Part shown: one piece after another, positions 1 through 64,000 of the stretch
Layout: each line of letters starts with the position of its first letter
Numbering within the stretch: the first letter of the stretch is position 1
Origin: an uncultured Candidatus Rokubacteria bacterium
GTDB taxonomy: Bacteria; Methylomirabilota; Methylomirabilia; Rokubacteriales; DASRDR01
Assembly (NCBI GenBank): GCA_963805625.1
Contig: CAWDVE010000010.1
Span: forward strand, 32,001 to 96,000
DNA: 64,000 nt
Reading direction: 5' to 3'
Translations under genes and position numbers: made by a program
The notes under the pieces: generated by a model
Database searches by the model: none
Told to the model about the DNA's origin: nothing
Seen by the model: the letters and a program-made list of their open reading frames with translations, nothing else

Positions 1-67
1 AAACAAAACCAATGCTGTTATAGCAGGTGCGCTACCTTCAGAATCTGCACCACCTTCGACGGTAGGC

Positions 68-565
68 ATGTTTGATAAGATACTGGGAAAAGCAAAGGTG
101 AGCTACAAGGAGGGACTGAGGTTATCTTTCCGGGAAGGGAAACACGCTGAAGCGATCCCCTTTTTCGACCAGGCAATTGACATCGATCCCTCACTAGCTT
201 ATATCTGGCATGACCGGGGTGTCTGTTACCGGGAGCTCGGGAAGGATACCGAGGCCCTCCGCAATTTTGACAAGGCCGTGGAACTTTCACCGGATGATGA
301 GGAGTTTTTGTTTTCCCGCGGTGAGCTTCTCAAAAAGATCGCGATCCTGCGACAGCGGCGCGACCTCCTTGAATCAGCGATCCAGGCCCTGAACCGGGTA
401 GTGGAACTGAATCCGAACCAGGCAGAAGCCTGGAACAGCCTGGGGGTCCTTTCAAAGGAACTTGGAAAAGAGTTGTTATCACGCCAGTATTATGAAAAGG
501 CCAGGGAATTGATCAGACTGGGAAGAAACCGGAAAAAAACCCGGAATCCGGAACTGCTGGTATAA
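68..565 (+). CDS. Small tetratricopeptide-repeat (TPR) protein
   Basis: 165 aa ORF with TPR consensus repeats (AYIWHDRGVCYRELGKDTEALRNFDKAVELSP; AEAWNSLGVLSKELG). Confidence 0.85.
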   Translation: MFDKILGKAKVSYKEGLRLSFREGKHAEAIPFFDQAIDIDPSLAYIWHDRGVCYRELGKDTEALRNFDKAVELSPDDEEFLFSRGELLKKIAILRQRRDLLESAIQALNRVVELNPNQAEAWNSLGVLSKELGKELLSRQYYEKARELIRLGRNRKKTRNPELLV

Positions 566-796
566 CCGATAAACCTACCTGTAAATATCCTTTTATAAAT
601 AACCGGTATATGAAACCGACCTTGCCCTGATGTGAAGGTATCGACTGTCTCCCATTTGGGCAGCCCGCATTGTTCCTGATATCGGCATCTTTGTATCAGT
701 ATCTGTCTGCCATAAGTTACGATCCCGTGAATTTGCGGCAGGGTTTTTATGTATTCATTATTTTTCAACCCATTACGGAAAAATTGATAAATTTAT

Positions 797-1245
797 GGCT
801 CCGTGGAAATCCTACACTATATTTTCTCAACACTCTTTTATGGGCTGTGGCACGTAATGCTTCCGCCCCCGCCGCTGTGGCACCCCCCTAGAGCAATTAC
901 TCCAGAGAAGGTAATACAACATCATCGCAAAGCGCAGGGGCGGTTCGGGGGGACAGGCACTGTCCCCTCCGTAAATAGGTACTTTGCAATTCGTTGAAAA
1001 CTTAGAGTTTCCCATCGAAAGATTGCCAGCCAGATGGCCAGGTTTAAATACTTCGATCGGGAAGTGCCAATCCCGCAATTGCGATGACCTGCGCCGCCCC
1101 CGAAGGGACGCCCCCGCGGCGCTTCAATGTGCCTGAAAACTCCACCCTGGCCTCTCAAGAGCCTGTTACGGATGCCAGTCGTACCTTCACACTTTTTCAT
1201 GGTTGGGTGAGACCCATTCCCGTTCATGCCCGTTTCTACAGAGCC
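797..1245 (-). mobile_element. MITE-like composite element, copy 1 (449 bp)
   Basis: Inverted termini GGCTCCGTGGAAAT (797) and GTTTCTACAGAGCC (ends 1245). Internal modules are shared, reverse-complemented, with 23646-24074 and 53757-54284. Contains hairpin A at 1091-1122. Confidence 0.75.
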
Positions 1246-1529
1246 AAATTATGTTTGCGAAAGTGATGATAAACAGCACGTGGAGTCGGTACCAGAAACT
1301 TTGATTTGATCAATTTGCAAAAAATGAGTGTTTTTTTCAGTTTCAGCATATATTTTATGAAAAAATAAGAGAGAAATAGAGTGCAATCCTGAGTTCAAAC
1401 CGCAAAGCTTAAAAGAGGATGGAAAGCAAGCGCTTATTAGCGAATGAGTATTAAATCATGTAGGTTGAGATCATCTCAAACCGTGTTTGTTCAGATCGAA
1501 GAATATGCAGTTTATTTGGAGTTTTATTC

Positions 1530-3119
1530 ATGAATCTCAGACAACCAAACGCAAACGAGGCAACCGGAACGGTGAACCGTTCAAGATCTGTAGCTCCGTC
1601 ATCGGGTATCTGTACCCGGTGCCTTGACGGGTGTAAGGGCAGTTGCGAGATCTGGTTATCCACCTTCCGGGGAAGGGAGGTTTTGTACCCGGGCCCATTC
1701 GGTGAGTTGACAGCAGGTGCCGATAAGAACTACCCGATTGATTACTCCCACCTCAGCATACAGGGATACGCAGTTGGTGCACAGGGACTTCCCGAAGGAG
1801 TCGAAGCCAGTCCGGATACAGCGCTCTTTTCGAAGGTAGATACCGAAACTGAGTATGGATGGGACAAGAAAGTCAGGATGCGCCTTCCTATCTTCACCGG
1901 CGCCCTTGGATCAACCGAGATTGCCCGGGTAAACTGGGAGCACTTCGCCATCGGTGCAGCGATCTCCGGTATCACGATTGTCTGCGGTGAAAATGTCTGC
2001 GGTATTGATCCTGGACTGAAACGAGATGCAAAAGGAAAGGTAATCGAGTCTCCCGAGATGGATCGCCGCATCAACATCTATAAAAAATTCTATGATGGCT
2101 ATGGTGAGATGCTTGTCCAGATGAATGTCGAAGATACCCGGCTTGGAACTGCAGAATATGTGGCAAGCAAGCACAATCTTGATACCATCGAACTCAAGTG
2201 GGGTCAGGGAGCCAAGTGTATCGGTGGCGAGATCAAGGTCAAGTCTCTTGAACGGGCAATCGAGCTTAAGAAAAGAGGTTACATCGTACTACCGGACCCG
2301 ACCCTGCATGAAAACCAGGAAGCCTACAAGGCAGGAGCCATCAAGGAGTTTGAACGGCACTCCCGGCTTGGTTTTGTTACCAAAGAGGGATTTCTGGAAG
2401 AGGTGGATCGTCTCCGTGATATCGGGTTTAAACGGGTAACTCTGAAAACCGGAGCGTACTCCATGGTCGAACTCGCCATGGCAATCCGCTACAGTGCTGA
2501 AGCCAAAATTGATCTCCTCACCATTGATGGAGCAGGTGGCGGGACCGGTATGAGCCCGTGGCCGATGATGAACGAGTGGGGTATTCCCACGTTCTACCTG
2601 CAGTCGCTTGCGTACGAATTTGCCTGCAAACTGGACAAAAAAGGCTACCGTGTGCCGGATCTGGCGATGGCTGGCGGAATCTCCGACGAACCGGGGGCGT
2701 TTAAAGCACTCGCAATGGGAAGCCCCTATTTCAAGGCAGTCTGCATGGGCAGAGGACTCATGATCCCCGGTATGGTGGGCAAGAATATTGAGAAATGGAT
2801 CAAGGAAGGTGACCTTCCCAAGTCTGTCTCCAAGTACGGCAATACCATCGAAGAAATATTCGTCTGCTACGAGGAACTTAAAGAGAAATTTGGTCCCCGT
2901 ATCAAGGAGATCCCGATGGGTGCAGTCGGTATCTATACCTATTCACAGAAATTCAAAACCGGTCTCCAGCAGATTATGGCAGGGAGCAGGAATTTCCGTC
3001 TCTCGACAATGTCACGGGATGACCTGATGGCACTCACTCCGGAGGCTGCAGAAGTATCAGGTATCGATTACGTCATGAGTGCCAGGTATGATGAAGCCAT
3101 GGGCGCTCTGCTCGACTAA
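1530..3119 (+). CDS. FMN-binding glutamate synthase family protein (GltB FMN-domain paralog)
   Basis: 529 aa; IELKWGQGAKCIGGE and LTIDGAGGGTGMSP motifs; N-terminal CTRCLDGCKGSC cysteine cluster. Confidence 0.9.
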   Translation: MNLRQPNANEATGTVNRSRSVAPSSGICTRCLDGCKGSCEIWLSTFRGREVLYPGPFGELTAGADKNYPIDYSHLSIQGYAVGAQGLPEGVEASPDTALFSKVDTETEYGWDKKVRMRLPIFTGALGSTEIARVNWEHFAIGAAISGITIVCGENVCGIDPGLKRDAKGKVIESPEMDRRINIYKKFYDGYGEMLVQMNVEDTRLGTAEYVASKHNLDTIELKWGQGAKCIGGEIKVKSLERAIELKKRGYIVLPDPTLHENQEAYKAGAIKEFERHSRLGFVTKEGFLEEVDRLRDIGFKRVTLKTGAYSMVELAMAIRYSAEAKIDLLTIDGAGGGTGMSPWPMMNEWGIPTFYLQSLAYEFACKLDKKGYRVPDLAMAGGISDEPGAFKALAMGSPYFKAVCMGRGLMIPGMVGKNIEKWIKEGDLPKSVSKYGNTIEEIFVCYEELKEKFGPRIKEIPMGAVGIYTYSQKFKTGLQQIMAGSRNFRLSTMSRDDLMALTPEAAEVSGIDYVMSARYDEAMGALLD

Positions 3120-3377
3120 CTATAACGTCGGGATAACATCTGCAACAGGGAGATCCCCAAACAATTTTTTTTAAAAAAATCAGGATAACAGAACCTGTTT
3201 ATCCGGTCGTTGACAAATGGATGAGAGCTGGTCTCCCGTTTGTTTTGTGTTGTCATCGATGATTAATAACCGTTTTTTCGAGAAAAATTGTAGAGGGAGA
3301 CAATAAAATGCACGATCGGATATCTTTTCACGGATATGGATACTCGTGGCATTTCAGAACATGCTCCCGTGTAAGCA

Positions 3378-4451
3378 CTATCTTCCTTTCTGCCCGACTA
3401 TGGTAAATGACTCCAGAATCTGATGGGTAATCTGCGTCCCGAGAGTCGGCTGGATGACTTCGAGCCAGAGAAAAAAACCTACCTTCGGCGGTGTCGGGCG
3501 TTCAAATTTGAAATGACCGTCTTTTGCCTGGATCATCTTATGGTACTCCTTCTTCTGTCGCGAACGAAGGTAGATGATCAGTTCATAGCCGGGAAGATCG
3601 GTTGCTATGACTGCCTTTGAATAATATTTTGAAAAATCTTCAAATTCGATTTTCTTACTTTTCACCGACAATCCATAGGTGTCACACAGCAATTTGACAG
3701 ACTGCGGAAACAATCCGCCATAGAGTACCTTTTTGACGATCTGGCCTGTCTGGGTTGTGATTTCGGGATGTTTTCTTCCCCCTCCCTTTGATACATCAGC
3801 GAAAATCCGGGTGCGTACTTCGTCATGATAGCGCTTGTAATCAAACGGGTTTTTCATCGGGAACGTGGTTGCTGAAACCAGCTTGGGATGATTTTCCGGG
3901 TTGTTATAGATGATCCTTGGACGATAATGCTTCAGGACTGATTTGATCTCCTCACAGGAAGTAGTGTGGATAATCGCATTGGTCTTATCTTTGGCAAGCC
4001 GTTTAACCACCGAATAGTTGGACAGGTCAAAGGATGAAATAAGGAGAAAGGGGGTGATATTCTGACCGTAAAGATACCCGAGAAGACGCTTCTTGAATGC
4101 GATCTCTTCTTCAAATTCTTTGAGATCGGAAGGGGATGTCACTACCTCAGCAAATGCTACGTGGTTATCTGCATCAACCAGAAGCATATCGAATTCCGCG
4201 AGATCCTGCCCATTACCCCGAATGGTAATATCTCCGTATTTTGAATAGAAAAGGCCGTTCTGGCCGAGTTTTACATCCTCTCGTTTTCTTGGGGCATCGG
4301 CACCTTTCCGTGCAAGATATTTTATCCGGTCCGATTTTCTTGAAATATCGAGAAACATCTCGTACACGATTGCTTCAAACCACCGTCCTTCAGCAGTCCG
4401 CATCGGTTCAATATCCGGAGAGAATAGTTTTTTTCGCTCGATCTTGTTCAT
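3378..4451 (-). CDS. Hypothetical protein, possible PD-(D/E)XK nuclease-like fold (start uncertain; ORF open to 4730)
   Basis: Long ORF with G-x-W-F-E helix followed by AEFDMLL...AFAEVVTS strands. Confidence 0.6.
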   Translation of the reverse strand: MNKIERKKLFSPDIEPMRTAEGRWFEAIVYEMFLDISRKSDRIKYLARKGADAPRKREDVKLGQNGLFYSKYGDITIRGNGQDLAEFDMLLVDADNHVAFAEVVTSPSDLKEFEEEIAFKKRLLGYLYGQNITPFLLISSFDLSNYSVVKRLAKDKTNAIIHTTSCEEIKSVLKHYRPRIIYNNPENHPKLVSATTFPMKNPFDYKRYHDEVRTRIFADVSKGGGRKHPEITTQTGQIVKKVLYGGLFPQSVKLLCDTYGLSVKSKKIEFEDFSKYYSKAVIATDLPGYELIIYLRSRQKKEYHKMIQAKDGHFKFERPTPPKVGFFLWLEVIQPTLGTQITHQILESFTIVGQKGR

Positions 4452-4685
4452 GTGCCGCGTGGCATTAAGCGCGATGGCTGCATTTGGTTTAAAACTTTTA
4501 AAATTGAGAGAGAGCCACGGAATCATGATACACAGTATAGATCTTCTGTCATGATTGTAAATAACAATCTGTTTTCGTCTTAATAGATAGTTATATATAG
4601 CATAGAAAGATATTGCCTTCGTACCCTGAGTATGTGTAAAAACACATGACAAGGGGGAGAAGGAAATCGAGGGGGGTCTTGAAAA

Positions 4686-5039
4686 ATGCCAAAAGTCAAG
4701 AAAATAACCGGCATGGCTCCGTTGCCGCAATATATAATGCCGGATGCTTCGGAACCTGAATACGAGCTTATCCTGGAACAGCTGCAGGACTATCGCCAGT
4801 CGTTGATCGGCGCCTCATATTATTATATCAAAGCCGGGGATGATCGCTGTTGCCTGTGCCGAATCGTTCACGGCGGGGGCAAGGTCTTTTTCCACGAGCT
4901 GGTGGATCACAGCAGGCATGGCATCAGTGATGATGACATTGAAGAGTCCGTCCGGCTGGATACCGGTTCTTTTTCCTTACCGGGGTATTACCCAATCTCG
5001 CCGCATGTTGAACAAAAGCTGCGTATTTTATACGATTAA
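4686..5039 (+). CDS. Conserved-looking hypothetical protein
   Basis: 117 aa ORF with protein-like composition; TATA-like TTATATATA near 4592. Confidence 0.6.
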   Translation: MPKVKKITGMAPLPQYIMPDASEPEYELILEQLQDYRQSLIGASYYYIKAGDDRCCLCRIVHGGGKVFFHELVDHSRHGISDDDIEESVRLDTGSFSLPGYYPISPHVEQKLRILYD

Positions 5040-5103
5040 TCCATTTTTCAGGATTACAAAGCAGATCCGGACTGATGAGAATATATAAGAGGGGAGTGAC
5101 TGG

Positions 5104-5628
5104 ATGGTGCTGACAGGCAACCAGAATGACGGACCCGTGACAAAAGCGGCAAAGGAATCTCTTGAGACCGGTAATGCCAGTCGTATCCTGATCTGGATCC
5201 CGGAAGAATCGGAAAATACCCTGAAAAATCTATTGGAAAGAGCCTGCTGCGCACGCTCTACCCGGCAGGATGGGTGTAATCGTACTGCTGAATGGTATTT
5301 TGAGACCGTCAACCGCCTCCATGCTGCGAGTCACGGATTGAATAATCTGAGCATTTCTACAAAAACACCGGAAGAAAAAGCGATAATCCTGCTGGTGGAA
5401 GGAGCATGTGAGAGTGGCAATTTTGAGGATATTGCCACACGTATACCAGACACTCCTGCCGGAGAATTGCGACAACGTTTCGAAGACCTTATGAAAAAGA
5501 GAAATAGTTATTGTGAGGAAAATTGTGTTGCTGGTCGCATGTACGTTTCAGCGTTTGTTGATTTCATCACTTTTGTGAATAACCTTCATTCAGGATCTTC
5601 TGAGAATCAGGTAAATCAGCGGCATTGA
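5104..5628 (+). CDS. DUF6448-like protein
   Basis: DGPVTKAAKESLETGN..ILIWI and YFETVNRLH motifs; GGAGTGA RBS upstream. Confidence 0.65.
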   Translation: MVLTGNQNDGPVTKAAKESLETGNASRILIWIPEESENTLKNLLERACCARSTRQDGCNRTAEWYFETVNRLHAASHGLNNLSISTKTPEEKAIILLVEGACESGNFEDIATRIPDTPAGELRQRFEDLMKKRNSYCEENCVAGRMYVSAFVDFITFVNNLHSGSSENQVNQRH

Positions 5629-5657
5629 AAAAATTATTCGGTTGATTTTCCTGAAAA

Positions 5658-7204
<1,547 letters not shown>

Positions 7205-7402
7205 TATACACCTGCTTTTTTTAGATCTGCATTGGGAACTGTGATGCATTTGACCTTTTGGATCCGAAATGCCATTTCATGTGTGGTTTTCCAATCCGGT
7301 CACCTGTGCACCGCTAACCGATCCCGATGCCGGATGAAAAGTCCGGGAAATCAGCATCAGATATCGCGGTCCAGGTAGCGTAATCATTTTGTTTTGTTGG
7401 AA

Positions 7403-7428
7403 GGAAGTTGTATTCCTATATTTATAAA
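7403..7428 (-). promoter_or_regulatory. NrpR-type operator GGAA-N6-TTCC (7403-7416) directly downstream of TATA box TTTATAAA (7421-7428)
   Basis: GGAAGTTGTATTCC exactly matches the euryarchaeal nitrogen operator consensus, upstream of amtB-glnK. Confidence 0.85.
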
Positions 7429-7473
7429 TTTAACTACAGAATCGAAAAAAAATTTCAAAAAAACAAATACTGT

Positions 7474-8670
7474 TCAGGCACGCTCACCATGCTGACAGAT
7501 ATCGAGGCCGACATACTCTTCATCTTCAGTGACCCTCATCCCCAGGGTTCGATCGATAACAAATGCAATGCAATAGGTCATCACAAAAGCAAATATGAGT
7601 GCTGCAACTGCGCATACGGTATTTACTGCAAACTGCCAGGCATTGCCTTCAACCAGTCCGGAAATTCCGCCAATTGCTGCCGCCGCAAAAATGCCGGTAG
7701 CAACGGTACCCCAGAGACCACCCATTCCGTGAATTGCCCAGGCATCCAGACTTTCGTCACATTTTTTCCTGACCCGCACGAGCATCATTCCATAACAGAG
7801 AACACCCGCGACACCCCCGATAAGAAGGGAAACCAGCGGGGTGACAAACCCGGCAGCCGGAGTTATTGCCACCATGCCGGCAATGGCGCCGCTTACCATA
7901 CCCAGTGAACTGGGTTTGCCATGATACCAGCCCGCAAACATCCATGCCAGAGCACCGGCAGCGGCTGCCGTGTTTGTTGTGACGAATGCGTTGACAGCAA
8001 CACTGTTTACTGCAAGAGCACTTCCCGCATTAAAACCGAACCAGCCAAACCATAACAGGGCAGCGCCGAGAAGAGCCATGGGGATATTATGGGGTTCCAG
8101 TGCATATTCCCCGAATCCTGCCCGGTTTTTTATCACCAGAGCAAGAGCAAGAGCACCAAAACCTGAACAGATCTCGACCACGGTCCCCCCGGCAAAATCA
8201 ATGAGTCCCAGCTTCGATGCCCATCCGCCACCCCATGCCCAGTGTGCAAGCGGACAATAGACAAGAGTGAGCCATACGAGAACAAATACAATAAATGAGG
8301 AGAACTTGATGCGTTCGGCAACTGCCGATGTCACGATGGTTACCGTAACTGCAGCAAAAAAGAGCTGGAACACCATAAAGACAAGGGGGGGATAGGCTCC
8401 CGATCCTGCATCTGCACTGACCCCGTTAAGCCCTACAAAATCGAGGTTACCGATAACTCCCCCGATATCCTGACCAAAGGCAAGAGAATACCCGATCAGG
8501 ATCCAGTGCACACTTACAAGTGCAAGGACAACAAACGAGAGGGCAATCATCGAAATGAAATTCTTCTTCCTTACCAATCCGCCATAAAAAAACCCGACAC
8601 CAGGGGTCATCAGCATCACCAGGATTGCAGAGACCATAAGCCAGGTCGTAACACCGGTATCCAAAGCCAT
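7474..8670 (-). CDS. amtB: Ammonium transporter, second paralog
   Basis: [25 protein letters not shown] and [14 protein letters not shown] motifs; GGTGA RBS. Confidence 0.95.
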
Positions 8671-8887
8671 TATTTTCACCGTTGACAGCTTTTTATGTAC
8701 TGGCGTCACTCCGGAAGTTGGACCAGTCCGCTACCCGTCTGGAAGTACCTGAAGGTCCACGGACCCGGGTATCGTTTTGGTATACCTTACGGTCATCCAA
8801 CCTTTTAACTGTGCCAGAATGATCGACAGTATGTTTACCGGATTACAAGTCCGTACATTGCCGATACATTAATGTAAAAAATTTTGA

Positions 8888-10214
8888 TCAGTATGTTGCA
8901 AGATACCTGTCAAGTTCCCAGGGATGGACTGCAAGCCGGAAGGAATCGGTTTCCATCTGGGCAATACTTGAAAGATTCGTTACAACATGTTCACCGAGCG
9001 TCTTACAGAGCACTTCATCCTTGACGAGCATTGCATTGGATTCCATAAGGCTGCCCGGCAGCATATCGATATGGAGTCGCTTCCGGGCTTTCTCATCGAG
9101 ATGATAGATATTGGTATTCGTGCTTTCAGGTGGCATAACCTTGTTCCTGATACCATCCAGTCCGGCTGCAAGCATACAGGCAAAGGTAAGATACGGGTTG
9201 CACATCGGGTCCGGGCTGCGGAACTCTGCCCGGGTGCTGTTACCCCTTGCTGCCGGAACGCGAACCAGCGCGGAACGGTTGGCTGCACTCCAGGAGATGT
9301 AACAGGGGGCTTCATAACCGGGGACAAGGCGCTTGTAGGAGTTGATTGTCGGGTTTGCAACACGGGTAATCGCCTTTGCGTGTTTCAGGATACCGCCGAT
9401 ATAGTACATTGCGGTATCGGAGAGTCTGGTTTTCTCCATTGGGATCAAAGAATGCATTCTTCCCGTTTCTGGCCAGCGATCCATGGGTGTGCATACCGCT
9501 GCCATTGATGCCTGCAATCGGCTTTGCCATAAAGCTCGCGTGCAAACCGTACTGCAGCGCGATTGACTTGGTTGCAAATTTGAAGGTAATAACCCGATCT
9601 GCAGTAATGAGTGCATCACCATATTTAAAGTCAATTTCATGCTGGCTGTCAGCGACTTCATGATGGGATGCTTCTATCTCGAATCCCATATCACTGAGTG
9701 CAAGGACAACATCGCGTCGGACATCCTCTGCAGAATCGGTAGGGGCGAGATCAAAATACCCCCCGCGATCTTCAAATTCTGTTGTCGGAACTCCCTCATA
9801 CATTTTAAAGAGGAAAAACTCGAGTTCAGGACCGGTATTAAACGTGAATCCCATCTTTGCTGCTTCAGCAATGGTTTTTCGCAGGATATAACGAGGATCT
9901 CCGTCAAACGGTTTGTTTCCATAGGTCTGGACGTCACAAATAAACCGGGCAACCTTCCCCTCCTGGGGTCTCCAGGGAAGGACCGCATACGTTGACGGGT
10001 CTGGTTTGAGCATCATGTCGGATTCTTCAATGCGGGCAAATCCTTCTATGGATGAGCCATCAAACCAGATACCCTCAGTAAGGGCTTTTTCTGCCTGAAT
10101 AACCGGAATCGAGACGTTTTTCGGCTGACCCTGGATGTCAGTAAACTGAAGTCGGATAAATTTTACCTTGTCCGCTTCAATTTTTTTGAGGAGTTTTGTT
10201 ACATCTGCTGACAT
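8888..10214 (-). CDS. glnA: Glutamine synthetase type I, split by a +1 frameshift near 9425 (probable sequencing artefact)
   Basis: [33 protein letters not shown] and [13 protein letters not shown] motifs; removing one base in AGTCT (9423-9427) joins the two ORFs as ENQLSDTA. Confidence 0.93.
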
Positions 10215-10217
10215 ATT

Positions 10218-10248
10218 GGAAGACATGTTCCACCCATTTGTATTTATA
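10218..10248 (-). promoter_or_regulatory. NrpR-type operator GGAA-N6-TTCC (10218-10231) plus TATA box (10241-10248) of glnA
   Basis: GGAAGACATGTTCC; minus-strand TATAAATA just upstream. Confidence 0.85.
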
Positions 10249-10335
10249 CTTATTCAACCAATCTGATTGAACGAATGTTCGCTAGTGCAATGAACATATG
10301 TTCATCAGTACAACATCATTCTGTATTGTGATAAT

Positions 10336-11388
10336 ATGTGTGGTATTATAGGTGTCCTGGATAAGCGCCGCGAGAGCGTGGATGGTGCAAAAATCAAAGA
10401 GGCACTCTCCATGATGAACGAGCGGGGGAGTGGTGAAGGAGCCGGTTACGTAGCGTATGGGATCTATCCTGAATACAAGGATTATTTTGCGCTGCATGTT
10501 TTTTTTGACAATATCCGTGAAAACAAGGCTGCACTCGATACGCTCCTGGAGAAATGGGGTACCATCGTCCATGATGAACAGATCAAAACGTACGAACAGC
10601 CCAATATCCGGAAAGTCCATACCCCGTGGCGTTATTTCTTCCGTCCTGACAGGAGCCTGATGCCCAAAAGTACCACGCCCGATGAAGATATTGTCACCCA
10701 CCTTGTCATGAAAATCAACGCTGAAAAGAACGGGGCCCTCATCTTCTCATCCGGTAAAAATCTGGGGGTATTCAAGGCTGCAGGCTGGCCCGAGGATGTT
10801 GCCGATTTCTACCGGATCCAGGATTACCAGGGATACCTCTGGCTGGCGCATAACCGGTACCCGACCAATACTCCCGGCTGGTGGGGAGGAGCGCACCCGT
10901 TCAATCTCCTGAACTGGAGCGTCGTTCACAACGGGGAGATCACCTCGTATGGTACAAACCGTCGTTACATTGAAAGTTACGGGTATAAGTGCACCATGTT
11001 TACTGACACCGAAGTGGTAGCCTACCTCGTGGACCTTCTTATCCGTAAACACGGTCTCTCGGAAAAAATGGCAGTCCGGGCACTTGCCCCCCCGTTCTGG
11101 GAAGATATCGACCGGATGCCGGCAAAAGAACAGGAACTCAATCGTGCGATCCGGCTGGCCTATGGATCCGCACTCATGAATGGACCGTTTGCCATCTGCG
11201 TTGCCAATGAAAACACCCTTGTGGGATTTACCGACAGGATCAAACTGCGTCCACTCGTAACCGGTGAACTTGGCGACCGGCTCTATATTTCCAGCGAGGA
11301 AGCAGCAATCCGCAGGATGGAACCGGATGTTGATAATATCGCCATGCCAAAAGCCGGCGAACCGGTTATCGGGAGGGTCATCGCATGA
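10336..11388 (+). CDS. Glutamate synthase amidotransferase domain protein (Ntn GATase, GltB1-like)
   Basis: MCGIIG N-terminus; AHNRYPTNT, HPF and VVHNGEI motifs. Confidence 0.92.
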   Translation: MCGIIGVLDKRRESVDGAKIKEALSMMNERGSGEGAGYVAYGIYPEYKDYFALHVFFDNIRENKAALDTLLEKWGTIVHDEQIKTYEQPNIRKVHTPWRYFFRPDRSLMPKSTTPDEDIVTHLVMKINAEKNGALIFSSGKNLGVFKAAGWPEDVADFYRIQDYQGYLWLAHNRYPTNTPGWWGGAHPFNLLNWSVVHNGEITSYGTNRRYIESYGYKCTMFTDTEVVAYLVDLLIRKHGLSEKMAVRALAPPFWEDIDRMPAKEQELNRAIRLAYGSALMNGPFAICVANENTLVGFTDRIKLRPLVTGELGDRLYISSEEAAIRRMEPDVDNIAMPKAGEPVIGRVIA

Positions 11389-12896
11389 CCATAGGGAGTA
11401 TCCCTCTCAGGTTCAAAGTGGAGATCGATCCTGACCAGTGCATGCTCTGCGGACGCTGCGTTGAAAACTGTTCATATGGCGTGTTTCGTAAAGAGGGGGA
11501 CGCTATTCGTGTGAACTCCCGGAACTGTGTTGCATGTCATCGCTGTTCGGCCTTCTGCCCCAGAGATGCGATAAGCATCTACGAGAAACCCACGGATTAC
11601 CGGAGTCATCCGGTATGGACCCGTGAAATCCGTGAGGCTGTCTTCAACCAGGCAAAGACCGGGAAGATCATCCTTGCCGGGATGGGAAATGCACTCCCCT
11701 ACCCTATTATTTTCGACCGCCTCGTGCTCGATGCCTGCCAGGTCACCAACCCAAGTATTGACCCGCTCCGGGAACCGATGGAATTGCGAACGTATCTTGG
11801 CAAAAAACCCTCGTCCCTTTCCCTTAAAGAGTCAGCGGATGGCACTGTTGAACTGATAACAAAACTCTCGCCAAATCTCCAGATAGAGACACCGATCATG
11901 GTCGGGCATATGAGTTATGGTGCCATCAGCCTGAATGCACAGACTGCGATTGCCAAAGCAGTCAGCCGGATCGGCACCTTCATGGGAACCGGGGAAGGCG
12001 GGCTTCACGAATCGCTCTACCCTTACCAGAGTAATATGATAGTTCAGGTGGCCAGCGGACGGTTTGGGGTAGACATCAATTATCTCGAACGCGGTGCGGC
12101 GATAGAGATCAAAATAGGGCAGGGTGCAAAGCCGGGAATAGGAGGGCACCTGCCCGGTGAAAAAGTCTGCGCCGATGTATCCTGCACGCGGATGATCCCG
12201 GAAGGGAGTGACGCCATAAGCCCCGCTCCCCATCATGATATCTATAGTATTGAGGATCTCAAGCAGCTCGTGCGCAGCCTGAAAGAAGCTACCGAATGGA
12301 AGAAACCGGTCTTTGTGAAGATTGCGGCAGTTCACAACACTGCTGCAATTGCCGCGGGTATCGCCCGCTCATCGGCAGATGCAGTAGTGATTGATGGCTT
12401 CCGTGGCGGTACGGGTGCGGCTCCAAGGGTATTCCGGGATCATGTTGGTATACCCGTAGAAGCAGCAGTGGCAAGCGTTGATGCAAAACTCCGGCAGCAG
12501 GGAATAAGAAACCAGGTCTCAATTATCGCAAGTGGCGGGATCCGTGAAAGTGCGGATGTGGCAAAGATCATCTGCCTTGGGGCTGATGCTGTGTATATCG
12601 GTACTTCCGCCCTCGTTGCCATGGGATGCCGTGTCTGCGGTACCTGCTACCGGGGGCAGTGTGCATGGGGCATCGCCACGCAGAAACCGGAACTTACAAA
12701 GAGGCTGGATCCTGACGTAGAGTCTGTGCATGTCGAGAACCTGATCCATGGCTGGACACTTGAACTTGCCGAACTGATGGGGGCTGCCGGCATCAACAGC
12801 ATCGAGAGCCTGAGGGGAAACCGCGACCGGCTGCGTGGCTATATGCTTGACGAGGGGCTTCTGAACGTGCTTGATGTGAAGACCGTGGGGGCATGA
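11385..12896 (+). CDS. gltB: Archaeal glutamate synthase FMN subunit with 2x[4Fe-4S] ferredoxin domain (GltB2-like)
   Basis: Two CxxCxxCxxxC motifs; QVASGRFG, EIKIGQGAKPGIGGHLPG and SPAPHHDIYSIEDL motifs. Confidence 0.93.
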   Translation: MTIGSIPLRFKVEIDPDQCMLCGRCVENCSYGVFRKEGDAIRVNSRNCVACHRCSAFCPRDAISIYEKPTDYRSHPVWTREIREAVFNQAKTGKIILAGMGNALPYPIIFDRLVLDACQVTNPSIDPLREPMELRTYLGKKPSSLSLKESADGTVELITKLSPNLQIETPIMVGHMSYGAISLNAQTAIAKAVSRIGTFMGTGEGGLHESLYPYQSNMIVQVASGRFGVDINYLERGAAIEIKIGQGAKPGIGGHLPGEKVCADVSCTRMIPEGSDAISPAPHHDIYSIEDLKQLVRSLKEATEWKKPVFVKIAAVHNTAAIAAGIARSSADAVVIDGFRGGTGAAPRVFRDHVGIPVEAAVASVDAKLRQQGIRNQVSIIASGGIRESADVAKIICLGADAVYIGTSALVAMGCRVCGTCYRGQCAWGIATQKPELTKRLDPDVESVHVENLIHGWTLELAELMGAAGINSIESLRGNRDRLRGYMLDEGLLNVLDVKTVGA

Positions 12897-13642
12897 GCAT
12901 GAAAACAGTCCGTATTGATGCCAAAGATCTTCATTACACCCCCCTCAACCAGAAGATCCGGGCTGCTGTAGCTGATGGTGTAAAAGAGATCGTCATCGAC
13001 CATGTCCTTGGCCAGCGGTTTATTGCAGATGGATTGCGTGGCGATGATGTGACCATCACGGTTAATGGTGTGCCCGGTGGGGACCTTGCCATGTTTATGA
13101 GCGGCCCCACGATTATTGTTCATGGAAATGCTGACCACGCACCGGGTAACACCATGGACAAGGGAAAGGTCGTCATACACGGAAGCGCCGGTGATGCAGT
13201 CGCCCACAGCATGCGGGGTGGCAGGGTGTACGTACGCGACAACATCGGTTACCGTGGTGGTATCCATATGAAGCGGTACCGGGAGAAGCACCCTATTCTT
13301 GTAGTCGGCGGCAGTGCCCGCGCTTTCCTCGGCGAATCGATGGCAGGCGGAATCATCATTGTCCTCGGGCTCAAAGGTGTCCCTCCGGTTTCAGAACAGG
13401 GTGTGGGCAGCGGGATTCATGGGGGAGAGATCTTTGTCCGTGGCACAATTGACGATCTCTGTCTCGGAGGCGGAGCCAGACAGGCGCCGGTCACAGAAGA
13501 GCAGAAAGCTGTGATCCGCCCGATTATTGAGGATTTCGCCAAATCGTTCGGCATTGATGCAGCACCCCTGCTTGCATCGGATTACACGCGGATCGCTGCG
13601 ACAAGCGCCAGGCCGTTTGCAAACAAGTATACGTGGGAATGA
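12893..13642 (+). CDS. Glutamate synthase GXGXG beta-helix domain protein (GltB3-like)
   Basis: Repeated G-x-x-M-x-G-G-x-I motifs; overlapping stop/start with the preceding gene. Confidence 0.9.
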   Translation: MSMKTVRIDAKDLHYTPLNQKIRAAVADGVKEIVIDHVLGQRFIADGLRGDDVTITVNGVPGGDLAMFMSGPTIIVHGNADHAPGNTMDKGKVVIHGSAGDAVAHSMRGGRVYVRDNIGYRGGIHMKRYREKHPILVVGGSARAFLGESMAGGIIIVLGLKGVPPVSEQGVGSGIHGGEIFVRGTIDDLCLGGGARQAPVTEEQKAVIRPIIEDFAKSFGIDAAPLLASDYTRIAATSARPFANKYTWE

Positions 13643-13647
13643 TGGTA

Positions 13648-14670
13648 ATGGCAGAAAAAAGTTATCTCGATTTAAAACGTGAGATCTGGGATACGGGCAG
13701 GTGTTCGGGGTGCGGTGCATGTGTTGCAGTCTGCCCTGCAGATGCACTTACCTTTGACGAGGGGGAAATGGTGGTATCCCCCAAAAGTACCGGGTACTGC
13801 AAACAGGCAACAGATGGTGTAACCTGCGGGGCATGTTATGACTCCTGTCCCCGTACTGGTAACCAGCCTTCAGAAACCCTCGGGGAGTACCTGGAACTCT
13901 TCGCCGCAAAAGCAACGTTTGATGTTCCGCACCGCCAGAGTGGCGGGGCAGTCACGTCGATCCTCGCCAATGCGCTGGATGAGGGATTGATCGATGCTGT
14001 TGTCACGGTAAACGAGGATCGCTGGACGCTCAGGCCGTCATCTGTTGTAATTACGAAATCCGACGTGCTTCTGCAGCAGGCAGGCAGCAGGTACAGCTGG
14101 TGGGTACCTCTCCTGGCGGCATTGAAAAACGCCGTAGTAGAACGTAAGTTTAAGCGCATCGCTGTCGTCGGTGTTCCCTGTGCAGTACAGGCAGTCTCCC
14201 GTATACGGGCAAGTGAAAATGATCTGCTCAAACCCTACGCAAAGGCAATCCGGCTCACCATCGGCCTTTTCTGCACGGAAACATTTGACTATACCCTGCT
14301 TATCCAGGGAAAACTCCGCAGCCACTATATGCTCGAACCCCACGAGATCAGGAAACTCGATGTCAAGGGAAAACTTGAAGTCTTAAAACAGGATGGAAGC
14401 ACAACCATCGTTCCTCTTGCAGAACTGGAAACCTGTATACGAAAAGGCTGCCGTTACTGCACTGATCTGACGGCTGTACGTTCAGATATATCAGCAGGCG
14501 CAATCGGAAGTCCTGCCGGTTCAACTACGTTAATCATCCGCACCAGTACGGGAAAAGGTTTCGTTGACAGCGCCGTAAGAAACCGGAAACTTGAGGTCAG
14601 CCCGGATGTTGATACAACAGCCATCGAGAAACTGGCGGCAGCAAAAATAAAGAAAAATTCCAAAAAATAA
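13648..14670 (+). CDS. Coenzyme F420 hydrogenase/dehydrogenase beta-subunit family protein (FrhB-like)
   Basis: CSGCGACVAVCP, QSGGAVT, AGSRY, VGVPC, IGLFCTETF, GCRYCTD and DISAG motifs. Confidence 0.88.
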   Translation: MAEKSYLDLKREIWDTGRCSGCGACVAVCPADALTFDEGEMVVSPKSTGYCKQATDGVTCGACYDSCPRTGNQPSETLGEYLELFAAKATFDVPHRQSGGAVTSILANALDEGLIDAVVTVNEDRWTLRPSSVVITKSDVLLQQAGSRYSWWVPLLAALKNAVVERKFKRIAVVGVPCAVQAVSRIRASENDLLKPYAKAIRLTIGLFCTETFDYTLLIQGKLRSHYMLEPHEIRKLDVKGKLEVLKQDGSTTIVPLAELETCIRKGCRYCTDLTAVRSDISAGAIGSPAGSTTLIIRTSTGKGFVDSAVRNRKLEVSPDVDTTAIEKLAAAKIKKNSKK

Positions 14671-14709
14671 TTTTTCAGGCCGGGAAATTCATTGGGATAC
14701 TGGTTTTAA

Positions 14710-15258
14710 GGATCCCCCGACTCATGACATCTTCGAGGCATGGCGGATCAAGGAATGTTTTCAGATTTTATGTTGTTGATCCGCTGCGGGAGCACTCCGT
14801 CGGAGACGGCGGGGTCATCATAATCTGATCAGGATTACCGATTCTCATCTGGATTTTCATGAAGGTCCGAACACTTCTTTCATACAGGTTTCCCAAAAAA
14901 TTATAGTATTTTACGAGAGTCACCCGCCTCAGGGCCTCTCCGAGGCACGGCGGGTCAGGAGGTTTATTTCGGATTTTTGGTTATTGAACCGCCGCGGGGG
15001 CGTCCCTTCGGGGGCGGCGGGGTCATCATAAGTTTGATTCACAGATACCGATCCCCGTTCATCTCTGAATATTACGATTTTCATGGTTCAGGTTCGAACA
15101 CTTCTTTCATACAGGTTTCCCATAAAAATTATCAGTATTTTACGAGAGTCACCCGCCTCAGGGCCTCTCCGAGGCACGGCAGGTCAGGAGGTTTATTTCG
15201 GATTTTTGGTTATTGAACCGCCCCTGGAGCGTCCCGTCAGGGGCACCAGTCGTTCATC
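14710..15258 (+). repeat. Tandem triplet of the B-spacer-A hairpin unit (period about 210-229 bp)
   Basis: B at about 14714 (degenerate), 14922 and 15151; A at 14781 (degenerate), 14989 and 15218 (degenerate). Flanks such as GAACACTTCTTTCATACAGGTTTCCCA are also duplicated. Confidence 0.9.
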
Positions 15259-15294
15259 TTAAAACAGAAACTCAAAAAAACAAAGATCTCGGCT

Positions 15295-16662
15295 TTATTT
15301 CTCCCGCAGTATCCTTGTAAGCGGTGAGCGACGGTCGAAGAATTCCGCGATGAACGGAGCAAACTCCTCCTGCCAGCATTCTGCACCCTCATGCAGTGTC
15401 CATCCCTTTTCCAAAGACTGCCGGATGTGTTTGCCCAGACTCACCGTCAGGAGAGCATCTGAAGAAAGAAGGCTCTTTGCGGTCTGGTATTCCCTGTTGA
15501 CCTCCATTTCGTACCGCCCATCTTCAATAAAAGGTCCTGACAGGTGCTCGGCAAGGTGCTTTTTGCGGAACTTGTCGGCATTTTCCCGGTTCCAGATCGG
15601 GGGGCCATGATGCTGTCGAATTGCCGGGAGATCCCCTACGAGCAACTCAACGAGGAACATGCACTTGTCTGTCTGCATATCATAGGAAGCGTGATGGACC
15701 AGAAATCCGTTCCGTTCCAGAAATTCCCGGAGCGCAATGGCACTTCGTTTCAGCTGAGGCACAACAATCTCCGGAATGTACTGGGGTGTCGCGAAGGTGA
15801 TGGCATAAACAAATGTCCTGCGCTGTGAGATAATGGCAGCGAGCTCCTTTTTCAGGATGCAACGTTCCATCGGATGAGCAAAAAATTCATAGACCGGGTT
15901 TTCATCATATCCCCGGGCAAGCTCCACAAATCCTGCCATGCGATCGAGGGATACTGCTGCTGCAACATTGCGTTTCGGATCGACCGGGTCGATCACCACC
16001 AGGGGCTCATCAAATTTCTTTGCTGCATGTTTTTCAATATCGATAACCAGACCGGGGCGCCAGTCTGCAGCTGCCCTGATGAGAGGGGTGAATCCTCCGT
16101 AATGGAGTATTAGCAGCTCGCACAGGTAGCCTGAGAAGCCTTCCGTCATCTGGTCTGACCCGTAGATCCCACCTGCCTTGGTAAATTGTTTGAGCAGGAG
16201 GACATCATCTATTAACCCGTTGATCCGGTCGGTGATATACCGGGTATGAAACGGCGTGCGATCCACTGCGCTCTGTATGCGGGTCGCGCTGTCCACGTGA
16301 TAGCAGGGAACAAGATCTACATCCACGTCGTCGATGGTTGCATTGATATACGGATGCTCGGCATATTTTTCATGGAAACGGTCAGTAAACGCTCCTGCAA
16401 TGCTGCGAGCGAGCGACAGGCCCTCCTCTTCAAGCTGTTCGCGGGAAAGGAGCGGATCGAAAAGCATGAAAATATCGAGATCGCGGTCGCCTTTCACCCA
16501 GGTGTGCCGGGCGATGGAACCGACTACCATCGCTTCTGCCCTGCCACTCTGGGCGATTGCTGCCAGCAGGCGCTTTGCAAGACCCCAGACATGTTCCTGT
16601 TCCTGTCGGGTCGGTCGGAGATCCAGAAGAACGGTCTCTTCCAGCGGCAGCCGGGTTACCAA
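15295..16662 (-). CDS. cca: Archaeal class I CCA-adding tRNA nucleotidyltransferase
   Basis: VGSIARHTWVKGDRDLDIF, YAEHPY, SAVDRTPFHT and GFSGYLCELL motifs. Confidence 0.95.
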   Translation of the reverse strand: MVTRLPLEETVLLDLRPTRQEQEHVWGLAKRLLAAIAQSGRAEAMVVGSIARHTWVKGDRDLDIFMLFDPLLSREQLEEEGLSLARSIAGAFTDRFHEKYAEHPYINATIDDVDVDLVPCYHVDSATRIQSAVDRTPFHTRYITDRINGLIDDVLLLKQFTKAGGIYGSDQMTEGFSGYLCELLILHYGGFTPLIRAAADWRPGLVIDIEKHAAKKFDEPLVVIDPVDPKRNVAAAVSLDRMAGFVELARGYDENPVYEFFAHPMERCILKKELAAIISQRRTFVYAITFATPQYIPEIVVPQLKRSAIALREFLERNGFLVHHASYDMQTDKCMFLVELLVGDLPAIRQHHGPPIWNRENADKFRKKHLAEHLSGPFIEDGRYEMEVNREYQTAKSLLSSDALLTVSLGKHIRQSLEKGWTLHEGAECWQEEFAPFIAEFFDRRSPLTRILREK

Positions 16663-17195
16663 TTCAGCACCTCGAGGTCTTCATAGACCGGCCCCTGAGG
16701 CAGCAGCGTACTTTTCTTAAGCACCATACCATGGACTGTGCAACTGCCGTATCCTGTCCTGCTCAGGTCTTTAAGCACGGAAAAGAGTGACGGGTCCGGG
16801 GATTTTACCCGTGCGATGGTTGCATGGGGAGTAAACCTGCGGGTCTCCCGTGAAAATCCAAGTGGAGCAAGTGCATCCTCAATCAGCGTGAATACTTTCT
16901 CCCCCTCCCCCGCGTCGTCAATGGCGCACCAGACCGTATGCGGGCGCCGGGGATTATTTACGGTTACCATTCCTGCTGTGACAGGAAAGGGACTGAAGGT
17001 GATTTTTTTCAGGGCTTCAATAACTTGTGGAAGGGTCTTCTCATCGACCTCACCGAGGAACTTTGCCGTTATATGAATATTCTTCGGCTCCACAAAGGTG
17101 AGACGTGCCCGGCACCTGCGGAGCGTCTGCTGGGCCGAGGCGAGCTGGTCTTTGATCTCATCTGAAAGCTCCAGTGCAATAAATACCCTGACCAT
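16656..17195 (-). CDS. thpR: RNA 2',3'-cyclic phosphodiesterase (2H family)
   Basis: Two HxT motifs (HITAKFLG, PHATIAR); the usual archaeal neighbour of cca. Confidence 0.92.
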   Translation of the reverse strand: MVRVFIALELSDEIKDQLASAQQTLRRCRARLTFVEPKNIHITAKFLGEVDEKTLPQVIEALKKITFSPFPVTAGMVTVNNPRRPHTVWCAIDDAGEGEKVFTLIEDALAPLGFSRETRRFTPHATIARVKSPDPSLFSVLKDLSRTGYGSCTVHGMVLKKSTLLPQGPVYEDLEVLNW

Positions 17196-17324
17196 TAGGG
17201 TACTATTATTTCATACCACTACTAATGGTAATCGATTGCCGGAATGCTTGGGCTCAGGAGCATAAACCAAGTTTTTTTTACGGGCAATTCCAAATTCATA
17301 GATGACAGACCAGAGGGTGTTTTT

Positions 17325-17594
17325 GTGCCGGAAAAATTGCAGTTGATTGTGTATACACTTGAGCATTGTCCGAATTGTGACATTCTGAAAGGATTTTTAA
17401 AAAAAGGAGGGTATAAATTCATTGAACAGGACCTCTCAACTGCGGAGTCCCTTACCGAGCTGCGAATGAATGGAATCTTCGTTAATGAAGCACCGGTCTT
17501 ACAAAAAAGTTCAGATTTTTATACCTCTGCAGACATTTTTCCCCGCGGCGAGCTGGATGCAGAGAACTTATCAAGGCTTATTTCAGGTGAATGA
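17325..17594 (+). CDS. nrdH: Glutaredoxin-like NrdH redoxin
   Basis: YTLEHCPNCDILK (CxxC) and APVL motifs; abuts nrdD; GTG start inferred from GAGGGTG RBS. Confidence 0.8.
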   Translation: MPEKLQLIVYTLEHCPNCDILKGFLKKGGYKFIEQDLSTAESLTELRMNGIFVNEAPVLQKSSDFYTSADIFPRGELDAENLSRLISGE

Positions 17595-19779
17595 ATGGCG
17601 CGGCGGGAGACAAAACAACTGACATTTGACGGAATTACCGTACCTGTCCTCCCCTTCGTCCGTACATCTGACGGGCATATCATCGAATGGAACCGCGATC
17701 GTATTGTCCGCCAGATTGTTCAGGAAACAAAGCTGGTCGAGACCTTCTATGGCTATGAAGGGGCAGACGAATTGACCGCCCAGGATATTGCCCTGGAGGT
17801 TGAAAACCGCATCAAGAACATGGGTCTGAAATCACTTTCCGGTCCACTCATCCGTGAGATTGTCAACATCACACTGCTTGAGAGGGGTATGATACAGTAC
17901 CGCAATGTTTCTACCCGTGTCGGTACTCCGGTTTATGATGCACACCAGATTGATGTCGGGAGGGGATTCGAAGCACACGACAACGCAAACCTCCAGGAAA
18001 ATGCCGAGACTTCCCATAAGAAGAAAGCAGACAAGATCTCAAAGGAACAATATCTGCTCCAGCTCCCACCCGACCTTGCCGATCATCACCTGTCCGGCGA
18101 GATGCACATCCATGATCTCGAGTATTTTGGTACGCGCCCGTTCTGCCAGGACTGGGACCTGCGCTATTTCTTCTATTATGGCCTGATGCCTGACGGCAAT
18201 GGTACAAAGGCTTCGGTGGCTGGTCCTGCGAAGCGTCCGGAGGTTGCAATTCTCCATGCGGTAAAAGCACTCGGATCCGCCCAGACTAATTTTGCCGGTG
18301 GGCAGGGTTATTACAATTTCCTCACCTTCCTGGCGCCTTATATGGAGGGGATGGGGTATAACGAGATCAAACAGAACATGCAGATGTTTGTCTATGAAAT
18401 GACACAGATGATGGTAGCCCGGGGAGGTCAGCTTGTCTTCTCATCCATCCAGCTCTCACCGGGTGTACCGACTCTCTGGCAGGACAAGCCATGCATTTTT
18501 AAAGGAAAGATCTGGGACGGCAAATCAGCTCCTCTTCGCACGTATGGGGAGTTCGAGCGTGAGGTGCGATTGCTCTTCAAAGCCCTCATGGAAGTAATGC
18601 TTGAAGGAGATTACTGGGGCAAACCCTTCAACTTCCCAAAGCCCGAGATCTCTATCGAACCGGATTTCATGAATGAACGCGAAGAGTTCAACGCGAAAAA
18701 CCCTGATCTTCCAACATTCCAGGAATTATACCTGATGACCTTCGAACTCGCTTCGAAGTTCGGAACACCCTATTACGATAACCAGCTTCCCGCGTACCGC
18801 GGAGCAGGTAAAGGGATTTCCTGTTACCAGTGCTGTGCGTATCAGTTTTCCACGGTGGCAGACAAGGATTCGGATTTTGATAAGAAGATGTATTTTGAGG
18901 ATGGCAGGCACTTCTCGATGGGATCCTGGCAGGTTGTTTCCGTAAACTGCCCCCGTGCGGCATATAATGCAGAAGGAGATGATACCCGTCTTTTTGCCGA
19001 ACTCAAGGCGCTCATGGATGTCGCGGTGGATATTTTCAAGATCAAACGCCGATGGATGGACCTTATCCGGGCCAACAGCCGGATGCCATTTGCCATGCAG
19101 CGCCCCAAGGACCCGAACACCGGTGAACGTGGCGCACTTGCTGTCGATCTTGAAGGACTGGTATATACGATTGGGGTCGTCGGTGTCAATGAGATGGTGC
19201 AGCACCACACCGGTAAGCAGACTCCACGAATCAAAAGAAGCATTCAGGCTTGCCATACGTGCGATGACAGAGATGGAGTTGTATGGTCGCGAACTCTCCG
19301 CAAAGAATAACATGACCATTGCCCTTGCCCGCACGCCGGCAGAGACGACCGGGCAAAGGTTTGCGGTTGCCGATCTGCTCGATCGCCGGTATCACGATTA
19401 TGCAGTAAACGTGATCAAAGGAGACATCGAAGAAGGCCTGGAAATGCTGGGCAAGAGCCGTGATCTCCCCATATACTATACGAATGGCACCCATGTGGCA
19501 CCGGGGGCAAATGTCCCGCTCACCAAACGTATGGAAATCGAGCATGTATTCTTCCCCATTGTTGACGGGGGGAACATCTTCCATATCTGGCTGGGTGAGG
19601 CACGTCCGGATCCACGTGGACTCATGGACATGGCGATGAAGCTCTGCCGCAATACCCAGATAGGATATTTTGCTTTTACCCGGGATATTACGGTCTCGCT
19701 CCGCCAGTTCCACGAGATGCGTTCGTCAAAGAAATCCATTACCCCTTATATCCCCTCAGATTTTCCTGTCAAGGTATAA
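17595..19779 (+). CDS. nrdD: Anaerobic (class III) ribonucleoside-triphosphate reductase with ATP cone; +1 frameshift at 19221; lacks the C-terminal Zn/glycyl-radical domain
   Basis: ATP cone; HIHDLEYF, PFC, FAGGQG, FNFPKP, QCC, TPAE and YYTNGTH motifs; removing the A in AGACT gives KQLHES. Confidence 0.9.
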
Positions 19780-19996
19780 TGGGGGATTTCTGTATTTCAG
19801 AGAGGGTCGCTCAGGAAGAGGCAGTTTGCCATCACCATTTTTAATGGTAAGACGATTTTCGATTAACCGTTCCTGGATTATCTTTTTACCAGTTCTTTGA
19901 AGAGCTGTAATACTGAATGGGGTGCCTAGGGGCAGGGGCACAGGAATTCATTGTTTCCTGATATCATAGAGAAGTGGATTCTCTGATATCCTGCTT

Positions 19997-20298
19997 ATGA
20001 TGAACGCCGCCGCCCCCGAAGGGACGCCCCCGCGGCGGATCCAGTTACAAAGTTGGTAAATTTCGACAACTCTAAAAACCTCTGACCCGCCGTGCCTCGG
20101 AGAGGCCCTGAGGCGGGTGATCCTCATAAATTTTTTATGAAATTCACCGTTCAGGAATCGTTTTTTTAAACAGAGGATGATGAACACCGTTGTGTCCGGG
20201 GGACGTTTCCGCTGCTGATCATCCAGAAAAATCGGTCAATTTCTGATATATACCAGAACCGCCATGCCTTCGGAAAGACCTGTGGCGGGGACCCTCAT
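19997..20298 (-). repeat. Two B-spacer-A hairpin units, one intact and one degenerate
   Basis: A(rc) 20007-20038 and B(rc) 20085-20118; degenerate A about 20178-20220 and B about 20259-20292. Confidence 0.88.
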
Positions 20299-20391
20299 CA
20301 GGGCAGAGCGGATTTTTCATCGGTGAGGGTTCACAGGGAACATAAGATCATAAAAATGAGGAATCAGAATGGATGGCTACCCAAAAAAATA

Positions 20392-20811
20392 TTATCCGGT
20401 GCTGACTTTTTTCAGGGTGATATCCATGATACCGCGGTGAACACGATAATAACTGTGAATCCTGTCTATGGGATGATCGAGCGTGACCGATACATTCCGG
20501 TCATCAATATCCACCCTTACGCTTGTTGCCTGGATGTCAACGAGGGGAGCATTTTTTGAATCGACCGGTATCGTAACGGTAATGAAGATCCTGTCGTCAG
20601 ATTCTACGATTTCGTAAGGGATTTCTTCATCATCGCCAGGCTGACCCTGTCGGAAGATCTCCGGTTCCCCGTTCGAAGGGTTGCGGGTGATTATTGTGTA
20701 TCCAATGATTCGTGCATTGTGGCTGTCTGGCATGTTTTTGACGATGTCTTCAACGATCTTGGCGAGGTTGTTGAAAACATCGTCATAAGGACTGTTTGGA
20801 TCATTCTGCAT
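20392..20811 (-). CDS. Small heat-shock protein (Hsp20/alpha-crystallin-like)
   Basis: C-terminal beta-sandwich ending YRVHRGIMDITLKK; operon with an HSR1-like regulator. Confidence 0.75.
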   Translation of the reverse strand: MQNDPNSPYDDVFNNLAKIVEDIVKNMPDSHNARIIGYTIITRNPSNGEPEIFRQGQPGDDEEIPYEIVESDDRIFITVTIPVDSKNAPLVDIQATSVRVDIDDRNVSVTLDHPIDRIHSYYRVHRGIMDITLKKVSTG

Positions 20812-21424
20812 GTACGCCTCGGAGTGTATACAGGTCTTTTGTCCGTCCGATTATTCCTTTACGCTCGAACCGTTTCAGGATTTCACCAAGGTCCTTTTGG
20901 GGCAAATCGGTGACCTGTTCCAGTTCATCGAGAGTAAGTGAGTCATGGGAAAGTGCGATTATTACAGTAATCTCTCGATCGCTGGTGAATAAATCCTTAT
21001 GGTTTCGGGCAAGGTCATTGATTTTTATTTCGATATCATGGCTGATTTGTTCGAGATTGGAGAGAATCATATCGTGAGCTCGGATCATCTGCCCGAACAT
21101 CCTGATTGAGTTTTTTATCCGTTCAGTTTCATCGCTGGCAACTTCATCTTCTGCAGGCACAGATGTCCGCTGAAGGCTGATGTCGACGAGAATGTCATTG
21201 GCAAGATAATAGTATTTCCGCCGCCGGTCATCTGTCTGGCAGGAAAGAATTGCTTCCCGCTCCATCATCTGGAGATGATCAATAACTGCTTTTGGCGAGA
21301 TCATCAGTGTCTCTGAGATCTCGGTAACAAAACAGGGTTTCTGACGTAACAATCCGATGATCCTCCTTCGGTTCCTGTTCCCGAGGATATCGAGCAGCCG
21401 TGAAACCTCAGCAGCTTCGTCCAT
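20801..21424 (-). CDS. ArsR-family wHTH regulator, HSR1/Phr-like heat-shock repressor
   Basis: LLDILGNRNRRRIIGLL..PCFVTEISETL..SPKAVIDHL motif; coupled to hsp20. Confidence 0.8.
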   Translation of the reverse strand: MDEAAEVSRLLDILGNRNRRRIIGLLRQKPCFVTEISETLMISPKAVIDHLQMMEREAILSCQTDDRRRKYYYLANDILVDISLQRTSVPAEDEVASDETERIKNSIRMFGQMIRAHDMILSNLEQISHDIEIKINDLARNHKDLFTSDREITVIIALSHDSLTLDELEQVTDLPQKDLGEILKRFERKGIIGRTKDLYTLRGVHAE

Positions 21425-21425
21425 C

Positions 21426-21440
21426 TTTACTTAATGTTAG
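21426..21440. promoter_or_regulatory. Putative HSR1-type operator, imperfect CTAAC-N5-GTTAG
   Basis: TTTACTTAATGTTAG immediately before the regulator's start codon; 8/10 match. Confidence 0.5.
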
Positions 21441-21645
21441 TATGGGAAATATTTAGCATTAATTCATTGTGCAACTTTTGGACTGGAGAGAGCGGGTCAT
21501 TACAGGAGTATATTGTGGTGCTTTTTGCTTTCGTTTTTTTAGGATCGCTGGAGCCACCATGTCGGAATTTTCCTTGAATAATTTCCAGAATTATATTATT
21601 ACCAACTATTATCTGTTGACAGCGCCAATAAGTTATGGTGATAGT

Positions 21646-21873
21646 ATGGAAAGACAACCCGTTCAATCCTGTAACCTGAAAAGTGTTGGTTACGATAATA
21701 CATTAAAAAATCTGGAGATTGAGTTTCATTCCGGGCTGATTTATCAATATCAGAATGTTCCTTCCCAAATCTATGCAAATCTTTTAAGTGCCCAGTCGAC
21801 CGGGACGTTTTTTACTGACAAGATAAAAAACCGGTATCGATCGAAGCGGCTGGATAAAGTTACCGTCCAGTGA
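21646..21873 (+). CDS. KTSC-domain protein
   Basis: MERQPVQSCNLKSVGYD..LEIEFHSG.IYQYQNVP..Y..LLSAQSTGTFF. Confidence 0.88.
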   Translation: MERQPVQSCNLKSVGYDNTLKNLEIEFHSGLIYQYQNVPSQIYANLLSAQSTGTFFTDKIKNRYRSKRLDKVTVQ

Positions 21874-22023
21874 CTGGCCGGGTACCGTGGATTTCATTCC
21901 TTCCCTGCCACTTTTTATCAGTTCAGAACCTGTTGCCAGGTTTTCATACTGGATACCCCGGTAGTTATAACAATTTTATGTAAGGTATCTTCTGTCTGGA
22001 TGAATGGGGAATTTGAAGAAGTC

Positions 22024-23508
22024 TCAATGCCTGAAGTATCGGACACCGGTAAAAATCATCGCCATATGAAGCCTGTTCGCAGCATCGATTACCTCTTTGT
22101 CGCGGATGGATCCACCCGGTTGTATAAGTGCTGTAGCTCCTGCTTCAGCCGCAACTTCGAGGGTGTCTGCAAATGGCAGAAATGCATCTGAAGCGACAGC
22201 AGACCCAATCAGCGATGATCGGGCTTTCCCGACGGCAATTTTTGCAGCATCCACTCTGCTCATCTGACCGGCACCAATCCCGAGAGTACGCTTCTGATCG
22301 GCAAAGATAATGGTATTGCTTCTGGCATGCTTACACACCTTCCAGGCAAGCTGGACCGCCCGCAGCTCATCGGGAGTCGGGTCTCGATCGGTGATCACCT
22401 TCCAGTGCTCCTGATAAGGGGGCGTTCGCTGAACAAGGACTCCTCCATCAATCGATCGGATTTCATCAGAACCGGATTTTTCCGGCAGAATCAGCACACG
22501 CATGTTTTCCTTTTTCCTGATGATGGCAAGGGCTTCTTCAGAAAATGACGGGGCAACGAGGACTTCAACAAATGTTCCGGCAATCTCTTCTGCTGTGTTT
22601 TTATTGATTTCACGGTTGAAACAGACAACGGATCCGTAAGCAGAAACGGGATCGACTTCGCGGGCATCGATGTAGGCCTCGGCTATGTCTGTGCCAAGAG
22701 CGACACCGCAGGGATTATTATGCTTTATAATGACAGCAGCAGGATCTTCAAATTCCCGGAGGAGTGCCACACCGGCATTTACATCAAGATAATTGTTATA
22801 GGACATCTGCTTTCCCTGAAGGGGTATGGCTCCTGCAATACCAAGCTCCCCATACACTGCAGCCTCCTGATGCGGATTTTCCCCGTACCGCAGTGTTCTG
22901 CCATGACTGAACTGAACCGTATAGGTCGTGGGAAACGAATCACTGAGACCGAACAGGTAGTTGCTGATGGCACCATCATAGGCTGCCGTTCTGGCAAACG
23001 CTTTTTTTGCAAAAGCAAGGCGCTGATCGAGAGAAAGTTCATTGCCCTGAATTGCTGTAATTAACGACGGATAATCCTCAGGGTCTACAACAACCGTGAC
23101 ATTTTTGAAATTTTTTGCTGCTGCCCGGATCATCGCAGGTCCACCGACATCGATATACTCGATCAATGATTCGAGATCCATGTGCTGCCCTGCCATCTTC
23201 TCAAAAGGGTACAGGTTTACAACGAGGACATCGATCCGGTTAATACCATGCTTAGCCATTACCAGATCATCAATCTGCCTTCTTCCCAGGAGACCCCCGT
23301 GAACTTTCGGATGCAGCGTCTTTACCCGGCCATCCATCATCTCGGGAAAACCGGTGTAACTGGAAACCTCGGTAAACTTTATGCCGGCTTCGGCAAGTGC
23401 CTTTCCGGTCCCGCCTGAGCTCATAATATTATATTTCTGACGCGAAAGTTCCTCGGCAAGCTCGACGATACCGGTCTTGTCCCAGACCGAGAGTAGTGCC
23501 CACTTCAT
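22024..23508 (-). CDS. purH: Bifunctional AICAR transformylase/IMP cyclohydrolase
   Basis: GRVKTLHP, IDVGGPAMIRAAAKN, LRYGENPHQ, KHNNPCG and GVRYFRH motifs. Confidence 0.96.
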   Translation of the reverse strand: MKWALLSVWDKTGIVELAEELSRQKYNIMSSGGTGKALAEAGIKFTEVSSYTGFPEMMDGRVKTLHPKVHGGLLGRRQIDDLVMAKHGINRIDVLVVNLYPFEKMAGQHMDLESLIEYIDVGGPAMIRAAAKNFKNVTVVVDPEDYPSLITAIQGNELSLDQRLAFAKKAFARTAAYDGAISNYLFGLSDSFPTTYTVQFSHGRTLRYGENPHQEAAVYGELGIAGAIPLQGKQMSYNNYLDVNAGVALLREFEDPAAVIIKHNNPCGVALGTDIAEAYIDAREVDPVSAYGSVVCFNREINKNTAEEIAGTFVEVLVAPSFSEEALAIIRKKENMRVLILPEKSGSDEIRSIDGGVLVQRTPPYQEHWKVITDRDPTPDELRAVQLAWKVCKHARSNTIIFADQKRTLGIGAGQMSRVDAAKIAVGKARSSLIGSAVASDAFLPFADTLEVAAEAGATALIQPGGSIRDKEVIDAANRLHMAMIFTGVRYFRH

Positions 23509-23645
23509 GGTGAAGTGTATGCATAACAGGAAAGAAAAATGTATGCAGCGTGCATATCGGGTGAATGGATGAGTATGGCCATACTAACCACGACAGCCCT
23601 GGTTTTCCGGTTTGACCTTCTCCAGTGGATCATCCCTTAATTGGC

Positions 23646-24074
23646 AGCTCTGTTGAAACGGGCATGAACGGGAAAATTGAACTAAACAGATGTTCGTAAT
23701 GGATTGTTTATTCTTCAAAATTATTTGCGATGAACCCCGCCGCCCCCGACGGGGCGCCCCCGCGGCGGATCAGTATCTGTAAGCATATTTGCAAAACACC
23801 GCACTGCCCCGCCGTGCCTCGAAGAGGCCCTGAGGCGGGGGACCCTCCTAAAATAGGATGGTTTAATGATTTTCATCGCAATTTGTTGAAATCTTAGGGT
23901 TTCTGAGGGGAACAGTGCCTGTCCCCCGACCGCCCCTGCGGTTTACGATTGTGTTGTATTACCTTCTCGGGAATTATCGCTCGACAGGGGATGTCACAGC
24001 GGCGAGTGTGGAGGCATTACGTGCCGTTGTCCTGAAGAGCGTTGAGAAAAATATTGTGAGGATTTAACAGGACC
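23646..24074 (+). mobile_element. MITE-like composite element, copy 2, with the internal hairpin cassette inverted
   Basis: Left end AGCTCTGTTGAAACGGGCATGAAC and degenerate right end ATTTAACAGGACC; A(rc) 23737-23768, B(rc) 23807-23840, module C about 23905-23972. Confidence 0.75.
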
Positions 24075-24368
24075 GAAATGGCTTAAAAAAGGGAAAGATA
24101 CTATGGGAATTATCGAAAAAATCCGGAAAACCGGGAAATCGTAGTCAGGGTATCCTGTGCGTGATTTTTTCATCATAGGTGAAAAAAAGGAATTCTGAAT
24201 AACAGTTATTTTTTAATATGCACGCAATTCTGATGATCGGCCGATAAAAATCGCCCTAAAATAAAATCAATTATAAATTTACGCCTCATTTGTCAAACCG
24301 GGTGAAATTTACAGGTATTTGAATTAATATGATATCAAAATTTATATAGAACCACAATACAATAGATA

Positions 24369-24932
24369 ATGGAACATCAAACGGGATGTACTATGGACGA
24401 CGCAGAAATCAGTACAGGACAGGAGAGAGCACCTGATCAGGGAGGAGAAAATTGCCTGACGGAATGTCCATCGTGTGCAGCCGAGCAGGAAAGACAGAAG
24501 ACCGCATATGCTGAATTGAATGACCAGTTCCTGCGTCTTGCAGCGGATTTTGAAAATTTCAAAAAACGCTCGGCACGCGATCGGGAGCTTTTTGTCTCTC
24601 TTGCAATTGAACGATTTGCTATTGACATTCTTGAAGTACTGGATAATTTTGAACGGGCAGTACAATCTGATGATGCCCATCTGCGCGAAGGAGTGAATCA
24701 GATCCAGCAGCTTCTTCATGATCGGTTATTGCGAAATGGCATCACGCCTGTGGACCCACTTAAAACACAATTTAATCCTGCGGAGCATGAAGCAGTCGCT
24801 CATATTGCATCTGACGAACCCGCGGGTTCGGTGATAGATGTGATAGCCCGTGGATACCGGATGAATGATAAGGTAATCAGATACGCAAAAGTAGCAGTCT
24901 CAAAAGGAAATCAGAAAGACCAGGAGGTATAA
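24369..24932 (+). CDS. grpE: Nucleotide exchange factor GrpE
   Basis: [32 protein letters not shown] and [11 protein letters not shown] motifs. Confidence 0.95.
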
Positions 24933-24934
24933 AA

Positions 24935-26782
24935 ATGGTAACAGAAAAGGTTCTGGGAATTGATTTGGGAACAACATTTTCCTGCATGTCGATCATGGAA
25001 GCAGGAAAGCCGATCGTGATCCCAAACGCAGAAGGAGGAAGGACAACCGCATCCATCGTTGCGTTCACCAAAGAAGGAGAGCGTCTGGTCGGGAGTCTTG
25101 CCAAACGCCAGGCCGTAACAAATCCCCAGCGGACCATCCAGTCGATCAAGCGAAAAATGGGGACAACAGAAAAAATAAAAATTGACGATAAGAGTTACTC
25201 ACCCCAGGAAATATCGGCAATGATCCTTCAGAAACTGAAGATCGATGCCGAAGCATATCTCGGTGAGAAAATTTCAAAAGCGGTCATTACGGTGCCAGCT
25301 TACTTTAATGATGCGCAACGTCAGGCGACCAAGGATGCCGGAAAGATTGCCGGCCTTGATGTCCTGCGGATTATCAATGAACCCACCGCAAGCGCACTGG
25401 CCTATGGTATTGACAAGGAGCAGGATGCAACCGTGCTTGTCTATGATCTCGGGGGCGGTACATTCGATGTTTCGATCCTGACTCTTGGTGATGGTGTCTT
25501 TGAAGTGAAATCAACTGCCGGCAACAATCACCTTGGCGGCGATGACTTTGATAAACGCATCACGGATTACCTTGTCGAGGAATTCCGGAAAAAGGAAGGT
25601 GTAGATCTTCGCAATGACCCGTATGCGATGCAGAGACTGCGTGATGCATCAGAAAATGCAAAGATTGAGCTCTCACAACGCCAGTCCACAAATATCAACC
25701 TCCCCTACATAACAACTGATTCAAACGGTCCGAAATTCCTCAACATCGACCTCACCCGTTCAAAACTTGAACAACTCATCGGGGACCTTGTTGAATCCAC
25801 CATTGGTCCGGTTAAGCAGGCGCTGAGCGATGCAAAGCTTGAGCCAAAAGATATTGACCATGTCCTTCTCGTTGGAGGCTCTATCCGTGTCCCACTCGTG
25901 CAGGAGACGGTCAAAAAGATCCTGGGCAAGGAACCCGACAAGGGTATTAATCCTGATGAGTGCGTTGCCCTCGGGGCAGGTATCCAGGGCGCAGTTCTGA
26001 CCGGTGAAACAAAAGATATCGTCCTCCTGGATGTGACTCCTCTTACCCTCGGTATTGAGACGCTGGGCGGTATTGCCACCAAATTAATTGAACGCAATAC
26101 CACAATTCCGACACGCAAAAGCCAGATATTCTCGACAGCAGCGGATGGCCAGACAAGTGTTGAAATCCATGTGGTACAGGGTGAACGGGCCCTCGCAAAG
26201 GATAACTTCACCCTCGGCAAGTTCCAGCTGACCGGGATCCCTCCTGCCCCCCGTGGCATACCCCAGATTGAAGTCACCTTTGATATTGATTCAAACGGGA
26301 TCATTCACGTCTCAGCAAAGGATCTTGGGTCCGGCAACCAGCAGGCGATCTCGATCAAGGGAGATAAGAAACTCACCGAAGAAGATATCAAAAAGATGAT
26401 GGATGCAGCCAAACAGTTCGAAGCTGAGGATAAGAAAAAGCGTGACGAGATTGAACTGCATAACCAGGCTGAAACTGCCATTTTCACGGCAGAAAAGATG
26501 CTGAAAGAAAGTGGTGATAAGCTTGAACCCGCAGATAAACAAAAAGTTGAGGAAGGTGTTGCTGAGGTAAAGAAGGCACTGACTGAAGACAACCCTGAGT
26601 CCATAAAAAAGACCATGGAAGAACTGACAGAATCGGTTTACTCTGCCACTACAAAACTCTACCAGAAAATGCAGGCAGATCAGGCCGCACAGCAGCAGGC
26701 AGGAACGGGTGCATCTCCCGGGCAGGATAAACAACCTGAAGATAATGTCGTCAATGCCGATTATAACGTAAAAGAAGAGTGA
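24935..26782 (+). CDS. dnaK: Chaperone DnaK (Hsp70)
   Basis: [31 protein letters not shown] and [10 protein letters not shown] motifs. Confidence 0.98.
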
Positions 26783-26788
26783 GCACAG

Positions 26789-27919
26789 ATGGGTACGGGA
26801 GATTATTACGATGTCCTCGGCATACCCCGTAGTGCTGACGATAAAGAAATTAAGAAGGCATACCGGAACCTCGCACGGAAATTCCATCCCGATGTATGCA
26901 AGGATACGGGTGCTGAGGAGAAATTCAAGGAGATCAACGAAGCGTATAGCGTGCTTTCCGATGATCAGAAGAAAGCACAATACGACAATATGGGCCATGA
27001 AACCTATACCAGTGCTTCGAAGGGCTCGTATACCGGTGGAGGCGGGTTCGGGGGCGGAGGTTTCAGTGCGGACTTTTCCGGCTTTGGCGATATCTTTGAT
27101 TTCTTTGGCGGCGGTCAGCGACGTTCAGGTCCGCAGCCCGGCGCTGATCTGCTTATGCGCATCCAGATCAGGTTAGAAGATGCAGTATCCGGAGTGGACC
27201 GCGATATCGAAGTGATGCATACTGAACCCTGTTCCGCATGCGGTGGAACCGGAAGTGAAACAAAAAAACTGAATATATGTCCCCGTTGCGGGGGTAGCGG
27301 ACAGATGAGGCAGGCCGCTCATTCAGCGTTCGGCCAGTTTGTCCGTATGACGACCTGTACCCAGTGTAACGGGAAGGGAAAAATCGCGGAAAAAATCTGC
27401 AGGGAATGCCATGGGTCCGGTCATTCGCGGGTGAAAAGAAATGTTTCCGTCCATATACCTGCAGGAATCGATAATGGTATGCGCCTCCGCATGGAAGGGT
27501 ATGGCGAGGCAGGAGATTATGGTGCACCCAATGGCGACCTGTTCATCGAGGTCTATGTCCAGTCCCATGACCGGTTTACCCGGAACGGGGATAATCTCGA
27601 GACGATTATTGAAATCAGTCCTGCACAGGCAGTGCTTGGTACCTCCGTCGAGATCGAAACGATAGACAAGCGTCATATCGAGTTGAAAGTGCCCCCCGGT
27701 ATCCAGTTCAATACCGCCTTGAAAATCGCAGCCGAAGGTGTGAAGCGCCGTGGGAAGCCTGGCGATTTGCTGGTCAGGGTAAAAATTGTTACACCCAGGT
27801 CTCTTTCCAGTGAGCAGAAAGAACTTTACCAGAAACTTGCCGAGCTTGAAGGCAAAAGCAGCGGTGCGGGCGGTTTTTTCTCCGGTATAATGGGTGGCAA
27901 GAAGAAAAGTAAAAAGTAA
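26789..27919 (+). CDS. dnaJ: Chaperone DnaJ
   Basis: J domain with HPD, G/F-rich region, four CxxCxGxG repeats. Confidence 0.97.
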
Positions 27920-28186
27920 ACAAATCTATTTTTCAGTTATTTTTAAAGCTCATACTCATCTGGGTCAATCCAGGATATGCTTGCATTCGATAATTGAGAG
28001 AAATTTCATCCTGGACAGATTATTCATAATAAATTGCTGGAATCGGGCCTCTCTGGCAGCATGCCAGAACTTTTCCCGGACGGAAAAATGTTCATACACG
28101 ATGAACAGGCAGCGAATAGTGAAGATTTTTTCGCAGTAATATTTTCGTACACACCTATTTGAATGAAGGTGACAAATGAGATCAGG

Positions 28187-29155
28187 ATGAGGCTGCTCTT
28201 CGAGCTTTCCGGTGAAAATCCGACACTGCCCTTCGCCGAACTTGACTGCATAGGTAACGTTCTCGACAGACGTCTCCAGGTCGCGGTTGTAGAATCCCCG
28301 GATCCGAAATTGGCGACCCGGCTTGCCATGACACAGGTAGTGTCGGAATATCTTGGCGAGTGTGAACCCACTATCCCGGCCTTCGAAGAACTGCTCAAAG
28401 AGCTTGCCATTGAAACCCGGCAGTCCTTTGCAGGACGTGTCAAAAAGGTTCACGGGGGTTGCCTCGAAAGAAATCCCTGTTCACAGCGGGAGTTTGAGTG
28501 TCTGATTGGTACCAGGATCTCCGGTCCCGTTTCTCTTAAAAAGCCTCAGGTCGAATACCGTGCCGTACTTTCGGAGGATCGCTGCTATTTTGGAAAAGTG
28601 CTCTTTTCAATCGACCGCGGGTCCTTTGATACCCGGAATCCCGGGAAACGGGATTTTTTTCACCCGGGCGTAATGATGCCAAGAATGGCCCGCACCCTCA
28701 TCAATCTGACCTGTGTCAGGGCGGGGGACATCATGCTTGATCCTTTCTGTGGGACCGGCGGTATCCTGATTGAGGCAGAGATGATCGGTATCCGTTCCGT
28801 GGGCAGTGATTTTGATCCATTGATGGCAGCTGGCAGCCGGCAGAACATTACCAACTCAGATCTCCTGCTTGCAGATGCAACACGTCTTCCGTTTCTCAGT
28901 CAATCCTTCGATGCAGTGGTAACGGATTTCCCTTACGGCCAGTCTGTCTGCATCAAAAAAACCGACACCATGGACAACCTGTATGCTGATGCACTCGAAG
29001 AGATACGTCGCGTGATTAAGCATGGTCGGAGAGCTGTTGTAGTTACTCACCGGGATATCTCTGATATTGCAGGACAGCATATGACCATTCTCCAGCGTCA
29101 TGAGCAACGAGTCCATAAAAGTCTGACCCGTCGCATCCTTGTCCTCACCGAATAA
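28187..29155 (+). CDS. THUMP-type tRNA m2G10 methyltransferase (Trm11/TIGR01177-like)
   Basis: FFHPGVMMPRMARTLIN, DPFCGTGG and TDFPYG motifs. Confidence 0.85.
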   Translation: MRLLFELSGENPTLPFAELDCIGNVLDRRLQVAVVESPDPKLATRLAMTQVVSEYLGECEPTIPAFEELLKELAIETRQSFAGRVKKVHGGCLERNPCSQREFECLIGTRISGPVSLKKPQVEYRAVLSEDRCYFGKVLFSIDRGSFDTRNPGKRDFFHPGVMMPRMARTLINLTCVRAGDIMLDPFCGTGGILIEAEMIGIRSVGSDFDPLMAAGSRQNITNSDLLLADATRLPFLSQSFDAVVTDFPYGQSVCIKKTDTMDNLYADALEEIRRVIKHGRRAVVVTHRDISDIAGQHMTILQRHEQRVHKSLTRRILVLTE

Positions 29156-29282
29156 TGTTCTGCCATCCTTCCCCATTTCGGATCTCCTCTGTCTGCCAGT
29201 CAATCGAACCTGCATAGTGGAATGGGTAGACGGGCATGTGTCTCTGAAAAACAATAAATATCCCCGGGATATACTACTGCAA

Positions 29283-29852
29283 ATGAGGGAGCTGAAGAAT
29301 AGTATACGGCAGATCCTGCGTCAGCGCAAAGATGCAATGACTACGGAAGAGAGGCTGAATAAAAGCGCAGGGATCTGCCGCCATCTTCTGGCACTGATCA
29401 GGAATGGCGAAACTGTAATGGTATACACCTCAAAGGAAAAAGAGGTACATACAACACACCTTATCGCTGCCCTCCTTGAACGCGGAAATCCGATTATCGT
29501 GCCTATAATTGTGAAAGAAGATGTCAGTCTGCGACTCTCTTATCTGAAAGATCTCTCTTCTCTTGTCCCGAGCACGTTTGGTGTCCCGGAACCTATAGGA
29601 AGTGAGATACCGGCGACAGGTGGTGACGTGGATACGATCATCCTCCCCATGCATGGTTTTGACCGGACCGGGCGGAGAATCGGGTATGGAGCCGGGTATT
29701 ATGACCGGTTCCTGGCAAAACATCCGAATTTACGAAAAATCGGGATCGCTTTCGCCTGCCAGGAATATGAAAATCTGCCCGTTGATGAGAATGATATCCC
29801 CATGGATTATATCATAACCGAAGAAGGTATTGTGTATCCGGAGGGGGAGTGA
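29283..29852 (+). CDS. 5-formyltetrahydrofolate cyclo-ligase family protein
   Basis: K..IRQ..RQR start; FGVPEP, FDRTGRRIGYGAGYYDRFL and DIPMDYIITE motifs. Confidence 0.9.
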   Translation: MRELKNSIRQILRQRKDAMTTEERLNKSAGICRHLLALIRNGETVMVYTSKEKEVHTTHLIAALLERGNPIIVPIIVKEDVSLRLSYLKDLSSLVPSTFGVPEPIGSEIPATGGDVDTIILPMHGFDRTGRRIGYGAGYYDRFLAKHPNLRKIGIAFACQEYENLPVDENDIPMDYIITEEGIVYPEGE

Positions 29853-29856
29853 TACA

Positions 29857-30748
29857 ACGGAGATAAACGGTACAAAAATTCTGGATACCTATGCAGAGGC
29901 ATTCCCGGTCTGGCTTTCCCGGGTTATTATTACTGCAGCAACACGAGAATGGGCGTATAAGGCGGCAGTTGAAGCGACAGGATTTGCGACATCAAAAATC
30001 GGGTGTCCCTGTGAAGCCGGGATCGAAGGGTATCTCTCAAAAAAAGAGACTCCTGACGGCAGGGCAGGTGTTTCCATCCTGATCTGTTCAGATAAGAAGA
30101 CCATGAAATCAAATGTCGCATCCCGGATTTCCCAGTGTATCCTCCCGGCGCCTACAGCATCGGCCTATGACGGATTTCCTGAAGCCGGATCACGGTTCTA
30201 TATCCGTATGCACTATTTCGGGGACACCTATGAGGAGCGCTGCAGCATCAATGGCAGAAAATGCTGGAAGATCCCCATCATGGAGGGAAACTATATCGGT
30301 GAGGAACGATTTGGGACCGTAAAGGGAATAGCAGGGGGCAATTTTCTTGTCATGGGAAAGAACCAGAAGTCGGCACTTTCCGGTATTGAAGCAGCAGCTG
30401 ATGCTGTCGCGGGATTAAAGGGTGTCATAACCAGTTTTGCAGGAGGAATTGTTGCAAGTGGTTCGAAGACTGGGCAGTAAAAATTACCGTTTTCCCATGC
30501 CGGCGAGCACAAATCATGTATGGTGCCCGACCCTGAAAGGAAAAATCGGCGATTCGAATGTACCTGAAGGGGTAGGATCGGTATATGAGATGGTAATGAA
30601 CGGAATCAGTGAAAATCATATCAGGGCCGCAATGAAGGCGGGCATACTCGCTGCCACGGAAACAGGGAGGGTCATGTTTATCGGGGCATCAAATTTTGAG
30701 GGAAAACTTGGCCAGTACAGGTTTTACCTGCATGACCTGTTCAGGTAA
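29857..30748 (+). CDS. ftr: Formylmethanofuran:H4MPT formyltransferase paralog; apparent ACG start and +1 frameshift at 30469
   Basis: DTYAEAF, GFATSKIGCPCEAG, TPDGRAG, GIAGGNF, GGIVASGSK(L)GS and ASTNHVWCPTL motifs. Confidence 0.85.
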
Positions 30749-30953
30749 CGGTCATATGGTTGTTACGGGACCTGGTTTTTCCAGGAATACTACGTATATG
30801 TACAAGGGGATGCTCTATTCATCGCCGGGGGCGGGATGTATCCTGAAAGGTTTATTATTTTTTGGTAATTATTCAATAAAAACCACCAATCGATAATTTC
30901 CCATGAGAACATGTCAGAAATAACTCTTATTTTTAAAAAATGAAGACGTTCTT

Positions 30954-31410
30954 GGGGGCGGAGGCATCACGTGCCATAGCCCGAAAAAAGAGCGTTAAGA
31001 AAAATATTTTGAAAATTTCCCATCAAAATAGAATTAAACAGATGTGAGTAATGGATTGTTTATTTCTCATAATTATTTGTGATGAACCCCGCCGCGGGGG
31101 CGTCCCTCCGGGGGCGACGGCGATTATCCTTATGCATAGAAGAGTTGCAAATCTCATAAGATGATAGCAGTTTAAAGTATATTTCGGCATGAACTCCTTA
31201 GTTTTCAACAAATTGGAAATACCTATCTCAAAGGAACCCTGCGCCCCCGAAGGGCGCCCCCGCGGCGGATAGGTCTCGTAAGTATATTTGCAACACCGCA
31301 CTCCCCGCCGTGCCTCGGAGAGGCCCTGAGGCGGGGCCTCAGAAAATTATAGGGTTTAATGATTTTCATGTTCAGTGTGAACTCACGTTCATGCCCGTTT
31401 CAACAGAGGC
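30954..31410. mobile_element. Rearranged MITE-like composite element, copy 4
   Basis: End module 30954-31020, cassette flank, A(+) 31089-31120, A(rc) 31238-31268, B(rc) 31303-31336, terminus GTTCATGCCCGTTTCAACAGAGGC ending at 31410. Confidence 0.7.
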
Positions 31411-31442
31411 AATGTAACGAAACCGATGAAAAAAGTTAATGA

Positions 31443-34400
31443 TCAGCCCGCTTTCTTATAACATATTTTTGCCTCTTCATGTTTACCTATGGTATCGAGT
31501 ACTCCCCCGATATCCTCCCAGACTTCTTTGCGCCCGGGATCGATTTCCAGCGCATGTTTAAAAGACGTGAGAGCTTCCTGATACTTTTCCTGTTCCTGTA
31601 ATGCACGTCCCCGGTAGATCCATGCATCTACAAAATCAGGCTGGATCGTTAACATCGTGTTGAACGATTCCACAGCCTCCATATACCGTCCGAGAGCAAT
31701 AAGTGCACTTCCTTTGGTGAAATAGGCGATGGAAAAGGAGGGGTCGGCAGTTATTGCATGTTCATATGATTCGATTGCAGCCTCGCTCTGGAATTGAGCG
31801 GCAAGTGCCATCCCATGACGTGTCCAGGCAACGGCATTCTCAGGATCAAGCTCAAGACATCGTTCATATGCGGAAAGAGCTTCCGGATATTTCCCAAGAT
31901 CGTAGAGCACATTCCCCTTCCCCATCCATGCCTCGGCAGAATTTTCATCCTGTTCCAGAGCTTTATCAAAGGTCTCCAGTGCATCTCTCGACATTCCAAG
32001 TTCGGCAAGGGAAGTCGCTTTATGGGACAGCGTCACTGCGCTATGACCGATTTCCAGAGAACAATCATATGATTGTATTGCTTCCCTGTGCTGGTCAAGT
32101 GCAGCATAAGCCATACCCTCAAAGTAATACAGGTCAGCAGTCCTGTAGTTGTTCTCAATGGCATGCTCGAATGCCCGTATCGCATCATCAAAATTGCCCA
32201 TCTCAAAATAAGCTCTCCCTTTCCAGAAAAAAGCCTGGTTACAGGCAGGGTTCATCTCGAGAGCCCGTTCAAATGCAGAGATTGCCGCGTCAGGATTTCC
32301 GAGAATGAAAAGAGCCCTTCCCTTCTCATAGACAGCATTTGCATACCCGGGACTGAAAGCGAGCGCAAGATCAAATGATGCAATTGCCTCTTCATTCTTA
32401 CCGCTGTGCATGAGTGCCCGCCCGCGTTCATAGAGAGCTTCCTCATTTTCCGGATTAATGCCAAGCGCAGCATCAAAGGCAACAATCGATGCATCATAGT
32501 CACCAGTACGGGCAAGAGCAATTCCCTTGTGGTGGTATGCCTCGGTATACCGGTCATTCAATTCAAGTGCATGATTAAATGCGGTTATCGCGTCGTCATA
32601 CCGTTCATGCCTGAGGTACGTGACACCCTGATAATAGAAGGCTTCCGGATAATCCTTCCGGAGGGAAAGTGCCCTGTCAAGTGCTTCAAGCGCTTCATCG
32701 TATCTGCCCAGGTGAATCAATGCAATACCACGGTACAGGTATGGGGCAGCTGATGGTGCCTCTTTGGAAATTGCATGATCATAACAGTCGAGAGCCATAT
32801 CGTATCTGCCGAGGTTTGCTTCAGCAATACCTTTACTGAGCCATGCATCCGTAAATGTGCTTTTTTCACCGATTGCCCGGTCGAATGCACCTATTGCCTC
32901 ATGATACATCAAAAGACTCATGAGAGCCTGTCCCTTCTGATAGAACGCCTGGACGCACTTCGGGCTGCGGGCCAGGGCAGCTTCGAAGCTTTTAATTGCC
33001 TCATGATACCTGCCGAGACGGGATAATGAAATCCCGGAATAATAGTATGCCCGGGGGTCTTTTGTATCGATGGCCAGTGCCTTGTTAAAGCAGGTTACGG
33101 CATCCAGATCCTTCCCGAGTGCTGAGAGGGCGAATCCTTTCCCGGTCCAGGCAAATGCAGCGGTGGGACGGAGACGTAATGCCTGATCAAATGAGGTTAT
33201 CGCTTCTTCGAACCGGGTGAGCCGGGTCAGGGCAATTCCCTTGTGGTAGAGTGCTTCGATATGTGCCGGCTCGGCTGCAAGTGCATTTTCGAAGGATACT
33301 ACTGCCTCGCTGTCCCTTCCCAGTTCAAAGAGTGCCCGCCCCTTGTAATACAATGCTGAAACGAAATCCGGGCGTATTTCCAGTGCGTTGCTGAATGAAT
33401 CATCTGCATCTTCGTAACGGGTCAATGCGAAAAGTGCAGTCCCTTTCAGGTACCATGCGTCAGCACTGGTCGGGTCAGTCGCGAGGGATTTCTCATATGC
33501 TTCAATCGCTTCATGATATCTGCCCAGTTCTGCCATTGCCATACCACGGTGCAGCAATGCTTCAACAGATTCGGGTTGTACCTGCAATACCCTGTCAAAT
33601 GCATCGATTGCATCTTTCTGCCGTCCGGTCGCAACAAGGGACAACCCTTTATTATAAAAGGCCTGTGCATTACCTGCATCAAGATCGATGTTTTTGTTGA
33701 AGGCGATAATGGCATCTTCATGGCGGCCCAGATTTGCAAGGGCACACCCCTTATGGAGATAGACATCAGCATAATTTCTCTCAATGCTGAGTGCCTTGTC
33801 AAAGGCTTTTACCGCATCACGGTACATGCCAAGAGAAGCGTGTGACTTTCCTTTGTTGTACCATGCCTCAGCAAAGGAAATATCGGTCTCGAGTGCCCGA
33901 TCAAACGATTTGACAGCTTCTTCAAACCTGCCGATATGAGCAAGTGCAGCACCCTTATAGAAAAGTGTATACGTGTGTTTCTGGTTGAAATTGAGTGCCT
34001 GGTCATAGACGGTAATTGCATCACCGGTCCGGCCGAGAATGTCCAGTGAACGCGCCTTGCTGTAATACGCCTCAAAATAATCCGGTTTCAGGGCGATGGC
34101 ATTTTCAAATGCTGAAATTGCCAGGTCGTGGCTTTCGAGTTTTGCATAAACAACACCCTGCTCAAACCAGATCTGTGCATCGTCACGGGTTATGGTAAGT
34201 AGTCTTCCGAATACTTCTGCAGATTCAGCATATCGTCCCAGTTCGGCAAACGATGATGCGTAAAAGAAGAGGGCATCCGTATTACCTGCTTCGACAGCGA
34301 GTGTTTTTCCCAGTGCACTGAGTGCTTCTTCAAATTTACCGAGGTGGAACAACGCAATACCCTTCTCACATAAAGCACTCGTAGTATCCGGTGAGAGCTT

Positions 34401-37400
34401 AATCACCCGGTCAAAGGAATCGATCGCCTCCTCAAATTTACCCAGGCTTGTAAAAACTCTGCCCCGCTCAAGATAAGCCCTGTGATTATCAGGACGGTAT
34501 TTTATACTGTTATCGAACGCATCGATTGCATCTTCGGGACGGTCCAGATACGTAAGTACCACACCTTTCTCATACCAGATCTCCCCGTCAGTATTCCGGA
34601 GTCCGAGTGCTGCGTCAAATGCATGTCCTGCCTCATCATATCTGCCGAGATTTGCCAGGGATATTCCCCGTAAATAGCTCGGTTCATACAGGTCCGGAAG
34701 GACAGATGAGGCATGTGCGAAAATTTCCTGAGCTTCTTCGTGCCTTCCCAATAGTGGCAAGGATCCGACCCTTCTCGGTCAGGAGCTGCCCGTTTTCAGG
34801 AGCCAGAGTCAGGGCAAGATCAAAAATATGCAGCGCATCGTTATAACGTGCGAGCCGCGAAAGTGCGCATCCTTCTGCGAAGAGCAGTGTGATATTCCGC
34901 GGGTCGTTCTGACGTGCTTTTTCAAATGCGGAAACGGCATCTTCGTCTTTACCCAGATGTTCAAAAGCGACGCCTTTATGGAACCATGCATCGGAATGGT
35001 CTCCAATCCGTAAAAGTACCTCGTTGAATGCCTGGATCGCATCTTCGTACTTCGTGAGATTTTCGAGTGAAAGCCCCTTATTGAAGTAGGCTTCGGCAAA
35101 ATCAGGATCAAGAACAAGAGATCGTGAAAATGAAGATTCCGCTTCCTCATACCTGCCGAGCATCGCATATGCAAGTCCCTGTTCGAAATGCCCGTCCCTG
35201 CTCTGATCATCAATTGCAAGCGCTTGTGAGAATGCAATGACCGCCTCTCCATGTTGCTTCAGGTTTGAAAGCGTACGTGCCTTGTAATAATGTGCATCGA
35301 ATGCATTGTTATCGAGAGCGATCGCCCGGTCAAATGCTTTGGCTGCTTCTTCAAACCTCATGAGATTGAAGAGGATGATGCCCTTGTTAAACCAGGTCTC
35401 GTAGCTGGCGGCATCAAGTTCGAGAGCCGCATCGAATGCCAGGAGTGCCTCTTCGGGTTGGTTCAGGTTTTTGAGGGAGAGACCCTTGTGATAATATGCT
35501 GATGACAGGGACGGGTCAACCGAGATCAGCTGGTCGAATGAAGCGACAGCATCCTGGTCTTTTGAGAGCCGGGCAAACGCGAGCCCCTTGTCATAGAAGG
35601 CACTGACAAACCTGGGATCAATAGTCGTAGCCTGTTCAAAAGCTTCGACAGCCTGGAGATCCCTGCCGAGTTTTGTCAGGGCGATACCCTTGTCATACCA
35701 GGCATTTGCATACCTGGGGTTAATGGCAAGGACCCGGTCATACGATGAGACGGCTTCTTCGTGCCTGCCGAGTTCTGAGAGTGCGATTGCCCGGTCGTAC
35801 CACCCGTAGGCTGAACCGGGTTTGATGTCAAGGGCACGGGTGAGAGCATCCAGCGCCGGTTCAAACCTGCTGAGCGAGAGCAGCGTACTTCCTTTTCTCA
35901 GCCACGCCGGTGCACACGCCGCATCGTGTGCAAGAACCTGGTCAAAGCAGGCAATTGCATCTTCCGGGTTCTGGAGTTCGATGTATGTCTTTCCCTTCCG
36001 GTACCATGCTGTTGTGTTGTCCGGTGCAAGGGCAGTTGTCCTGTCAAATGCTTCGAGTGCCTCTTCAAACCGTCCCAGTTCGAAAAGCACCCTCCCCTTG
36101 AGCAGCCAGACGTCAGCGACAGTGCTTTCAAGGCTGAGTGAGGATTCGAGCGCCCCGAGCGCCTCCTCAAACCTGTGGAGAGATGCCAGGATGACTACCC
36201 TTGTTGAACCAGGTCTCGTAGCTGGCGGTATCAAGTTCGAGAGCTGCATCGAATGCCTGGAGTGCCTCTTTGGGACGGTTCAGGTTTTTGAGGGAGAGAC
36301 CCTTGTGATAATATATCGGTGCGTGTGACGGTTCAACAGCGATTGCCCGGTCAAATGATGCAATGGCATCCCGGTCTTTCGAGAGCCGGGCAAATGCGAG
36401 CCCCTTGTCATAGAATGCATGGACAAACCTGGGATCAATAGTCGTAGCCTGTTCAAAAGCTTCGACAGCCTGGAGATCCCTGCCGAGTTTTGTCAGGGCA
36501 ATACCCTTGTCATACCAGGCATTTGCATATCTGGGGTTTAAGGCAAGGACCCTGTCATACGATGAGACAGCTTCTTCGTGCCTGCCGAGTTCTGAGAGTG
36601 CGATTGCCCGGTCGTACCACCCGTAGGCTGAACCGGGTTTGATGTCCAGGGCACGGGTAAGGGCATCCAGCGCCGGTTCAAACCTGCTGAGCGAGAGCAG
36701 CGTACTTCCTTTTCTCAGCCACGCCGGTGCACACGCCGCATCGTGTGCAAGAACCTGGTCAAAGCAGGCAATTGCGTCTTCCGGGTTCTGGAGTTCGATG
36801 TATGTCCTTCCCTTCCGGTACCATGCTGTTGTGTTGTCCGGTGCAAGGGCAGTTGTCCTGTCAAATGCTTCGAGTGCCTCTTCAAACCGTCCCAGTTCGA
36901 AAAGCACCCTCCCCTTGAGCAGCCAGACGTCTGCGACAGCGCTTTCAAGACTGAGTGAGGATTCGAGTGCCCCGAGTGCCTCCTCAAACCTGTGGAGAGA
37001 TGCCAGGATGATGCCCTTGTTGAACCAGGTCTCGTAGCTGGCGGTATCAAGTTCGAGAGCCGCATCGAATGCCAGGAGTGCCTCTTCGGGGCGGTTCAGG
37101 TTTTTGAGAGAGATTCCCTTGTGATAATATGCTGGTGCCAGAGACGGTTCAACGGCGATTGCCCGGTCAAATGATGCAATGGCATCCTGGTCTTTTGAGA
37201 GCCGTGCATAAGCGAGCCCCTTGTCATAGAATGCTTTGGCAAACTCCTCATCAAGTGTCGTAGCCTGTTCAAAAGCTTCGACAGCCTGGAGATCCTTGCC
37301 GAGTTTTGTCAGGGCGACACCCTTGTCATACCAGGCATTTGCATATCCGGGGTTAATGGCAAGCACCCTGTCATAGGATGAGACAGCCTCTTCATGCCTG

Positions 37401-40400
37401 CCAAGTTCTGAGAGTGCGATTGCCCGGTTGTACCACCCGAAGGCCGAACCGGGTTCAATATCCAGGGCACGGGTGAGGGCATCCAGCGCCGGTTCAGACC
37501 TGCTGAGCGAGAGCAGTGCACTCCCTTTTCCCAGCCACGCCGGTGCACACGCCGCATCGTGTGCAAGAACCTGGTCAAAGCAGGCAATTGCGTCTTCCGG
37601 GTTCTGGAGTTCGATGTATGTCTTTCCCTTCCGGTACCATGCTGTTGTGTTGTCCGGTGCAAGGGCAGTTGTCCTGTCAAATGCTTCGAGTGCCTCTTCA
37701 AACCGTCCCAGTTCGAAAAGCACCCTCCCCTTGAGCAGCCAGACGTCAGCGACAGTGCTTTCAAGGCTGAGTGAGGATTCGAGTGCCCCGAGCGCCTCCT
37801 CAAACCTGTGGAGAGATGCCAGGATGATGCCCTTGTTAAACCAGGTCTCGTAGCTGCCGGCATCAAGTTCGAGAGCCGCATCGAATGCCAGGAGTGCCTC
37901 ATCGGGCCGGTCAAGGTTTTTAAGGGAGAGACCCTTGTGATAATATATCGGTGCCTGTGACGGTTCAACAGCGATTGCCCGGTCAAATGATGCAATGGCA
38001 TCCGGTCTCTTGAGAGCCGTGCAAACGCGAGCCCCTTGTCATAAAAGGCACTGGACAAACTTGGGATCAATAGTCGTCGCCTGTTCAAAAGCTTCGACAG
38101 CCTGGAGATCCCTGCCGAGTTTTGTCAGGGCGATACCCTTGTCATACCAGGCATTTGCATACCTGGGATTAATGGCAAGGACCCTGTCATAGGATGAGAC
38201 GGCCTCTTCGTGCCTGCCGAGTTCTGAGAGTGCGATTGCCCGGTCGTACCATCCGTAAGCTGAACCGGGTTTGATGATCCAGGGCACGGGTGAGGGCATC
38301 CAGCGCCGGTTCAAACCTGCTGAGCGAGAGCAGCGTACTTCCTTTTCTCAGCCACGCCGGTGCACACGCCGCATCGTGTGCAAGAACCTGGTCAAAGCAG
38401 GCAATTGCATCTTCCGGGTTCTGGAGTTCGATGTATGTCTTTCCCTTCCGGTACCATGCTGTTGTGTTGTCCGGTGCAAGGGCGGTTGTCCTGTCAAATG
38501 CTTCGAGTGCCTCTTCAAACCGTCCCAGTTCGAAAAGCACCCTCCCCTTGAGCAGCCAGACGTCAGCGACAGTGCTTTCAAGGCTGAGTGAGGATTCGAG
38601 TGCCCCGAGTGCCTCGTCAAACCGAAGAAGTTTCACCAGAACAGATGCCTCGCTGATAGAGCGCAGGAGCATTATCCGGCTCCTTTTCCAGCACGGTATC
38701 GAATGCATCGAGAGCTTTTTCATTTTTTCCAAGGCTGACAAACGACAGACCAGACTGGAATATCGCATCTGTCAGGGAACTGTCATAGATAAAAGCCTGG
38801 CTGAATGACCGGATTGCCTTTTCGTATTTTGCTGTGGCTTTCAGCACGAGTCCCTTATAATAATGTGCATAAGCGTGCTCCGGAACATTTTCAAGAGTAT
38901 AGTCAAAGGCTTTGATGGCGTCTTTGTACCTGCCTGTGCGGTAAAGTGCAAGACCTTTATTATAAGCTGCGTCGGTAAAGGAAGGGTCCAGGGCAAGTGT
39001 TTTTTCATAAGCACTGATGGCGTCATCGTCATACCCGAGTGAAGACAGTGCAAGTCCCCGGCCATATGCTGCATCAGCGCTGCCGGGTTTCAATTCGAGT
39101 GTTTTATCAAATGCCAGAATGGCATCGTTGAAATACTTTAGCTTATAAAGAACCTGCCCCCTCGCCAACCAGATATCAGCATCGTCCGGAGTAAGTTCGA
39201 TTGAACGGTTCAGGGAGGCAAGAGCATCTTTGTCGCGTCCGGCTGCCATGAGGGCGTTCCCGCGGTGGTAGTTGAGATAACCGGTTTCAGGTCCGATGGC
39301 AAGTGCCAGATCGAATGCTGTAACCGACTCCTCGTATCGCCCGATGGTTTCGAGTGCGACTCCTTTTTTGTATGCAGCGTCCTGCATACCCGGGCTGAGT
39401 TCAAGGGTACGATCAAACGCAGGCACCGATTCTTTAAACCGTTTTAGTATACAAAGGACATCTGCTTTATTGTACCATGCGACTGCACATGAATCGTCCA
39501 GAGACGACGCCATGCCGAACGCTTCAAGGGCATCCTCATACAGTGACATCTGCTTATAACTGATCCCGCGGTAATACCATGCAGTGGCATGCTGTTTGTC
39601 AAGAACAATCACCTTATCAAATGCTGAGACTGCCTCTTCCCACCGTTTGAGGTGAAGCAGGGCTTTACCCCGGTGAATAAGGGCAAAAATGTTCTGGGGT
39701 TCACGCCTTAACGATTTCCCGAAAGATTCAACTGCTTCCTTGAATCGGAACAGCTTATAGAGTGAATACCCCTTGCATGAAAGGAGACCTGAATCCGTGG
39801 TGTCCTGTTCCAGTGCCCTGTCCAGTGCAATTACTGCGTCTTCGTACCGGGCAAGTTTTACTAAAGCAACACCCCTTCTCCGGTGTGCCCGGGTATTTTC
39901 CGGATCAAGGAGGAGAGTTGCGTCGAACTCTCTGATTGCTTCCTCATACCGGGCAATCTTTTCAAGAATCTCACCCTTGACGAGATGGGAAACCACATCA
40001 GTTGTATCAAGTTCGAGTGCGCGATCGAATGAAGCGATTGCATCCTCATACCTGTCGAGCCGGGAGAGCACCATTCCCTTTTCAGCATAGATACGGGAGT
40101 TATCCAGACCCATCTCAATACATGCATTGAATGCTTCCAGGGCAGATTCCGGTTGGCCGAGATGGGAATATGAAAGCCCCTTCTCAAAAAGGATCTCACC
40201 TGAATCAGGTTTGAGAACAAGAACGGCATCGAATGCTTCTATTGCCCGGTCGTATTTTTTAAGGATGAAAAAAGATCTTCCCATCTCTTTCCAGGCTTCT
40301 ATCCGGGATGGGTTGAGAGCCACGGAACGGGTGAAAGCCTCAATGGCATCAGAATACTGATGCAAACGAACGAGAGCGGCACCTTTATAATAAAATACCC

Positions 40401-43400
40401 GTTCGCACGAGGGGTCCAGCTGGTTAATCCGGGTATATACGGTAACTGCTTCTTCAGGCAAATCCTGGCGGTCTGTTGCCCGGGCAAGACCGTACAATGC
40501 TGTCAGATCATCTGGATTTGTGATGAGTACATTCCTGAATGCTTCAGTCGCCTCCGGATCGCGTCCGAGAGCATAAAGCGCTCTCCCCTTCTGCAGATAC
40601 GCATCTGCAAAATCCGGCATCAGACGGTTTGCCTGTTCGAAGGCTGCAGCGGCTTCTGATACCTTCTGAGCTCTGGCAAGTGCGATTCCCTTATAGTAAT
40701 ATGCTTCACCAAATTCCGGTTCGAGAGCCAGTGCATGATCAAATGCTGCAACTGCGTCATCAAAATTGTCAAGGCTGATGTGGGCCCTGCCTTTATAGAA
40801 CCAGGTATGGGGATTGTCCGGGTCAATTTCCAGTGAGGTTGCATAAGCAAAGAGAGCGTCCTGAAATTGTTCGAGAGCAAAAAGACAGAATCCTTTTATC
40901 AGCCATGCATTGGCGATCCGTGGTTCAGCCTCGAGTGCACGGGAAAGGGCCTTTACAGCGTCGCTGAATTCACCAAGCTCGGCAAGAGCCAGTCCCTTGT
41001 GGTACATCGCATCGGTAAAACCGGGATTAATCTCAAGGGCGCGTGTAAATGCCATGGCCGCTTCATCATGATGTCCCAATACCGCGTGGGATAAACCATA
41101 CCGGTAAAATATATCTGCCCTTCCGGGATCGATTGTACTTGCCGCCTTAAAGGCAGCAGCTGCCTGTTCATGTTCATCCAGATGTGCAAGCGCAATTCCC
41201 TTCTGATAGAGTGCCTCAGGATTATCGGGGGTCATTTCAAGGGCACTATTGAAAGCGGATAGTGCTTCGTCATACATACCCACATTTGAAAGGGCTATAC
41301 CTTTATTGAAGAAGGCTGGTGCGAAATGGGGAATCAGTTCCAGTACGCGATCAAACGAGGTGACCGCTTCAGGATACCTGCCAAGGTGAATCAATGCCAG
41401 ACCCCGGTCATAATACACCTGTGCATTACCCGGATCGAGGCTCAATAGCCTGCCCAAAGGCAGTAACGGCAGGCTCAAAGCGTTCCAGGTCAGCAAGGGC
41501 TTTTCCTTTCTGGTAAAGTGCTTCGATGAAGTCCGGTTTGAGTTCTATTGCCTTTTCGCAGGCAGCAAGCGATTCTTCATTACGACCCAGGTCGTGAAGT
41601 GCGACTCCTTTTCGCAGTGCGGCTTCCGCTGAATCCGGATCCAGTTCAAGCGACCGGTCAAATGCATCTATCGCCTCCTGGTAGCAGCCCATGCCATACA
41701 GGGCCAGTCCTTTCTGGAAAAATCCCGGGGCATATGACGGAAGGAGGGAGAGTGCCCTGTCAAAAGAGACAACCGCTTCGCTGAACCTGTCCAGTTTTGC
41801 CAGGGCAACGCCCCGGTTGTAGTGCGCATCTGCGAGTTGGGGATTTGTTTCAAGAGCGTGATCAAATTCCTGAATTGCCTCGTCCGTCCGGGATAATTCC
41901 AGGAGGGCAAAACCCTTATGGAAATGAGCATCAGCAAAACCCGGTTCAATCTCAAGTACCCTGTCATAGGCATAAATTGCCTCGGAGGTGTTTCCGGAAT
42001 CGAAAAGTGCTCTTCCTTTCTGGTAGTATGCATGGTAATTTTTGGGGTTATCAGTAATAATCTTGTTAAAGTCCCTGACAGCATCCCTGAATTTTTTAAG
42101 ATGAGACAGGGCGATGCCTTTTCGCATCCGTGCTTCTGCATAATTCGGTTTTAGCTGAAGCGTCTTTTCGAAAGCAAAGATTGCCTCATTGTAACGGTTC
42201 TGACCCATGTAGGCCTTGCCCTTGTGATAGAAAGCCAGTGCATTATCAGGATCATAAATAAGTGCTTTATCAAAAGCCTCCAGTGCCTCTTCGAATCTTC
42301 CAAGCCGGGAAAGTGCCAGACCCCGGTTATAGTGCCCCTGTGCATTCCCCGTATCCTTCTCGAGATTCTTATCGAAGGATTCAATGGCTTCAGCGTATTT
42401 TTCCAGCTTAAAAAGTGCAAATCCGAGATGATAATAGACTTCAGTGAATGAAGGATCAATTTCCAGAGCGCGGGTAAATGCAGAAATTGCATCGGAATAT
42501 TTTCCGCTCTGGTTTAAGGATTTTCCCTTGTTATACCATGCAGGTGCAAAGGAAGGCAGGATATCGATAGTCTTTTCGAAAGCTTCGATGGCATCACGGT
42601 GATCTCCAAGTCTGGCTAATGCAAGTCCCTTATGATACAGGGCTTCATAATTCCCGGGATCAATTTCAAGGAGTATCTCATATGCATGGATCGATTCGTC
42701 GAATCTGTTCACTTTTTCCAGCGCGAGCCCCTTGTAGTGAAATGCTTCAATGCATCTCTGGTCCAGGGCTATAGCATTATCAAACGCATCAATAGCATCC
42801 TGGTATCTCCCAATGTCAAAGAGAGCCTTCCCGTTTCTGACCCATCCGTCGACCTGACCGGGATCAATTTTCAGGGATTTGGTGAATGCGACGATTGCAT
42901 CTTCCGTTCGCCCGAGATCATTCAGGGCATCACCTTTCTTCATCCAGATGTCGCGAAGCGCAGGGTTAATATCAAGGGCACGGGAGTAAGCAAAAACAGC
43001 ATCCTGGATTTTATGGAGATCGTAGAGAGCATTGCCTTTTTTTACCCACGCCTCCGCGAAATTCGCATTAATCTCCAGGGCTTTTGAATATGCGAGGACA
43101 GCATCCTGCTTTCTCTGAAGAGAAAAGAGGGCATCTCCCTTCTGCATCCAGATCTCGATTATCGTCGGATTGAGCGAGAGAATCCTGTCGTGTGTCTCGA
43201 TAGCTTCGGGATACCGCCCAAGCTTAAAGAGTGATTTTGCACGGCAGATGAGTGCTTCGATAAGCGACGGGTTTGCTGATAAGCTCCTGTCCAGTAAAGG
43301 AATAGCTTCTTCGTAACGGGACAGTTCAGCGTTGGCGATACCCTGGTACATGTAACTTTCAGTGAGTGTTGGATCGATTTCGGTCGCTTTTTTGTTTGCA

Positions 43401-46400
43401 GCGATAGCATCCTCATACCGCTTTAATTCGAGATACGAAAGTCCCAGGTAATAGTAATTTGAGGCGTCGGACGCATCCAGGGACAGGGCCGCCTCAAAGG
43501 ATTTGACGGCATCGCTATAGCGTTCACGCTGGACAAGGGCGACTCCTTTGAAATGATGCGTTGATGGATTTGAAGGATCAAGAAGAAGTGCTTTGTCGAA
43601 TGCTTTTATCGCATCGCTGTATCGTTCTTTACCGGTAAACGCGACACCGAGGAAATAGAACCCCAATGCATTTTCAGGCTCGATTTCCAGTGACTTCTCA
43701 AATGTCCTGATGGCATCATCGTATCTCTCGCGCTGGGTAAGAGCAATCCCTTTCTGGTACAGGATTTGTGGATTATTGGGAGATATTTCCAGTGCCAGGT
43801 CGTAAGATACGATAGCTTCCAGGGGTTTCCCAAGGTGAATAAGGGCATTTCCCTTTTCAAAAAATGCACGGGCGCAACGGCGGTTGATCTCAATAGTTTT
43901 ATCAAAAGCATGAACGGCTTCTTCAAATCTTTCAAGAGCCGACAGCCCGATACCAAGGTAACACCATGACCAGACATCGCGTGGCTGTTCTTCAACCGAG
44001 CGGGTAAGAATCAGCACCGCTTCTTCAAAATGGTGAATTTTGATAAGTTCGATACTTTTTCGTACTGTTGCTTCAGTAAGTCCTGGATCCAGCACGAGGG
44101 CCTGATTAAAAGCCTCAATTGCCTCGTCATGTAAACCAAGATTTGCCAGGGCAATACCCTTGTTCAGCCATAATCCGGGACGCGAGGGATCATGTTCGAG
44201 TGCTTCCCTGAAAGTATCCAGAGCTTCCTGATAGTGTAAAAGACGTAAATGGGCAATCCCTTTCCCGGATAATGCCTCGTGATTATAGGGGGAAATTTCA
44301 AGGACGCGATTAAAAGCGTCGATTGCATCGGAGTATTGCCTGAGCTTCAGGAGCGTTTCTCCCCGGTAAAACAGCGCAGGAATATAGAGCGGATTGATTC
44401 CAATTGCCCTGTCGAAAACATTCAGGGCCTGAGAATAATTTTTCTGGTGAACCAGCGCAAGTCCCATGGCATAATGAACCTCAATAAAATCCGGTTGAAG
44501 TTCAAGTGCGATGTCAAAGGACCTGATTGCATCATCATACCGTTTCAGCTCGGAAAGAGAAATTCCCTTATGGTAGCTGATCATCGGATCATCAGGGTTT
44601 AGTTCAAGTGCCCTGTCAAAGGCTGCAATTGCATCCTTGTGCCTGCCCAGCTGGGACAAGGCAATCCCTTTCCTGCGATAAGCGGGGGTGCAACCATTAT
44701 TGATCTCTATGGCTTTATCGAATGACTGGAGCGCTTTTTCGGGCTGCCCTCGTGCCGCAAGGGCAACACCCTGATAACACCAGAGCAGGGCATCCCCGGC
44801 GCATTCCCCGGGAACGCTGCTGAATACTCCGAGAGCCTCCTCATGTTTTCCAAGTTTGACGAGTGCAATTCCTTTTCTGACCAGCGCATCTGTTCTTTTT
44901 GGATCCAGCAGAATCGCCTGATTAAATGCCTCGACTGCTGCTTCATACTGTTTCATCTGCTGGTGCACAATCCCGGAATAATAATAGGAAGGTGCATGGG
45001 CAGGATCGAGTGCAACAGCCCGATCGAATTCTGTAAGGGCCTCCTCAAAGTGATCCAGCTCGATAAGGGCAATACCCTTAAAATGGTGGACAAGGGAATA
45101 TGAGGGATCGATGGCAAGGGAATGATCGAATGCGGTTACCGCTTCAAAATACCGCTCGGTTCCGGCATATGCCAGTCCAAGAAAATAATATCCCGAAGCA
45201 TTTTCCGGTTCATGTGCAAGGGCATGTTCGAATGCATCGATTGCATCGTCAAAACGTTCCTGACGAAAGAGAGCGACACCTTTCAGATAGATAATTTTCG
45301 GATTATCAGGTTCGATCTCCAGTGCACGGTCATAGAGATCTGCCGCTTCTGACTGGTCACCCAGATAGGAGAAGGCGTTTGCTTTCTCATAGAGTGCACG
45401 TGTGCACCGCGGGTTGATCTCCAGAGTTTTGTCAAACGAACGAATGGCTTCTTCAAATCGTTCGACAGATGAAAGGGCGATACCTTTATAGTACCATGCC
45501 TGGTCATTGCCCGGCTGTTCTTCAAGAGCACGGTTAAGAATTGAGATTGCCTCATCATACCGGCAGAGAGTAATCAGGACAATTCCTTTACGGACTGCTG
45601 CCTCCGCATGCCGGGGATTTAATATAAGTACCTTCTCGAATGACGCGATGGCTTCATCTGCCATTCCCAGTCTGCTGAGGGCAATTCCTTTCTGGAGCCA
45701 GCCTTCGGTAAGCGCCGGGTTTTGCTCGATTGCCTCGTTAAATGCCACCAGTGCTTCCTGATATCGTGAAAGATGGAAAAAAGCCAGACCTTTATTAAAC
45801 CATGCACCGGTATTCTGCGGTACCTGTCCGAGTACGCTGTCGAAATCCAGTATCGATTCAGCATAATGTCCGGTCTGCAGATAAGCGGTACCGCGCTGAT
45901 AGAGAACGAGGGTATTTGCCGGATCAATTTCAAGGGCCTGATCGTAGGCATATACGGCATCTTCATATCTCCCCAGCTGAATGAGTGAAAGTCCCAGGTT
46001 GTAATAGGCATTGATGTAATTCGGGTTGATGGCAATGGCGTGTTCAAATGCATCAATTGCCATTTCGGACTTCCCGAGCTTTGCCAGGGCAAGACCTTTA
46101 TCATAGAATGCCTGGGCATACGAAGGTTTGATCCCGATACTTTTATTGTATGATTCAATTGCATCAGGATATTTACCGAGTTTGGCGAGCAGGAGTCCTT
46201 TCTGGTGAAATGCCTGTGCATTTTCCGGGTTCTGTTTGATTGTCCTGTCAAATTCCTGAATGGCTTCATCGACATTTCCCAGTTTTGCGAGTGCAAAACC
46301 CTTATGGAAATATGCATCCCCATACATCGGATTGATCTTCAGGGCCCTGTCGTACGCAGAAACTGCTTCCGTATACCTGCCAAGGCTGGCGTACGCAATT

Positions 46401-47664
46401 CCGCCCTGGAATGCTGCCTGTGAACATCCGGGATCCAGACGAAGCGCCTGTTCGAACGATTCAATCGCTTCTTTATGCCTGCCCAGCTTCGTCAGGGCAA
46501 TGCCCCGGAAATAAAATGAGGCAGGATGCTCCCCTTTTTTCAAGCAGAGCCTGGTCAAATGATGCCAGCGCATCCTCGTACCGGCTCAGCCTGATGCAGG
46601 CAACTCCTTTCAGGTACAACGCATCGGAATTTTCCGGCTCAAATGAGAGAGTACTGTCAAAATCCAGCATCGCATCCCGGTACTTATGCAGATGGGAAAA
46701 CGCAATGCCACGATTGTAATATGCGGGAGTGTTTCCCGGGCTGAGCTCTATGACTTTATTAAACGCAGAGACTGCATCGGTATATTTTTGCATCGCGTTG
46801 AATGCAAGTCCTTTATGAAGCCATGCATCAGCCACAAGCGGGTTCATCTCAAGGGACCGGTCGAGTGCTGCTACAGCTTCGTCATATCTTCCGATTCTGA
46901 AAAGAGAAATTCCTTTTATTGCCCAGATATCAGCATGCCCAGGTTCCTGCCTGAGAAATGTATCGGCCGATTCGACAGCTTCTTCAAAACGTTCCTGCTT
47001 CGCGTAAATAAAACTGCGGTAATACCAGACCCATATATCAGTGGAATCTATTTCAAATGCTTTATTGAATGCAATCAGCGCGTCATCATATTTCCCGATG
47101 TCGTAGAGTGAGATTCCCTTATTATAGAATGCCTTTGCGTAACCGGGTACGATTTCGATGGCCTTATCGTATGCCAGAATTGCTTCAGAGTGCATGTTGA
47201 GATCGGCAAGTGCAATTCCCTTGTTATAATAGACTTTCGCATGCCGGGGATCGACGGTCAGTGCGTGATCATATGCACCGATTGCTTCTTTGTAGCGCCC
47301 CAGTCTCATAAAAAGCAATGCCTTTAAGGATCCATGCTTCGGCGTTGTCCCATTTGATGGTCAGTAAACGATCACATGCTTCCAGGACATCCTCGTTTCT
47401 TCCCATCTGGGCGAGGGTCGCTGCTTTATTATACCAGGCATTGGTATCAATGGGATCGATAGCAACTGCATGATCATACGCATCGATGGCATCCTCGTAT
47501 CTGCCGAGATCATACAGAGCAATGCCTTTAAAATAATAGGCTTTTGAAAAATCGGGAAAGAGGGCAAGCGCACGATCAAACATGACAATGGCTTCCTGAT
47601 ACCTGCCAAGGTCATAGAGTTCGATGCCCTGTCGCAACAATGCCTCAGCATCACTCTTATTCAT
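31443..47664 (-). CDS. Giant TPR-repeat protein (about 5,400 aa if joined), broken by roughly 9-10 single-base frameshifts
   Basis: Consecutive overlapping ORFs (47269-47664, 46473-47318, 41426-46573, 38617-41496, 38187-38768, 38039-38314, 36167-37723, 34684-36249, 31443-34760) are all uninterrupted 34-aa TPRs that stay in register across the junctions. Confidence 0.85.
35372..38623 (-). repeat. About 4 near-identical tandem copies of an 816-bp unit (272 aa, 8 TPRs)
   Basis: GCATCGTGTGCAAGAACCTGG recurs at about 35921, 36738, 37554 and 38371. Confidence 0.92.
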
Positions 47665-48044
47665 GGATTTCTTACCTCACAGTAAACAATTTGGAATTTT
47701 GGTATTTTCCGCACAGACCGTTTAAGTGTACCGGTTTAATAAGGCGGCATATACCTTTTCTGGTATATATGTATGACAACACGGTATTTATGAATGCTAT
47801 TTTTATACGATGAGATCATCTTTTCTTTTTTTCCGAATCATGTATCCGTTTTTCCTGCCGGTAATTCAGGTGAAAGGATATGACTCTGACCTTTACCATG
47901 ATAAAATCCATTATGGATGGTTTGCAGGAGACTTTCTCCCGCGAGCCCCGGTACCACTATCAGCATTACCTTGAATGGGTACATCGGAAAAAAGAAAAAA
48001 GACCGCTCATCAAAAAAAGTGAAAGATTTGACCTGTTAATTCCA

Positions 48045-48118
48045 AGCCTGTGGCGAGATTTGAACTCGCGACTTCCTCCTTACCAAGGAGGCACACTGCC
48101 GGGCTGTGTCACACAGGC
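48045..48118 (-). tRNA. tRNA-Thr(GGT), CCA not encoded
   Basis: Acceptor stem GCCTGTG/CACAGGC, anticodon arm CCTCC-TTGGTAA-GGAGG, T arm GCGAG-TTCAAAT-CTCGC. Confidence 0.95.
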
Positions 48119-48359
48119 AATTGTCGGTATTGAAGCAACCAGGATGGTCAGAACACATGCCAGACCAATAAACCACGGGCAGGTTGCCTAACTACGTTGT
48201 GAGTACTCCCTATAAAACATTGCGGAACTTCAGGAATAGTTCTGATAAAACAGGCTTTTCCGGAAATAATAATTACAGCCGAGGTTTTGATTTTATTCAG
48301 CGGTTCGAATCTTTCAATACCCGGGAAATAAACTCTTAGAGAATACCGGGGAACGATAG

Positions 48360-49457
48360 ATGTCGCACGTACTGGTCTCGCCGCTGAACTGGGGTCTGGG
48401 GCATGCAACCCGGGATATTCCCGTAATCCGGAACCTGCTCGACCATAACCATGAGGTAACGGTTGCCGCAAGCGGGAACGCACGTGCTGTCCTGGAGAAG
48501 GAATTTCCTGAATGCCGCTCTGTTGAGTTTCCCGATTATCCCGTCCCGTATAGCCAGAGCCGTTTTTTTCTTCCGAAATTCGTTGCTTCCTTCCCCCTCA
48601 TGTTAAAGGCGATCTCGGATGAACGAAAGAACCTGGACCGGATTCTTGCACAGGATACCTATGATCTGATCATCAGCGATAACCGGCTGGGAGTCTACTC
48701 CTCCAAAATCCCGTCCGTCTTCATCACCCACCAGCTCCACTACCACCTCCCCCTCATCTTCTGGCCCGCAGAACTCCTCGCAGTCGCCATGAACGGACTG
48801 GTGCACGGAAAATACCGGCATATCATCGTACCGGACAATCCTCCGGGCCCGACCGCCCTTGCAGGGAAACTGTCACGTCCGGAAACAGATGCGACAAAGA
48901 AAAGAGTATTTTTTTCCGGTATCCTGACAAGCACCCGCAGATGGAGAAGTGAGGAGGATCTCGATTACCTTGTCCTGATCTCCGGGCCGGAACCCCAGAG
49001 GACGCAGCTCGAGAAGATCCTGCTGCCCCGTATTCATACCCTCGGGGGAAACAGCGTAATCCTGCTTGGAAGCCCGTCAAACCATGCACTTCCAGAACAA
49101 ACCGGTTCATGCAGGATCATTCCCTATGCATCCACCCGCGATAAAGAAAATCTCATGAACCGTGCACGCTGCATCATCTGTCGTTCCGGCTACACCTCCA
49201 TGATGGAGATAGCAGAACTTGGGAAGCGTCATGCCCTTTTCATCCCTACCCCCGGCCAGACCGAACAGGAATACCTGTCATGGTACTATGAAAAGCAGGG
49301 ATGGTTCCATTCACAGAACCAGTACCGGCTCGATCTGCCCGCCGATATCCGGATCGCACAGCAGCCCTGCTACACGGGATTTCCCGCAGTACAGAAGACA
49401 GAAGAGAATGTAAAAAGGCTGTATGACCAGGTACTCTCCCAGTATCTTGAGCAGTGA
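48360..49457 (+). CDS. GT-B glycosyltransferase (GT28/MurG-like)
   Basis: NWGLGHATR, LIISDNR, SGPEPQRT, RSGYTSMME and PTPGQTEQEYL motifs. Confidence 0.88.
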   Translation: MSHVLVSPLNWGLGHATRDIPVIRNLLDHNHEVTVAASGNARAVLEKEFPECRSVEFPDYPVPYSQSRFFLPKFVASFPLMLKAISDERKNLDRILAQDTYDLIISDNRLGVYSSKIPSVFITHQLHYHLPLIFWPAELLAVAMNGLVHGKYRHIIVPDNPPGPTALAGKLSRPETDATKKRVFFSGILTSTRRWRSEEDLDYLVLISGPEPQRTQLEKILLPRIHTLGGNSVILLGSPSNHALPEQTGSCRIIPYASTRDKENLMNRARCIICRSGYTSMMEIAELGKRHALFIPTPGQTEQEYLSWYYEKQGWFHSQNQYRLDLPADIRIAQQPCYTGFPAVQKTEENVKRLYDQVLSQYLEQ

Positions 49458-49512
49458 GGTATTTTTCCGCAAAATCCCAAGCAGTTTATATGCAGAAATG
49501 CTACTATTTTCC

Positions 49513-49731
49513 ATGGATGATCTCGTTGTCTCGGGGGTACTCGGACTTGTCGCGATCTATCTGGCGCTCTTCCTTTTTCTTTTTGCGATATATGCTATTG
49601 GCCGGTTGATGTACACGTCACTTGCCGCCGGGGATTTCGGGGTTGTACTTGGCGGTGCAATTGCCATTCTGATTTCAGTAATGCTTTATTTCGGAATTGG
49701 CTTCTGGTTACGGAAGACTGACAGAATCTGA
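49513..49731 (+). CDS. Small membrane protein (2 TM helices)
   Basis: 72 aa hydrophobic ORF; TTTATAT box at about 49485. Confidence 0.65.
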   Translation: MDDLVVSGVLGLVAIYLALFLFLFAIYAIGRLMYTSLAAGDFGVVLGGAIAILISVMLYFGIGFWLRKTDRI

Positions 49732-49879
49732 TTTGCTATGGTTTTCGGGTGTCCGGGTTTTTTCTGAGCATGTTATCTGAAGTTCTGGAAAGACATCACA
49801 AACAGGGAAATTTGCATCTGACAATGAAAATCGCAGTAGTGGAAATCATGAGGGACTGGTTTCTTTATACTTTATTCAG

Positions 49880-50245
49880 GAGCAACGCCGCCGCCCCCGA
49901 AGGGACGCCCCCGCGGCGGATCAATAACAAAAAATTCTCACGAAACCAACTGACCGCCGATGCTCCTGGAGAGGCCATGAAGCGGATTGTCACAAATGGT
50001 AACGATTTTCTGGAAAAGACATGATATATCTCGCATCCGGATTTCGAGAATTGTGTATTCAGATATAGATCAGAAATTGGCAGCTCTCCATACCATAAAA
50101 GGAAACATACTGCCCCGCCGATTTGACCTGCGGCGGATCGGCAACAAAAAAATTCTCCCTGAACCTGCTGACCCGCCGTGCCTCGGAGAGGCCCTGAGGC
50201 GGGTGACATTCATAAATGTCGATGATTTTCTGGAAAAGGACATGA
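49880..50245 (-). repeat. Tandem pair (about 220 bp period) of the B-spacer-A unit
   Basis: Intact A(rc) about 49887-49919 with degenerate B, then degenerate A with intact B(rc) 50171-50204; shared flank GATTTTCTGGAAAAG..CATGAT. Confidence 0.88.
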
Positions 50246-50379
50246 TCAAGGAGCTCGCATAGGAAGCTCGAGTCATAGTATTACGGGATAATCGGAAATT
50301 TTTCAGATTTCCATACTCTAAAAAGATAAACGCCTATCGCAGGGTTCCCGGTCGAATAATCAAACAGGATATCCCAGGA

Positions 50380-51234
50380 TTACCGGTTACACTGGTGATC
50401 CCAGCTTCCATCCGATGATTTTTTCGGGATTTTCGGTAACAGCCGTGCTGCAAGTGCGGCAAGGATAAAGAAACAGATGGTAACCAGGACAATTGCCCCC
50501 CCCGGTGCAAGGTCATACATGAATGACAACTGCAACCCGGCGACAACTGACAAGACGGCGACGCCGCATGCGGAGAACACGGTCTGTCTGAACGGCATCT
50601 TCAGTTGTATTGCTGCGGATGCCGGAATTACGATCAGGCTTGAAACCATGAGCACGCCAACGAGCCTCATCGCAACCACCACGGTTAAACCGGTCAGGAT
50701 CGTGAAAACAAGTTCCAGTGCCGACACCGGCAGGCCTGAGACTCTTGCAAACTCCGCATCGATGGTGATCCCGACCCATTCCTTCCAGAACAGCAATAAA
50801 ATGCTGATGACGGTAACCCCGAGGGCTGCGGCAAGGTAGAGGTCGGTCTGGTTTATGCCGAGAATTGTCCCGAAAAGGAAGGACAGGACATCAACAGCCA
50901 CATTATGCGTGATACTGATCATGATAATCCCGATGGCAAGCCCGGCTGCAAACATGATCGCAATTGCTGCATCCGAGGCCACTCGCAATCTATTGAGTGT
51001 GTGTATGCCCAGCGACCCGAGAACTACGCCGACAACCGCCGTGTATAAGGGGTAAATTCCCGTGAATAAACCCAGAGCAATCCCGCCAAAAGCCACATGA
51101 CTCAGCCCGTCTGCAATGAGGGAAAGCCTCCGGAGGACGAGGAATACCCCGAGGCTCGAACAGGTGACTGCGATGATCAGCCCCCCTATCAGTGCACGGA
51201 CACCAAACTGGTAGGATAAAAACTCAAGGACCAT
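50380..51234 (-). CDS. Zn/Mn ABC transporter permease (ZnuB-like)
   Basis: LGVFLVLRRLSLIADGLSHVAFGG and FLFGTIL motifs. Confidence 0.92.
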   Translation of the reverse strand: MVLEFLSYQFGVRALIGGLIIAVTCSSLGVFLVLRRLSLIADGLSHVAFGGIALGLFTGIYPLYTAVVGVVLGSLGIHTLNRLRVASDAAIAIMFAAGLAIGIIMISITHNVAVDVLSFLFGTILGINQTDLYLAAALGVTVISILLLFWKEWVGITIDAEFARVSGLPVSALELVFTILTGLTVVVAMRLVGVLMVSSLIVIPASAAIQLKMPFRQTVFSACGVAVLSVVAGLQLSFMYDLAPGGAIVLVTICFFILAALAARLLPKIPKKSSDGSWDHQCNR

Positions 51235-51243
51235 GGTCTGCTC

Positions 51244-52008
51244 TCAGGTAATTTTTCCTGCCGTTATCATCAGGTTCCACAGACCTTCTGCATTAAGACT
51301 CGCTGAGGGACCATCATAGATCACCTTTCTCTGCAGGAATATGACCCTTTCAACGTGAGCTGCGAGATCGGGCAGATCGTGCAGGATCATCAGGACCGTG
51401 ATCCGGTGCACTTTATTCAGATGGCTGACAAGGGTATAGAATTCCTGTTTGCTCTGTGCATCGATACCGTTTGTGGGTTCATCGAGCGCGATGATGTGTG
51501 GTCTGCCGACAAGAGCACGGGCAATCAGGGTTCTCTGCTGCTGTCCACCGGAGAGGTCGGAAAACTGGTCATACTGCACATGATCGAGACCTGCTTCTGC
51601 GATAGCGGTATCGACCGCCTCCCTGCTGTCGGAATTCATCCGTTTGAACAGCCCGATCTGGCCAAACGTTCCCATTTCGACGATCTCGCGGGCAGTTACC
51701 GGAAATTGTTCCTGCCTGATAACCGGGTTCTGGGGAACGTAGCCGATGCAGGGCCTGCAGGGAGTCATCCCTTCGCATTCATCGATATGGCAGGTAAATG
51801 AAACAGTGCCCTTATCGGGTTTCAGGAGGCCGACCATGATCTTCATGAGCGTGGATTTTCCCGAACCGTTTGGCCCGGCAATTCCCACGATCTCCTCCTG
51901 GCGAATCGAAAGAGATACATCTTCCAGTACTGGATTTGCACCGTAAGCAAACCAGACATTGTTCAGGGTCAGACAGACCTTTTCGCTTCCCGGAAGAATC
52001 ACTGGCAT
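51244..52008 (-). CDS. Zn/Mn ABC transporter ATPase (ZnuC-like)
   Basis: GPNGSGKST, IGYVPQ, LSGGQQQR and LDEPT motifs. Confidence 0.93.
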   Translation of the reverse strand: MPVILPGSEKVCLTLNNVWFAYGANPVLEDVSLSIRQEEIVGIAGPNGSGKSTLMKIMVGLLKPDKGTVSFTCHIDECEGMTPCRPCIGYVPQNPVIRQEQFPVTAREIVEMGTFGQIGLFKRMNSDSREAVDTAIAEAGLDHVQYDQFSDLSGGQQQRTLIARALVGRPHIIALDEPTNGIDAQSKQEFYTLVSHLNKVHRITVLMILHDLPDLAAHVERVIFLQRKVIYDGPSASLNAEGLWNLMITAGKIT

Positions 52009-53002
52009 AGCATCGCTTTTTTCATTTCCTGCAGGTTAGTTTCCATGATCGCTACATAATCGGTATCGCCCTCTTTAAGGGGACCAGACGGGAGCACCTC
52101 CATGGTGGTGAAGGAATACACGGGAATATCGAGTTCTTCTGATATCGATTTACTCAGGTCTTCTGCTTCATCCGGCTCCACGAGAATACCCCTGACATTG
52201 TGTGCCTTCGCTTCTTCGATGATAGCAGACATCTGTTTTATTGACGGCTGAGTATCGGGGCCTGTCCCGGCAATCGGGATCTGGGTCAGGTTATACGTCG
52301 CTGCAATATAATCAAGGAAGGAGTGTGAGCTCAGGAATGTTCTGGTGGTACAGTTTGAAAACCCCGTCGTATAGTCGGAATCGAGCTGCTCCAGTCGTTT
52401 TTCAAATTCCACAGCATTATTCTGGTAATCGGACGCATTTTCCGGATCTATTTCAGATAACTCCCGGGCGACATGGGCTACGTAGTACTCTGGTAAGCTG
52501 TGGTGATAACCAGAGGTGCGGGTCCCGGGTCATATCCGGGAAGCCGGGGTATCGGTTTTTCATCTGATCGTATTCAGGTACCGATACAGCATCGGCAAAG
52601 GTCACGAGTTTTATATCAGGGTTTGACGAGGCTGCAAGATCGGCTGCCCAGGGTTCGAGAAACGGTCCGGCATAAAAGAAGATCCTTCCGTTTTTAAGCG
52701 CTACGGCATCGTTTGGTGTCGGTTCATATTCATGGGGATCTGCCCCGGGAGGAAGTATCTGGGTTATCGATAGGTGATCCCCGCCAATGGGTCCGACCAG
52801 GAGGGTGAACGGGCGAAATGACGTAATTACCTGAACCCTGCCACCCTGGCCGGGCTGTGCCGGTACTACTCGAGCCGGATACGCCGGGATCCGATGGGGA
52901 TACCGCTGGTGAGCTGGTCAGGCAACCGCTTCCTGCGATTATTGCAATAACCATTGCCATGGCCAGTATCGTCAGAATCGTTGTGTAATGTCTTTGTGTC
53001 AT
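51999..53002 (-). CDS. Zn/Mn ABC substrate-binding lipoprotein (ZnuA-like), multiply frameshifted between about 52480 and 52850
   Basis: Lipobox AGSGC; fragments PHEYEPTPND, DPHLWLSP and SHSFLDY lie in different frames. Confidence 0.75.
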
Positions 53003-53081
53003 CCGGATCAAAATCCCCCCGGCACTCCAGGTCTTTCCTGCAAATCTAATTCACAGGTTCTGCTTATAATAGTTGTGAGAA

Positions 53082-53100
53082 TTTTGGATAGTGTCCAAAA
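53082..53100. promoter_or_regulatory. Palindromic operator TTTTG-N9-CAAAA upstream of the metal ABC operon
   Basis: TTTTGGATAGTGTCCAAAA, a 19-bp near-perfect palindrome. Confidence 0.65.
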
Positions 53101-53202
53101 ATTACTTTATCACCGGATTCGGGCTTATCCTCCCTGTCTGGAATGGGGAAAACAAACGGGATTGAGAATGTCTGGTTCACAGGGGATATCCGATTTACCG
53201 GC

Positions 53203-53628
53203 TCACACCTCAAGGCAACTGTCATCATGCGTAATATCCCCGCACACGCCTTTTTTCGGATGCCCCATAGCCCTGCACATCTGGTCTATTGCATCCTTTG
53301 ATACGTAGCTCTCAAATCTTGAAGCCTCACGACACGCCTGCTCATGGGAAAGACCAAAATGAGTCAGGGCCAGGGCGAGTATCCTGTGCCTTTTTATCAG
53401 GAATTGTGCGGTAATCTTTCCTTTTTCTGAAAGAGATACCCCATGATAGGGTGTGTAAACCAGAAGTCCTTCACCGGCAAGTTCAGCCATCGTTTTGGTA
53501 ATAGTTGATGGGTCTACACCGAACCCGGCGGCAATAGTATTTGTTTTCACAGGACCGCTTTTACCGTTAATGAACTTGATGTAGTCGACTTTCCTTGGCG
53601 AAAGTTCGAGTCCGGTATCTGTGCCCAT
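53203..53628 (-). CDS. DtxR/MntR-family metal-dependent repressor
   Basis: DYIK..IA..FGV.PSTIT..L..YTPYHGV.L...G; RHRIL, EASRFE and MGHP motifs. Confidence 0.9.
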   Translation of the reverse strand: MGTDTGLELSPRKVDYIKFINGKSGPVKTNTIAAGFGVDPSTITKTMAELAGEGLLVYTPYHGVSLSEKGKITAQFLIKRHRILALALTHFGLSHEQACREASRFESYVSKDAIDQMCRAMGHPKKGVCGDITHDDSCLEV

Positions 53629-53658
53629 GCATACATGTTTACGAGTTAACAAAAAAAA

Positions 53659-53677
53659 TTTTGCTGTTACCCCAAAA
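53659..53677. promoter_or_regulatory. Second TTTTG-N9-CAAAA site upstream of the repressor gene (possible autoregulation)
   Basis: TTTTGCTGTTACCCCAAAA, 31 bp before the start codon. Confidence 0.5.
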
Positions 53678-53756
53678 ATTTCAGTGAGTCTCCAGAGCTA
53701 AAATTTTGTGTATTCAATTCACGGTAAACCATGTCTTATTAAGAAACGTGAAAACA

Positions 53757-54284
53757 GTCTCTGTTGAAACGAGCATGAACTGGAGTTCGCACCCATACTG
53801 TGAAAATCATTAAACCATGTAATTTCAGGAGGATCCCCCGCCTCAGGGCCTCTCCGAGGCACGGCGGGGCAGTGCGGTGTTTGCAAATCATGTTTACAGA
53901 CACTGATCCGCCGCGGGGGCGCCCCGTCGGGGGCGGCGGGGTTCATCGCAAATAATTAAGGGATATAGACATTCCACAACGCACATCAGTTTAATTCAAT
54001 TTAATATGGAAATGTCCCGGTATTTCCATTCTGTGTGCCTGTGGCCGCAGGCATCGTGTCTATTTTCATGGGAAACCATAAGCAGTCCAACAAATTGCGA
54101 ATCACCTGGTGTTGGACGGGAAGTGCCTGTCCCCCCGAACCGCTCCTGTGCTTTGTGATGGTGTTGTATTACCTTCTCTGGAATTATTGCTCCAGAGGGG
54201 GATACAACAGCGGGGGTGGAGGCATTACGCAGCGTGGCCAAAAAAGAGTATTGAGAAAAATATTATGAGGATTTCGACAGAGCC
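53757..54284 (+). mobile_element. MITE-like composite element, copy 3 (528 bp)
   Basis: Termini GTCTCTGTTGAAAC and ATTTCGACAGAGCC; B 53836-53869, A 53908-53939, module C about 54117-54182. Confidence 0.78.
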
Positions 54285-54302
54285 TAAAAATGATTTGTGT
54301 AT

Positions 54303-57300
54303 TTATACCGGCTTATAGCCGAGAGCCTGCACAAGGGCAATCATCTCTCCAACCTGCTCTTCCTGCTCTTTTGTCAGCCTGCGGTTTTTCTGGATTAAAC
54401 GCCCCATCCTGATAATCTGAAGACGCTGGTCATGGGAAAGTGATTCGGAATGACGGGCCCACTTGATCAGGCCCAGCCATTGCCTTCTGTTAAACGAGAA
54501 GGCAGGAGAGGGGAACATATCCCCATAGGTTTGGATTTCACGGACATCCTTATCGGGTTCTTCCACGCCTTCAGACTCATCAGAGACATCCCCTTCAGAT
54601 TCAAGATCTTCTGTTGCTGCTTCTGGATAGACGAGCCCGGGTGATACCTCCTCTTCGTGTATGACTGGCGAGGGTGAAGGCTCCTGGGCAGGCATTGACG
54701 CACGGTTCATCTTCTTCGAAAAGGTCATCTATGCCGGAAAAATTCTGATGGCGGGTGACCGTTCCCGGTGGTTTGTCTTCTGCTGAAGACACAGGAGAAA
54801 CAGGTTCATTTTCCGGAGCGGGAGGGGTTTGTTTTTCGGGGTGATACCAGCTCCAGGGAATGGGATGCAGACTCAATTTTCACGGGAAGAACCGGCTCTT
54901 TTGCAACAATTTCCTGCACCTCCTTTTTTTCTGACCCGGCCAGGTCTGCCTGCGAGAGGGATTGCTCCAGCCGCTGTCGTTCCAGGACGGCAGCCTCAAG
55001 ACGTTCGTCACTGGTCATGTGGTCCTCCCATTCCTCGGCAAGGGCAGTTCTTGCCTGTTCAAGCTCAAGGGTGAGGGCCCGGACCTTCTGCTCAGCCTTC
55101 ACCTTTTCCTCATTCAGGACGCTTACTTCTTCTTCCAGGGATTTTTGCAGGTTACAGACGGTTTCGAGATCTTTTTTAAGATTCTGGAACTTTTTTGCCC
55201 GGTCCTGTTCCTGGTTATCCCGCTCTTCGGTCAGTGCCTGAAGTTCCTCTTCCAGTTTTTTCTTCTCCTGGACTGCGATATTGGACTTTTCTTCAGCGAT
55301 CCGGCGGCTTTTTTGTTCGTCTTCAAGTCTTGCTTTGAGTGAATTCAGCTCATCAGAAGAGCTGCGGAGATCCTCTTCATAGCGCTGGCGGTTCTGCTCA
55401 ACTGCTTTCAGGTTTTCGTTTGAGGTCCGGTGAAGGCGCTGCTCAGTTTCAAACTCTCCCTTTAACCGTTCAAGTTCGCCAGTAAGCAGCCGGATCTGTT
55501 GTTCGTAGTGTTCCCTGCCGCTTGTAGCCAAAGCCATCTCCTTTGCATAAGCCATATTCTGCGTTTTTGCAGAAGCCAGATCGCGTTCGAGCATTCGCCG
55601 GCTTGCAAGCGTTTCGTCGAGATCGTGTTTTAATCGTATGAATGTCGTTTTGTACGACTCCATATCCGTTTTAACCTGCTCTTCAGTTTTTTCCTTTTCA
55701 AAGACCGCGGCGTTGAGGGTTTCCCTGAGTGACTGCAACTGGCTTTCTTTCTTTTCAAGCTCTTCTTTTACCTGACCCAGTTCGGTCGTCAGGGAACTCA
55801 CCTGTTGTCCGGTTTCCTCTTTTCCCCGGGACAGGAGGGCCAGTTCGTCTGCATATGTCCTGGCCTGAGCCTTCGCGGCGTCAAGATCCGCTTCAAGTGC
55901 CGAACGGGTCGCAGCAGCCTGCGTAAGAGCCTGGTTCAGATCTGCAACCGATGTATCGTACGAAACCTGGGTTGCTCTTACCTGTTCTTCGGTTTTTATC
56001 TTTTCCGCAACAGATTCCGCAAGATCCCGTTCCAGTGATTTTATCTGGTCCTCTTTGGTTTCGAGCGAGGAACTGACGGTCCTGTATTCCGCCTGAAGGG
56101 CGTCCAGTCTGCCCGGTAAGATTATTGATGGTGGACTGAAGGGATGATTCCCGTTGTTCATTTTCCTGCCTGAGTGATTCCAGCTGTTCCTGTCGGGAAA
56201 TCCGCCCGCTTCTCTCGGCCTCCAGTTCTTCTTTCAGCCGTGCCAGATCCGCAACCTTCAGCTGGATGGTCTGGTCAAGACCGGTGATTTTCTCGTTAAG
56301 TTCCTGTTCGGATTGTGCTCTGGCCTGCATCAATGCCCGGATTTCCTGCTCTGCAGCATTCAGCCGGGATTTGTCGGCCTCGAACGCAGATTTCAGGTTT
56401 TCGTGTTCAGGTATGAGTGCATTCAGGTTCTTTTCTGTCAGATCTTTTTGCGCACTCATCTCCGCGAGGGTGGTTTCCAGCGAGACCCGCCGGGTCTTTT
56501 CTTCTTCAAACGCAGATTTCAGGGTTTCATGTTCAGGTATGAGCGCATTCAGGTTCCTTTCTGCCAGATCTTTTTGTGTACTCATCTCCGCGAGGGTGGT
56601 TTCCAGCGAGACCCGCCGGGTCTTTTCCTCTTCAAACGCAGATTTCAGGGTTTCATGTTCAGGTATGAGTGCATTCAGGTTCCTTTCTGCCAGATCTTTT
56701 TGTGTGCTCATCTCCGCGAGGGTGGTCTCCAGCGAGATACAATGGGTTTTTTCTTCTTCGAACTCCTTCTGGACAGAGTCTAATCTCACTTTTGCGGTGT
56801 TGATCTTGGTTAACAACCCGGAGACCTGTTGGCGGAGAGCGTCAGTTTCCGAGAGGTGAAATGATTCGATCTCCTCTTTTTCCCGGAGCAGGGTACGGAT
56901 GTTTTCATCTTTTTTGGCAACGAGAGCCGTATTCTCTTCAAGTTTTCCGGTAAGAGTCCTGATTTCTGCTGTTTTTTGAGCGAGGGCCCGTTCCTTATCT
57001 GCACCTTCGCTGCTCAATGCGACAATTTTCTGATCCTTCTGCTTGACAGTAGCATTCAGGAGATCGATAACACAGGTATGTTCGGTGACACTTTCTTCGA
57101 GAGTTGCAGCAGATTCGGTCAGCCTTTGAATTTCCAGATTCAGTTCGGACAGCTCAGATGATTTGTTGACTGCAATCTCGAAAGAGGAGAGGAGAAACTC
57201 GAGGATTTTGCGCCGGCTGGCGGAGACGACATAGATCCGGTCGTCATGGTTGATTTTGAACTGCGTTTTGATAAGTTCGGGAGTCTGCCGCTCCACAGGT

Positions 57301-57692
57301 GTTGAGAGCATGGTATCTATCAATGAGAGGCGGTAAGGAAGGTCGGAGGGATACGCGAGGAAGTTATCTGCGTTACAATCAAGGACATTCAGCAGATCCG
57401 CAAGTGTGGATGCGCTGGTAAAAATCAGGACCGGGATGACCCAGAGATCACCATCTGCCTTGATCCTGCGACATACCTCGAATCCGTCTTCCACGGTGGT
57501 TGTGTCACAGACCAGGAGGTTTGGTTTTCCTTCACGAAGTATTTCAAGCAGGCGTGTACTGTCAGAAAAGAGGGTGATACGGTATCCTTTCTCTTCCAGA
57601 TGCTCCGTCAGCTGCGGGGCTATTGATTCACTGATACTTAAAACGAAAATATCGATTATACTTTCGTTTCTGTCCAACGGTGGCTCATTCAT
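54303..57692 (-). CDS. Pseudo-receiver domain + long coiled coil + small C-terminal helical domain (about 1,130 aa), split by three frameshifts (about 56108, 54840, 54702)
   Basis: N-terminal REC fold (KPNLLVCD..DGFEVCRRIK..IPVLIFTS); heptad-rich body; the frames join on single-base removal (TGQLDA, SPEKQT, EPASMP). Confidence 0.75.
56383..56762 (-). repeat. Three tandem 126-bp (42 aa) coding repeats
   Basis: AACGCAGATTTCAGG at about 56383, 56509 and 56635; unit KSAFEEEKTRRVSLETTLAEMSTQKDLAERNLNALIPEHETL. Confidence 0.92.
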
Positions 57693-57937
57693 CGCAATCT
57701 CCCTTACTCGATTAAAAGCTCAAGAAATTATATACTTGTTTATATGTTCTCCTATACTCAATTATAGCATTTCTGGTCAAACGGGACATTCCAGTGGCTG
57801 ATTAATGATAAAACTGCGTTCATGAATACTTATAAAAAACGAATCTTGCGAAAAACAATTTTCCTGCGCTCATCCCTTCATACCGGGAATGGTATCAGGT
57901 TTGTCAGGCTTTTTTTGAAAAAAGGTATTCTGTTTCA

Positions 57938-58798
57938 CTATACCAGGGGATCGGGCTGGTTATCGCCAAGGGCTGGTAACCGTGTGGGTTTGACCAGGAC
58001 CTGCTCGTCTGACTGACGGATCTTTTCAAGGATCAGCAGTTTCCCTTTCCGGGTCATGGCAAAAATCGGGATCGTGACACCGGCCTGGAGAAGGGCTATG
58101 GGCCCGGCAATGTCACGGATGGTCCGGGATGCACATGAGGTGACAAGGTCTGACGCTGAAACGAGCACTTCGGCATCTTCACGGGAGAGCCCGGTAACAT
58201 GGACTGCAAAGATGAAGGTATCGGGATGTATCCTGCGAATTGTTTCTGCAATCCCGGGGCTGGCAACCGTGACAGCAATGTTCCGGAACCCTTCTGCCAC
58301 TGCTAGTGCCACTCCCGCCAGCTGATCGATCCGTGCATGCTCACGGTCAAGGACAAGTCCACCGCCCTGCTCAATCCGCTCAATAACCGTTGTGTGGGGA
58401 GATGTTTTTACAAGCCCGGACATCCTGCCCCCGATTCCCTGCACCATTTCGGGTTTTGTCGCAATGACCGTGCCGGCGCCATCACATGCAAGAACCACAG
58501 CATCGATAAGACCGGCACGAAGACCGAAACTTAATAATTCCGAAGCCCCGAATCCGACAAATTCACGGTTATCACACACTTCACGGTCCGGCACGCACAT
58601 GCCGAACGCTTGTATCCGGTGCTCAATATTTGCTTTTATGGCGTCTTTTGTTATTGCAGGAATCGGGAAAGCGAATCGTTTTGCAAGAGGACAGTCTGAA
58701 ATCTGTGGCTCTCCAACTTCAACAACCCTGCCGTCCCGGATCACAATGCGACTCCGCCCAATCGCCTCGATGATATGCTCGTCACTTTTTTTGACCAT
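57938..58798 (-). CDS. Methanogenesis marker protein 8 (DUF2099)
   Basis: DEHIIEAIGRSR, CPLA, FVGFGASE, CDGAGTV and QGIGGRMSGLVKTSP motifs. Confidence 0.88.
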   Translation of the reverse strand: MVKKSDEHIIEAIGRSRIVIRDGRVVEVGEPQISDCPLAKRFAFPIPAITKDAIKANIEHRIQAFGMCVPDREVCDNREFVGFGASELLSFGLRAGLIDAVVLACDGAGTVIATKPEMVQGIGGRMSGLVKTSPHTTVIERIEQGGGLVLDREHARIDQLAGVALAVAEGFRNIAVTVASPGIAETIRRIHPDTFIFAVHVTGLSREDAEVLVSASDLVTSCASRTIRDIAGPIALLQAGVTIPIFAMTRKGKLLILEKIRQSDEQVLVKPTRLPALGDNQPDPLV

Positions 58799-58929
58799 AT
58801 GCGTCCATCCTGAGAATTGAGATACAGGAATATTTTGATTCTCCGGTTTAAGGAATATTGCACACCTGCAAAACCAGCCGGTTCCGTCCCGTCCAAACAG
58901 ATATGACGTTCCAGTGCCGATGAAAGTAC

Positions 58930-59670
58930 ATGAATGCAGTATCACGGTACCCTGAGATCGATATGGTCCGCGGTATCGCGATATTTATGATGATTCTTTT
59001 TCACACCGTTTTTGATCTCAGTTTTTTCGGGGTTTCTGCCATTGACGTTTCGGCCGGGTTCTGGAGGTATTTTGCATTTTCAACGGCGGCACTCTTCCTT
59101 CTTGTCGTCGGAATATCCCTGACTCTGAGCCATGCACGGGCGGCAACATCCTTATCAGGATATCAGCTGGCACGGAAATTCATCTATCGCGGGGCAGGTA
59201 TCTTCCTTCTCGGACTCCTTGTCACAGCGGGCACGTGGCTGTACCTTAAGGAAGGGTTCATCGTATTCGGGATCCTGCACCTGATTGGTATTTCCGTCAT
59301 GATCTCCCCACTTTTCTTTCGGTTTAAGCGTTTCAACATCATTCTGGGTCTTTTTTTCATCGTGATCGGCTTTATCCTGTCAACGGTTACCGGCCCGATC
59401 TGGCTCCTGCCCCTCGGCGTCCACCCGGCAACCTTCTGGTCGGTGGATTACGAACCGGTTTTTCCCTGGACGGGCATCGTCCTTCTCGGTATGGGTCTTG
59501 GCGAATACCTGTACCCGGGTGGCGTGCGGAAATTTACGCTGCCCCGTATTCCAGTATTTTTTATCCGGCCCCTTGCGTCCCTGGGACGGCATTCGCTCAT
59601 TGTATACCTGGTTCACCAGCCGATCATCATACTCCTGCTTGCGGCTGTTTTTGGAATTGCTTTGATCTGA
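58930..59670 (+). CDS. DUF1624 / HGSNAT-like membrane acyltransferase
   Basis: RYPEIDMVRGIAI.MMILFH, FGILHLIG, SVDYEPVFPW and LGRHSLIVYLVHQP motifs. Confidence 0.88.
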   Translation: MNAVSRYPEIDMVRGIAIFMMILFHTVFDLSFFGVSAIDVSAGFWRYFAFSTAALFLLVVGISLTLSHARAATSLSGYQLARKFIYRGAGIFLLGLLVTAGTWLYLKEGFIVFGILHLIGISVMISPLFFRFKRFNIILGLFFIVIGFILSTVTGPIWLLPLGVHPATFWSVDYEPVFPWTGIVLLGMGLGEYLYPGGVRKFTLPRIPVFFIRPLASLGRHSLIVYLVHQPIIILLLAAVFGIALI

Positions 59671-59769
59671 TCCCATCAATCTGGATGATTATTGGGATGG
59701 TTCGTGGTGATCAACGAAAAGAAACAAGGGATTTGTCTGGTATCAAGGCTTTTTCACGACAATATAGTT

Positions 59770-60089
59770 ATGATGAGGGTTCCCCGCCTCAGGGCCTCTC
59801 CGAGGCACGGCGGGGCAGAAGGGTGATTAGCAGAATTTTTCAGGTTTGTGAAAAACCATGAATCTAAATAAATCCCTATTGGGCTCATGAGATTGCTTCT
59901 CCAGTGAATCACCGGTAAAAACTGAAAAATTGTTCTTTTGTAAGAATGTGTATTTCTGCCCATTAGTATTTATGAGACTCAGTCGCCTCGGGGCTTTCCC
60001 GAGGCATGGCGATTCAGGGAAGTTTATAAGGAGTAACTCTCTCCCTGATCCGCCGCGGGGGCGTCCCTTCGGGGGCGGCGGCGTTCATC
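59770..60089 (+). repeat. Lone B hairpin followed by a full B-spacer-A unit
   Basis: B 59782-59815; variant B 59981-60014; A 60050-60081 followed by CGTTCATC. Confidence 0.9.
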
Positions 60090-60184
60090 CTTTTGGTATC
60101 GACATCTGACCGTTCCCCGAGATATCTGAATATTGTGATTTTTATTGTGGTTATTGCCGGCAGGGATCAAATTTGAGCCGGCTC

Positions 60185-61855
60185 TCACTCCACAAACATC
60201 GGGACGTCCCTCATTTCCCCGACATCAAACAGTCCCCGGTTCGTGATCCTCAGTTCCGGGATAACGGTGAGTGCAAGGAACGACAGGTACATGAAAGGAT
60301 CGTTAATACTCCCCATCTTTTCGGTGGTGTCGCGCAGATCCTTTAGTTGTGCGACAACGTTGTCGTACGGCAGCGTTGACATAAGCCCTCCGCAGTCGAG
60401 CGGGAGTACAGTCTTTGATTCCCCCACAACGGCTACCATCGCACCCCGGGACCTGATGACTTCTTCGATAGCGAACAGGATTTCCCTGTCACTCGCTCCC
60501 ACGGCAATAATGTTATGGGCATCATGAGAGATGCTGGACGCTATCGCCCCTCTGTTCAGCAGGAAGCCGTGGACAAGTCCGACACCGCACGCCGTTTCAT
60601 GGTAACGGTTACAGACTACCACCTTCAGAATATCCCGTTTGAAATCAGGTATGTCCCGTGCTGAAACAGGGAACTGCAGTGACCGGGTGAGAATCTGATG
60701 GGGGACAAGCCCGATTACCCGTGCTTTACCGGATCCACGGATCCGGATATCATCGACCCTGGGGATTTTGGAGAAGAATGCCGGGACAAAGGGTGGCGCT
60801 GGCACATGCACGGGGTCGGCAATCTCCTTTCCCTGTACAAAGACCTTTTTTACCCTGACACTTCGCGGATCATCGATGATACAGAAATCCGCCCTCCTGC
60901 CCGGGGTCAGCGCCCCGCGATCGGACAGCCCGAACCGTTCTGCGGCTGAAAGCGTCGCCATCCGTAAGGCAAGTTCCGGTTTGAGCCCGCATTCCACGGC
61001 ACGCCGTATGCAGTGGTCGATATGCCCCCTCTCAAAAAGTGTATCCGCATGACAGTCATCTGAGGCAAAGCAGCACCGGGAGACCGTTTCCGGCGTTACC
61101 AGATCGATAAGATCGGCGATATTTCGTTCGGTTGATCCCTCCCGGATGAATATGTACATCCCGCGCCGGAGTTTTTCTTCTGCCTCGTCCAGCCGGGTAC
61201 ATTCATGGTCGCTCTGCAGACCTGCCAGGATATACGCATTGAGATCATTTCCGGTAAGAAGGGGAGCATGCCCGTCACGGACAGAACAGAGCTGGAGTTT
61301 TTCCAGAACTGAGGGATCTGCGGCAAGGACGCCGGGAACGTTCATCATCTCCCCGAGTCCAAGGATGCCACGACGGTCTGCGTATGGCCTGAGATCACGG
61401 GCTGTGAGTGTCGCACCACCCACGTCTTCGGGCGTCGCAGGTACACAGGAGGGGAGAAGGTACAGAATGTCGATGTCCGCCCCCTCCCGCTGGTCAAGCA
61501 TGAAATCAATTCCCCGTGCACCGGCAACATTTGCAATTTCATGCGGATCGGCGATAACGGTAGTTGTGCCGTGTCGGACGACCAGGCGGGCATATTCGCG
61601 GGGTGTAAGGAGCGAGCTTTCGATATGGACGTGGGCATCGATCAGCCCGGGGATGATACATGAACCCCCGAGATCGTATTCCGTTATTCCTGAATAGTTA
61701 CCAATGCCCAGTACCAGACCGTCCTTAACCGCAAGGGTGCCCTGCTCCCACTCACCGATAAAAGGATTGAATATCCGGGCGTTCCTGAAAATGGTATCTG
61801 CCGGCATCAGGCCCCGGGCTGCTTCCAGCAGTTCCTGTAAGCCGACACCAGTCAC
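60185..61855 (-). CDS. ade: Adenine deaminase
   Basis: PGLIDAHVHIESS, DPHEIANV, DGHAP, SDHEC, REGS and HDAHN motifs. Confidence 0.95.
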   Translation of the reverse strand: MTGVGLQELLEAARGLMPADTIFRNARIFNPFIGEWEQGTLAVKDGLVLGIGNYSGITEYDLGGSCIIPGLIDAHVHIESSLLTPREYARLVVRHGTTTVIADPHEIANVAGARGIDFMLDQREGADIDILYLLPSCVPATPEDVGGATLTARDLRPYADRRGILGLGEMMNVPGVLAADPSVLEKLQLCSVRDGHAPLLTGNDLNAYILAGLQSDHECTRLDEAEEKLRRGMYIFIREGSTERNIADLIDLVTPETVSRCCFASDDCHADTLFERGHIDHCIRRAVECGLKPELALRMATLSAAERFGLSDRGALTPGRRADFCIIDDPRSVRVKKVFVQGKEIADPVHVPAPPFVPAFFSKIPRVDDIRIRGSGKARVIGLVPHQILTRSLQFPVSARDIPDFKRDILKVVVCNRYHETACGVGLVHGFLLNRGAIASSISHDAHNIIAVGASDREILFAIEEVIRSRGAMVAVVGESKTVLPLDCGGLMSTLPYDNVVAQLKDLRDTTEKMGSINDPFMYLSFLALTVIPELRITNRGLFDVGEMRDVPMFVE

Positions 61856-62212
61856 TTACACCACAATATCCCGGATTACCGCGGTTTTCCGTTCGCCATT
61901 CTGGATCAGGTACATTTTGAATTTATAGTTTCCGGGTGCGAGCGGTGCCGGGATCATGACCGCATTGTCACCTGTATTTAGTCTCGCCGCCCCCATAATT
62001 ACCGAATGTTCCTGCTGGGTAAGACCCGTCACCCGGTATATCGTGACCTGTACAAATGCATCTGAAGGTTCATCCGGATTATTAATACTCGCAGTTATGT
62101 TGTTACCAGAGTAGCCGACATCGCCGATACTCGATGATACGCATCCGCACAGGAATAGAAAAAGAACCAGAAGAGCTATTTCGCAGGCAGGTGACCTGAC
62201 ATGTGCGAACAT
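61856..62212 (-). CDS. Putative small lipoprotein with Ig-like domain
   Basis: Hydrophobic signal ending LCGC; beta-rich body ending PGNYKFKMY. Confidence 0.7.
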   Translation of the reverse strand: MFAHVRSPACEIALLVLFLFLCGCVSSSIGDVGYSGNNITASINNPDEPSDAFVQVTIYRVTGLTQQEHSVIMGAARLNTGDNAVMIPAPLAPGNYKFKMYLIQNGERKTAVIRDIVV

Positions 62213-62544
62213 TATTCAAATGTAAATTCTCCGGGATTTAAACCTTGGTATGCCTGGCTCATTTGAGTTTTCTCTTTCATCGATTGGCTGGAATTTTCTT
62301 CCTGACACCTGAGTGCAGAATATTCTCCAGATCTTTATACAGGCTGATAACTGATTCACTCGTTGACGGGTTATCTCGAAAATATCGGGCAATCTCGAAC
62401 AACGGGCTTTTTCCTCTCCCATTGCCGAATTATCCTCCGCACACCCTGATTCGATAATTTGGCTCATATCGTTATTTAGATGTGTTTTCACATGATTTCG
62501 GAACAGGACATTCTGGTCTCGCTTCCCGAAAATCTTAAGATAAA

Positions 62545-62665
62545 AGAGAGTCACCCGTTTCAAGGCCTCTCCGAGGCACGGCGGGTCAGAGAAGTGTCGA
62601 GATTTTTATTTTTTTAACTACCAGTCCGCCGCGGGGGCGTCCCTTCGGGGGCGGCGGCGTTCATC
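62545..62665 (+). repeat. Single B-spacer-A unit
   Basis: B 62553-62586, A 62626-62657, then CGTTCATC. Confidence 0.92.
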
Positions 62666-62784
62666 GCGAATGTAAGAATTGGAATCAGAATGGAACCGGA
62701 CCTCAAGTTAAAAGGATCGTAATACAAACAAAAAAACGCCAATCCCGTACGGACCCCCTCTGAAAATGGAATGTATGGCGGGTT

Positions 62785-62973
62785 TCAGACCTTTTCCACG
62801 GTTACCCGCACACGGTCCCCGGCTTTCAGGACATGACCTTTCGGGATATCGATGTTGAACCACAGGGAATTCGGGTTATCCTGCGTCGGGTCCTGGGACA
62901 TCAGGCAGTCCTTGAAGTCATTGATGTCGGCGACAAATTCTATCTCGGATTCAAATTCCAGGATTTTTGCCAT
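62785..62973 (-). CDS. Small hypothetical protein (AbrB/OB-like C-terminus)
   Basis: 62 aa ending LKAGDRVRVTVEKV; co-oriented with the upstream gene. Confidence 0.7.
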   Translation of the reverse strand: MAKILEFESEIEFVADINDFKDCLMSQDPTQDNPNSLWFNIDIPKGHVLKAGDRVRVTVEKV

Positions 62974-62994
62974 GATAAAAAATAGATACCGGGC

Positions 62995-63246
62995 TTAGAT
63001 GGCCCTCGGCGTGACCATCCACGTCGTACTGTTCGAATAGCTCCAGCGGATTATGTCAAGTTCCTTGCAGATATCTGCAAGGATCGCCATATTCGTTCCA
63101 ACCTCTTTTGGTGATAACCCCAGTTCCTTGGCAATATATTTTGATTTAAAGTAGTGCTTGCCCTTGGTTATACCCGAGTTGAGGTATTGAACAATTTTGT
63201 GCTGGGTCTCGTTATACGTTTCACGTAATTTCTTTGTTGTAGACAT
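62995..63246 (-). CDS. Small archaeal wHTH protein (DUF7123-like)
   Basis: YFKSKYIAKELGLSPKEVG..M..L....I.RWSYSNSTTWMV; GAGG RBS and TATA-rich upstream region. Confidence 0.8.
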   Translation of the reverse strand: MSTTKKLRETYNETQHKIVQYLNSGITKGKHYFKSKYIAKELGLSPKEVGTNMAILADICKELDIIRWSYSNSTTWMVTPRAI

Positions 63247-63470
63247 GTTATGCCTCAGCATTTAAATCTCATTTAGATCATTTGGTATATATATATATCT
63301 GATTCTTCAGGTTATAGATAGGTCATTTTTACTTCACTGCACTTGTATTCTGGCAGGAATAAGTATATCTGGCACGCAGATTACATTGAATATCCTGGAC
63401 CTGATTAACGCGCATTATAAGCATTTTGCAGTAATTTTCATAGGATTTTTTCAAAAATAAGGCAGTTATT

Positions 63471-64000
63471 TCATTTTTGTATCTGTGCCTCACCTATTTT
63501 GCTGATAAGTGCTTCGAGCACCACATCACGCATGCCTTCAACAAATTTGATGCTGCCCACTACCAGGTGACCTCCACCGCTGATGCCCCCGCCAGGTATC
63601 TCGTTCCTGAGTTCCCGGACCATACGGGGGATGTTCATGAGAACCCCACGTGACCGGAGCACGGCAAAGTCCGGACCAAACCCGATGGTTACCACCGGTT
63701 TTCCTGCATGCTGCCGGCAGAGCCGGTCATGGACTTCACCGGAAGTCTTGCCGGGAGGGGGAAACGTGAACTTGTGTGCATGGATTTCCACATCAATGAG
63801 GAAGAGATGCGCCTCGTTCCCGAGTACTCTGGGGACAACATGAGGCATGCAGGCACTCATCTGGTCCTCGATCATCGTATTTGCCCCTTCTACCAGGAGT
63901 GCCACAAGTTTCCGGTAGCGTTCAGGATTCCCGGTCAGGTTCAGGATATCCTTGATAATCTCCCTGCCGTCATTGAACCGTAACCAGAACTGTTCATAAT
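63471..64000 (-). CDS. DHH/DHHA1 phosphoesterase (RecJ-like), C-terminal part; runs off the window
   Basis: HKFTFPPPGKTSG and SGGGHLVVGSIKF (DHHA1) motifs. Confidence 0.82.
   Translation of the reverse strand, partial: YEQFWLRFNDGREIIKDILNLTGNPERYRKLVALLVEGANTMIEDQMSACMPHVVPRVLGNEAHLFLIDVEIHAHKFTFPPPGKTSGEVHDRLCRQHAGKPVVTIGFGPDFAVLRSRGVLMNIPRMVRELRNEIPGGGISGGGHLVVGSIKFVEGMRDVVLEALISKIGEAQIQK

Follow-up and report, generated by a model that had tools for sequence, protein, structure and literature searches.

A hairpin-cored MITE family in Methanoregula, probably mobilised in trans by IS5-family elements

The window, a stretch of 64,000 nucleotides from contig CAWDVE010000010.1 of an assembly catalogued as Candidatus Rokubacteria, consists of Methanoregula-like DNA and lies on a 143-kb stretch of about 50% GC joined to a bacterial contig of 70% GC. 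Its intergenic gaps, among them those between frhB-like and cca, nrdD and an hsp20-like gene, purH and grpE, and ftr and a TPR gene, hold copies of a unit made of two hairpins, B and A, separated by a spacer (Table 1). All 15 copies listed in a preliminary description of this DNA are real: nhmmer started from a single copy matched every position, and its 30 matches (E ≤ 1) in the 7.27-Mb assembly, 15 of them in the window, all lie at 4.5–135 kb of the same contig, the repeat family being confined to the 143-kb archaeal stretch. Each window copy is intergenic, and the four loci earlier placed between convergent genes are indeed convergent, as is the 31-kb locus. Summed short-read depth (assemblies from three studies) is far higher on the hairpins than on their flanks, which rules out an assembly artefact as the source of the repeat. 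An Rfam covariance-model search of the unit returned no match.

Table 1 Units and MITEs in the window (window coordinates; the state of hairpins A and B in each copy is given by edit distance to the hairpin consensus)
Position	Strand	Feature	Details
797..1245	-	Complete MITE, 449 bp	TIRs at 797 and 1245; left-end region, variant core, module S
1083..1139	-	Hairpin A, only A near-intact	Inside the 797..1245 MITE
14707..14816	+	Decayed B-spacer-A unit (B and A both decayed)	First of three tandem TIR-less MITE relics, frhB-like/cca gap
14913..15024	+	Intact unit	B 14922-14954, spacer 14955-14989, A 14990-15020
15142..15258	+	Third frhB-like/cca unit	B intact, A decayed
19999..20127	-	Intact TIR-less unit	Between nrdD and hsp20-like gene
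20179..20295	-	Decayed unit (B and A both decayed)	State by edit distance
23646..24078	-	Complete MITE	purH/grpE gap; TIR at 23646; extent by self-BLAST
23729..23849	-	Near-intact B-spacer-A unit	Inside the purH/grpE MITE
30954..31410	-	Rearranged MITE remnants	ftr/TPR-gene gap; left-end region, TIR ending at 31410; part of S, lone A (31063-31128, +), near-intact unit (31234-31336, -)
49881..49991	-	TIR-less unit, A intact, B decayed	G004 has a copy too
50127..50213	-	TIR-less unit, B intact, A decayed	G004 has a copy too
53757..54284	+	Complete MITE, 528 bp	TIR, left-end region, core (intact B-spacer-A at 53828-53947), short insert, module S, TIR
59774..59846	+	TIR-less lone hairpin B	G004 has a copy too
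59972..60089	+	TIR-less unit, A intact, B decayed	3' end of ade; G004 has a copy too
62544..62665	+	TIR-less unit, B and A near-intact	State by edit distance

The unit is not free-standing. It forms the core of a 450–530-bp element with 13-bp TIRs, a larger structure that the preliminary description had missed, as it had the bacterial assembly surrounding the archaeal window. Three TIR-bounded copies of about 430–530 bp lie in the window; in the first, another hairpin replaces B beside hairpin A, and in the purH/grpE copy, whose right end is placed within a few bases, the core is flipped relative to the left end. None of the window's own copies has a perfect 8-bp duplication, the flanks being 5/8 alike at 797..1245 (with a one-base offset in a homopolymer), 5/8 at 53757..54284 and, by eye, 6/8 in the remaining copy. 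Among TIR pairs in the loci examined, flanks are at least 7/8 alike in 29 of 52, against 12 of 2,000 random pairings, a count slightly inflated because the closing end was picked for the best flank match. The corresponding figure for pairs that hold hairpin A is 10 of 19, and only 12 of the 35 unit-bearing elements with TIRs on both sides reach a 7/8 flank match in a survey of four genomes (147 loci in 1.48 Mb). Short open reading frames overlap some copies, and the one scanned has no NCBIfam match at E ≤ 1e-8; the MITE is without transposase coding capacity. The preliminary description had named a match to a described IS end as grounds against its own reading, and in spirit this applies: ends of IS type are indeed present, but they flank the unit rather than form it.

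A candidate partner occurs in relatives, where IS5-family elements of 1.0 kb (NF033579) have the MITE's ends and 8-bp target duplications, including one of 1,004 bp (L264) in which the duplication is exact. Related transposases at L255 (intact, 1174-2088), L257 and L251 score 215, 160 and 195 bits against an NF033579 cut-off of 140, the partner transposase also matches PF01609, and relatives of it occur in 47 of 151 family genomes. Among the best 30 partner loci, 24 have both ends and 11 an exact 8-bp duplication. The MITE and the IS share only their terminal 13–19 bp; PMC3852290 likewise describes archaeal MITEs whose likeness to the partner IS is limited to the ends. A point against the partnership is that the MITE core is absent from all 30 autonomous loci checked. 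The window encodes no mobilising enzyme, as had been stated before, and tblastn found no partner transposase in the whole assembly, of which only 143 kb is archaeal. The nearest named relatives of the partner transposase are an IS5 of a Methanomethylovorans plasmid (55%) and haloarchaeal IS5 elements such as ISHvo2 (32%). The ISH1 subgroup of IS5 (about 1 kb, 8-bp duplication, archaeal) is a candidate placement for the partner. Other families were rejected as partners: ISL3 is absent from four archaeal genomes, its matches in the present assembly sitting in the bacterial part; IS6 (10 of 121 genomes), IS1 (6 of 121, weak) and IS1595 (44 of 121) lack the MITE's ends around their own transposase in the loci examined, the ends of IS1595 being of another kind; and IS256, in one of five genomes, is without the MITE's ends.

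The family is widespread in relatives, and the earlier reading of a high-copy, non-autonomous element holds. The TIR pattern occurs in 98 and hairpin A in 93 of 101 genus genomes, with copy numbers from 0 to over 100. A TIR lies within 420 bp of 91 of the 147 surveyed loci (background 57/469), and 33 of the 56 loci without one retain remnants of the MITE interior (background 7/279), so that 124 loci show a TIR or interior remnants and 23 neither. Comparison of orthologous sites reveals several stages of insertion and decay. The purH/grpE MITE is absent from the two closest relatives, G305 and G004, where its flanks join directly; contigs of four DNA runs contained no clean empty joint at this site. 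The tandem array of three in the frhB-like/cca gap is also present in G305 and G004, and a decayed version of the MITE left-end region separates its units. At the 20-kb nrdD/hsp20 site the spacer differs from that of the G004 and G305 orthologue. G004 and G305 also have an S-type MITE inserted in the unit's spacer, and the gap of the 62,544 unit holds a different, TIR-bearing copy in G004. At 31.4 and 54.3 kb, inspection by eye shows the same right junction with opposite orientation behind it. Overall, modules flip and swap between copies, and hairpins outlast TIRs. Viral carriage was considered and rejected: the 19 matches to the left-end pattern amount to one chance match within a phage tail gene, and hairpin A had no match in viral contigs.

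The preliminary description had likened the family to REP/BIME repeats spread by HUH (TnpA-REP/RAYT) enzymes. The unit does share with such systems two GC-rich palindromes of 20–40 bp in intergenic position, a variable linker, tandem arrays and a convergent bias. Nevertheless, mobilisation by an HUH enzyme is highly improbable: Y1_Tnp (PF01797) occurs in 1 of 151 family genomes (locus L297) and in none of five hairpin-A carriers, a motif scan of 80 loci found no HUH-like protein near the element, neither of the four-base end tags that mark the two REP superfamilies (PMC3733652) is conserved by eye in alignment A1, and the unit lies within IS5-type TIRs with 8-bp target duplications, which indicate DDE chemistry. 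The family is not an archaeal REP/RAYT system. Equally hard to credit is a multicopy structured non-coding RNA family, the other reading offered at the outset, for which support is weak. Some copies fold better than shuffles (z −0.8 to −3.7) and 8 of 21 pairs carry changes on both sides, above 500 shuffles, but a slid control likewise yields eight such pairs, a competing cloverleaf scores equally well, the RNAalifold covariation term is just −0.45 kcal/mol and belongs to a third structure, both strands fold, and Rfam offers no counterpart. Folding of the spacer into a long hairpin is weak (uncorrected p 0.026 in one of three registers; inner duplex p 0.33), and C/D-box or tRNA-like readings were discarded, the box-like words not being conserved by eye in A1.

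Two further proposals concern what the hairpins do or where they came from. It is possible, if on balance unlikely, that domestication has turned TIR-less copies into bidirectional terminators, or into protectors of 3' ends, in convergent gaps, an addition compatible with a MITE origin in which each transcript would use the first hairpin it meets and the T-rich spacer would help termination. The suspected enrichment between convergent genes is borne out: 66 of 181 convergent gaps hold a locus, compared with 59 of 828 tandem (p 6e-22) and 19 of 180 divergent ones (p 6e-9). At frhB/cca, the 99-bp unit differs from its counterparts in G268 and G288 at only 6 and 9 positions, whereas divergence from these two genomes reaches 38% and 34% at fourfold sites of cca and 15/60 and 23/60 positions in the downstream flank. 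In three doublets of the 143-kb segment it is the outer B and the outer A that survive. Against this, tolerance alone predicts a convergent bias, tandem gaps show no orientation bias (10 versus 12), copy number varies widely as noted above, and TIR-less and TIR-bearing loci occupy the same context across the 147 loci (p 0.73), a TIR-less preference for convergent gaps having been hinted at by the 143-kb segment. Of 23 relatives, 6 have a short frhB/cca gap with nothing in it and 4 have other modules there, in G293 and G323 the unit has decayed (31 and 32 of 99 positions differ), the G268 and G288 changes are by eye not compensatory, and complementary decay with retention of outer hairpins follows no rule across arrays. 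An intact pair is kept in 42 of 46 arrays versus 56 of 101 singletons, which independent decay can explain. The three RNA-labelled runs gave contigs with small shares, and two of them are probably DNA.

An improbable alternative has the hairpins as older, independent Methanoregula cassettes, serving as a protein-binding site or recombination substrate, that were picked up by IS5 MITEs and spread also without TIRs. In distant species hairpin A mostly stands without a TIR close by (among 82 sites in many species, only 16 have a forward and only 16 a reverse TIR), hairpin A also pairs with other partner hairpins, conservation is 0.93–0.96 in bulges and 0.89–0.96 in stems as against 0.56 in the spacer, and an S-type hairpin occurs by eye between IS1595-type ends in L305 and G004. 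The high proportion of surveyed loci with a TIR or MITE-interior remnants argues against such independence, as do the old frhB/cca copy of G268, in which a decayed left-end region and TIR are still visible by eye, and the lack, among sites compared, of any TIR-less insertion with a clean empty site. A broader proposition strikes us as rather doubtful: that A, B and their sister hairpins are functional DNA or RNA sites, flipped and swapped in place, which MITEs from more than one IS family have in common and which the whole genus has adopted as bidirectional signals for 3' ends in convergent gaps.

The ends, duplications, partner elements and filled and empty sites of the MITE are observed. Taken together, sequence comparisons make it likely that the unit is the core of a new Methanoregula MITE family mobilised in trans by 1.0-kb IS5-family (DDE) elements. 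Under this model, an IS5-family transposase would move the MITEs through the common 13-bp ends, and insertions would mostly survive in convergent gaps, presumably because no promoter is disturbed there. Old copies would then shed TIRs and AT-rich flanks and multiply locally as tandem arrays. Gene conversion between copies would use the GC-rich hairpins as homology arms, which may be why the hairpins stay alike; such conversion would also account for the exchange of spacers and the flipping of modules at one and the same site.

In its TIRs, target duplication, length of about 500 bp or less, lack of a transposase, intergenic position and ability to fold, the family resembles the prokaryotic MITEs ERIC, Correia/NEMIS and RUP (PMC3184786 and PMC10969869), as it also resembles MITEs in being similar to its partner IS at the ends alone (PMC3852290). 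Its interior differs in being assembled from several GC-rich hairpin cassettes, which are found in varied combinations and orientations, outlast the TIRs and are nearly identical genus-wide. IS5 elements of the NF033579 (transpos_IS5_2) type have the same 13-bp ends, 8-bp AT-rich duplication and host family, whereas the MITE bears no trace of their transposase gene. Like the REP/BIME/REPIN repeats with RAYT (PMC3733652 and PMC3184786), the unit combines paired GC-rich imperfect palindromes and a variable linker with tandem clusters and a convergent-gap bias, and it may function like a BIME; unlike them, it has no RAYT and no end tag and sits between DDE-type TIRs. Its small repeats are bunched and nested in one another like the pneumococcal BOX/RUP/SPRITE clusters (PMC10969869), but the host is archaeal and a single pair of IS5 ends is common to the modules. 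A literature search found no description of this Methanoregula family, which the list of 18,091 archaeal MITEs in PMC11602168 may contain.

A bacterial contig carrying 143 kb of archaeal DNA means that taxonomic or gene-content claims drawn from this assembly would mislead. In Methanoregula, a widespread methanogen of wetlands and sediments, the family accounts for much of the repetitive DNA between genes, and its orthologous sites (empty, freshly filled, relic and re-invaded) make it possible to trace how an archaeal repeat arises and decays. If the cassettes are co-opted functional sites, they would parallel BIMEs in an archaeon, with a DDE MITE rather than an HUH enzyme at their origin; and if the hairpins shape transcript ends, the family would directly exemplify a MITE turned into an archaeal REP-like signal.

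The 15 copies of the B–spacer–A unit listed for the window in the preliminary description were all recovered, but this two-hairpin unit is not the free-standing element proposed there: it is part of a larger element bounded by terminal inverted repeats (TIRs), a non-coding MITE of 450–530 bp. Flank extension revealed a left-end region opening with a 13-bp TIR, followed by a core of ~230 bp that has its own 10-bp inverted ends and contains B, the spacer and A, then by module S, ~190 bp long and itself containing more hairpins, and finally by the closing TIR; in relatives, S also occurs alone between two TIRs, over 218–225 bp. Exact 8-bp duplications accompany many of the relatives' copies, and those of the window's own three complete MITEs are imperfect. 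Flanks were at least 7/8 alike for 29 of 52 TIR pairs over the examined loci, counted with the best-matching closing end, versus 12 of 2000 random pairings, and for 12 of 35 unit-bearing TIR pairs in a 1.48-Mb survey. The MITE in the purH/grpE gap of the window is missing from its two closest relatives, G305 and G004, where the flanks join directly.

MITE parts and other features located in the window
Feature	Position	Strand	Remark
Complete MITE	797-1245		
Complete MITE	23646-about 24075		
Complete MITE	53757-54284		
Lone TIR end	31410		
Region of a ~1.1-kb ORF in genomes G268 and G293	566-1529		Window has the 797-1245 MITE there, without such a gene
nrdD	17595-19779		Two overlapping frames, consistent with indel errors
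ftr	29830-30748		Two overlapping frames, consistent with indel errors
Very large TPR-repeat gene region	31443-47664	-	Split into many ORFs, colinear with G004 at 95%; breaks may be sequencing indels
Four tandem copies within it, ~816 bp each	35.3-38.6 kb		
tRNA gene	48045-48118	-	Sole Rfam match in the window
Coding tandem repeat, three ~126-bp copies	56363-56763		In a coiled-coil-like gene

The DNA itself is archaeal in character. The assembly, G000, comprises 28 contigs at 66–73% GC, and its single SSU rRNA scores 1559 bits with the bacterial model versus 1031 with the archaeal one. The first 143.4 kb of contig C10, which include the window, have ~50% GC, rising to >70% within 100 bases at position 143,400. 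The window's genes are archaeal or methanogen-type (archaeal CCA enzyme, ftr, frhB-like), and it is colinear with the Methanoregula genome G004 at 91–95% nucleotide identity. Position 143,400, outside the window, is thus a sharp join of 143 kb of Methanoregula-like DNA to a 70% GC bacterial contig, likely an assembly chimera or mis-joined contig. Our comparisons were therefore centred on Methanoregula genomes and not on relatives of G000.

Copies are far from confined to the window or its assembly. Although all 30 nhmmer matches in G000 fall inside the archaeal stretch, hairpin A with at most two mismatches is carried by 93 of the 101 genomes of the genus, copy numbers ranging from 0 to at least 124 per genome (strand counts of exactly 50 may be capped). 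Across the phylum, 8 of 301 genomes have it, and a DNA query located it in 27 of 151 genomes of the order. The exact 31-base hairpin-A pattern occurs in at least 121 stretches of the genome collection; for 79 of the 80 matches listed, the record title names Methanoregula, Methanoregulaceae, Methanomicrobiales or Methanolinea, and the remaining record is Nitrospirota-titled, with Methanoregula-like DNA near a contig end. L042, close to the start of a Nitrospirota-titled contig of 2.35 Mb, is MITE-bearing Methanoregula-like DNA (~51% GC, 69–81% identical to G004 genes) and probably marks a second mis-join. An Rfam search with the B–spacer–A unit gave no match.

The 1.48-Mb survey drew on G000, G004, G299 and G293, with contigs chosen partly for known copies, so that copy density is biased upward. 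It yielded 209 unit matches in 153 clusters, 147 above a 20-bit filter; none of these 147 loci lies inside a gene called by our own ORF caller, and 91 lie no more than 420 bp from a TIR, against 57 of 469 in the background. Since 33 of the 56 loci without a TIR retain MITE-interior remnants, compared with 7 of 279 in the background, most TIR-less copies are relics of MITEs. Among more distant species the TIR share is lower, with each end at 16 of 82 hairpin-A sites, and hairpin A is coupled to other hairpins.

Mobilization by HUH TnpA(REP)/RAYT enzymes, as suggested initially, is not supported: an HUH Y1 transposase was found in 1 of 151 genomes, and the unit lies between IS5-type ends. ISL3, IS6, IS1, IS1595 and IS256 were each tried as partner and each failed. 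A PF01609 search retrieved L264, a 1004-bp element that has the MITE's ends and is flanked by an exact 8-bp duplication, and L255, an intact 305-aa gene in G003; three partner-type proteins score above the IS5 cut-off of NF033579. Among named proteins, archaeal IS5 transposases come closest, and the partner may belong to the ISH1 subgroup. Its relatives are present in 47 of the 151 genomes of the family. Both ends were found at 24 of the 30 best partner loci, 22 of them 991–1013 bp apart, with exact duplications at 11 of the 30. Partner and MITE have only the terminal 13–19 bp in common, and the MITE core is in none of these 30 loci. IS1595-family transposases (L186–L215) occur in 44 of 121 genomes of Methanoregula's family, in elements of ~850–915 bp flanked by AT-rich duplications of 8 bp.

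Other GC-rich hairpin cassettes occur in different combinations between the MITE's IS5 ends (L125, L129, L132, L135 and L138 in G002, and further loci), so that the modules number at least eight. Hairpin modules also appear common to MITEs of two IS families, as S-type hairpins lie between IS1595-type ends at L305, at G004:C58 ~12.9–13.2 kb (L338) and at ~30.87–31.0 kb of the window (by eye, uncounted). Among orthologous sites, the frhB-like gene adjoins cca at 23 of 30 cca loci, and these gaps contain the unit, oriented as in the window (8) or the other way round (4), or other hairpin modules (4), or are short and empty (6) or unrecognised (1). By eye, the spacer at the 20-kb site is a different one in G004 and G305 and carries an inserted S-only MITE; in G004, the element at 31.4 kb is reversed with the same right junction, as is module S at 54.3 kb with the same junction. 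Such differences point to conversion, in-place inversion or target reuse.

Across 59 aligned copies, identity is ~0.9 in both stems and bulges but 0.56 in the spacer. The modest compensatory change fits the two-hairpin fold no better than a cloverleaf with four GC arms paired crosswise; RNAalifold gave a third fold. The enrichment between convergent genes noted earlier was borne out, with loci at 66 of 181 convergent junctions, compared with 59 of 828 where the genes run in tandem and 19 of 180 where they diverge. One orthologous unit has 6/99 and 9/99 differences in two species, against 38% and 34% at fourfold sites, and is thus about five times more conserved, but has decayed in the next two. 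Neither an orientation bias in tandem gaps nor a difference in gene context between old and young copies was found. Domestication of the unit, in a terminator or 3′-end role, is possible on these comparisons.

According to PMC13343696, no genome of the phylum is richer in IS than one of Methanoregula (12.82%). Our literature search found no description of the present MITE family, which may nevertheless be listed in the supplementary MITE catalogue of PMC11602168. The observations of the preliminary description stand, and their interpretation is redirected to a new, abundant, modular, putatively IS5-dependent family of MITEs in Methanoregula. Elements of this class are already known and the family is new; its hairpin cassettes are highly conserved and also highly mobile between copies.

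What the first reader, a model, noticed from the sequence alone, without database searches (positions are those of the whole stretch)
23673..23903. The approximately 200-bp hairpin cassette is flipped inside the MITE
Seen: 23673-23875 is the reverse complement of 53801-54002, including its non-hairpin flanks (TGAAAATCATTAAACC... and ...GCAAATAATT...CATC.GTTTA.TTCAATT), while the outer modules of the two elements have the same orientation. A short TIR-like module, GCAATTYGTTGAAA (about 986, 23878, rc at about 31203 and 54088), is also flipped relative to module C in copy 2. Inference: the element is built from independently invertible or mobile modules, through either nested insertion in both orientations or site-specific inversion.
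Basis: seen in the sequence. Interest (0 to 1): 0.7.

Follow-up and report, generated by a model that had tools for sequence, protein, structure and literature searches.

The report
Nested jumping genes, one flipped copy
The flip is in the sequence, but only this copy has it, likely from a one-off copying error, and the surrounding repeat is a nest of small mobile elements in a methane-making archaeon, where an inner element lands in either end of the outer one, likely steered by an RNA-guided (IS110) recombinase.

Summary
In detail: 23674-23875 is the reverse complement of 53801-54002 (88.7% over 203 nt), flanks included. Copy 1 is the odd copy, not copy 2.

The element is a nest of three units in Methanoregula-like DNA:
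- A 225-bp host MITE (13-bp TIRs, 8-bp TSD) of a ~995-bp DDE IS.
- A ~235-bp MITE (Q) with the ends of an IS110. It sits at the AAA core inside either host TIR. That IS110's upstream region holds bridge-RNA-like guides that covary with target and donor.
- In copy 2, a 63-bp MITE of a second IS110, inserted in Q's subterminal repeat.

At this purH-grpE site, relatives show three states: empty, host only, and host followed by Q's left end. Most module-order variation among copies reflects which TIR Q entered, not inversion.

The flagged flip is different. H and T are each inverted in place, with small deletions and short microhomologies. This form occurs in 1 of 77 Q-bearing loci mapped, and a clean repeat-to-repeat flip in 0 of 228 genomes. 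I put template switching at ~0.6, consensus artefact ~0.18 (chimeric, noisy contig) and recombinase half-match ~0.17. It is not a switch.

The parts
23638..23645 (+). Left 8-bp target-site duplication of copy 1 (two substitutions against the right copy; identical to it in relatives)
   Evidence: L110 has the same 8-mer on both sides
23646..23658 (+). Left 13-bp TIR of the host MITE; ends in the AAA core at which Q is inserted
23659..23673 (+). Remnant left end of Q (5-nt extension plus subterminal repeat, as in the IS110 of L066); the ~19-nt hairpin that follows in other copies is deleted at junction 1
23674..23876 (-). Interior of Q (H: two GC-rich hairpins plus flanks, bounded by Q's subterminal repeats), inverted in place: the flagged cassette
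23877..23903 (-). Module T (host positions 10-37, starting at the AAA core), inverted in place
   Evidence: (27 of 28 nt match the reverse of L110 1220-1247)
23904..24062 (+). Body (module C) of the host MITE, ancestral orientation
24063..24074 (+). Degenerate right TIR of the host MITE
24075..24082 (+). Right 8-bp target-site duplication
53757..53769 (+). Copy 2: left host TIR
53770..54075 (+). Copy 2: complete Q in its standard arrangement (H at 53801-54002), ending in the duplicated core
54003..54065 (-). Copy 2: 63-bp MITE with the ends of a second IS110 family (L097/L103 type), inserted at a TTT core in Q's right subterminal repeat
   Evidence: a similar insert lies in G001's orthologue (L230) of the 792-1244 copy but not in the window's
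54076..54284 (+). Copy 2: host interior (T then C) and right TIR; the interior is reversed at the same site in G002
792..1244 (-). Further composite copy (Q with a second interior type in the host's left TIR); G002 has an extra Q in the other TIR
30954..31412 (-). Scrambled composite copy; its pieces read as same-strand reordering of a copy with Q at both ends, joined at short shared words
14704..15258 (+). Three tandem H-bearing units joined at TTTC cores (related Q-like subfamily); further H copies at 19994-20132, 49878-50246, 59763-60148 and 62523-62671

Best explanation
The repeat is a nest of separate elements, a 225-bp host MITE with a ~235-bp insert (Q) at the AAA core of either terminal repeat, likely placed there by an RNA-guided IS110 recombinase, and the flip in copy 1 is likely a single, non-programmed template-switch event that happened after Q had inserted. 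Shown: (1) the host has the 13-bp TIR and 8-bp TSD of a ~995-bp PF01609 IS; (2) Q has the same two ends as an IS110 found in the same position in such a TIR; (3) that IS110's upstream region carries 8-nt words matching the TIR target and its own right end, and these words change with the flanks across the family; (4) orthologous sites exist empty, with host only, and with host plus a Q end; (5) copy 1 reads: Q left end, H inverted, T inverted, host body. Inferred: the upstream region is a bridge RNA that mobilises Q in trans. Both TIRs carry the target, so Q appears on either side of the host, on both sides, or in tandem. In copy 1 the polymerase would have left Q's left end, copied H backwards on the other strand, jumped to the far end of T, copied T backwards and rejoined the host body, dropping about 19, 4 and 8 nt of the ancestral sequence.
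For: Nest. Ends are shared with the IS110 in L066, and an intact 419-aa relative has the same ends (L092). Q's right end meets the inner face of a host TIR in 44 of 56 junctions by a loose pattern (20 left, 24 right, 2 tandem, 10 other). At C10 4300, Q is in the left TIR in G000 and in the right TIR in G002 while the host keeps its orientation. Host orientation is unchanged at 8 of 9 shared loci. Series at this site: empty in L111 and L112, host only in L110, X1 and X5, Q left end in X2 and X4. Guide covariation: donor 27 of 30 variable positions (shuffle mean 10.9, p 2e-5); one target arm 36 of 75 (mean 22.0, p 1.6e-4); the other arm 46 of 65 (mean 28.7, p 2e-5). Flip. It is rare: 1 of 77 Q-bearing loci. 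Both inverted pieces are bounded by inverted repeats, a perfect 9-10-bp pair around H and a 5-of-6 pair around T. The junctions show 2-nt, 1-nt and 5-of-6-nt homology against L110 and standard Q (read by eye). Junction 2 creates a perfect 10-bp inverted repeat with 23725-23734. An in-place inversion with other breakpoints occurs in another genome's copy (L058). No in-place inversions were found in the unique sequence aligned with G002. Spacer inversion by inter-strand switching is described in PMC5453318 (passages).
Against: No read or contig supports the three copy-1 junctions: depth is 0 beyond 23674 in 4 of 4 runs. These are short contigs of other strains, so the test is weak. The contig is chimeric (50% GC archaeal DNA joined to 70% GC DNA at ~143 kb). 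Its consensus has about 11 single-base insertions in coding ranges against G002, several splitting genes that are whole in G002. Three switches are needed, more than the two of the four-point model. Junction 3 ends exactly on the recombinase core. The first automatic test of one target arm had a register error and gave 31 of 60, p 0.067; in the rerun one flank (L106) was set by hand. The shuffles ignore relatedness. No left donor guide could be identified. No IS110 match was found in G002, so the helper in this lineage is not shown. The host interior is reversed at 1 of 9 shared loci, which insertion side alone does not explain.
Confidence: 0.6

Rival explanations
1. Copy 1's arrangement is an assembly or consensus artefact, made from few long reads or from reads of several repeat copies.
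For: The contig joins archaeal and high-GC bacterial DNA. About 11 single-base insertions fall in coding ranges against G002. The left TSD differs at two positions from its form in relatives. No contig of 4 runs crosses junction 1. The exact left-flank 22-mer gave 0 hits in the metagenome collection.
Against: Both flanks and the host body are collinear with L110. No small inversions appear in unique sequence. The junctions fall at inverted repeats and create a perfect 10-bp inverted repeat. A similar in-place inversion exists in another assembly (L058). H is at most ~94% identical to any other copy on the fragment, though most copies of that genome are not held.
Confidence: 0.18
2. The IS110 recombinase made the inversions by half-match recombination between Q's right-hand junction and a cryptic core in the host, with repair trimming the joins. 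The reversed host at the copy-2 site would be the same reaction between Q's junction and the far TIR.
For: Junction 3 is exactly what a crossover between the core after Q and the 5-of-6 look-alike at host 45-50 would give. The host interior is reversed at one shared site with the same right boundary. Half-match activity is reported for IS621 (10.64898/2026.08.31.748434, part 1 of 6 and passages). Inversion by opposed sites is reported in PMC11208160 (passages).
Against: Junctions 1 and 2 are not at cores and need extra deletions. 8 of 9 shared loci keep host orientation. At the copy-2 site the Q interiors also differ between genomes, so independent insertion or a TIR-to-TIR flip fits as well.
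Confidence: 0.17
3. H is a programmed invertible cassette (shufflon- or phase-variation-like) that flips between Q's subterminal repeats.
For: H is bounded by perfect 9-10-bp inverted repeats. Units at 14704-15258 carry H the other way round relative to their Q-like ends.
Against: The precise-flip junction was found in 0 of 228 family genomes, while the standard junction occurs 26 times in the 60 loci L141-L200. Copy 1's flip is imprecise. No recombinase was found among the 28 window ORFs scanned.
Confidence: 0.03
4. H is its own mobile element (a REP- or IS200/605-type palindromic element) that inserted in either orientation.
For: Two conserved GC-rich hairpins with a variable spacer recur across genomes.
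Against: The inverted piece includes Q's flanks and repeats, with no duplication at its edges. Y1 transposases were found in only 4 of 201 family genomes and 0 of 5 element-rich genomes. No H lies near the 6 Y1 loci. The H copies I read lie within Q-like or decayed Q-like ends.
Confidence: 0.02

Closest known systems
IS1111/IS110 bridge-RNA (seekRNA) recombinases (PMC11208160, PMC11187229; passages read)
   Same: DEDD plus Transposase_20 protein; subterminal inverted repeats at unequal distances from the two ends; non-coding region with words matching target and donor; insertion at a short core; cargo between ends can be moved in trans.
   Different: Archaeal. Subterminal repeats come with an upstream non-coding region, which PMC11187229 lists as an exception. 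The abundant form is a short non-autonomous element without the guide region. The core is AAA rather than CT. Nothing was tested biochemically.
[quoted passage not shown]
   Same: An IS1111-type element that inserts in the terminal repeat of another mobile element.
   Different: Here the target is the 13-bp TIR of a small DDE IS and its MITE, the insert is itself a MITE, and a second IS110 family targets the first one's subterminal repeat.
ssr9 module of ISPpu9 (PMC12288879; abstract read)
   Same: A non-autonomous module that uses an IS110 transposase and sits in repeats, alone or in arrays.
   Different: Q's cargo is two conserved hairpins of unknown origin with no sign of being an RNA gene, and the host repeat is a TIR, not a REP.
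Short-range template switching (four-point model, PMC5453318; passages read)
   Same: In-place inversion with small deletions and a newly perfect inverted repeat.
   Different: Three switches and ~230 bp are needed here; the paper models two switches and short pieces in primates.
IS5-family MITEs, ISH1-like group (label and its 8-bp duplication rule recalled, from no call)
   Same: Short TIRs, 8-bp TSD, ~1-kb PF01609 parent whose reading frame runs into the right TIR.
   Different: Subgroup membership was not tested against reference elements.

Membership tests
IS110/IS1111 (parent of Q) | DEDD_Tnp_IS110 and Transposase_20 domains between the ends shared with Q | tested here: met
   L066 ORFs hit PF01548 (E 2e-26) and PF02371 (E 2e-25), split by a frameshift; intact 419-aa relative at 78-83% identity in L092
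IS110/IS1111 (parent of Q) | Subterminal inverted repeats, asymmetric to the ends | tested here: met
   5 nt between core and left repeat, 3 nt between right repeat and core; this fits 7/3 only if two core bases are counted on the left
IS110/IS1111 (parent of Q) | Non-coding region with target-matching guides that covary with insertion sites | tested here: met
   36 of 75 and 46 of 65 positions, p 1.6e-4 and 2e-5; relatedness not corrected; one flank set by hand
IS110/IS1111 (parent of Q) | Donor-matching guides on both arms | tested here: inconclusive
   Right-end guide 27 of 30; no left-end guide identified
IS110/IS1111 (parent of Q) | Bridge-RNA-like secondary structure | tested here: inconclusive
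   Two stems between the guide pairs; 7 of 9 predicted pairs have compensatory changes. The full fold was not recovered, and Rfam had no match to the region in 3 loci
IS1111 group | Long non-coding region downstream of the transposase | tested here: not met
   It lies upstream; PMC11187229 notes such exceptions
IS110/IS1111 (parent of Q) | Circular intermediate, RNA expression, RNA-dependent insertion | not testable with these tools
   Needs experiment; no RNA runs or raw reads were returned
MITE of a DDE IS (host) | TIRs shared with an autonomous transposase element, fixed-length TSD | tested here: met
   ~995-bp PF01609 elements with the same 13-bp TIR; 9 of 21 with both ends called had 7-8 of 8 TSD matches (several left ends were miscalled); 20 of 70 MITE left ends likewise
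MITE of a DDE IS (host) | Empty orthologous site | tested here: met
   L111 and L112 empty; L110 filled, with a perfect duplication
IS5 family, ISH1 group | Transposase groups with reference ISH1 elements | not tested
   Label recalled; PF13737 not found in 5 genomes; literature search unhelpful
Shufflon / phase-variable invertible segment | Recurrent precise inversion between fixed sites | tested here: not met
   0 of 228 genomes; 1 imprecise case in 77 loci
REP/PATE (HUH Y1-associated) | Linked or co-resident Y1 transposase | tested here: not met
   0 of 5 and 4 of 201 genomes; no H near the 6 Y1 loci; MAG incompleteness limits this

The most novel reading that the evidence does not exclude
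A family of archaeal IS110 bridge recombinases drives a three-tier nest: MITEs aimed at a DDE element's terminal repeats, and a second IS110 reprogrammed against the first one's subterminal repeat. Through half-match crossovers at the same cores it also inverts host modules in place, making these repeats a natural record of RNA-guided inversion.
Probability: 0.2. Interest if true: 0.72.

Novelty: new variant of a known kind. Interest (0 to 1): 0.48.

Why it matters
The flip itself is probably an accident. The element around it is a natural, high-copy test set for bridge recombinases in archaea. It offers dozens of filled, empty and doubly filled sites per genome, a minimal non-autonomous substrate (ends only), guides that track their targets, and one IS110 whose predicted guide matches another IS110's end. 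It makes two open points directly testable: how little of the ends an IS1111-like element needs, and whether half-match reactions rearrange genomes in nature. It also warns that the genome record is chimeric: the first ~143 kb of C10 is methanogen DNA in a 70% GC genome.

Tried and rejected
- One mosaic MITE whose T+C block inverts: rejected as the general rule, because at C10 4300 Q changes side while the host stays put.
- L070 and L075 first looked like further copies of the copy-1 form. They are whole Q insertions at an internal TIR-like site.
- H as a REP/PATE element: no Y1 link.
- H as a structured RNA: conserved but with almost no covariation (3 of 23 pairs, term -0.49), and no Rfam hit in the window except a tRNA.
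- PF13737 as host transposase: 0 of 5 genomes.
- Relatives of G000 were not used, because the window lies in a foreign fragment.
- The exact-flank metagenome scan found nothing; the degenerate one gave one locus.
- The first read-laying was swamped by repeat copies, and no listed piece bridged the element.
- All 24 runs listed were contigs, none raw reads, so misassembly could not be tested directly.
- One target-arm test had a register error and was redone.
- Three look-ups of earlier findings returned nothing.
- Paper searches showed no description of this family in their listings; the library lacks most subscription papers and ISfinder was not available. No supplements were read; those of the IS110 papers may list these archaeal elements.

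Full report
Observation. Self-BLAST pairs 23674-23875 with 54002-53801 at 88.7% over 203 nt. The inverted alignment scores 290, against 22 on the same strand and at most 24 in 200 shuffles, and the non-hairpin flanks align. The outer modules are co-oriented in both copies.

Origin of the DNA. The window's genes are methanogen genes (frhB-like, methanogenesis marker 8, archaeal CCA enzyme). G000 is 67-73% GC per contig, while the first ~143 kb of C10 is about 50%, with an abrupt change near 143.3 kb. The element's end pattern matched 69 loci in the genome collection, all titled Methanoregula, Methanoregulaceae or Methanomicrobiales. GrpE is 96-97% identical in G001 and G002. The window therefore lies in a foreign fragment of a chimeric contig, and I compared it with G001 and G002.

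The host. The element has 13-bp TIRs and an 8-bp TSD: 20 of 70 left ends had a right TIR followed by a 7-8 of 8 duplication. L030 holds a PF01609 transposase remnant between such TIRs. Relatives are ~995-bp elements with the same TIR; 9 of 21 with both ends called had 7-8 of 8 TSD matches, several left ends being miscalled. The label IS5/ISH1-like is recalled, not tested. At the purH-grpE site L111 and L112 are empty, while L110 holds a 225-bp host-only MITE with a perfect duplication and T in copy 2's orientation. Contigs of runs X1 and X5 continue from 23659 into that same host sequence, and those of X2 and X4 carry Q's left end before they stop.

The insert Q. The ~235-bp block after the left TIR has the same two ends as an IS110 found at the same core of a TIR in L066. 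An intact 419-aa relative has similar ends (L092). I mapped 79 loci (60 fetched from G001/G002, 5 others, 14 on C10), 77 of them with Q. Q joins the host at the core of the left TIR, of the right TIR, of both, at an internal TIR-like site (L070, L075), or in tandem. By a loose pattern, 44 of 56 right-end junctions meet the inner face of a TIR. Of 11 C10 loci compared with relatives, 9 had the host in both, and its orientation was the same at 8. At C10 4300 Q sits in the left TIR in G000 and in the right TIR in G002. At 97520 that TIR is empty in both relatives, and at the 792-1244 locus G002 has an extra Q. So most differences in module order come from the side of insertion.

Guides. I aligned the upstream regions of 19 IS110s: L066 and 18 of the 30 loci, leaving out duplicates, truncated and distant ones. 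Two stems with compensatory changes in 7 of 9 pairs separate 8-nt words. The donor word matches each element's own right end at 27 of 30 variable positions (10 distinct pairs, shuffle mean 10.9, p 2e-5). One target word matches the right flank at 36 of 75 (15 pairs, mean 22.0, p 1.6e-4). The other matches the left flank at 46 of 65 (13 pairs, mean 28.7, p 2e-5, one flank set by hand). The first automatic run of that test was out of register and gave 31 of 60, p 0.067. Relatedness is not corrected and no left donor word was found. In L066 and L091 the target words spell the host TIR. In L097 they spell Q's own subterminal repeat, and that IS110 sits there. The extra 63 bp in copy 2 (54003-54065) have that family's ends and lie at that site. 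That these regions act as bridge RNAs is inferred from PMC11208160 and PMC11187229 (passages). No IS110 match was found in G002 itself.

The flip. Against L110 and standard Q, copy 1 reads: left TIR, Q 1-15, H inverted, host 10-37 inverted, host 45-225. It is the only one of the 77 Q-bearing loci with H inverted inside Q. The junction expected from a clean flip between Q's repeats was found in 0 of 228 family genomes, while the standard junction occurs 26 times in L141-L200. Both inverted pieces are bounded by inverted repeats. The joins show 2-nt, 1-nt and 5-of-6-nt homology (read by eye), and join 2 completes a perfect 10-bp inverted repeat with 23725-23734. L058 has an in-place inversion with other breakpoints, one at a hairpin tip. 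The copy at 30954-31412 is scrambled at short shared words. This pattern fits replication template switching (PMC5453318, passages), though three switches are needed.

Evidence against this reading. The contig is chimeric and noisy: about 11 single-base insertions fall in coding ranges, and a 5,408-codon frame in G002 is broken into pieces here. No contig of four runs crossed junction 1, and no raw reads were on offer. On the other side, the unique sequence is collinear with G002, and the only reversed matches near the diagonal lie in two element loci. Junction 3 ends exactly at the core, and at the copy-2 site the host interior is reversed in G002 with the same right boundary. Both fit a half-match crossover as reported for IS621 (10.64898/2026.08.31.748434, part 1 of 6 and passages), but the second also fits independent insertion or a TIR-to-TIR flip.

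What H is remains open. Its two hairpins are conserved across 34 of 47 copies aligned, around a variable spacer, with little covariation. Y1 transposases are rare in the family (4 of 201 genomes) and not near H.

Verdict. The feature is real in the assembly, copy 1 is the derived state, and it is not a programmed switch. I am confident of the nest (about 0.9) and less so of the cause of the flip: template switch about 0.6, artefact 0.18, recombinase 0.17. Known parallels exist: IS4321/IS5075 in Tn21 repeats (title in a reference list) and the ssr9 module (abstract). My searches (PMC13343696 passages) showed no account of this archaeal three-tier family. It is a new variant of a known kind, interest 0.48.

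Noticed in passing
G000 C10 1-~143,300 (includes the whole window): Methanoregula-like 50% GC DNA is fused to 70% GC bacterial-type DNA in one contig; likely a chimeric assembly. C25 80-95 kb is also low in GC (47-50%).
   Followed up: partly
window 31443-46573: TPR-repeat ORFs that form one 5,408-codon open frame in G002 C58; here broken by single-base insertions. glnA (8888-10226) and 54806-57692 are also split, which points to consensus errors.
   Followed up: partly
window 53757-54284 vs L227: Host MITE interior is reversed between G000 and G002 at the same right boundary; the only such case among 9 shared loci.
   Followed up: partly
L097, L086, L103; window 54003-54065; L230: A second IS110 family sits in the subterminal repeat of Q; in L097 the predicted target word matches it. 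A ~63-bp MITE of that family occurs in copy 2 and in G001.
   Followed up: partly
L109:490-762, L081, L086, L089: IS110 left ends preceded by further partial IS110 ends or a duplicated guide region, suggesting insertion into their own or related ends.
   Followed up: no
window 14704-15258, 49878-50246, 59763-60148: Tandem H-bearing units; at 14704-15258 they are joined at TTTC cores and H is oriented opposite to standard Q relative to the ends.
   Followed up: partly
H core, e.g. window 53837-53940: Two ~32-bp GC-rich hairpin motifs are far more conserved than the spacer between them across Methanoregula copies; origin and constraint unexplained.
   Followed up: partly
L066:4474-4536: Weak Rfam match to the fluoride riboswitch (23 bits, below the gathering score of 34).
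   Followed up: no

Follow-up and report, generated by a model that had tools for sequence, protein, structure and literature searches.

Methanoregulaceae genomes contain a repeat whose conserved core consists of the two hairpins B and A, and which is frequently borne by MITEs that have the same ends as IS5 (ISH1-type) elements. This is documented by the repeat itself, its terminal inverted repeats (TIRs), 8-bp duplications, empty sites and autonomous IS copies, as well as by the covariation of the stems, the slow change of the intact cores and the pattern of variation of the B loop. The chances are about even that the core is kept by selection on folded single-stranded DNA and that, for B, the selected strand is the one opposite the strand carrying UUCG (minus and plus strand of the unit, respectively).

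The window, i.e., the whole stretch of 64,000 nucleotides under analysis (positions 32001-96000 of contig C10 of the bacterial assembly G000), is methanogen DNA joined into a bacterial assembly. The GC content of the assembly is about 69%, vs. about 50% across C10 from 1 to ~143 kb, where methanogen genes are present. This segment is collinear with contigs of a relative genome (G156), with an identity of 91-95%, and an exact search with the B core retrieved almost only Methanoregula/Methanoregulaceae records among the matches listed (the best 80 of 121 loci); collinearity and matches together identify the window as a methanogen segment, whose presence in C10 is probably due to chimeric assembly or contamination. 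The GC jump lies near C10 143.5 kb, where the 50%-GC segment (C10:1-143000, with the whole window inside) meets a 69%-GC contig; the end of another contig (G000:C25:82000-94725) is likewise low in GC (38-51%). The sole non-methanogen title among the best 80 of 121 loci is L007, a 4.2-kb contig of a Dehalococcoidia MAG, which is probably mis-binned. A giant TPR-like repeat gene (window 31443-47664) is split into at least eight ORFs and corresponds to a single open frame of 5408 aa in G156; since glnA and nrdD also appear split, the segment probably carries indel errors. A tRNA gene (window 48045-48118, minus strand) is the sole Rfam match in the window.

Over 145 kb, 26 copies of B and 25 of A were counted (at most 11 mismatches), and G156 harbors 127 copies of A at two mismatches or fewer. 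When 150 genomes of the order were searched with a covariance model, 26 gave matches; the family sample accounts for all of these except three, with one match each. A also occurs without B. The units of the window are reported in the table.

Table. Units of the B-A repeat in the window (window coordinates).
Feature	Position	Strand	Description
Hairpin B, intact	59782..59815	+	Outer stem of 7 bp and inner stem of 5 bp separated by a 5x2 internal loop; 3-nt loop, GGA when read on the minus strand; no difference from the G156 ortholog
Hairpin B, decayed spare	59981..60014	+	11/34 positions changed
Hairpin A, intact	60050..60081	+	7-bp outer stem, G-run/C-run/G-run interior with NNCG; identical in G156; followed by a conserved GTTCATC shoulder reaching 60089
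TIR-bounded MITE, A-only variant	797..1245	-	A at 1091-1122; flanking 8-mers match 5/8
Array of three B-A units	14715..15249	+	Middle pair alone (14922-14955, 14989-15020) intact in both the window genome and G156
Decayed B, then intact B and A	20007..20290	-	Decayed B 20257-20290, intact B 20085-20118, A 20007-20038; G156 carries an extra MITE inserted in the orthologous spacer
429-bp TIR-bounded MITE	23646..24074	.	A 23737-23768 (-), B 23807-23840 (-); module inverted vs. the usual order; absent from G156
Rearranged MITE	31089..31336	.	A 31089-31120 (+), decayed A (-), intact B 31303-31336 (-)
Intact B and intact A	49888..50204	-	B 50171-50204, A 49888-49919; truncated A and decayed B in between
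528-bp TIR-bounded MITE	53757..54284	+	B 53836-53869, A 53908-53939
B with two U.G, intact A	62553..62657	+	B 62553-62586, A 62626-62657; the G156 site holds a MITE bounded by TIRs, and there both of these pairs of B are C-G

Many of the B-A units sit in MITEs of 250-530 bp with 13-bp TIRs, whose ends match those of IS copies of ~1.0 kb with one or two mismatches in 13. This partner IS (0.99-1.01 kb) is flanked by a perfect 8-bp duplication at seven IS loci, and both of the transposases tested exceed the cut-off of the NCBIfam IS5 model NF033579. The table in PMC6352166 gives the ISH1 group a length of 900-1150 bp, an 8-bp DR and one ORF, and the partner IS matches this subgroup of IS5. The 8-bp target duplications of the MITEs are perfect in L141, L144, L330, L331 and L350, reach 7/8 at C10 104.8-105.3 kb, and just 5-6/8 for three MITEs of the window. 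Empty sites exist in G156 for window 23646-24074 and for C10 ~111.2-111.7 kb. The autonomous IS copies contain neither B nor A, and the unit at 59782-60089, a core without ends that is related to the MITE cargo, is not bounded by a TIR pair in the window genome or in G156; hence, IS5 carriage does not explain every copy. Other partners were rejected, no matching TIR pair being present around 15 loci of the IS903 type (PF13737) or around 30 loci of IS1595 (PF12762), which had initially been suspected on the basis of its end and duplication rules.

Orthologous sites of the window genome and G156 that have one or both MITE ends in common differ in what lies inside, the interior having been inverted or replaced in place. 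At window 31089-31410 and at C10 97.6-98.0, 104.8-105.3, 119.1-119.3 and 131.2-131.5 kb, one or both ends match G156 and the interiors differ or are inverted. Different interiors at sites with common ends suggest either that the interior was replaced in place once an element had been excised or that insertion hot spots are very strong. On three separate occasions, the B-A spacer received a MITE of 220-254 bp with the same ends (L144:359-612 and the G156 orthologs of window 20007-20118 and C10 126.7-127.0 kb), and L314:609-2521 is an IS5 copy with a second element inside or beside it, the same 8-bp duplication occurring at three junctions. A small ORF on the minus strand (ATG to TGA) was discarded, as the spacer length is not kept in frame.

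The conservation of the cores was assessed on 22 clusters, 21 of which were aligned to G156; eight collinear clusters were counted, three rearranged ones were treated apart, and ten (empty or restructured) were left out. The intact cores differ from G156 at 23 of 583 sites (~4%), vs. 1750/12238 (0.143) at four-fold sites and 0.19-0.20 in the flanks, used as neutral yardsticks; compared with half the neutral rate, p is 0.0008, with the intact class defined on one lineage. Decayed copies are changed at 49/221 sites and intact cores at the three rearranged loci at 13/103. Among 48 unselected MITE copies, the deviation from the consensus is 3.5% for B and 2.4-3.7% for A, vs. 8.9% for the TIR and 16% for the spacer. 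Exactly one intact B is found in 12 of 13 two-copy arrays (p ~0.0008, some orthologous loci being counted twice). About half of the 21 aligned loci were lost, flipped or replaced in G156, so that no single copy looks essential. The idea that B and A are transposon ends whose outer copies survive was dropped, the outer B being the best one in six arrays and the inner in nine; as to long-range pairing between the outer shoulders, no covariation appeared among the top mutual-information pairs.

The sequence-only reading had proposed that covariation and strand-biased G.U pairs reveal hairpins maintained as single-stranded structures on the UUCG strand. All the bases that it quoted are found in the window: the terminal pair of B is A-T at 14922, 20085, 50171 and 62553 and C-G at 23807, 31303, 53836 and 59782; the 59981 copy reads AGTCGCC/GGCGATT in the outer and GCTTT/GAGGC in the inner stem; CCCGTT/GGCGGG occurs at 62553 and GCGCCGC/GCGGCGC at 1091; and the A loops include TTCG, GTCG and TCCG. 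The terminal pair of B (1:34), regarded as its closing pair, does not form in 44 of the 103 distinct rows, and the CGTCCC/GGGGCG stem of A, with its U.G, cannot form together with the 7-bp outer stem, since both need G26-C27-G28. The 59981 copy is a decaying spare located beside the intact B at 59782, with three substitutions and one insertion, including an A.C pair, in its 33-nt core with respect to the G156 ortholog (position 34 is also changed); its U.G pairs give no evidence of maintenance.

The covariation itself is real and exceeds that of shuffles in larger alignments. B has 26 double-change cells vs. 12.4 in shuffles (103 distinct rows), and the outer stem of A has 14 vs. 2.5 (71 rows). 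In 105 model-aligned matches from relatives, where the alignment is fitted to the structure and the sequences are related, 85 double changes vs. 21 were counted, at 17 of 19 pairs; in this set, pair 16:22 of B is UA in 41, CG in 32 and GC in three matches. In A, double changes occur at 5:28 and 6:27, none at 13:28 or 14:27, and zero at the three pairs closing its NNCG loop. Double changes are strand-neutral and are also silent on RNA vs. DNA. The part of the proposal that stands is that the hairpin shape is kept, as indicated by covariation and by the tolerance of the B loop, with intact cores changing well below the neutral rate; the part that does not hold is the assignment to the UUCG strand.

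The strand bias of the G.U pairs was not confirmed as stated. In the window, G.U and A.C pairs on the UUCG strand number nine each over 24 copies (6:3 in B and 3:6 in A, with one A copy carrying an indel adding 1:1); the G.U pairs had been listed and the A.C pairs at 14715 (two), 14781 (two), 15151, 15218 (two) and 31089 omitted. Over all loci, each hairpin was scored only in loci not selected on that hairpin, and indel copies were excluded. The G.U:A.C ratio is 114:81 for B (239 copies; p 0.02, kinship uncorrected) and 49:44 for A (255 copies). Pair 16:22 of B alone gives 15:1 (T.G vs. C.A), and without it B, counted per locus, gives 90:76 (p 0.31); the covariance-model set from other species gives 29:30 for B and 16:15 for A. 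The B count is inflated by a subfamily with two C>T changes in G156. At unpaired positions, the ratio of C>T to G>A is similar, 1.5-1.7 per site, and in MITE copies B shows C>T at 21/657 vs. G>A at 7/565. In the non-hairpin controls of the MITEs the sign differs by segment: the spacer shows the same excess (C>T 36/236 vs. G>A 12/230) and the E segment the opposite one, which indicates that subfamily history dominates. Position 15 of A alternates between C and T, and three of the four folds examined place it opposite a G. A weak lean to the UUCG strand remains in B, carried by few alleles; the claim for that strand is not established, and the data do not single it out.

It is known that C(UUCG)G and the other UNCG loops are established RNA tetraloop hairpins. 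In A, a UNCG loop is present in a minority of copies (75/180), the loops being mostly GTCG (74) and TTCG (67), followed by TCCG (8), ATCG (7) and GCCG (7). Moreover, C(UNCG)G, when reverse-complemented, gives the DNA mini-hairpin C-GNA-G, so that a UNCG loop cannot choose the strand. Several folds fit the G-run/C-run/G-run interior of A, and one of them, devoid of the NNCG loop, scores equal to the UUCG folds; a variant present in relatives, in which position 11 is A, speaks against it. A looks like a two-state fold. A short A variant (A4 rows L480, L490 and L495), which lost one base in each of three homopolymer runs, retains both possible inner stems.

The loop of B is more informative when read on the minus strand. 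Among 186 copies whose arms are intact, 140 have GGA, and G...A is retained in 39 of the other 46; the changes of the triloop fall 12 times in the middle, four times at the 3' and once at the 5' position. The loop tolerates a one-base insertion at the tip, and 28 of 30 tetraloops are GNRA; a few copies in relatives have T-rich loops following neither the GNA nor the GNRA rule. This variation is as expected for a sheared G.A loop on the strand opposite UUCG, and suggests that B likely folds on that strand. RNA triloops are weak. According to PMC13037366, GCGNAGC and GCGNNAGC fold into DNA mini-hairpins that are very stable, more so than their RNA counterparts; such mini-hairpins occur in priming and promoter sites (G4 origin, ssiA, N4 promoter). 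The folded form is probably single-stranded DNA rather than RNA. Against single-stranded DNA and the minus strand, the 114:81 ratio of B and the 15:1 ratio of its pair 16:22 favour the plus strand; GNRA tetraloops suit RNA and DNA equally, and the loop of A gives no strand. B on the minus strand and A on the plus strand have outer motifs in common (CTG..CCGCC...GGCGG...TCRYAA), so that the unit resembles an inverted doublet of the REP type, for which a single working strand is not required.

The core might instead work as RNA on the strand opposite UUCG. Host transcripts that read through at their 3' ends would contain its GC-rich stems and GNRA-type loops, which would either stabilise the mRNA or end it, and one intact copy per spacer would suffice. 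The placement of the units agrees with this: 82 lie in convergent and 21 in divergent spacers (background, 61 vs. 69), and in co-directional cases the minus strand is sense in 48 of 72 and the UUCG strand in 24. The GNRA tetraloops, the single intact B per array and the stem-loop MITE transcripts described in PMC10969869 point in the same direction. Convergent enrichment would, however, also result from promoter avoidance, a third of the co-directional cases are oriented oppositely (gene calls being crude and loci non-independent), and the loop found most often in B, a GNA triloop, is a motif of DNA rather than of RNA; on balance, RNA on this strand appears unlikely. Four RNA runs (unstranded contigs, distant relatives) gave short matches from relatives only, with no strand information; Rfam contains no match to the unit at the gathering score, and C/D-box, k-turn, hammerhead and HDV-like readings, compared by eye with the consensus, did not fit. 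The original proposal, in which the unit acts as RNA, or as one DNA strand, on the UUCG side, can invoke the wobble ratios of B and of its pair 16:22, the C/T alternation at position 15 of A and the C>T excess of the MITE copies of B; it is quite doubtful, considering the near parity of A, of the window and of the model-found set, the inflating G156 subfamily, the discordant spacer and E segment, the minority of UNCG loops, the lack of an Rfam match and the mostly antisense position of the UUCG strand with respect to its neighbours.

The cores might also be neutral MITE cargo, more than 100 copies of which would be kept alike by gene conversion, with no selection on structure, the apparent compensatory changes arising from template-switch correction of palindromes and being inherited in subfamilies. 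The double changes are indeed mostly a few alleles that recur from copy to copy (B 16:22, A 1:32), the overall counts of G.U and A.C are close to equal, and the interiors inverted or replaced in place make copy-to-copy exchange likely. However, B and A stay identical to G156 on either side of a 30-40 nt spacer whose divergence matches the neutral rate, which would require conversion tracts shorter than ~40 nt and specific for the hairpins; the unpaired bulge bases are as conserved as the stem bases, which correction of the arms cannot bring about; the spare copies beside an intact one decay; and the loop changes are confined to the tip. Neutral cargo is, thus, rather improbable.

In the mechanism favoured here, the element would be mobilized by the IS5 transposase in double-stranded form and would land in A/T-rich gene spacers. 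When the DNA becomes single-stranded, during replication or post-excision gap repair, the shape and the sequence of the hairpins would both be recognized by a protein, in keeping with bulge bases conserved like stem bases. Such a reading might favour the copying, or the keeping, of one intact module per site, and would account for modules inverted and swapped in place.

Searches of carriers and relatives for Y1, RAYT and TnpB did not yield a protein partner for the hairpins. RAYT (NF047646) was found in none of 33 carrier genomes, many of which are incomplete MAGs; Y1 TnpA (PF01797) was found in none of five carriers and in one of 151 family genomes, the latter without B; and the sole Y1/TnpA match in G000 lies on a high-GC contig. 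B or A is located near three of 30 TnpB-like PF07282 loci, on one side only, and the possibility of an IS200/IS605 MITE (PATE) was rejected, as no Y1 TnpA or TnpB gene is flanked by hairpins. Clustering the ORFs of the first 121 loci disclosed no recurring protein. A short TnpB-like gene (~220-260 aa; L362-L379, L390, L391) has strong scores in ~19 of the 28 Methanoregulaceae genomes searched; it is mostly single-copy, often has the same neighbour and lacks the N-terminal part, and RuvC-type motifs seem present by eye, so that it is possibly a domesticated TnpB.

MITE interiors are usually regarded as neutral filler. The interior described here is conserved several times better than the ends needed by the transposase, across dozens of methanogen species and without RAYT, and this bears on what keeps REP-like repeats intact in the absence of a dedicated transposase. 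To our knowledge, REP-like repeats are little described in archaea. A bolder and rather unlikely reading is that the unit is an archaeal, RAYT-free counterpart of REP doublets, i.e., a single-stranded DNA hairpin pair with mini-hairpin loops, selected site by site and hitchhiking on IS5 MITEs, which would act as a priming or protein-loading signal driving module copying and inversion in place. As for the method, a UUCG loop with hand-picked G.U pairs fixes no strand and proves no RNA, since what reads C(UNCG)G on one strand reads C-GNA-G on its complement.

As regards known systems, about 40% of the A copies can form a plus-strand C(UNCG)G like that of the UUCG/UNCG RNA tetraloops; the commonest loop of A is, however, GUCG, its closing stem is without covariation, and the opposite strand equally offers C-GNA-G. 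The DNA mini-hairpins of PMC13037366 resemble the minus-strand loops of B (C-GNA-G or C-GNRA-G) and the CCGAAGG of the A T-allele; the stem context differs, and the motif is missing from half of the A copies. CGTC-type REPs without a dedicated transposase, and REP dimers, are reported in Di Nocera et al. 2013 (PMC3733652). With the REP dimers, REPINs and BIMEs treated therein, the B-A repeat shares imperfect GC-rich palindromes of 30-35 nt, heterodimers with a variable spacer of 20-60 nt, clustered arrays, an intergenic location and many near-identical copies across species. It differs from REP dimers in being archaeal, in having no RAYT or Y1 in its carriers and in lying often inside DDE-type MITE ends; neither a terminal GTAG nor a CGTC tetranucleotide emerged from the flank profiles of 170 units. 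MITEs with structured interiors are known, and MITE transcripts forming stem-loops have been described (PMC10969869). PMC13343696 mentions a Methanoregula genome solely for its IS content, and no description of the B-A family was found in the literature searched; the supplements of PMC13343696 might list such elements. With the IS5/ISH1 MITEs of the ISTth7 type described in PMC6352166, the elements have in common shared TIRs, the 8-bp duplication, a 1-kb single-ORF partner, A/T-rich intergenic targets and the absence of an ORF. Unlike in those MITEs, the interior has no match in the partner IS and is built of inverting, swapping modules, conservation is higher in the hairpin core than at the ends, and many cores exist without ends.
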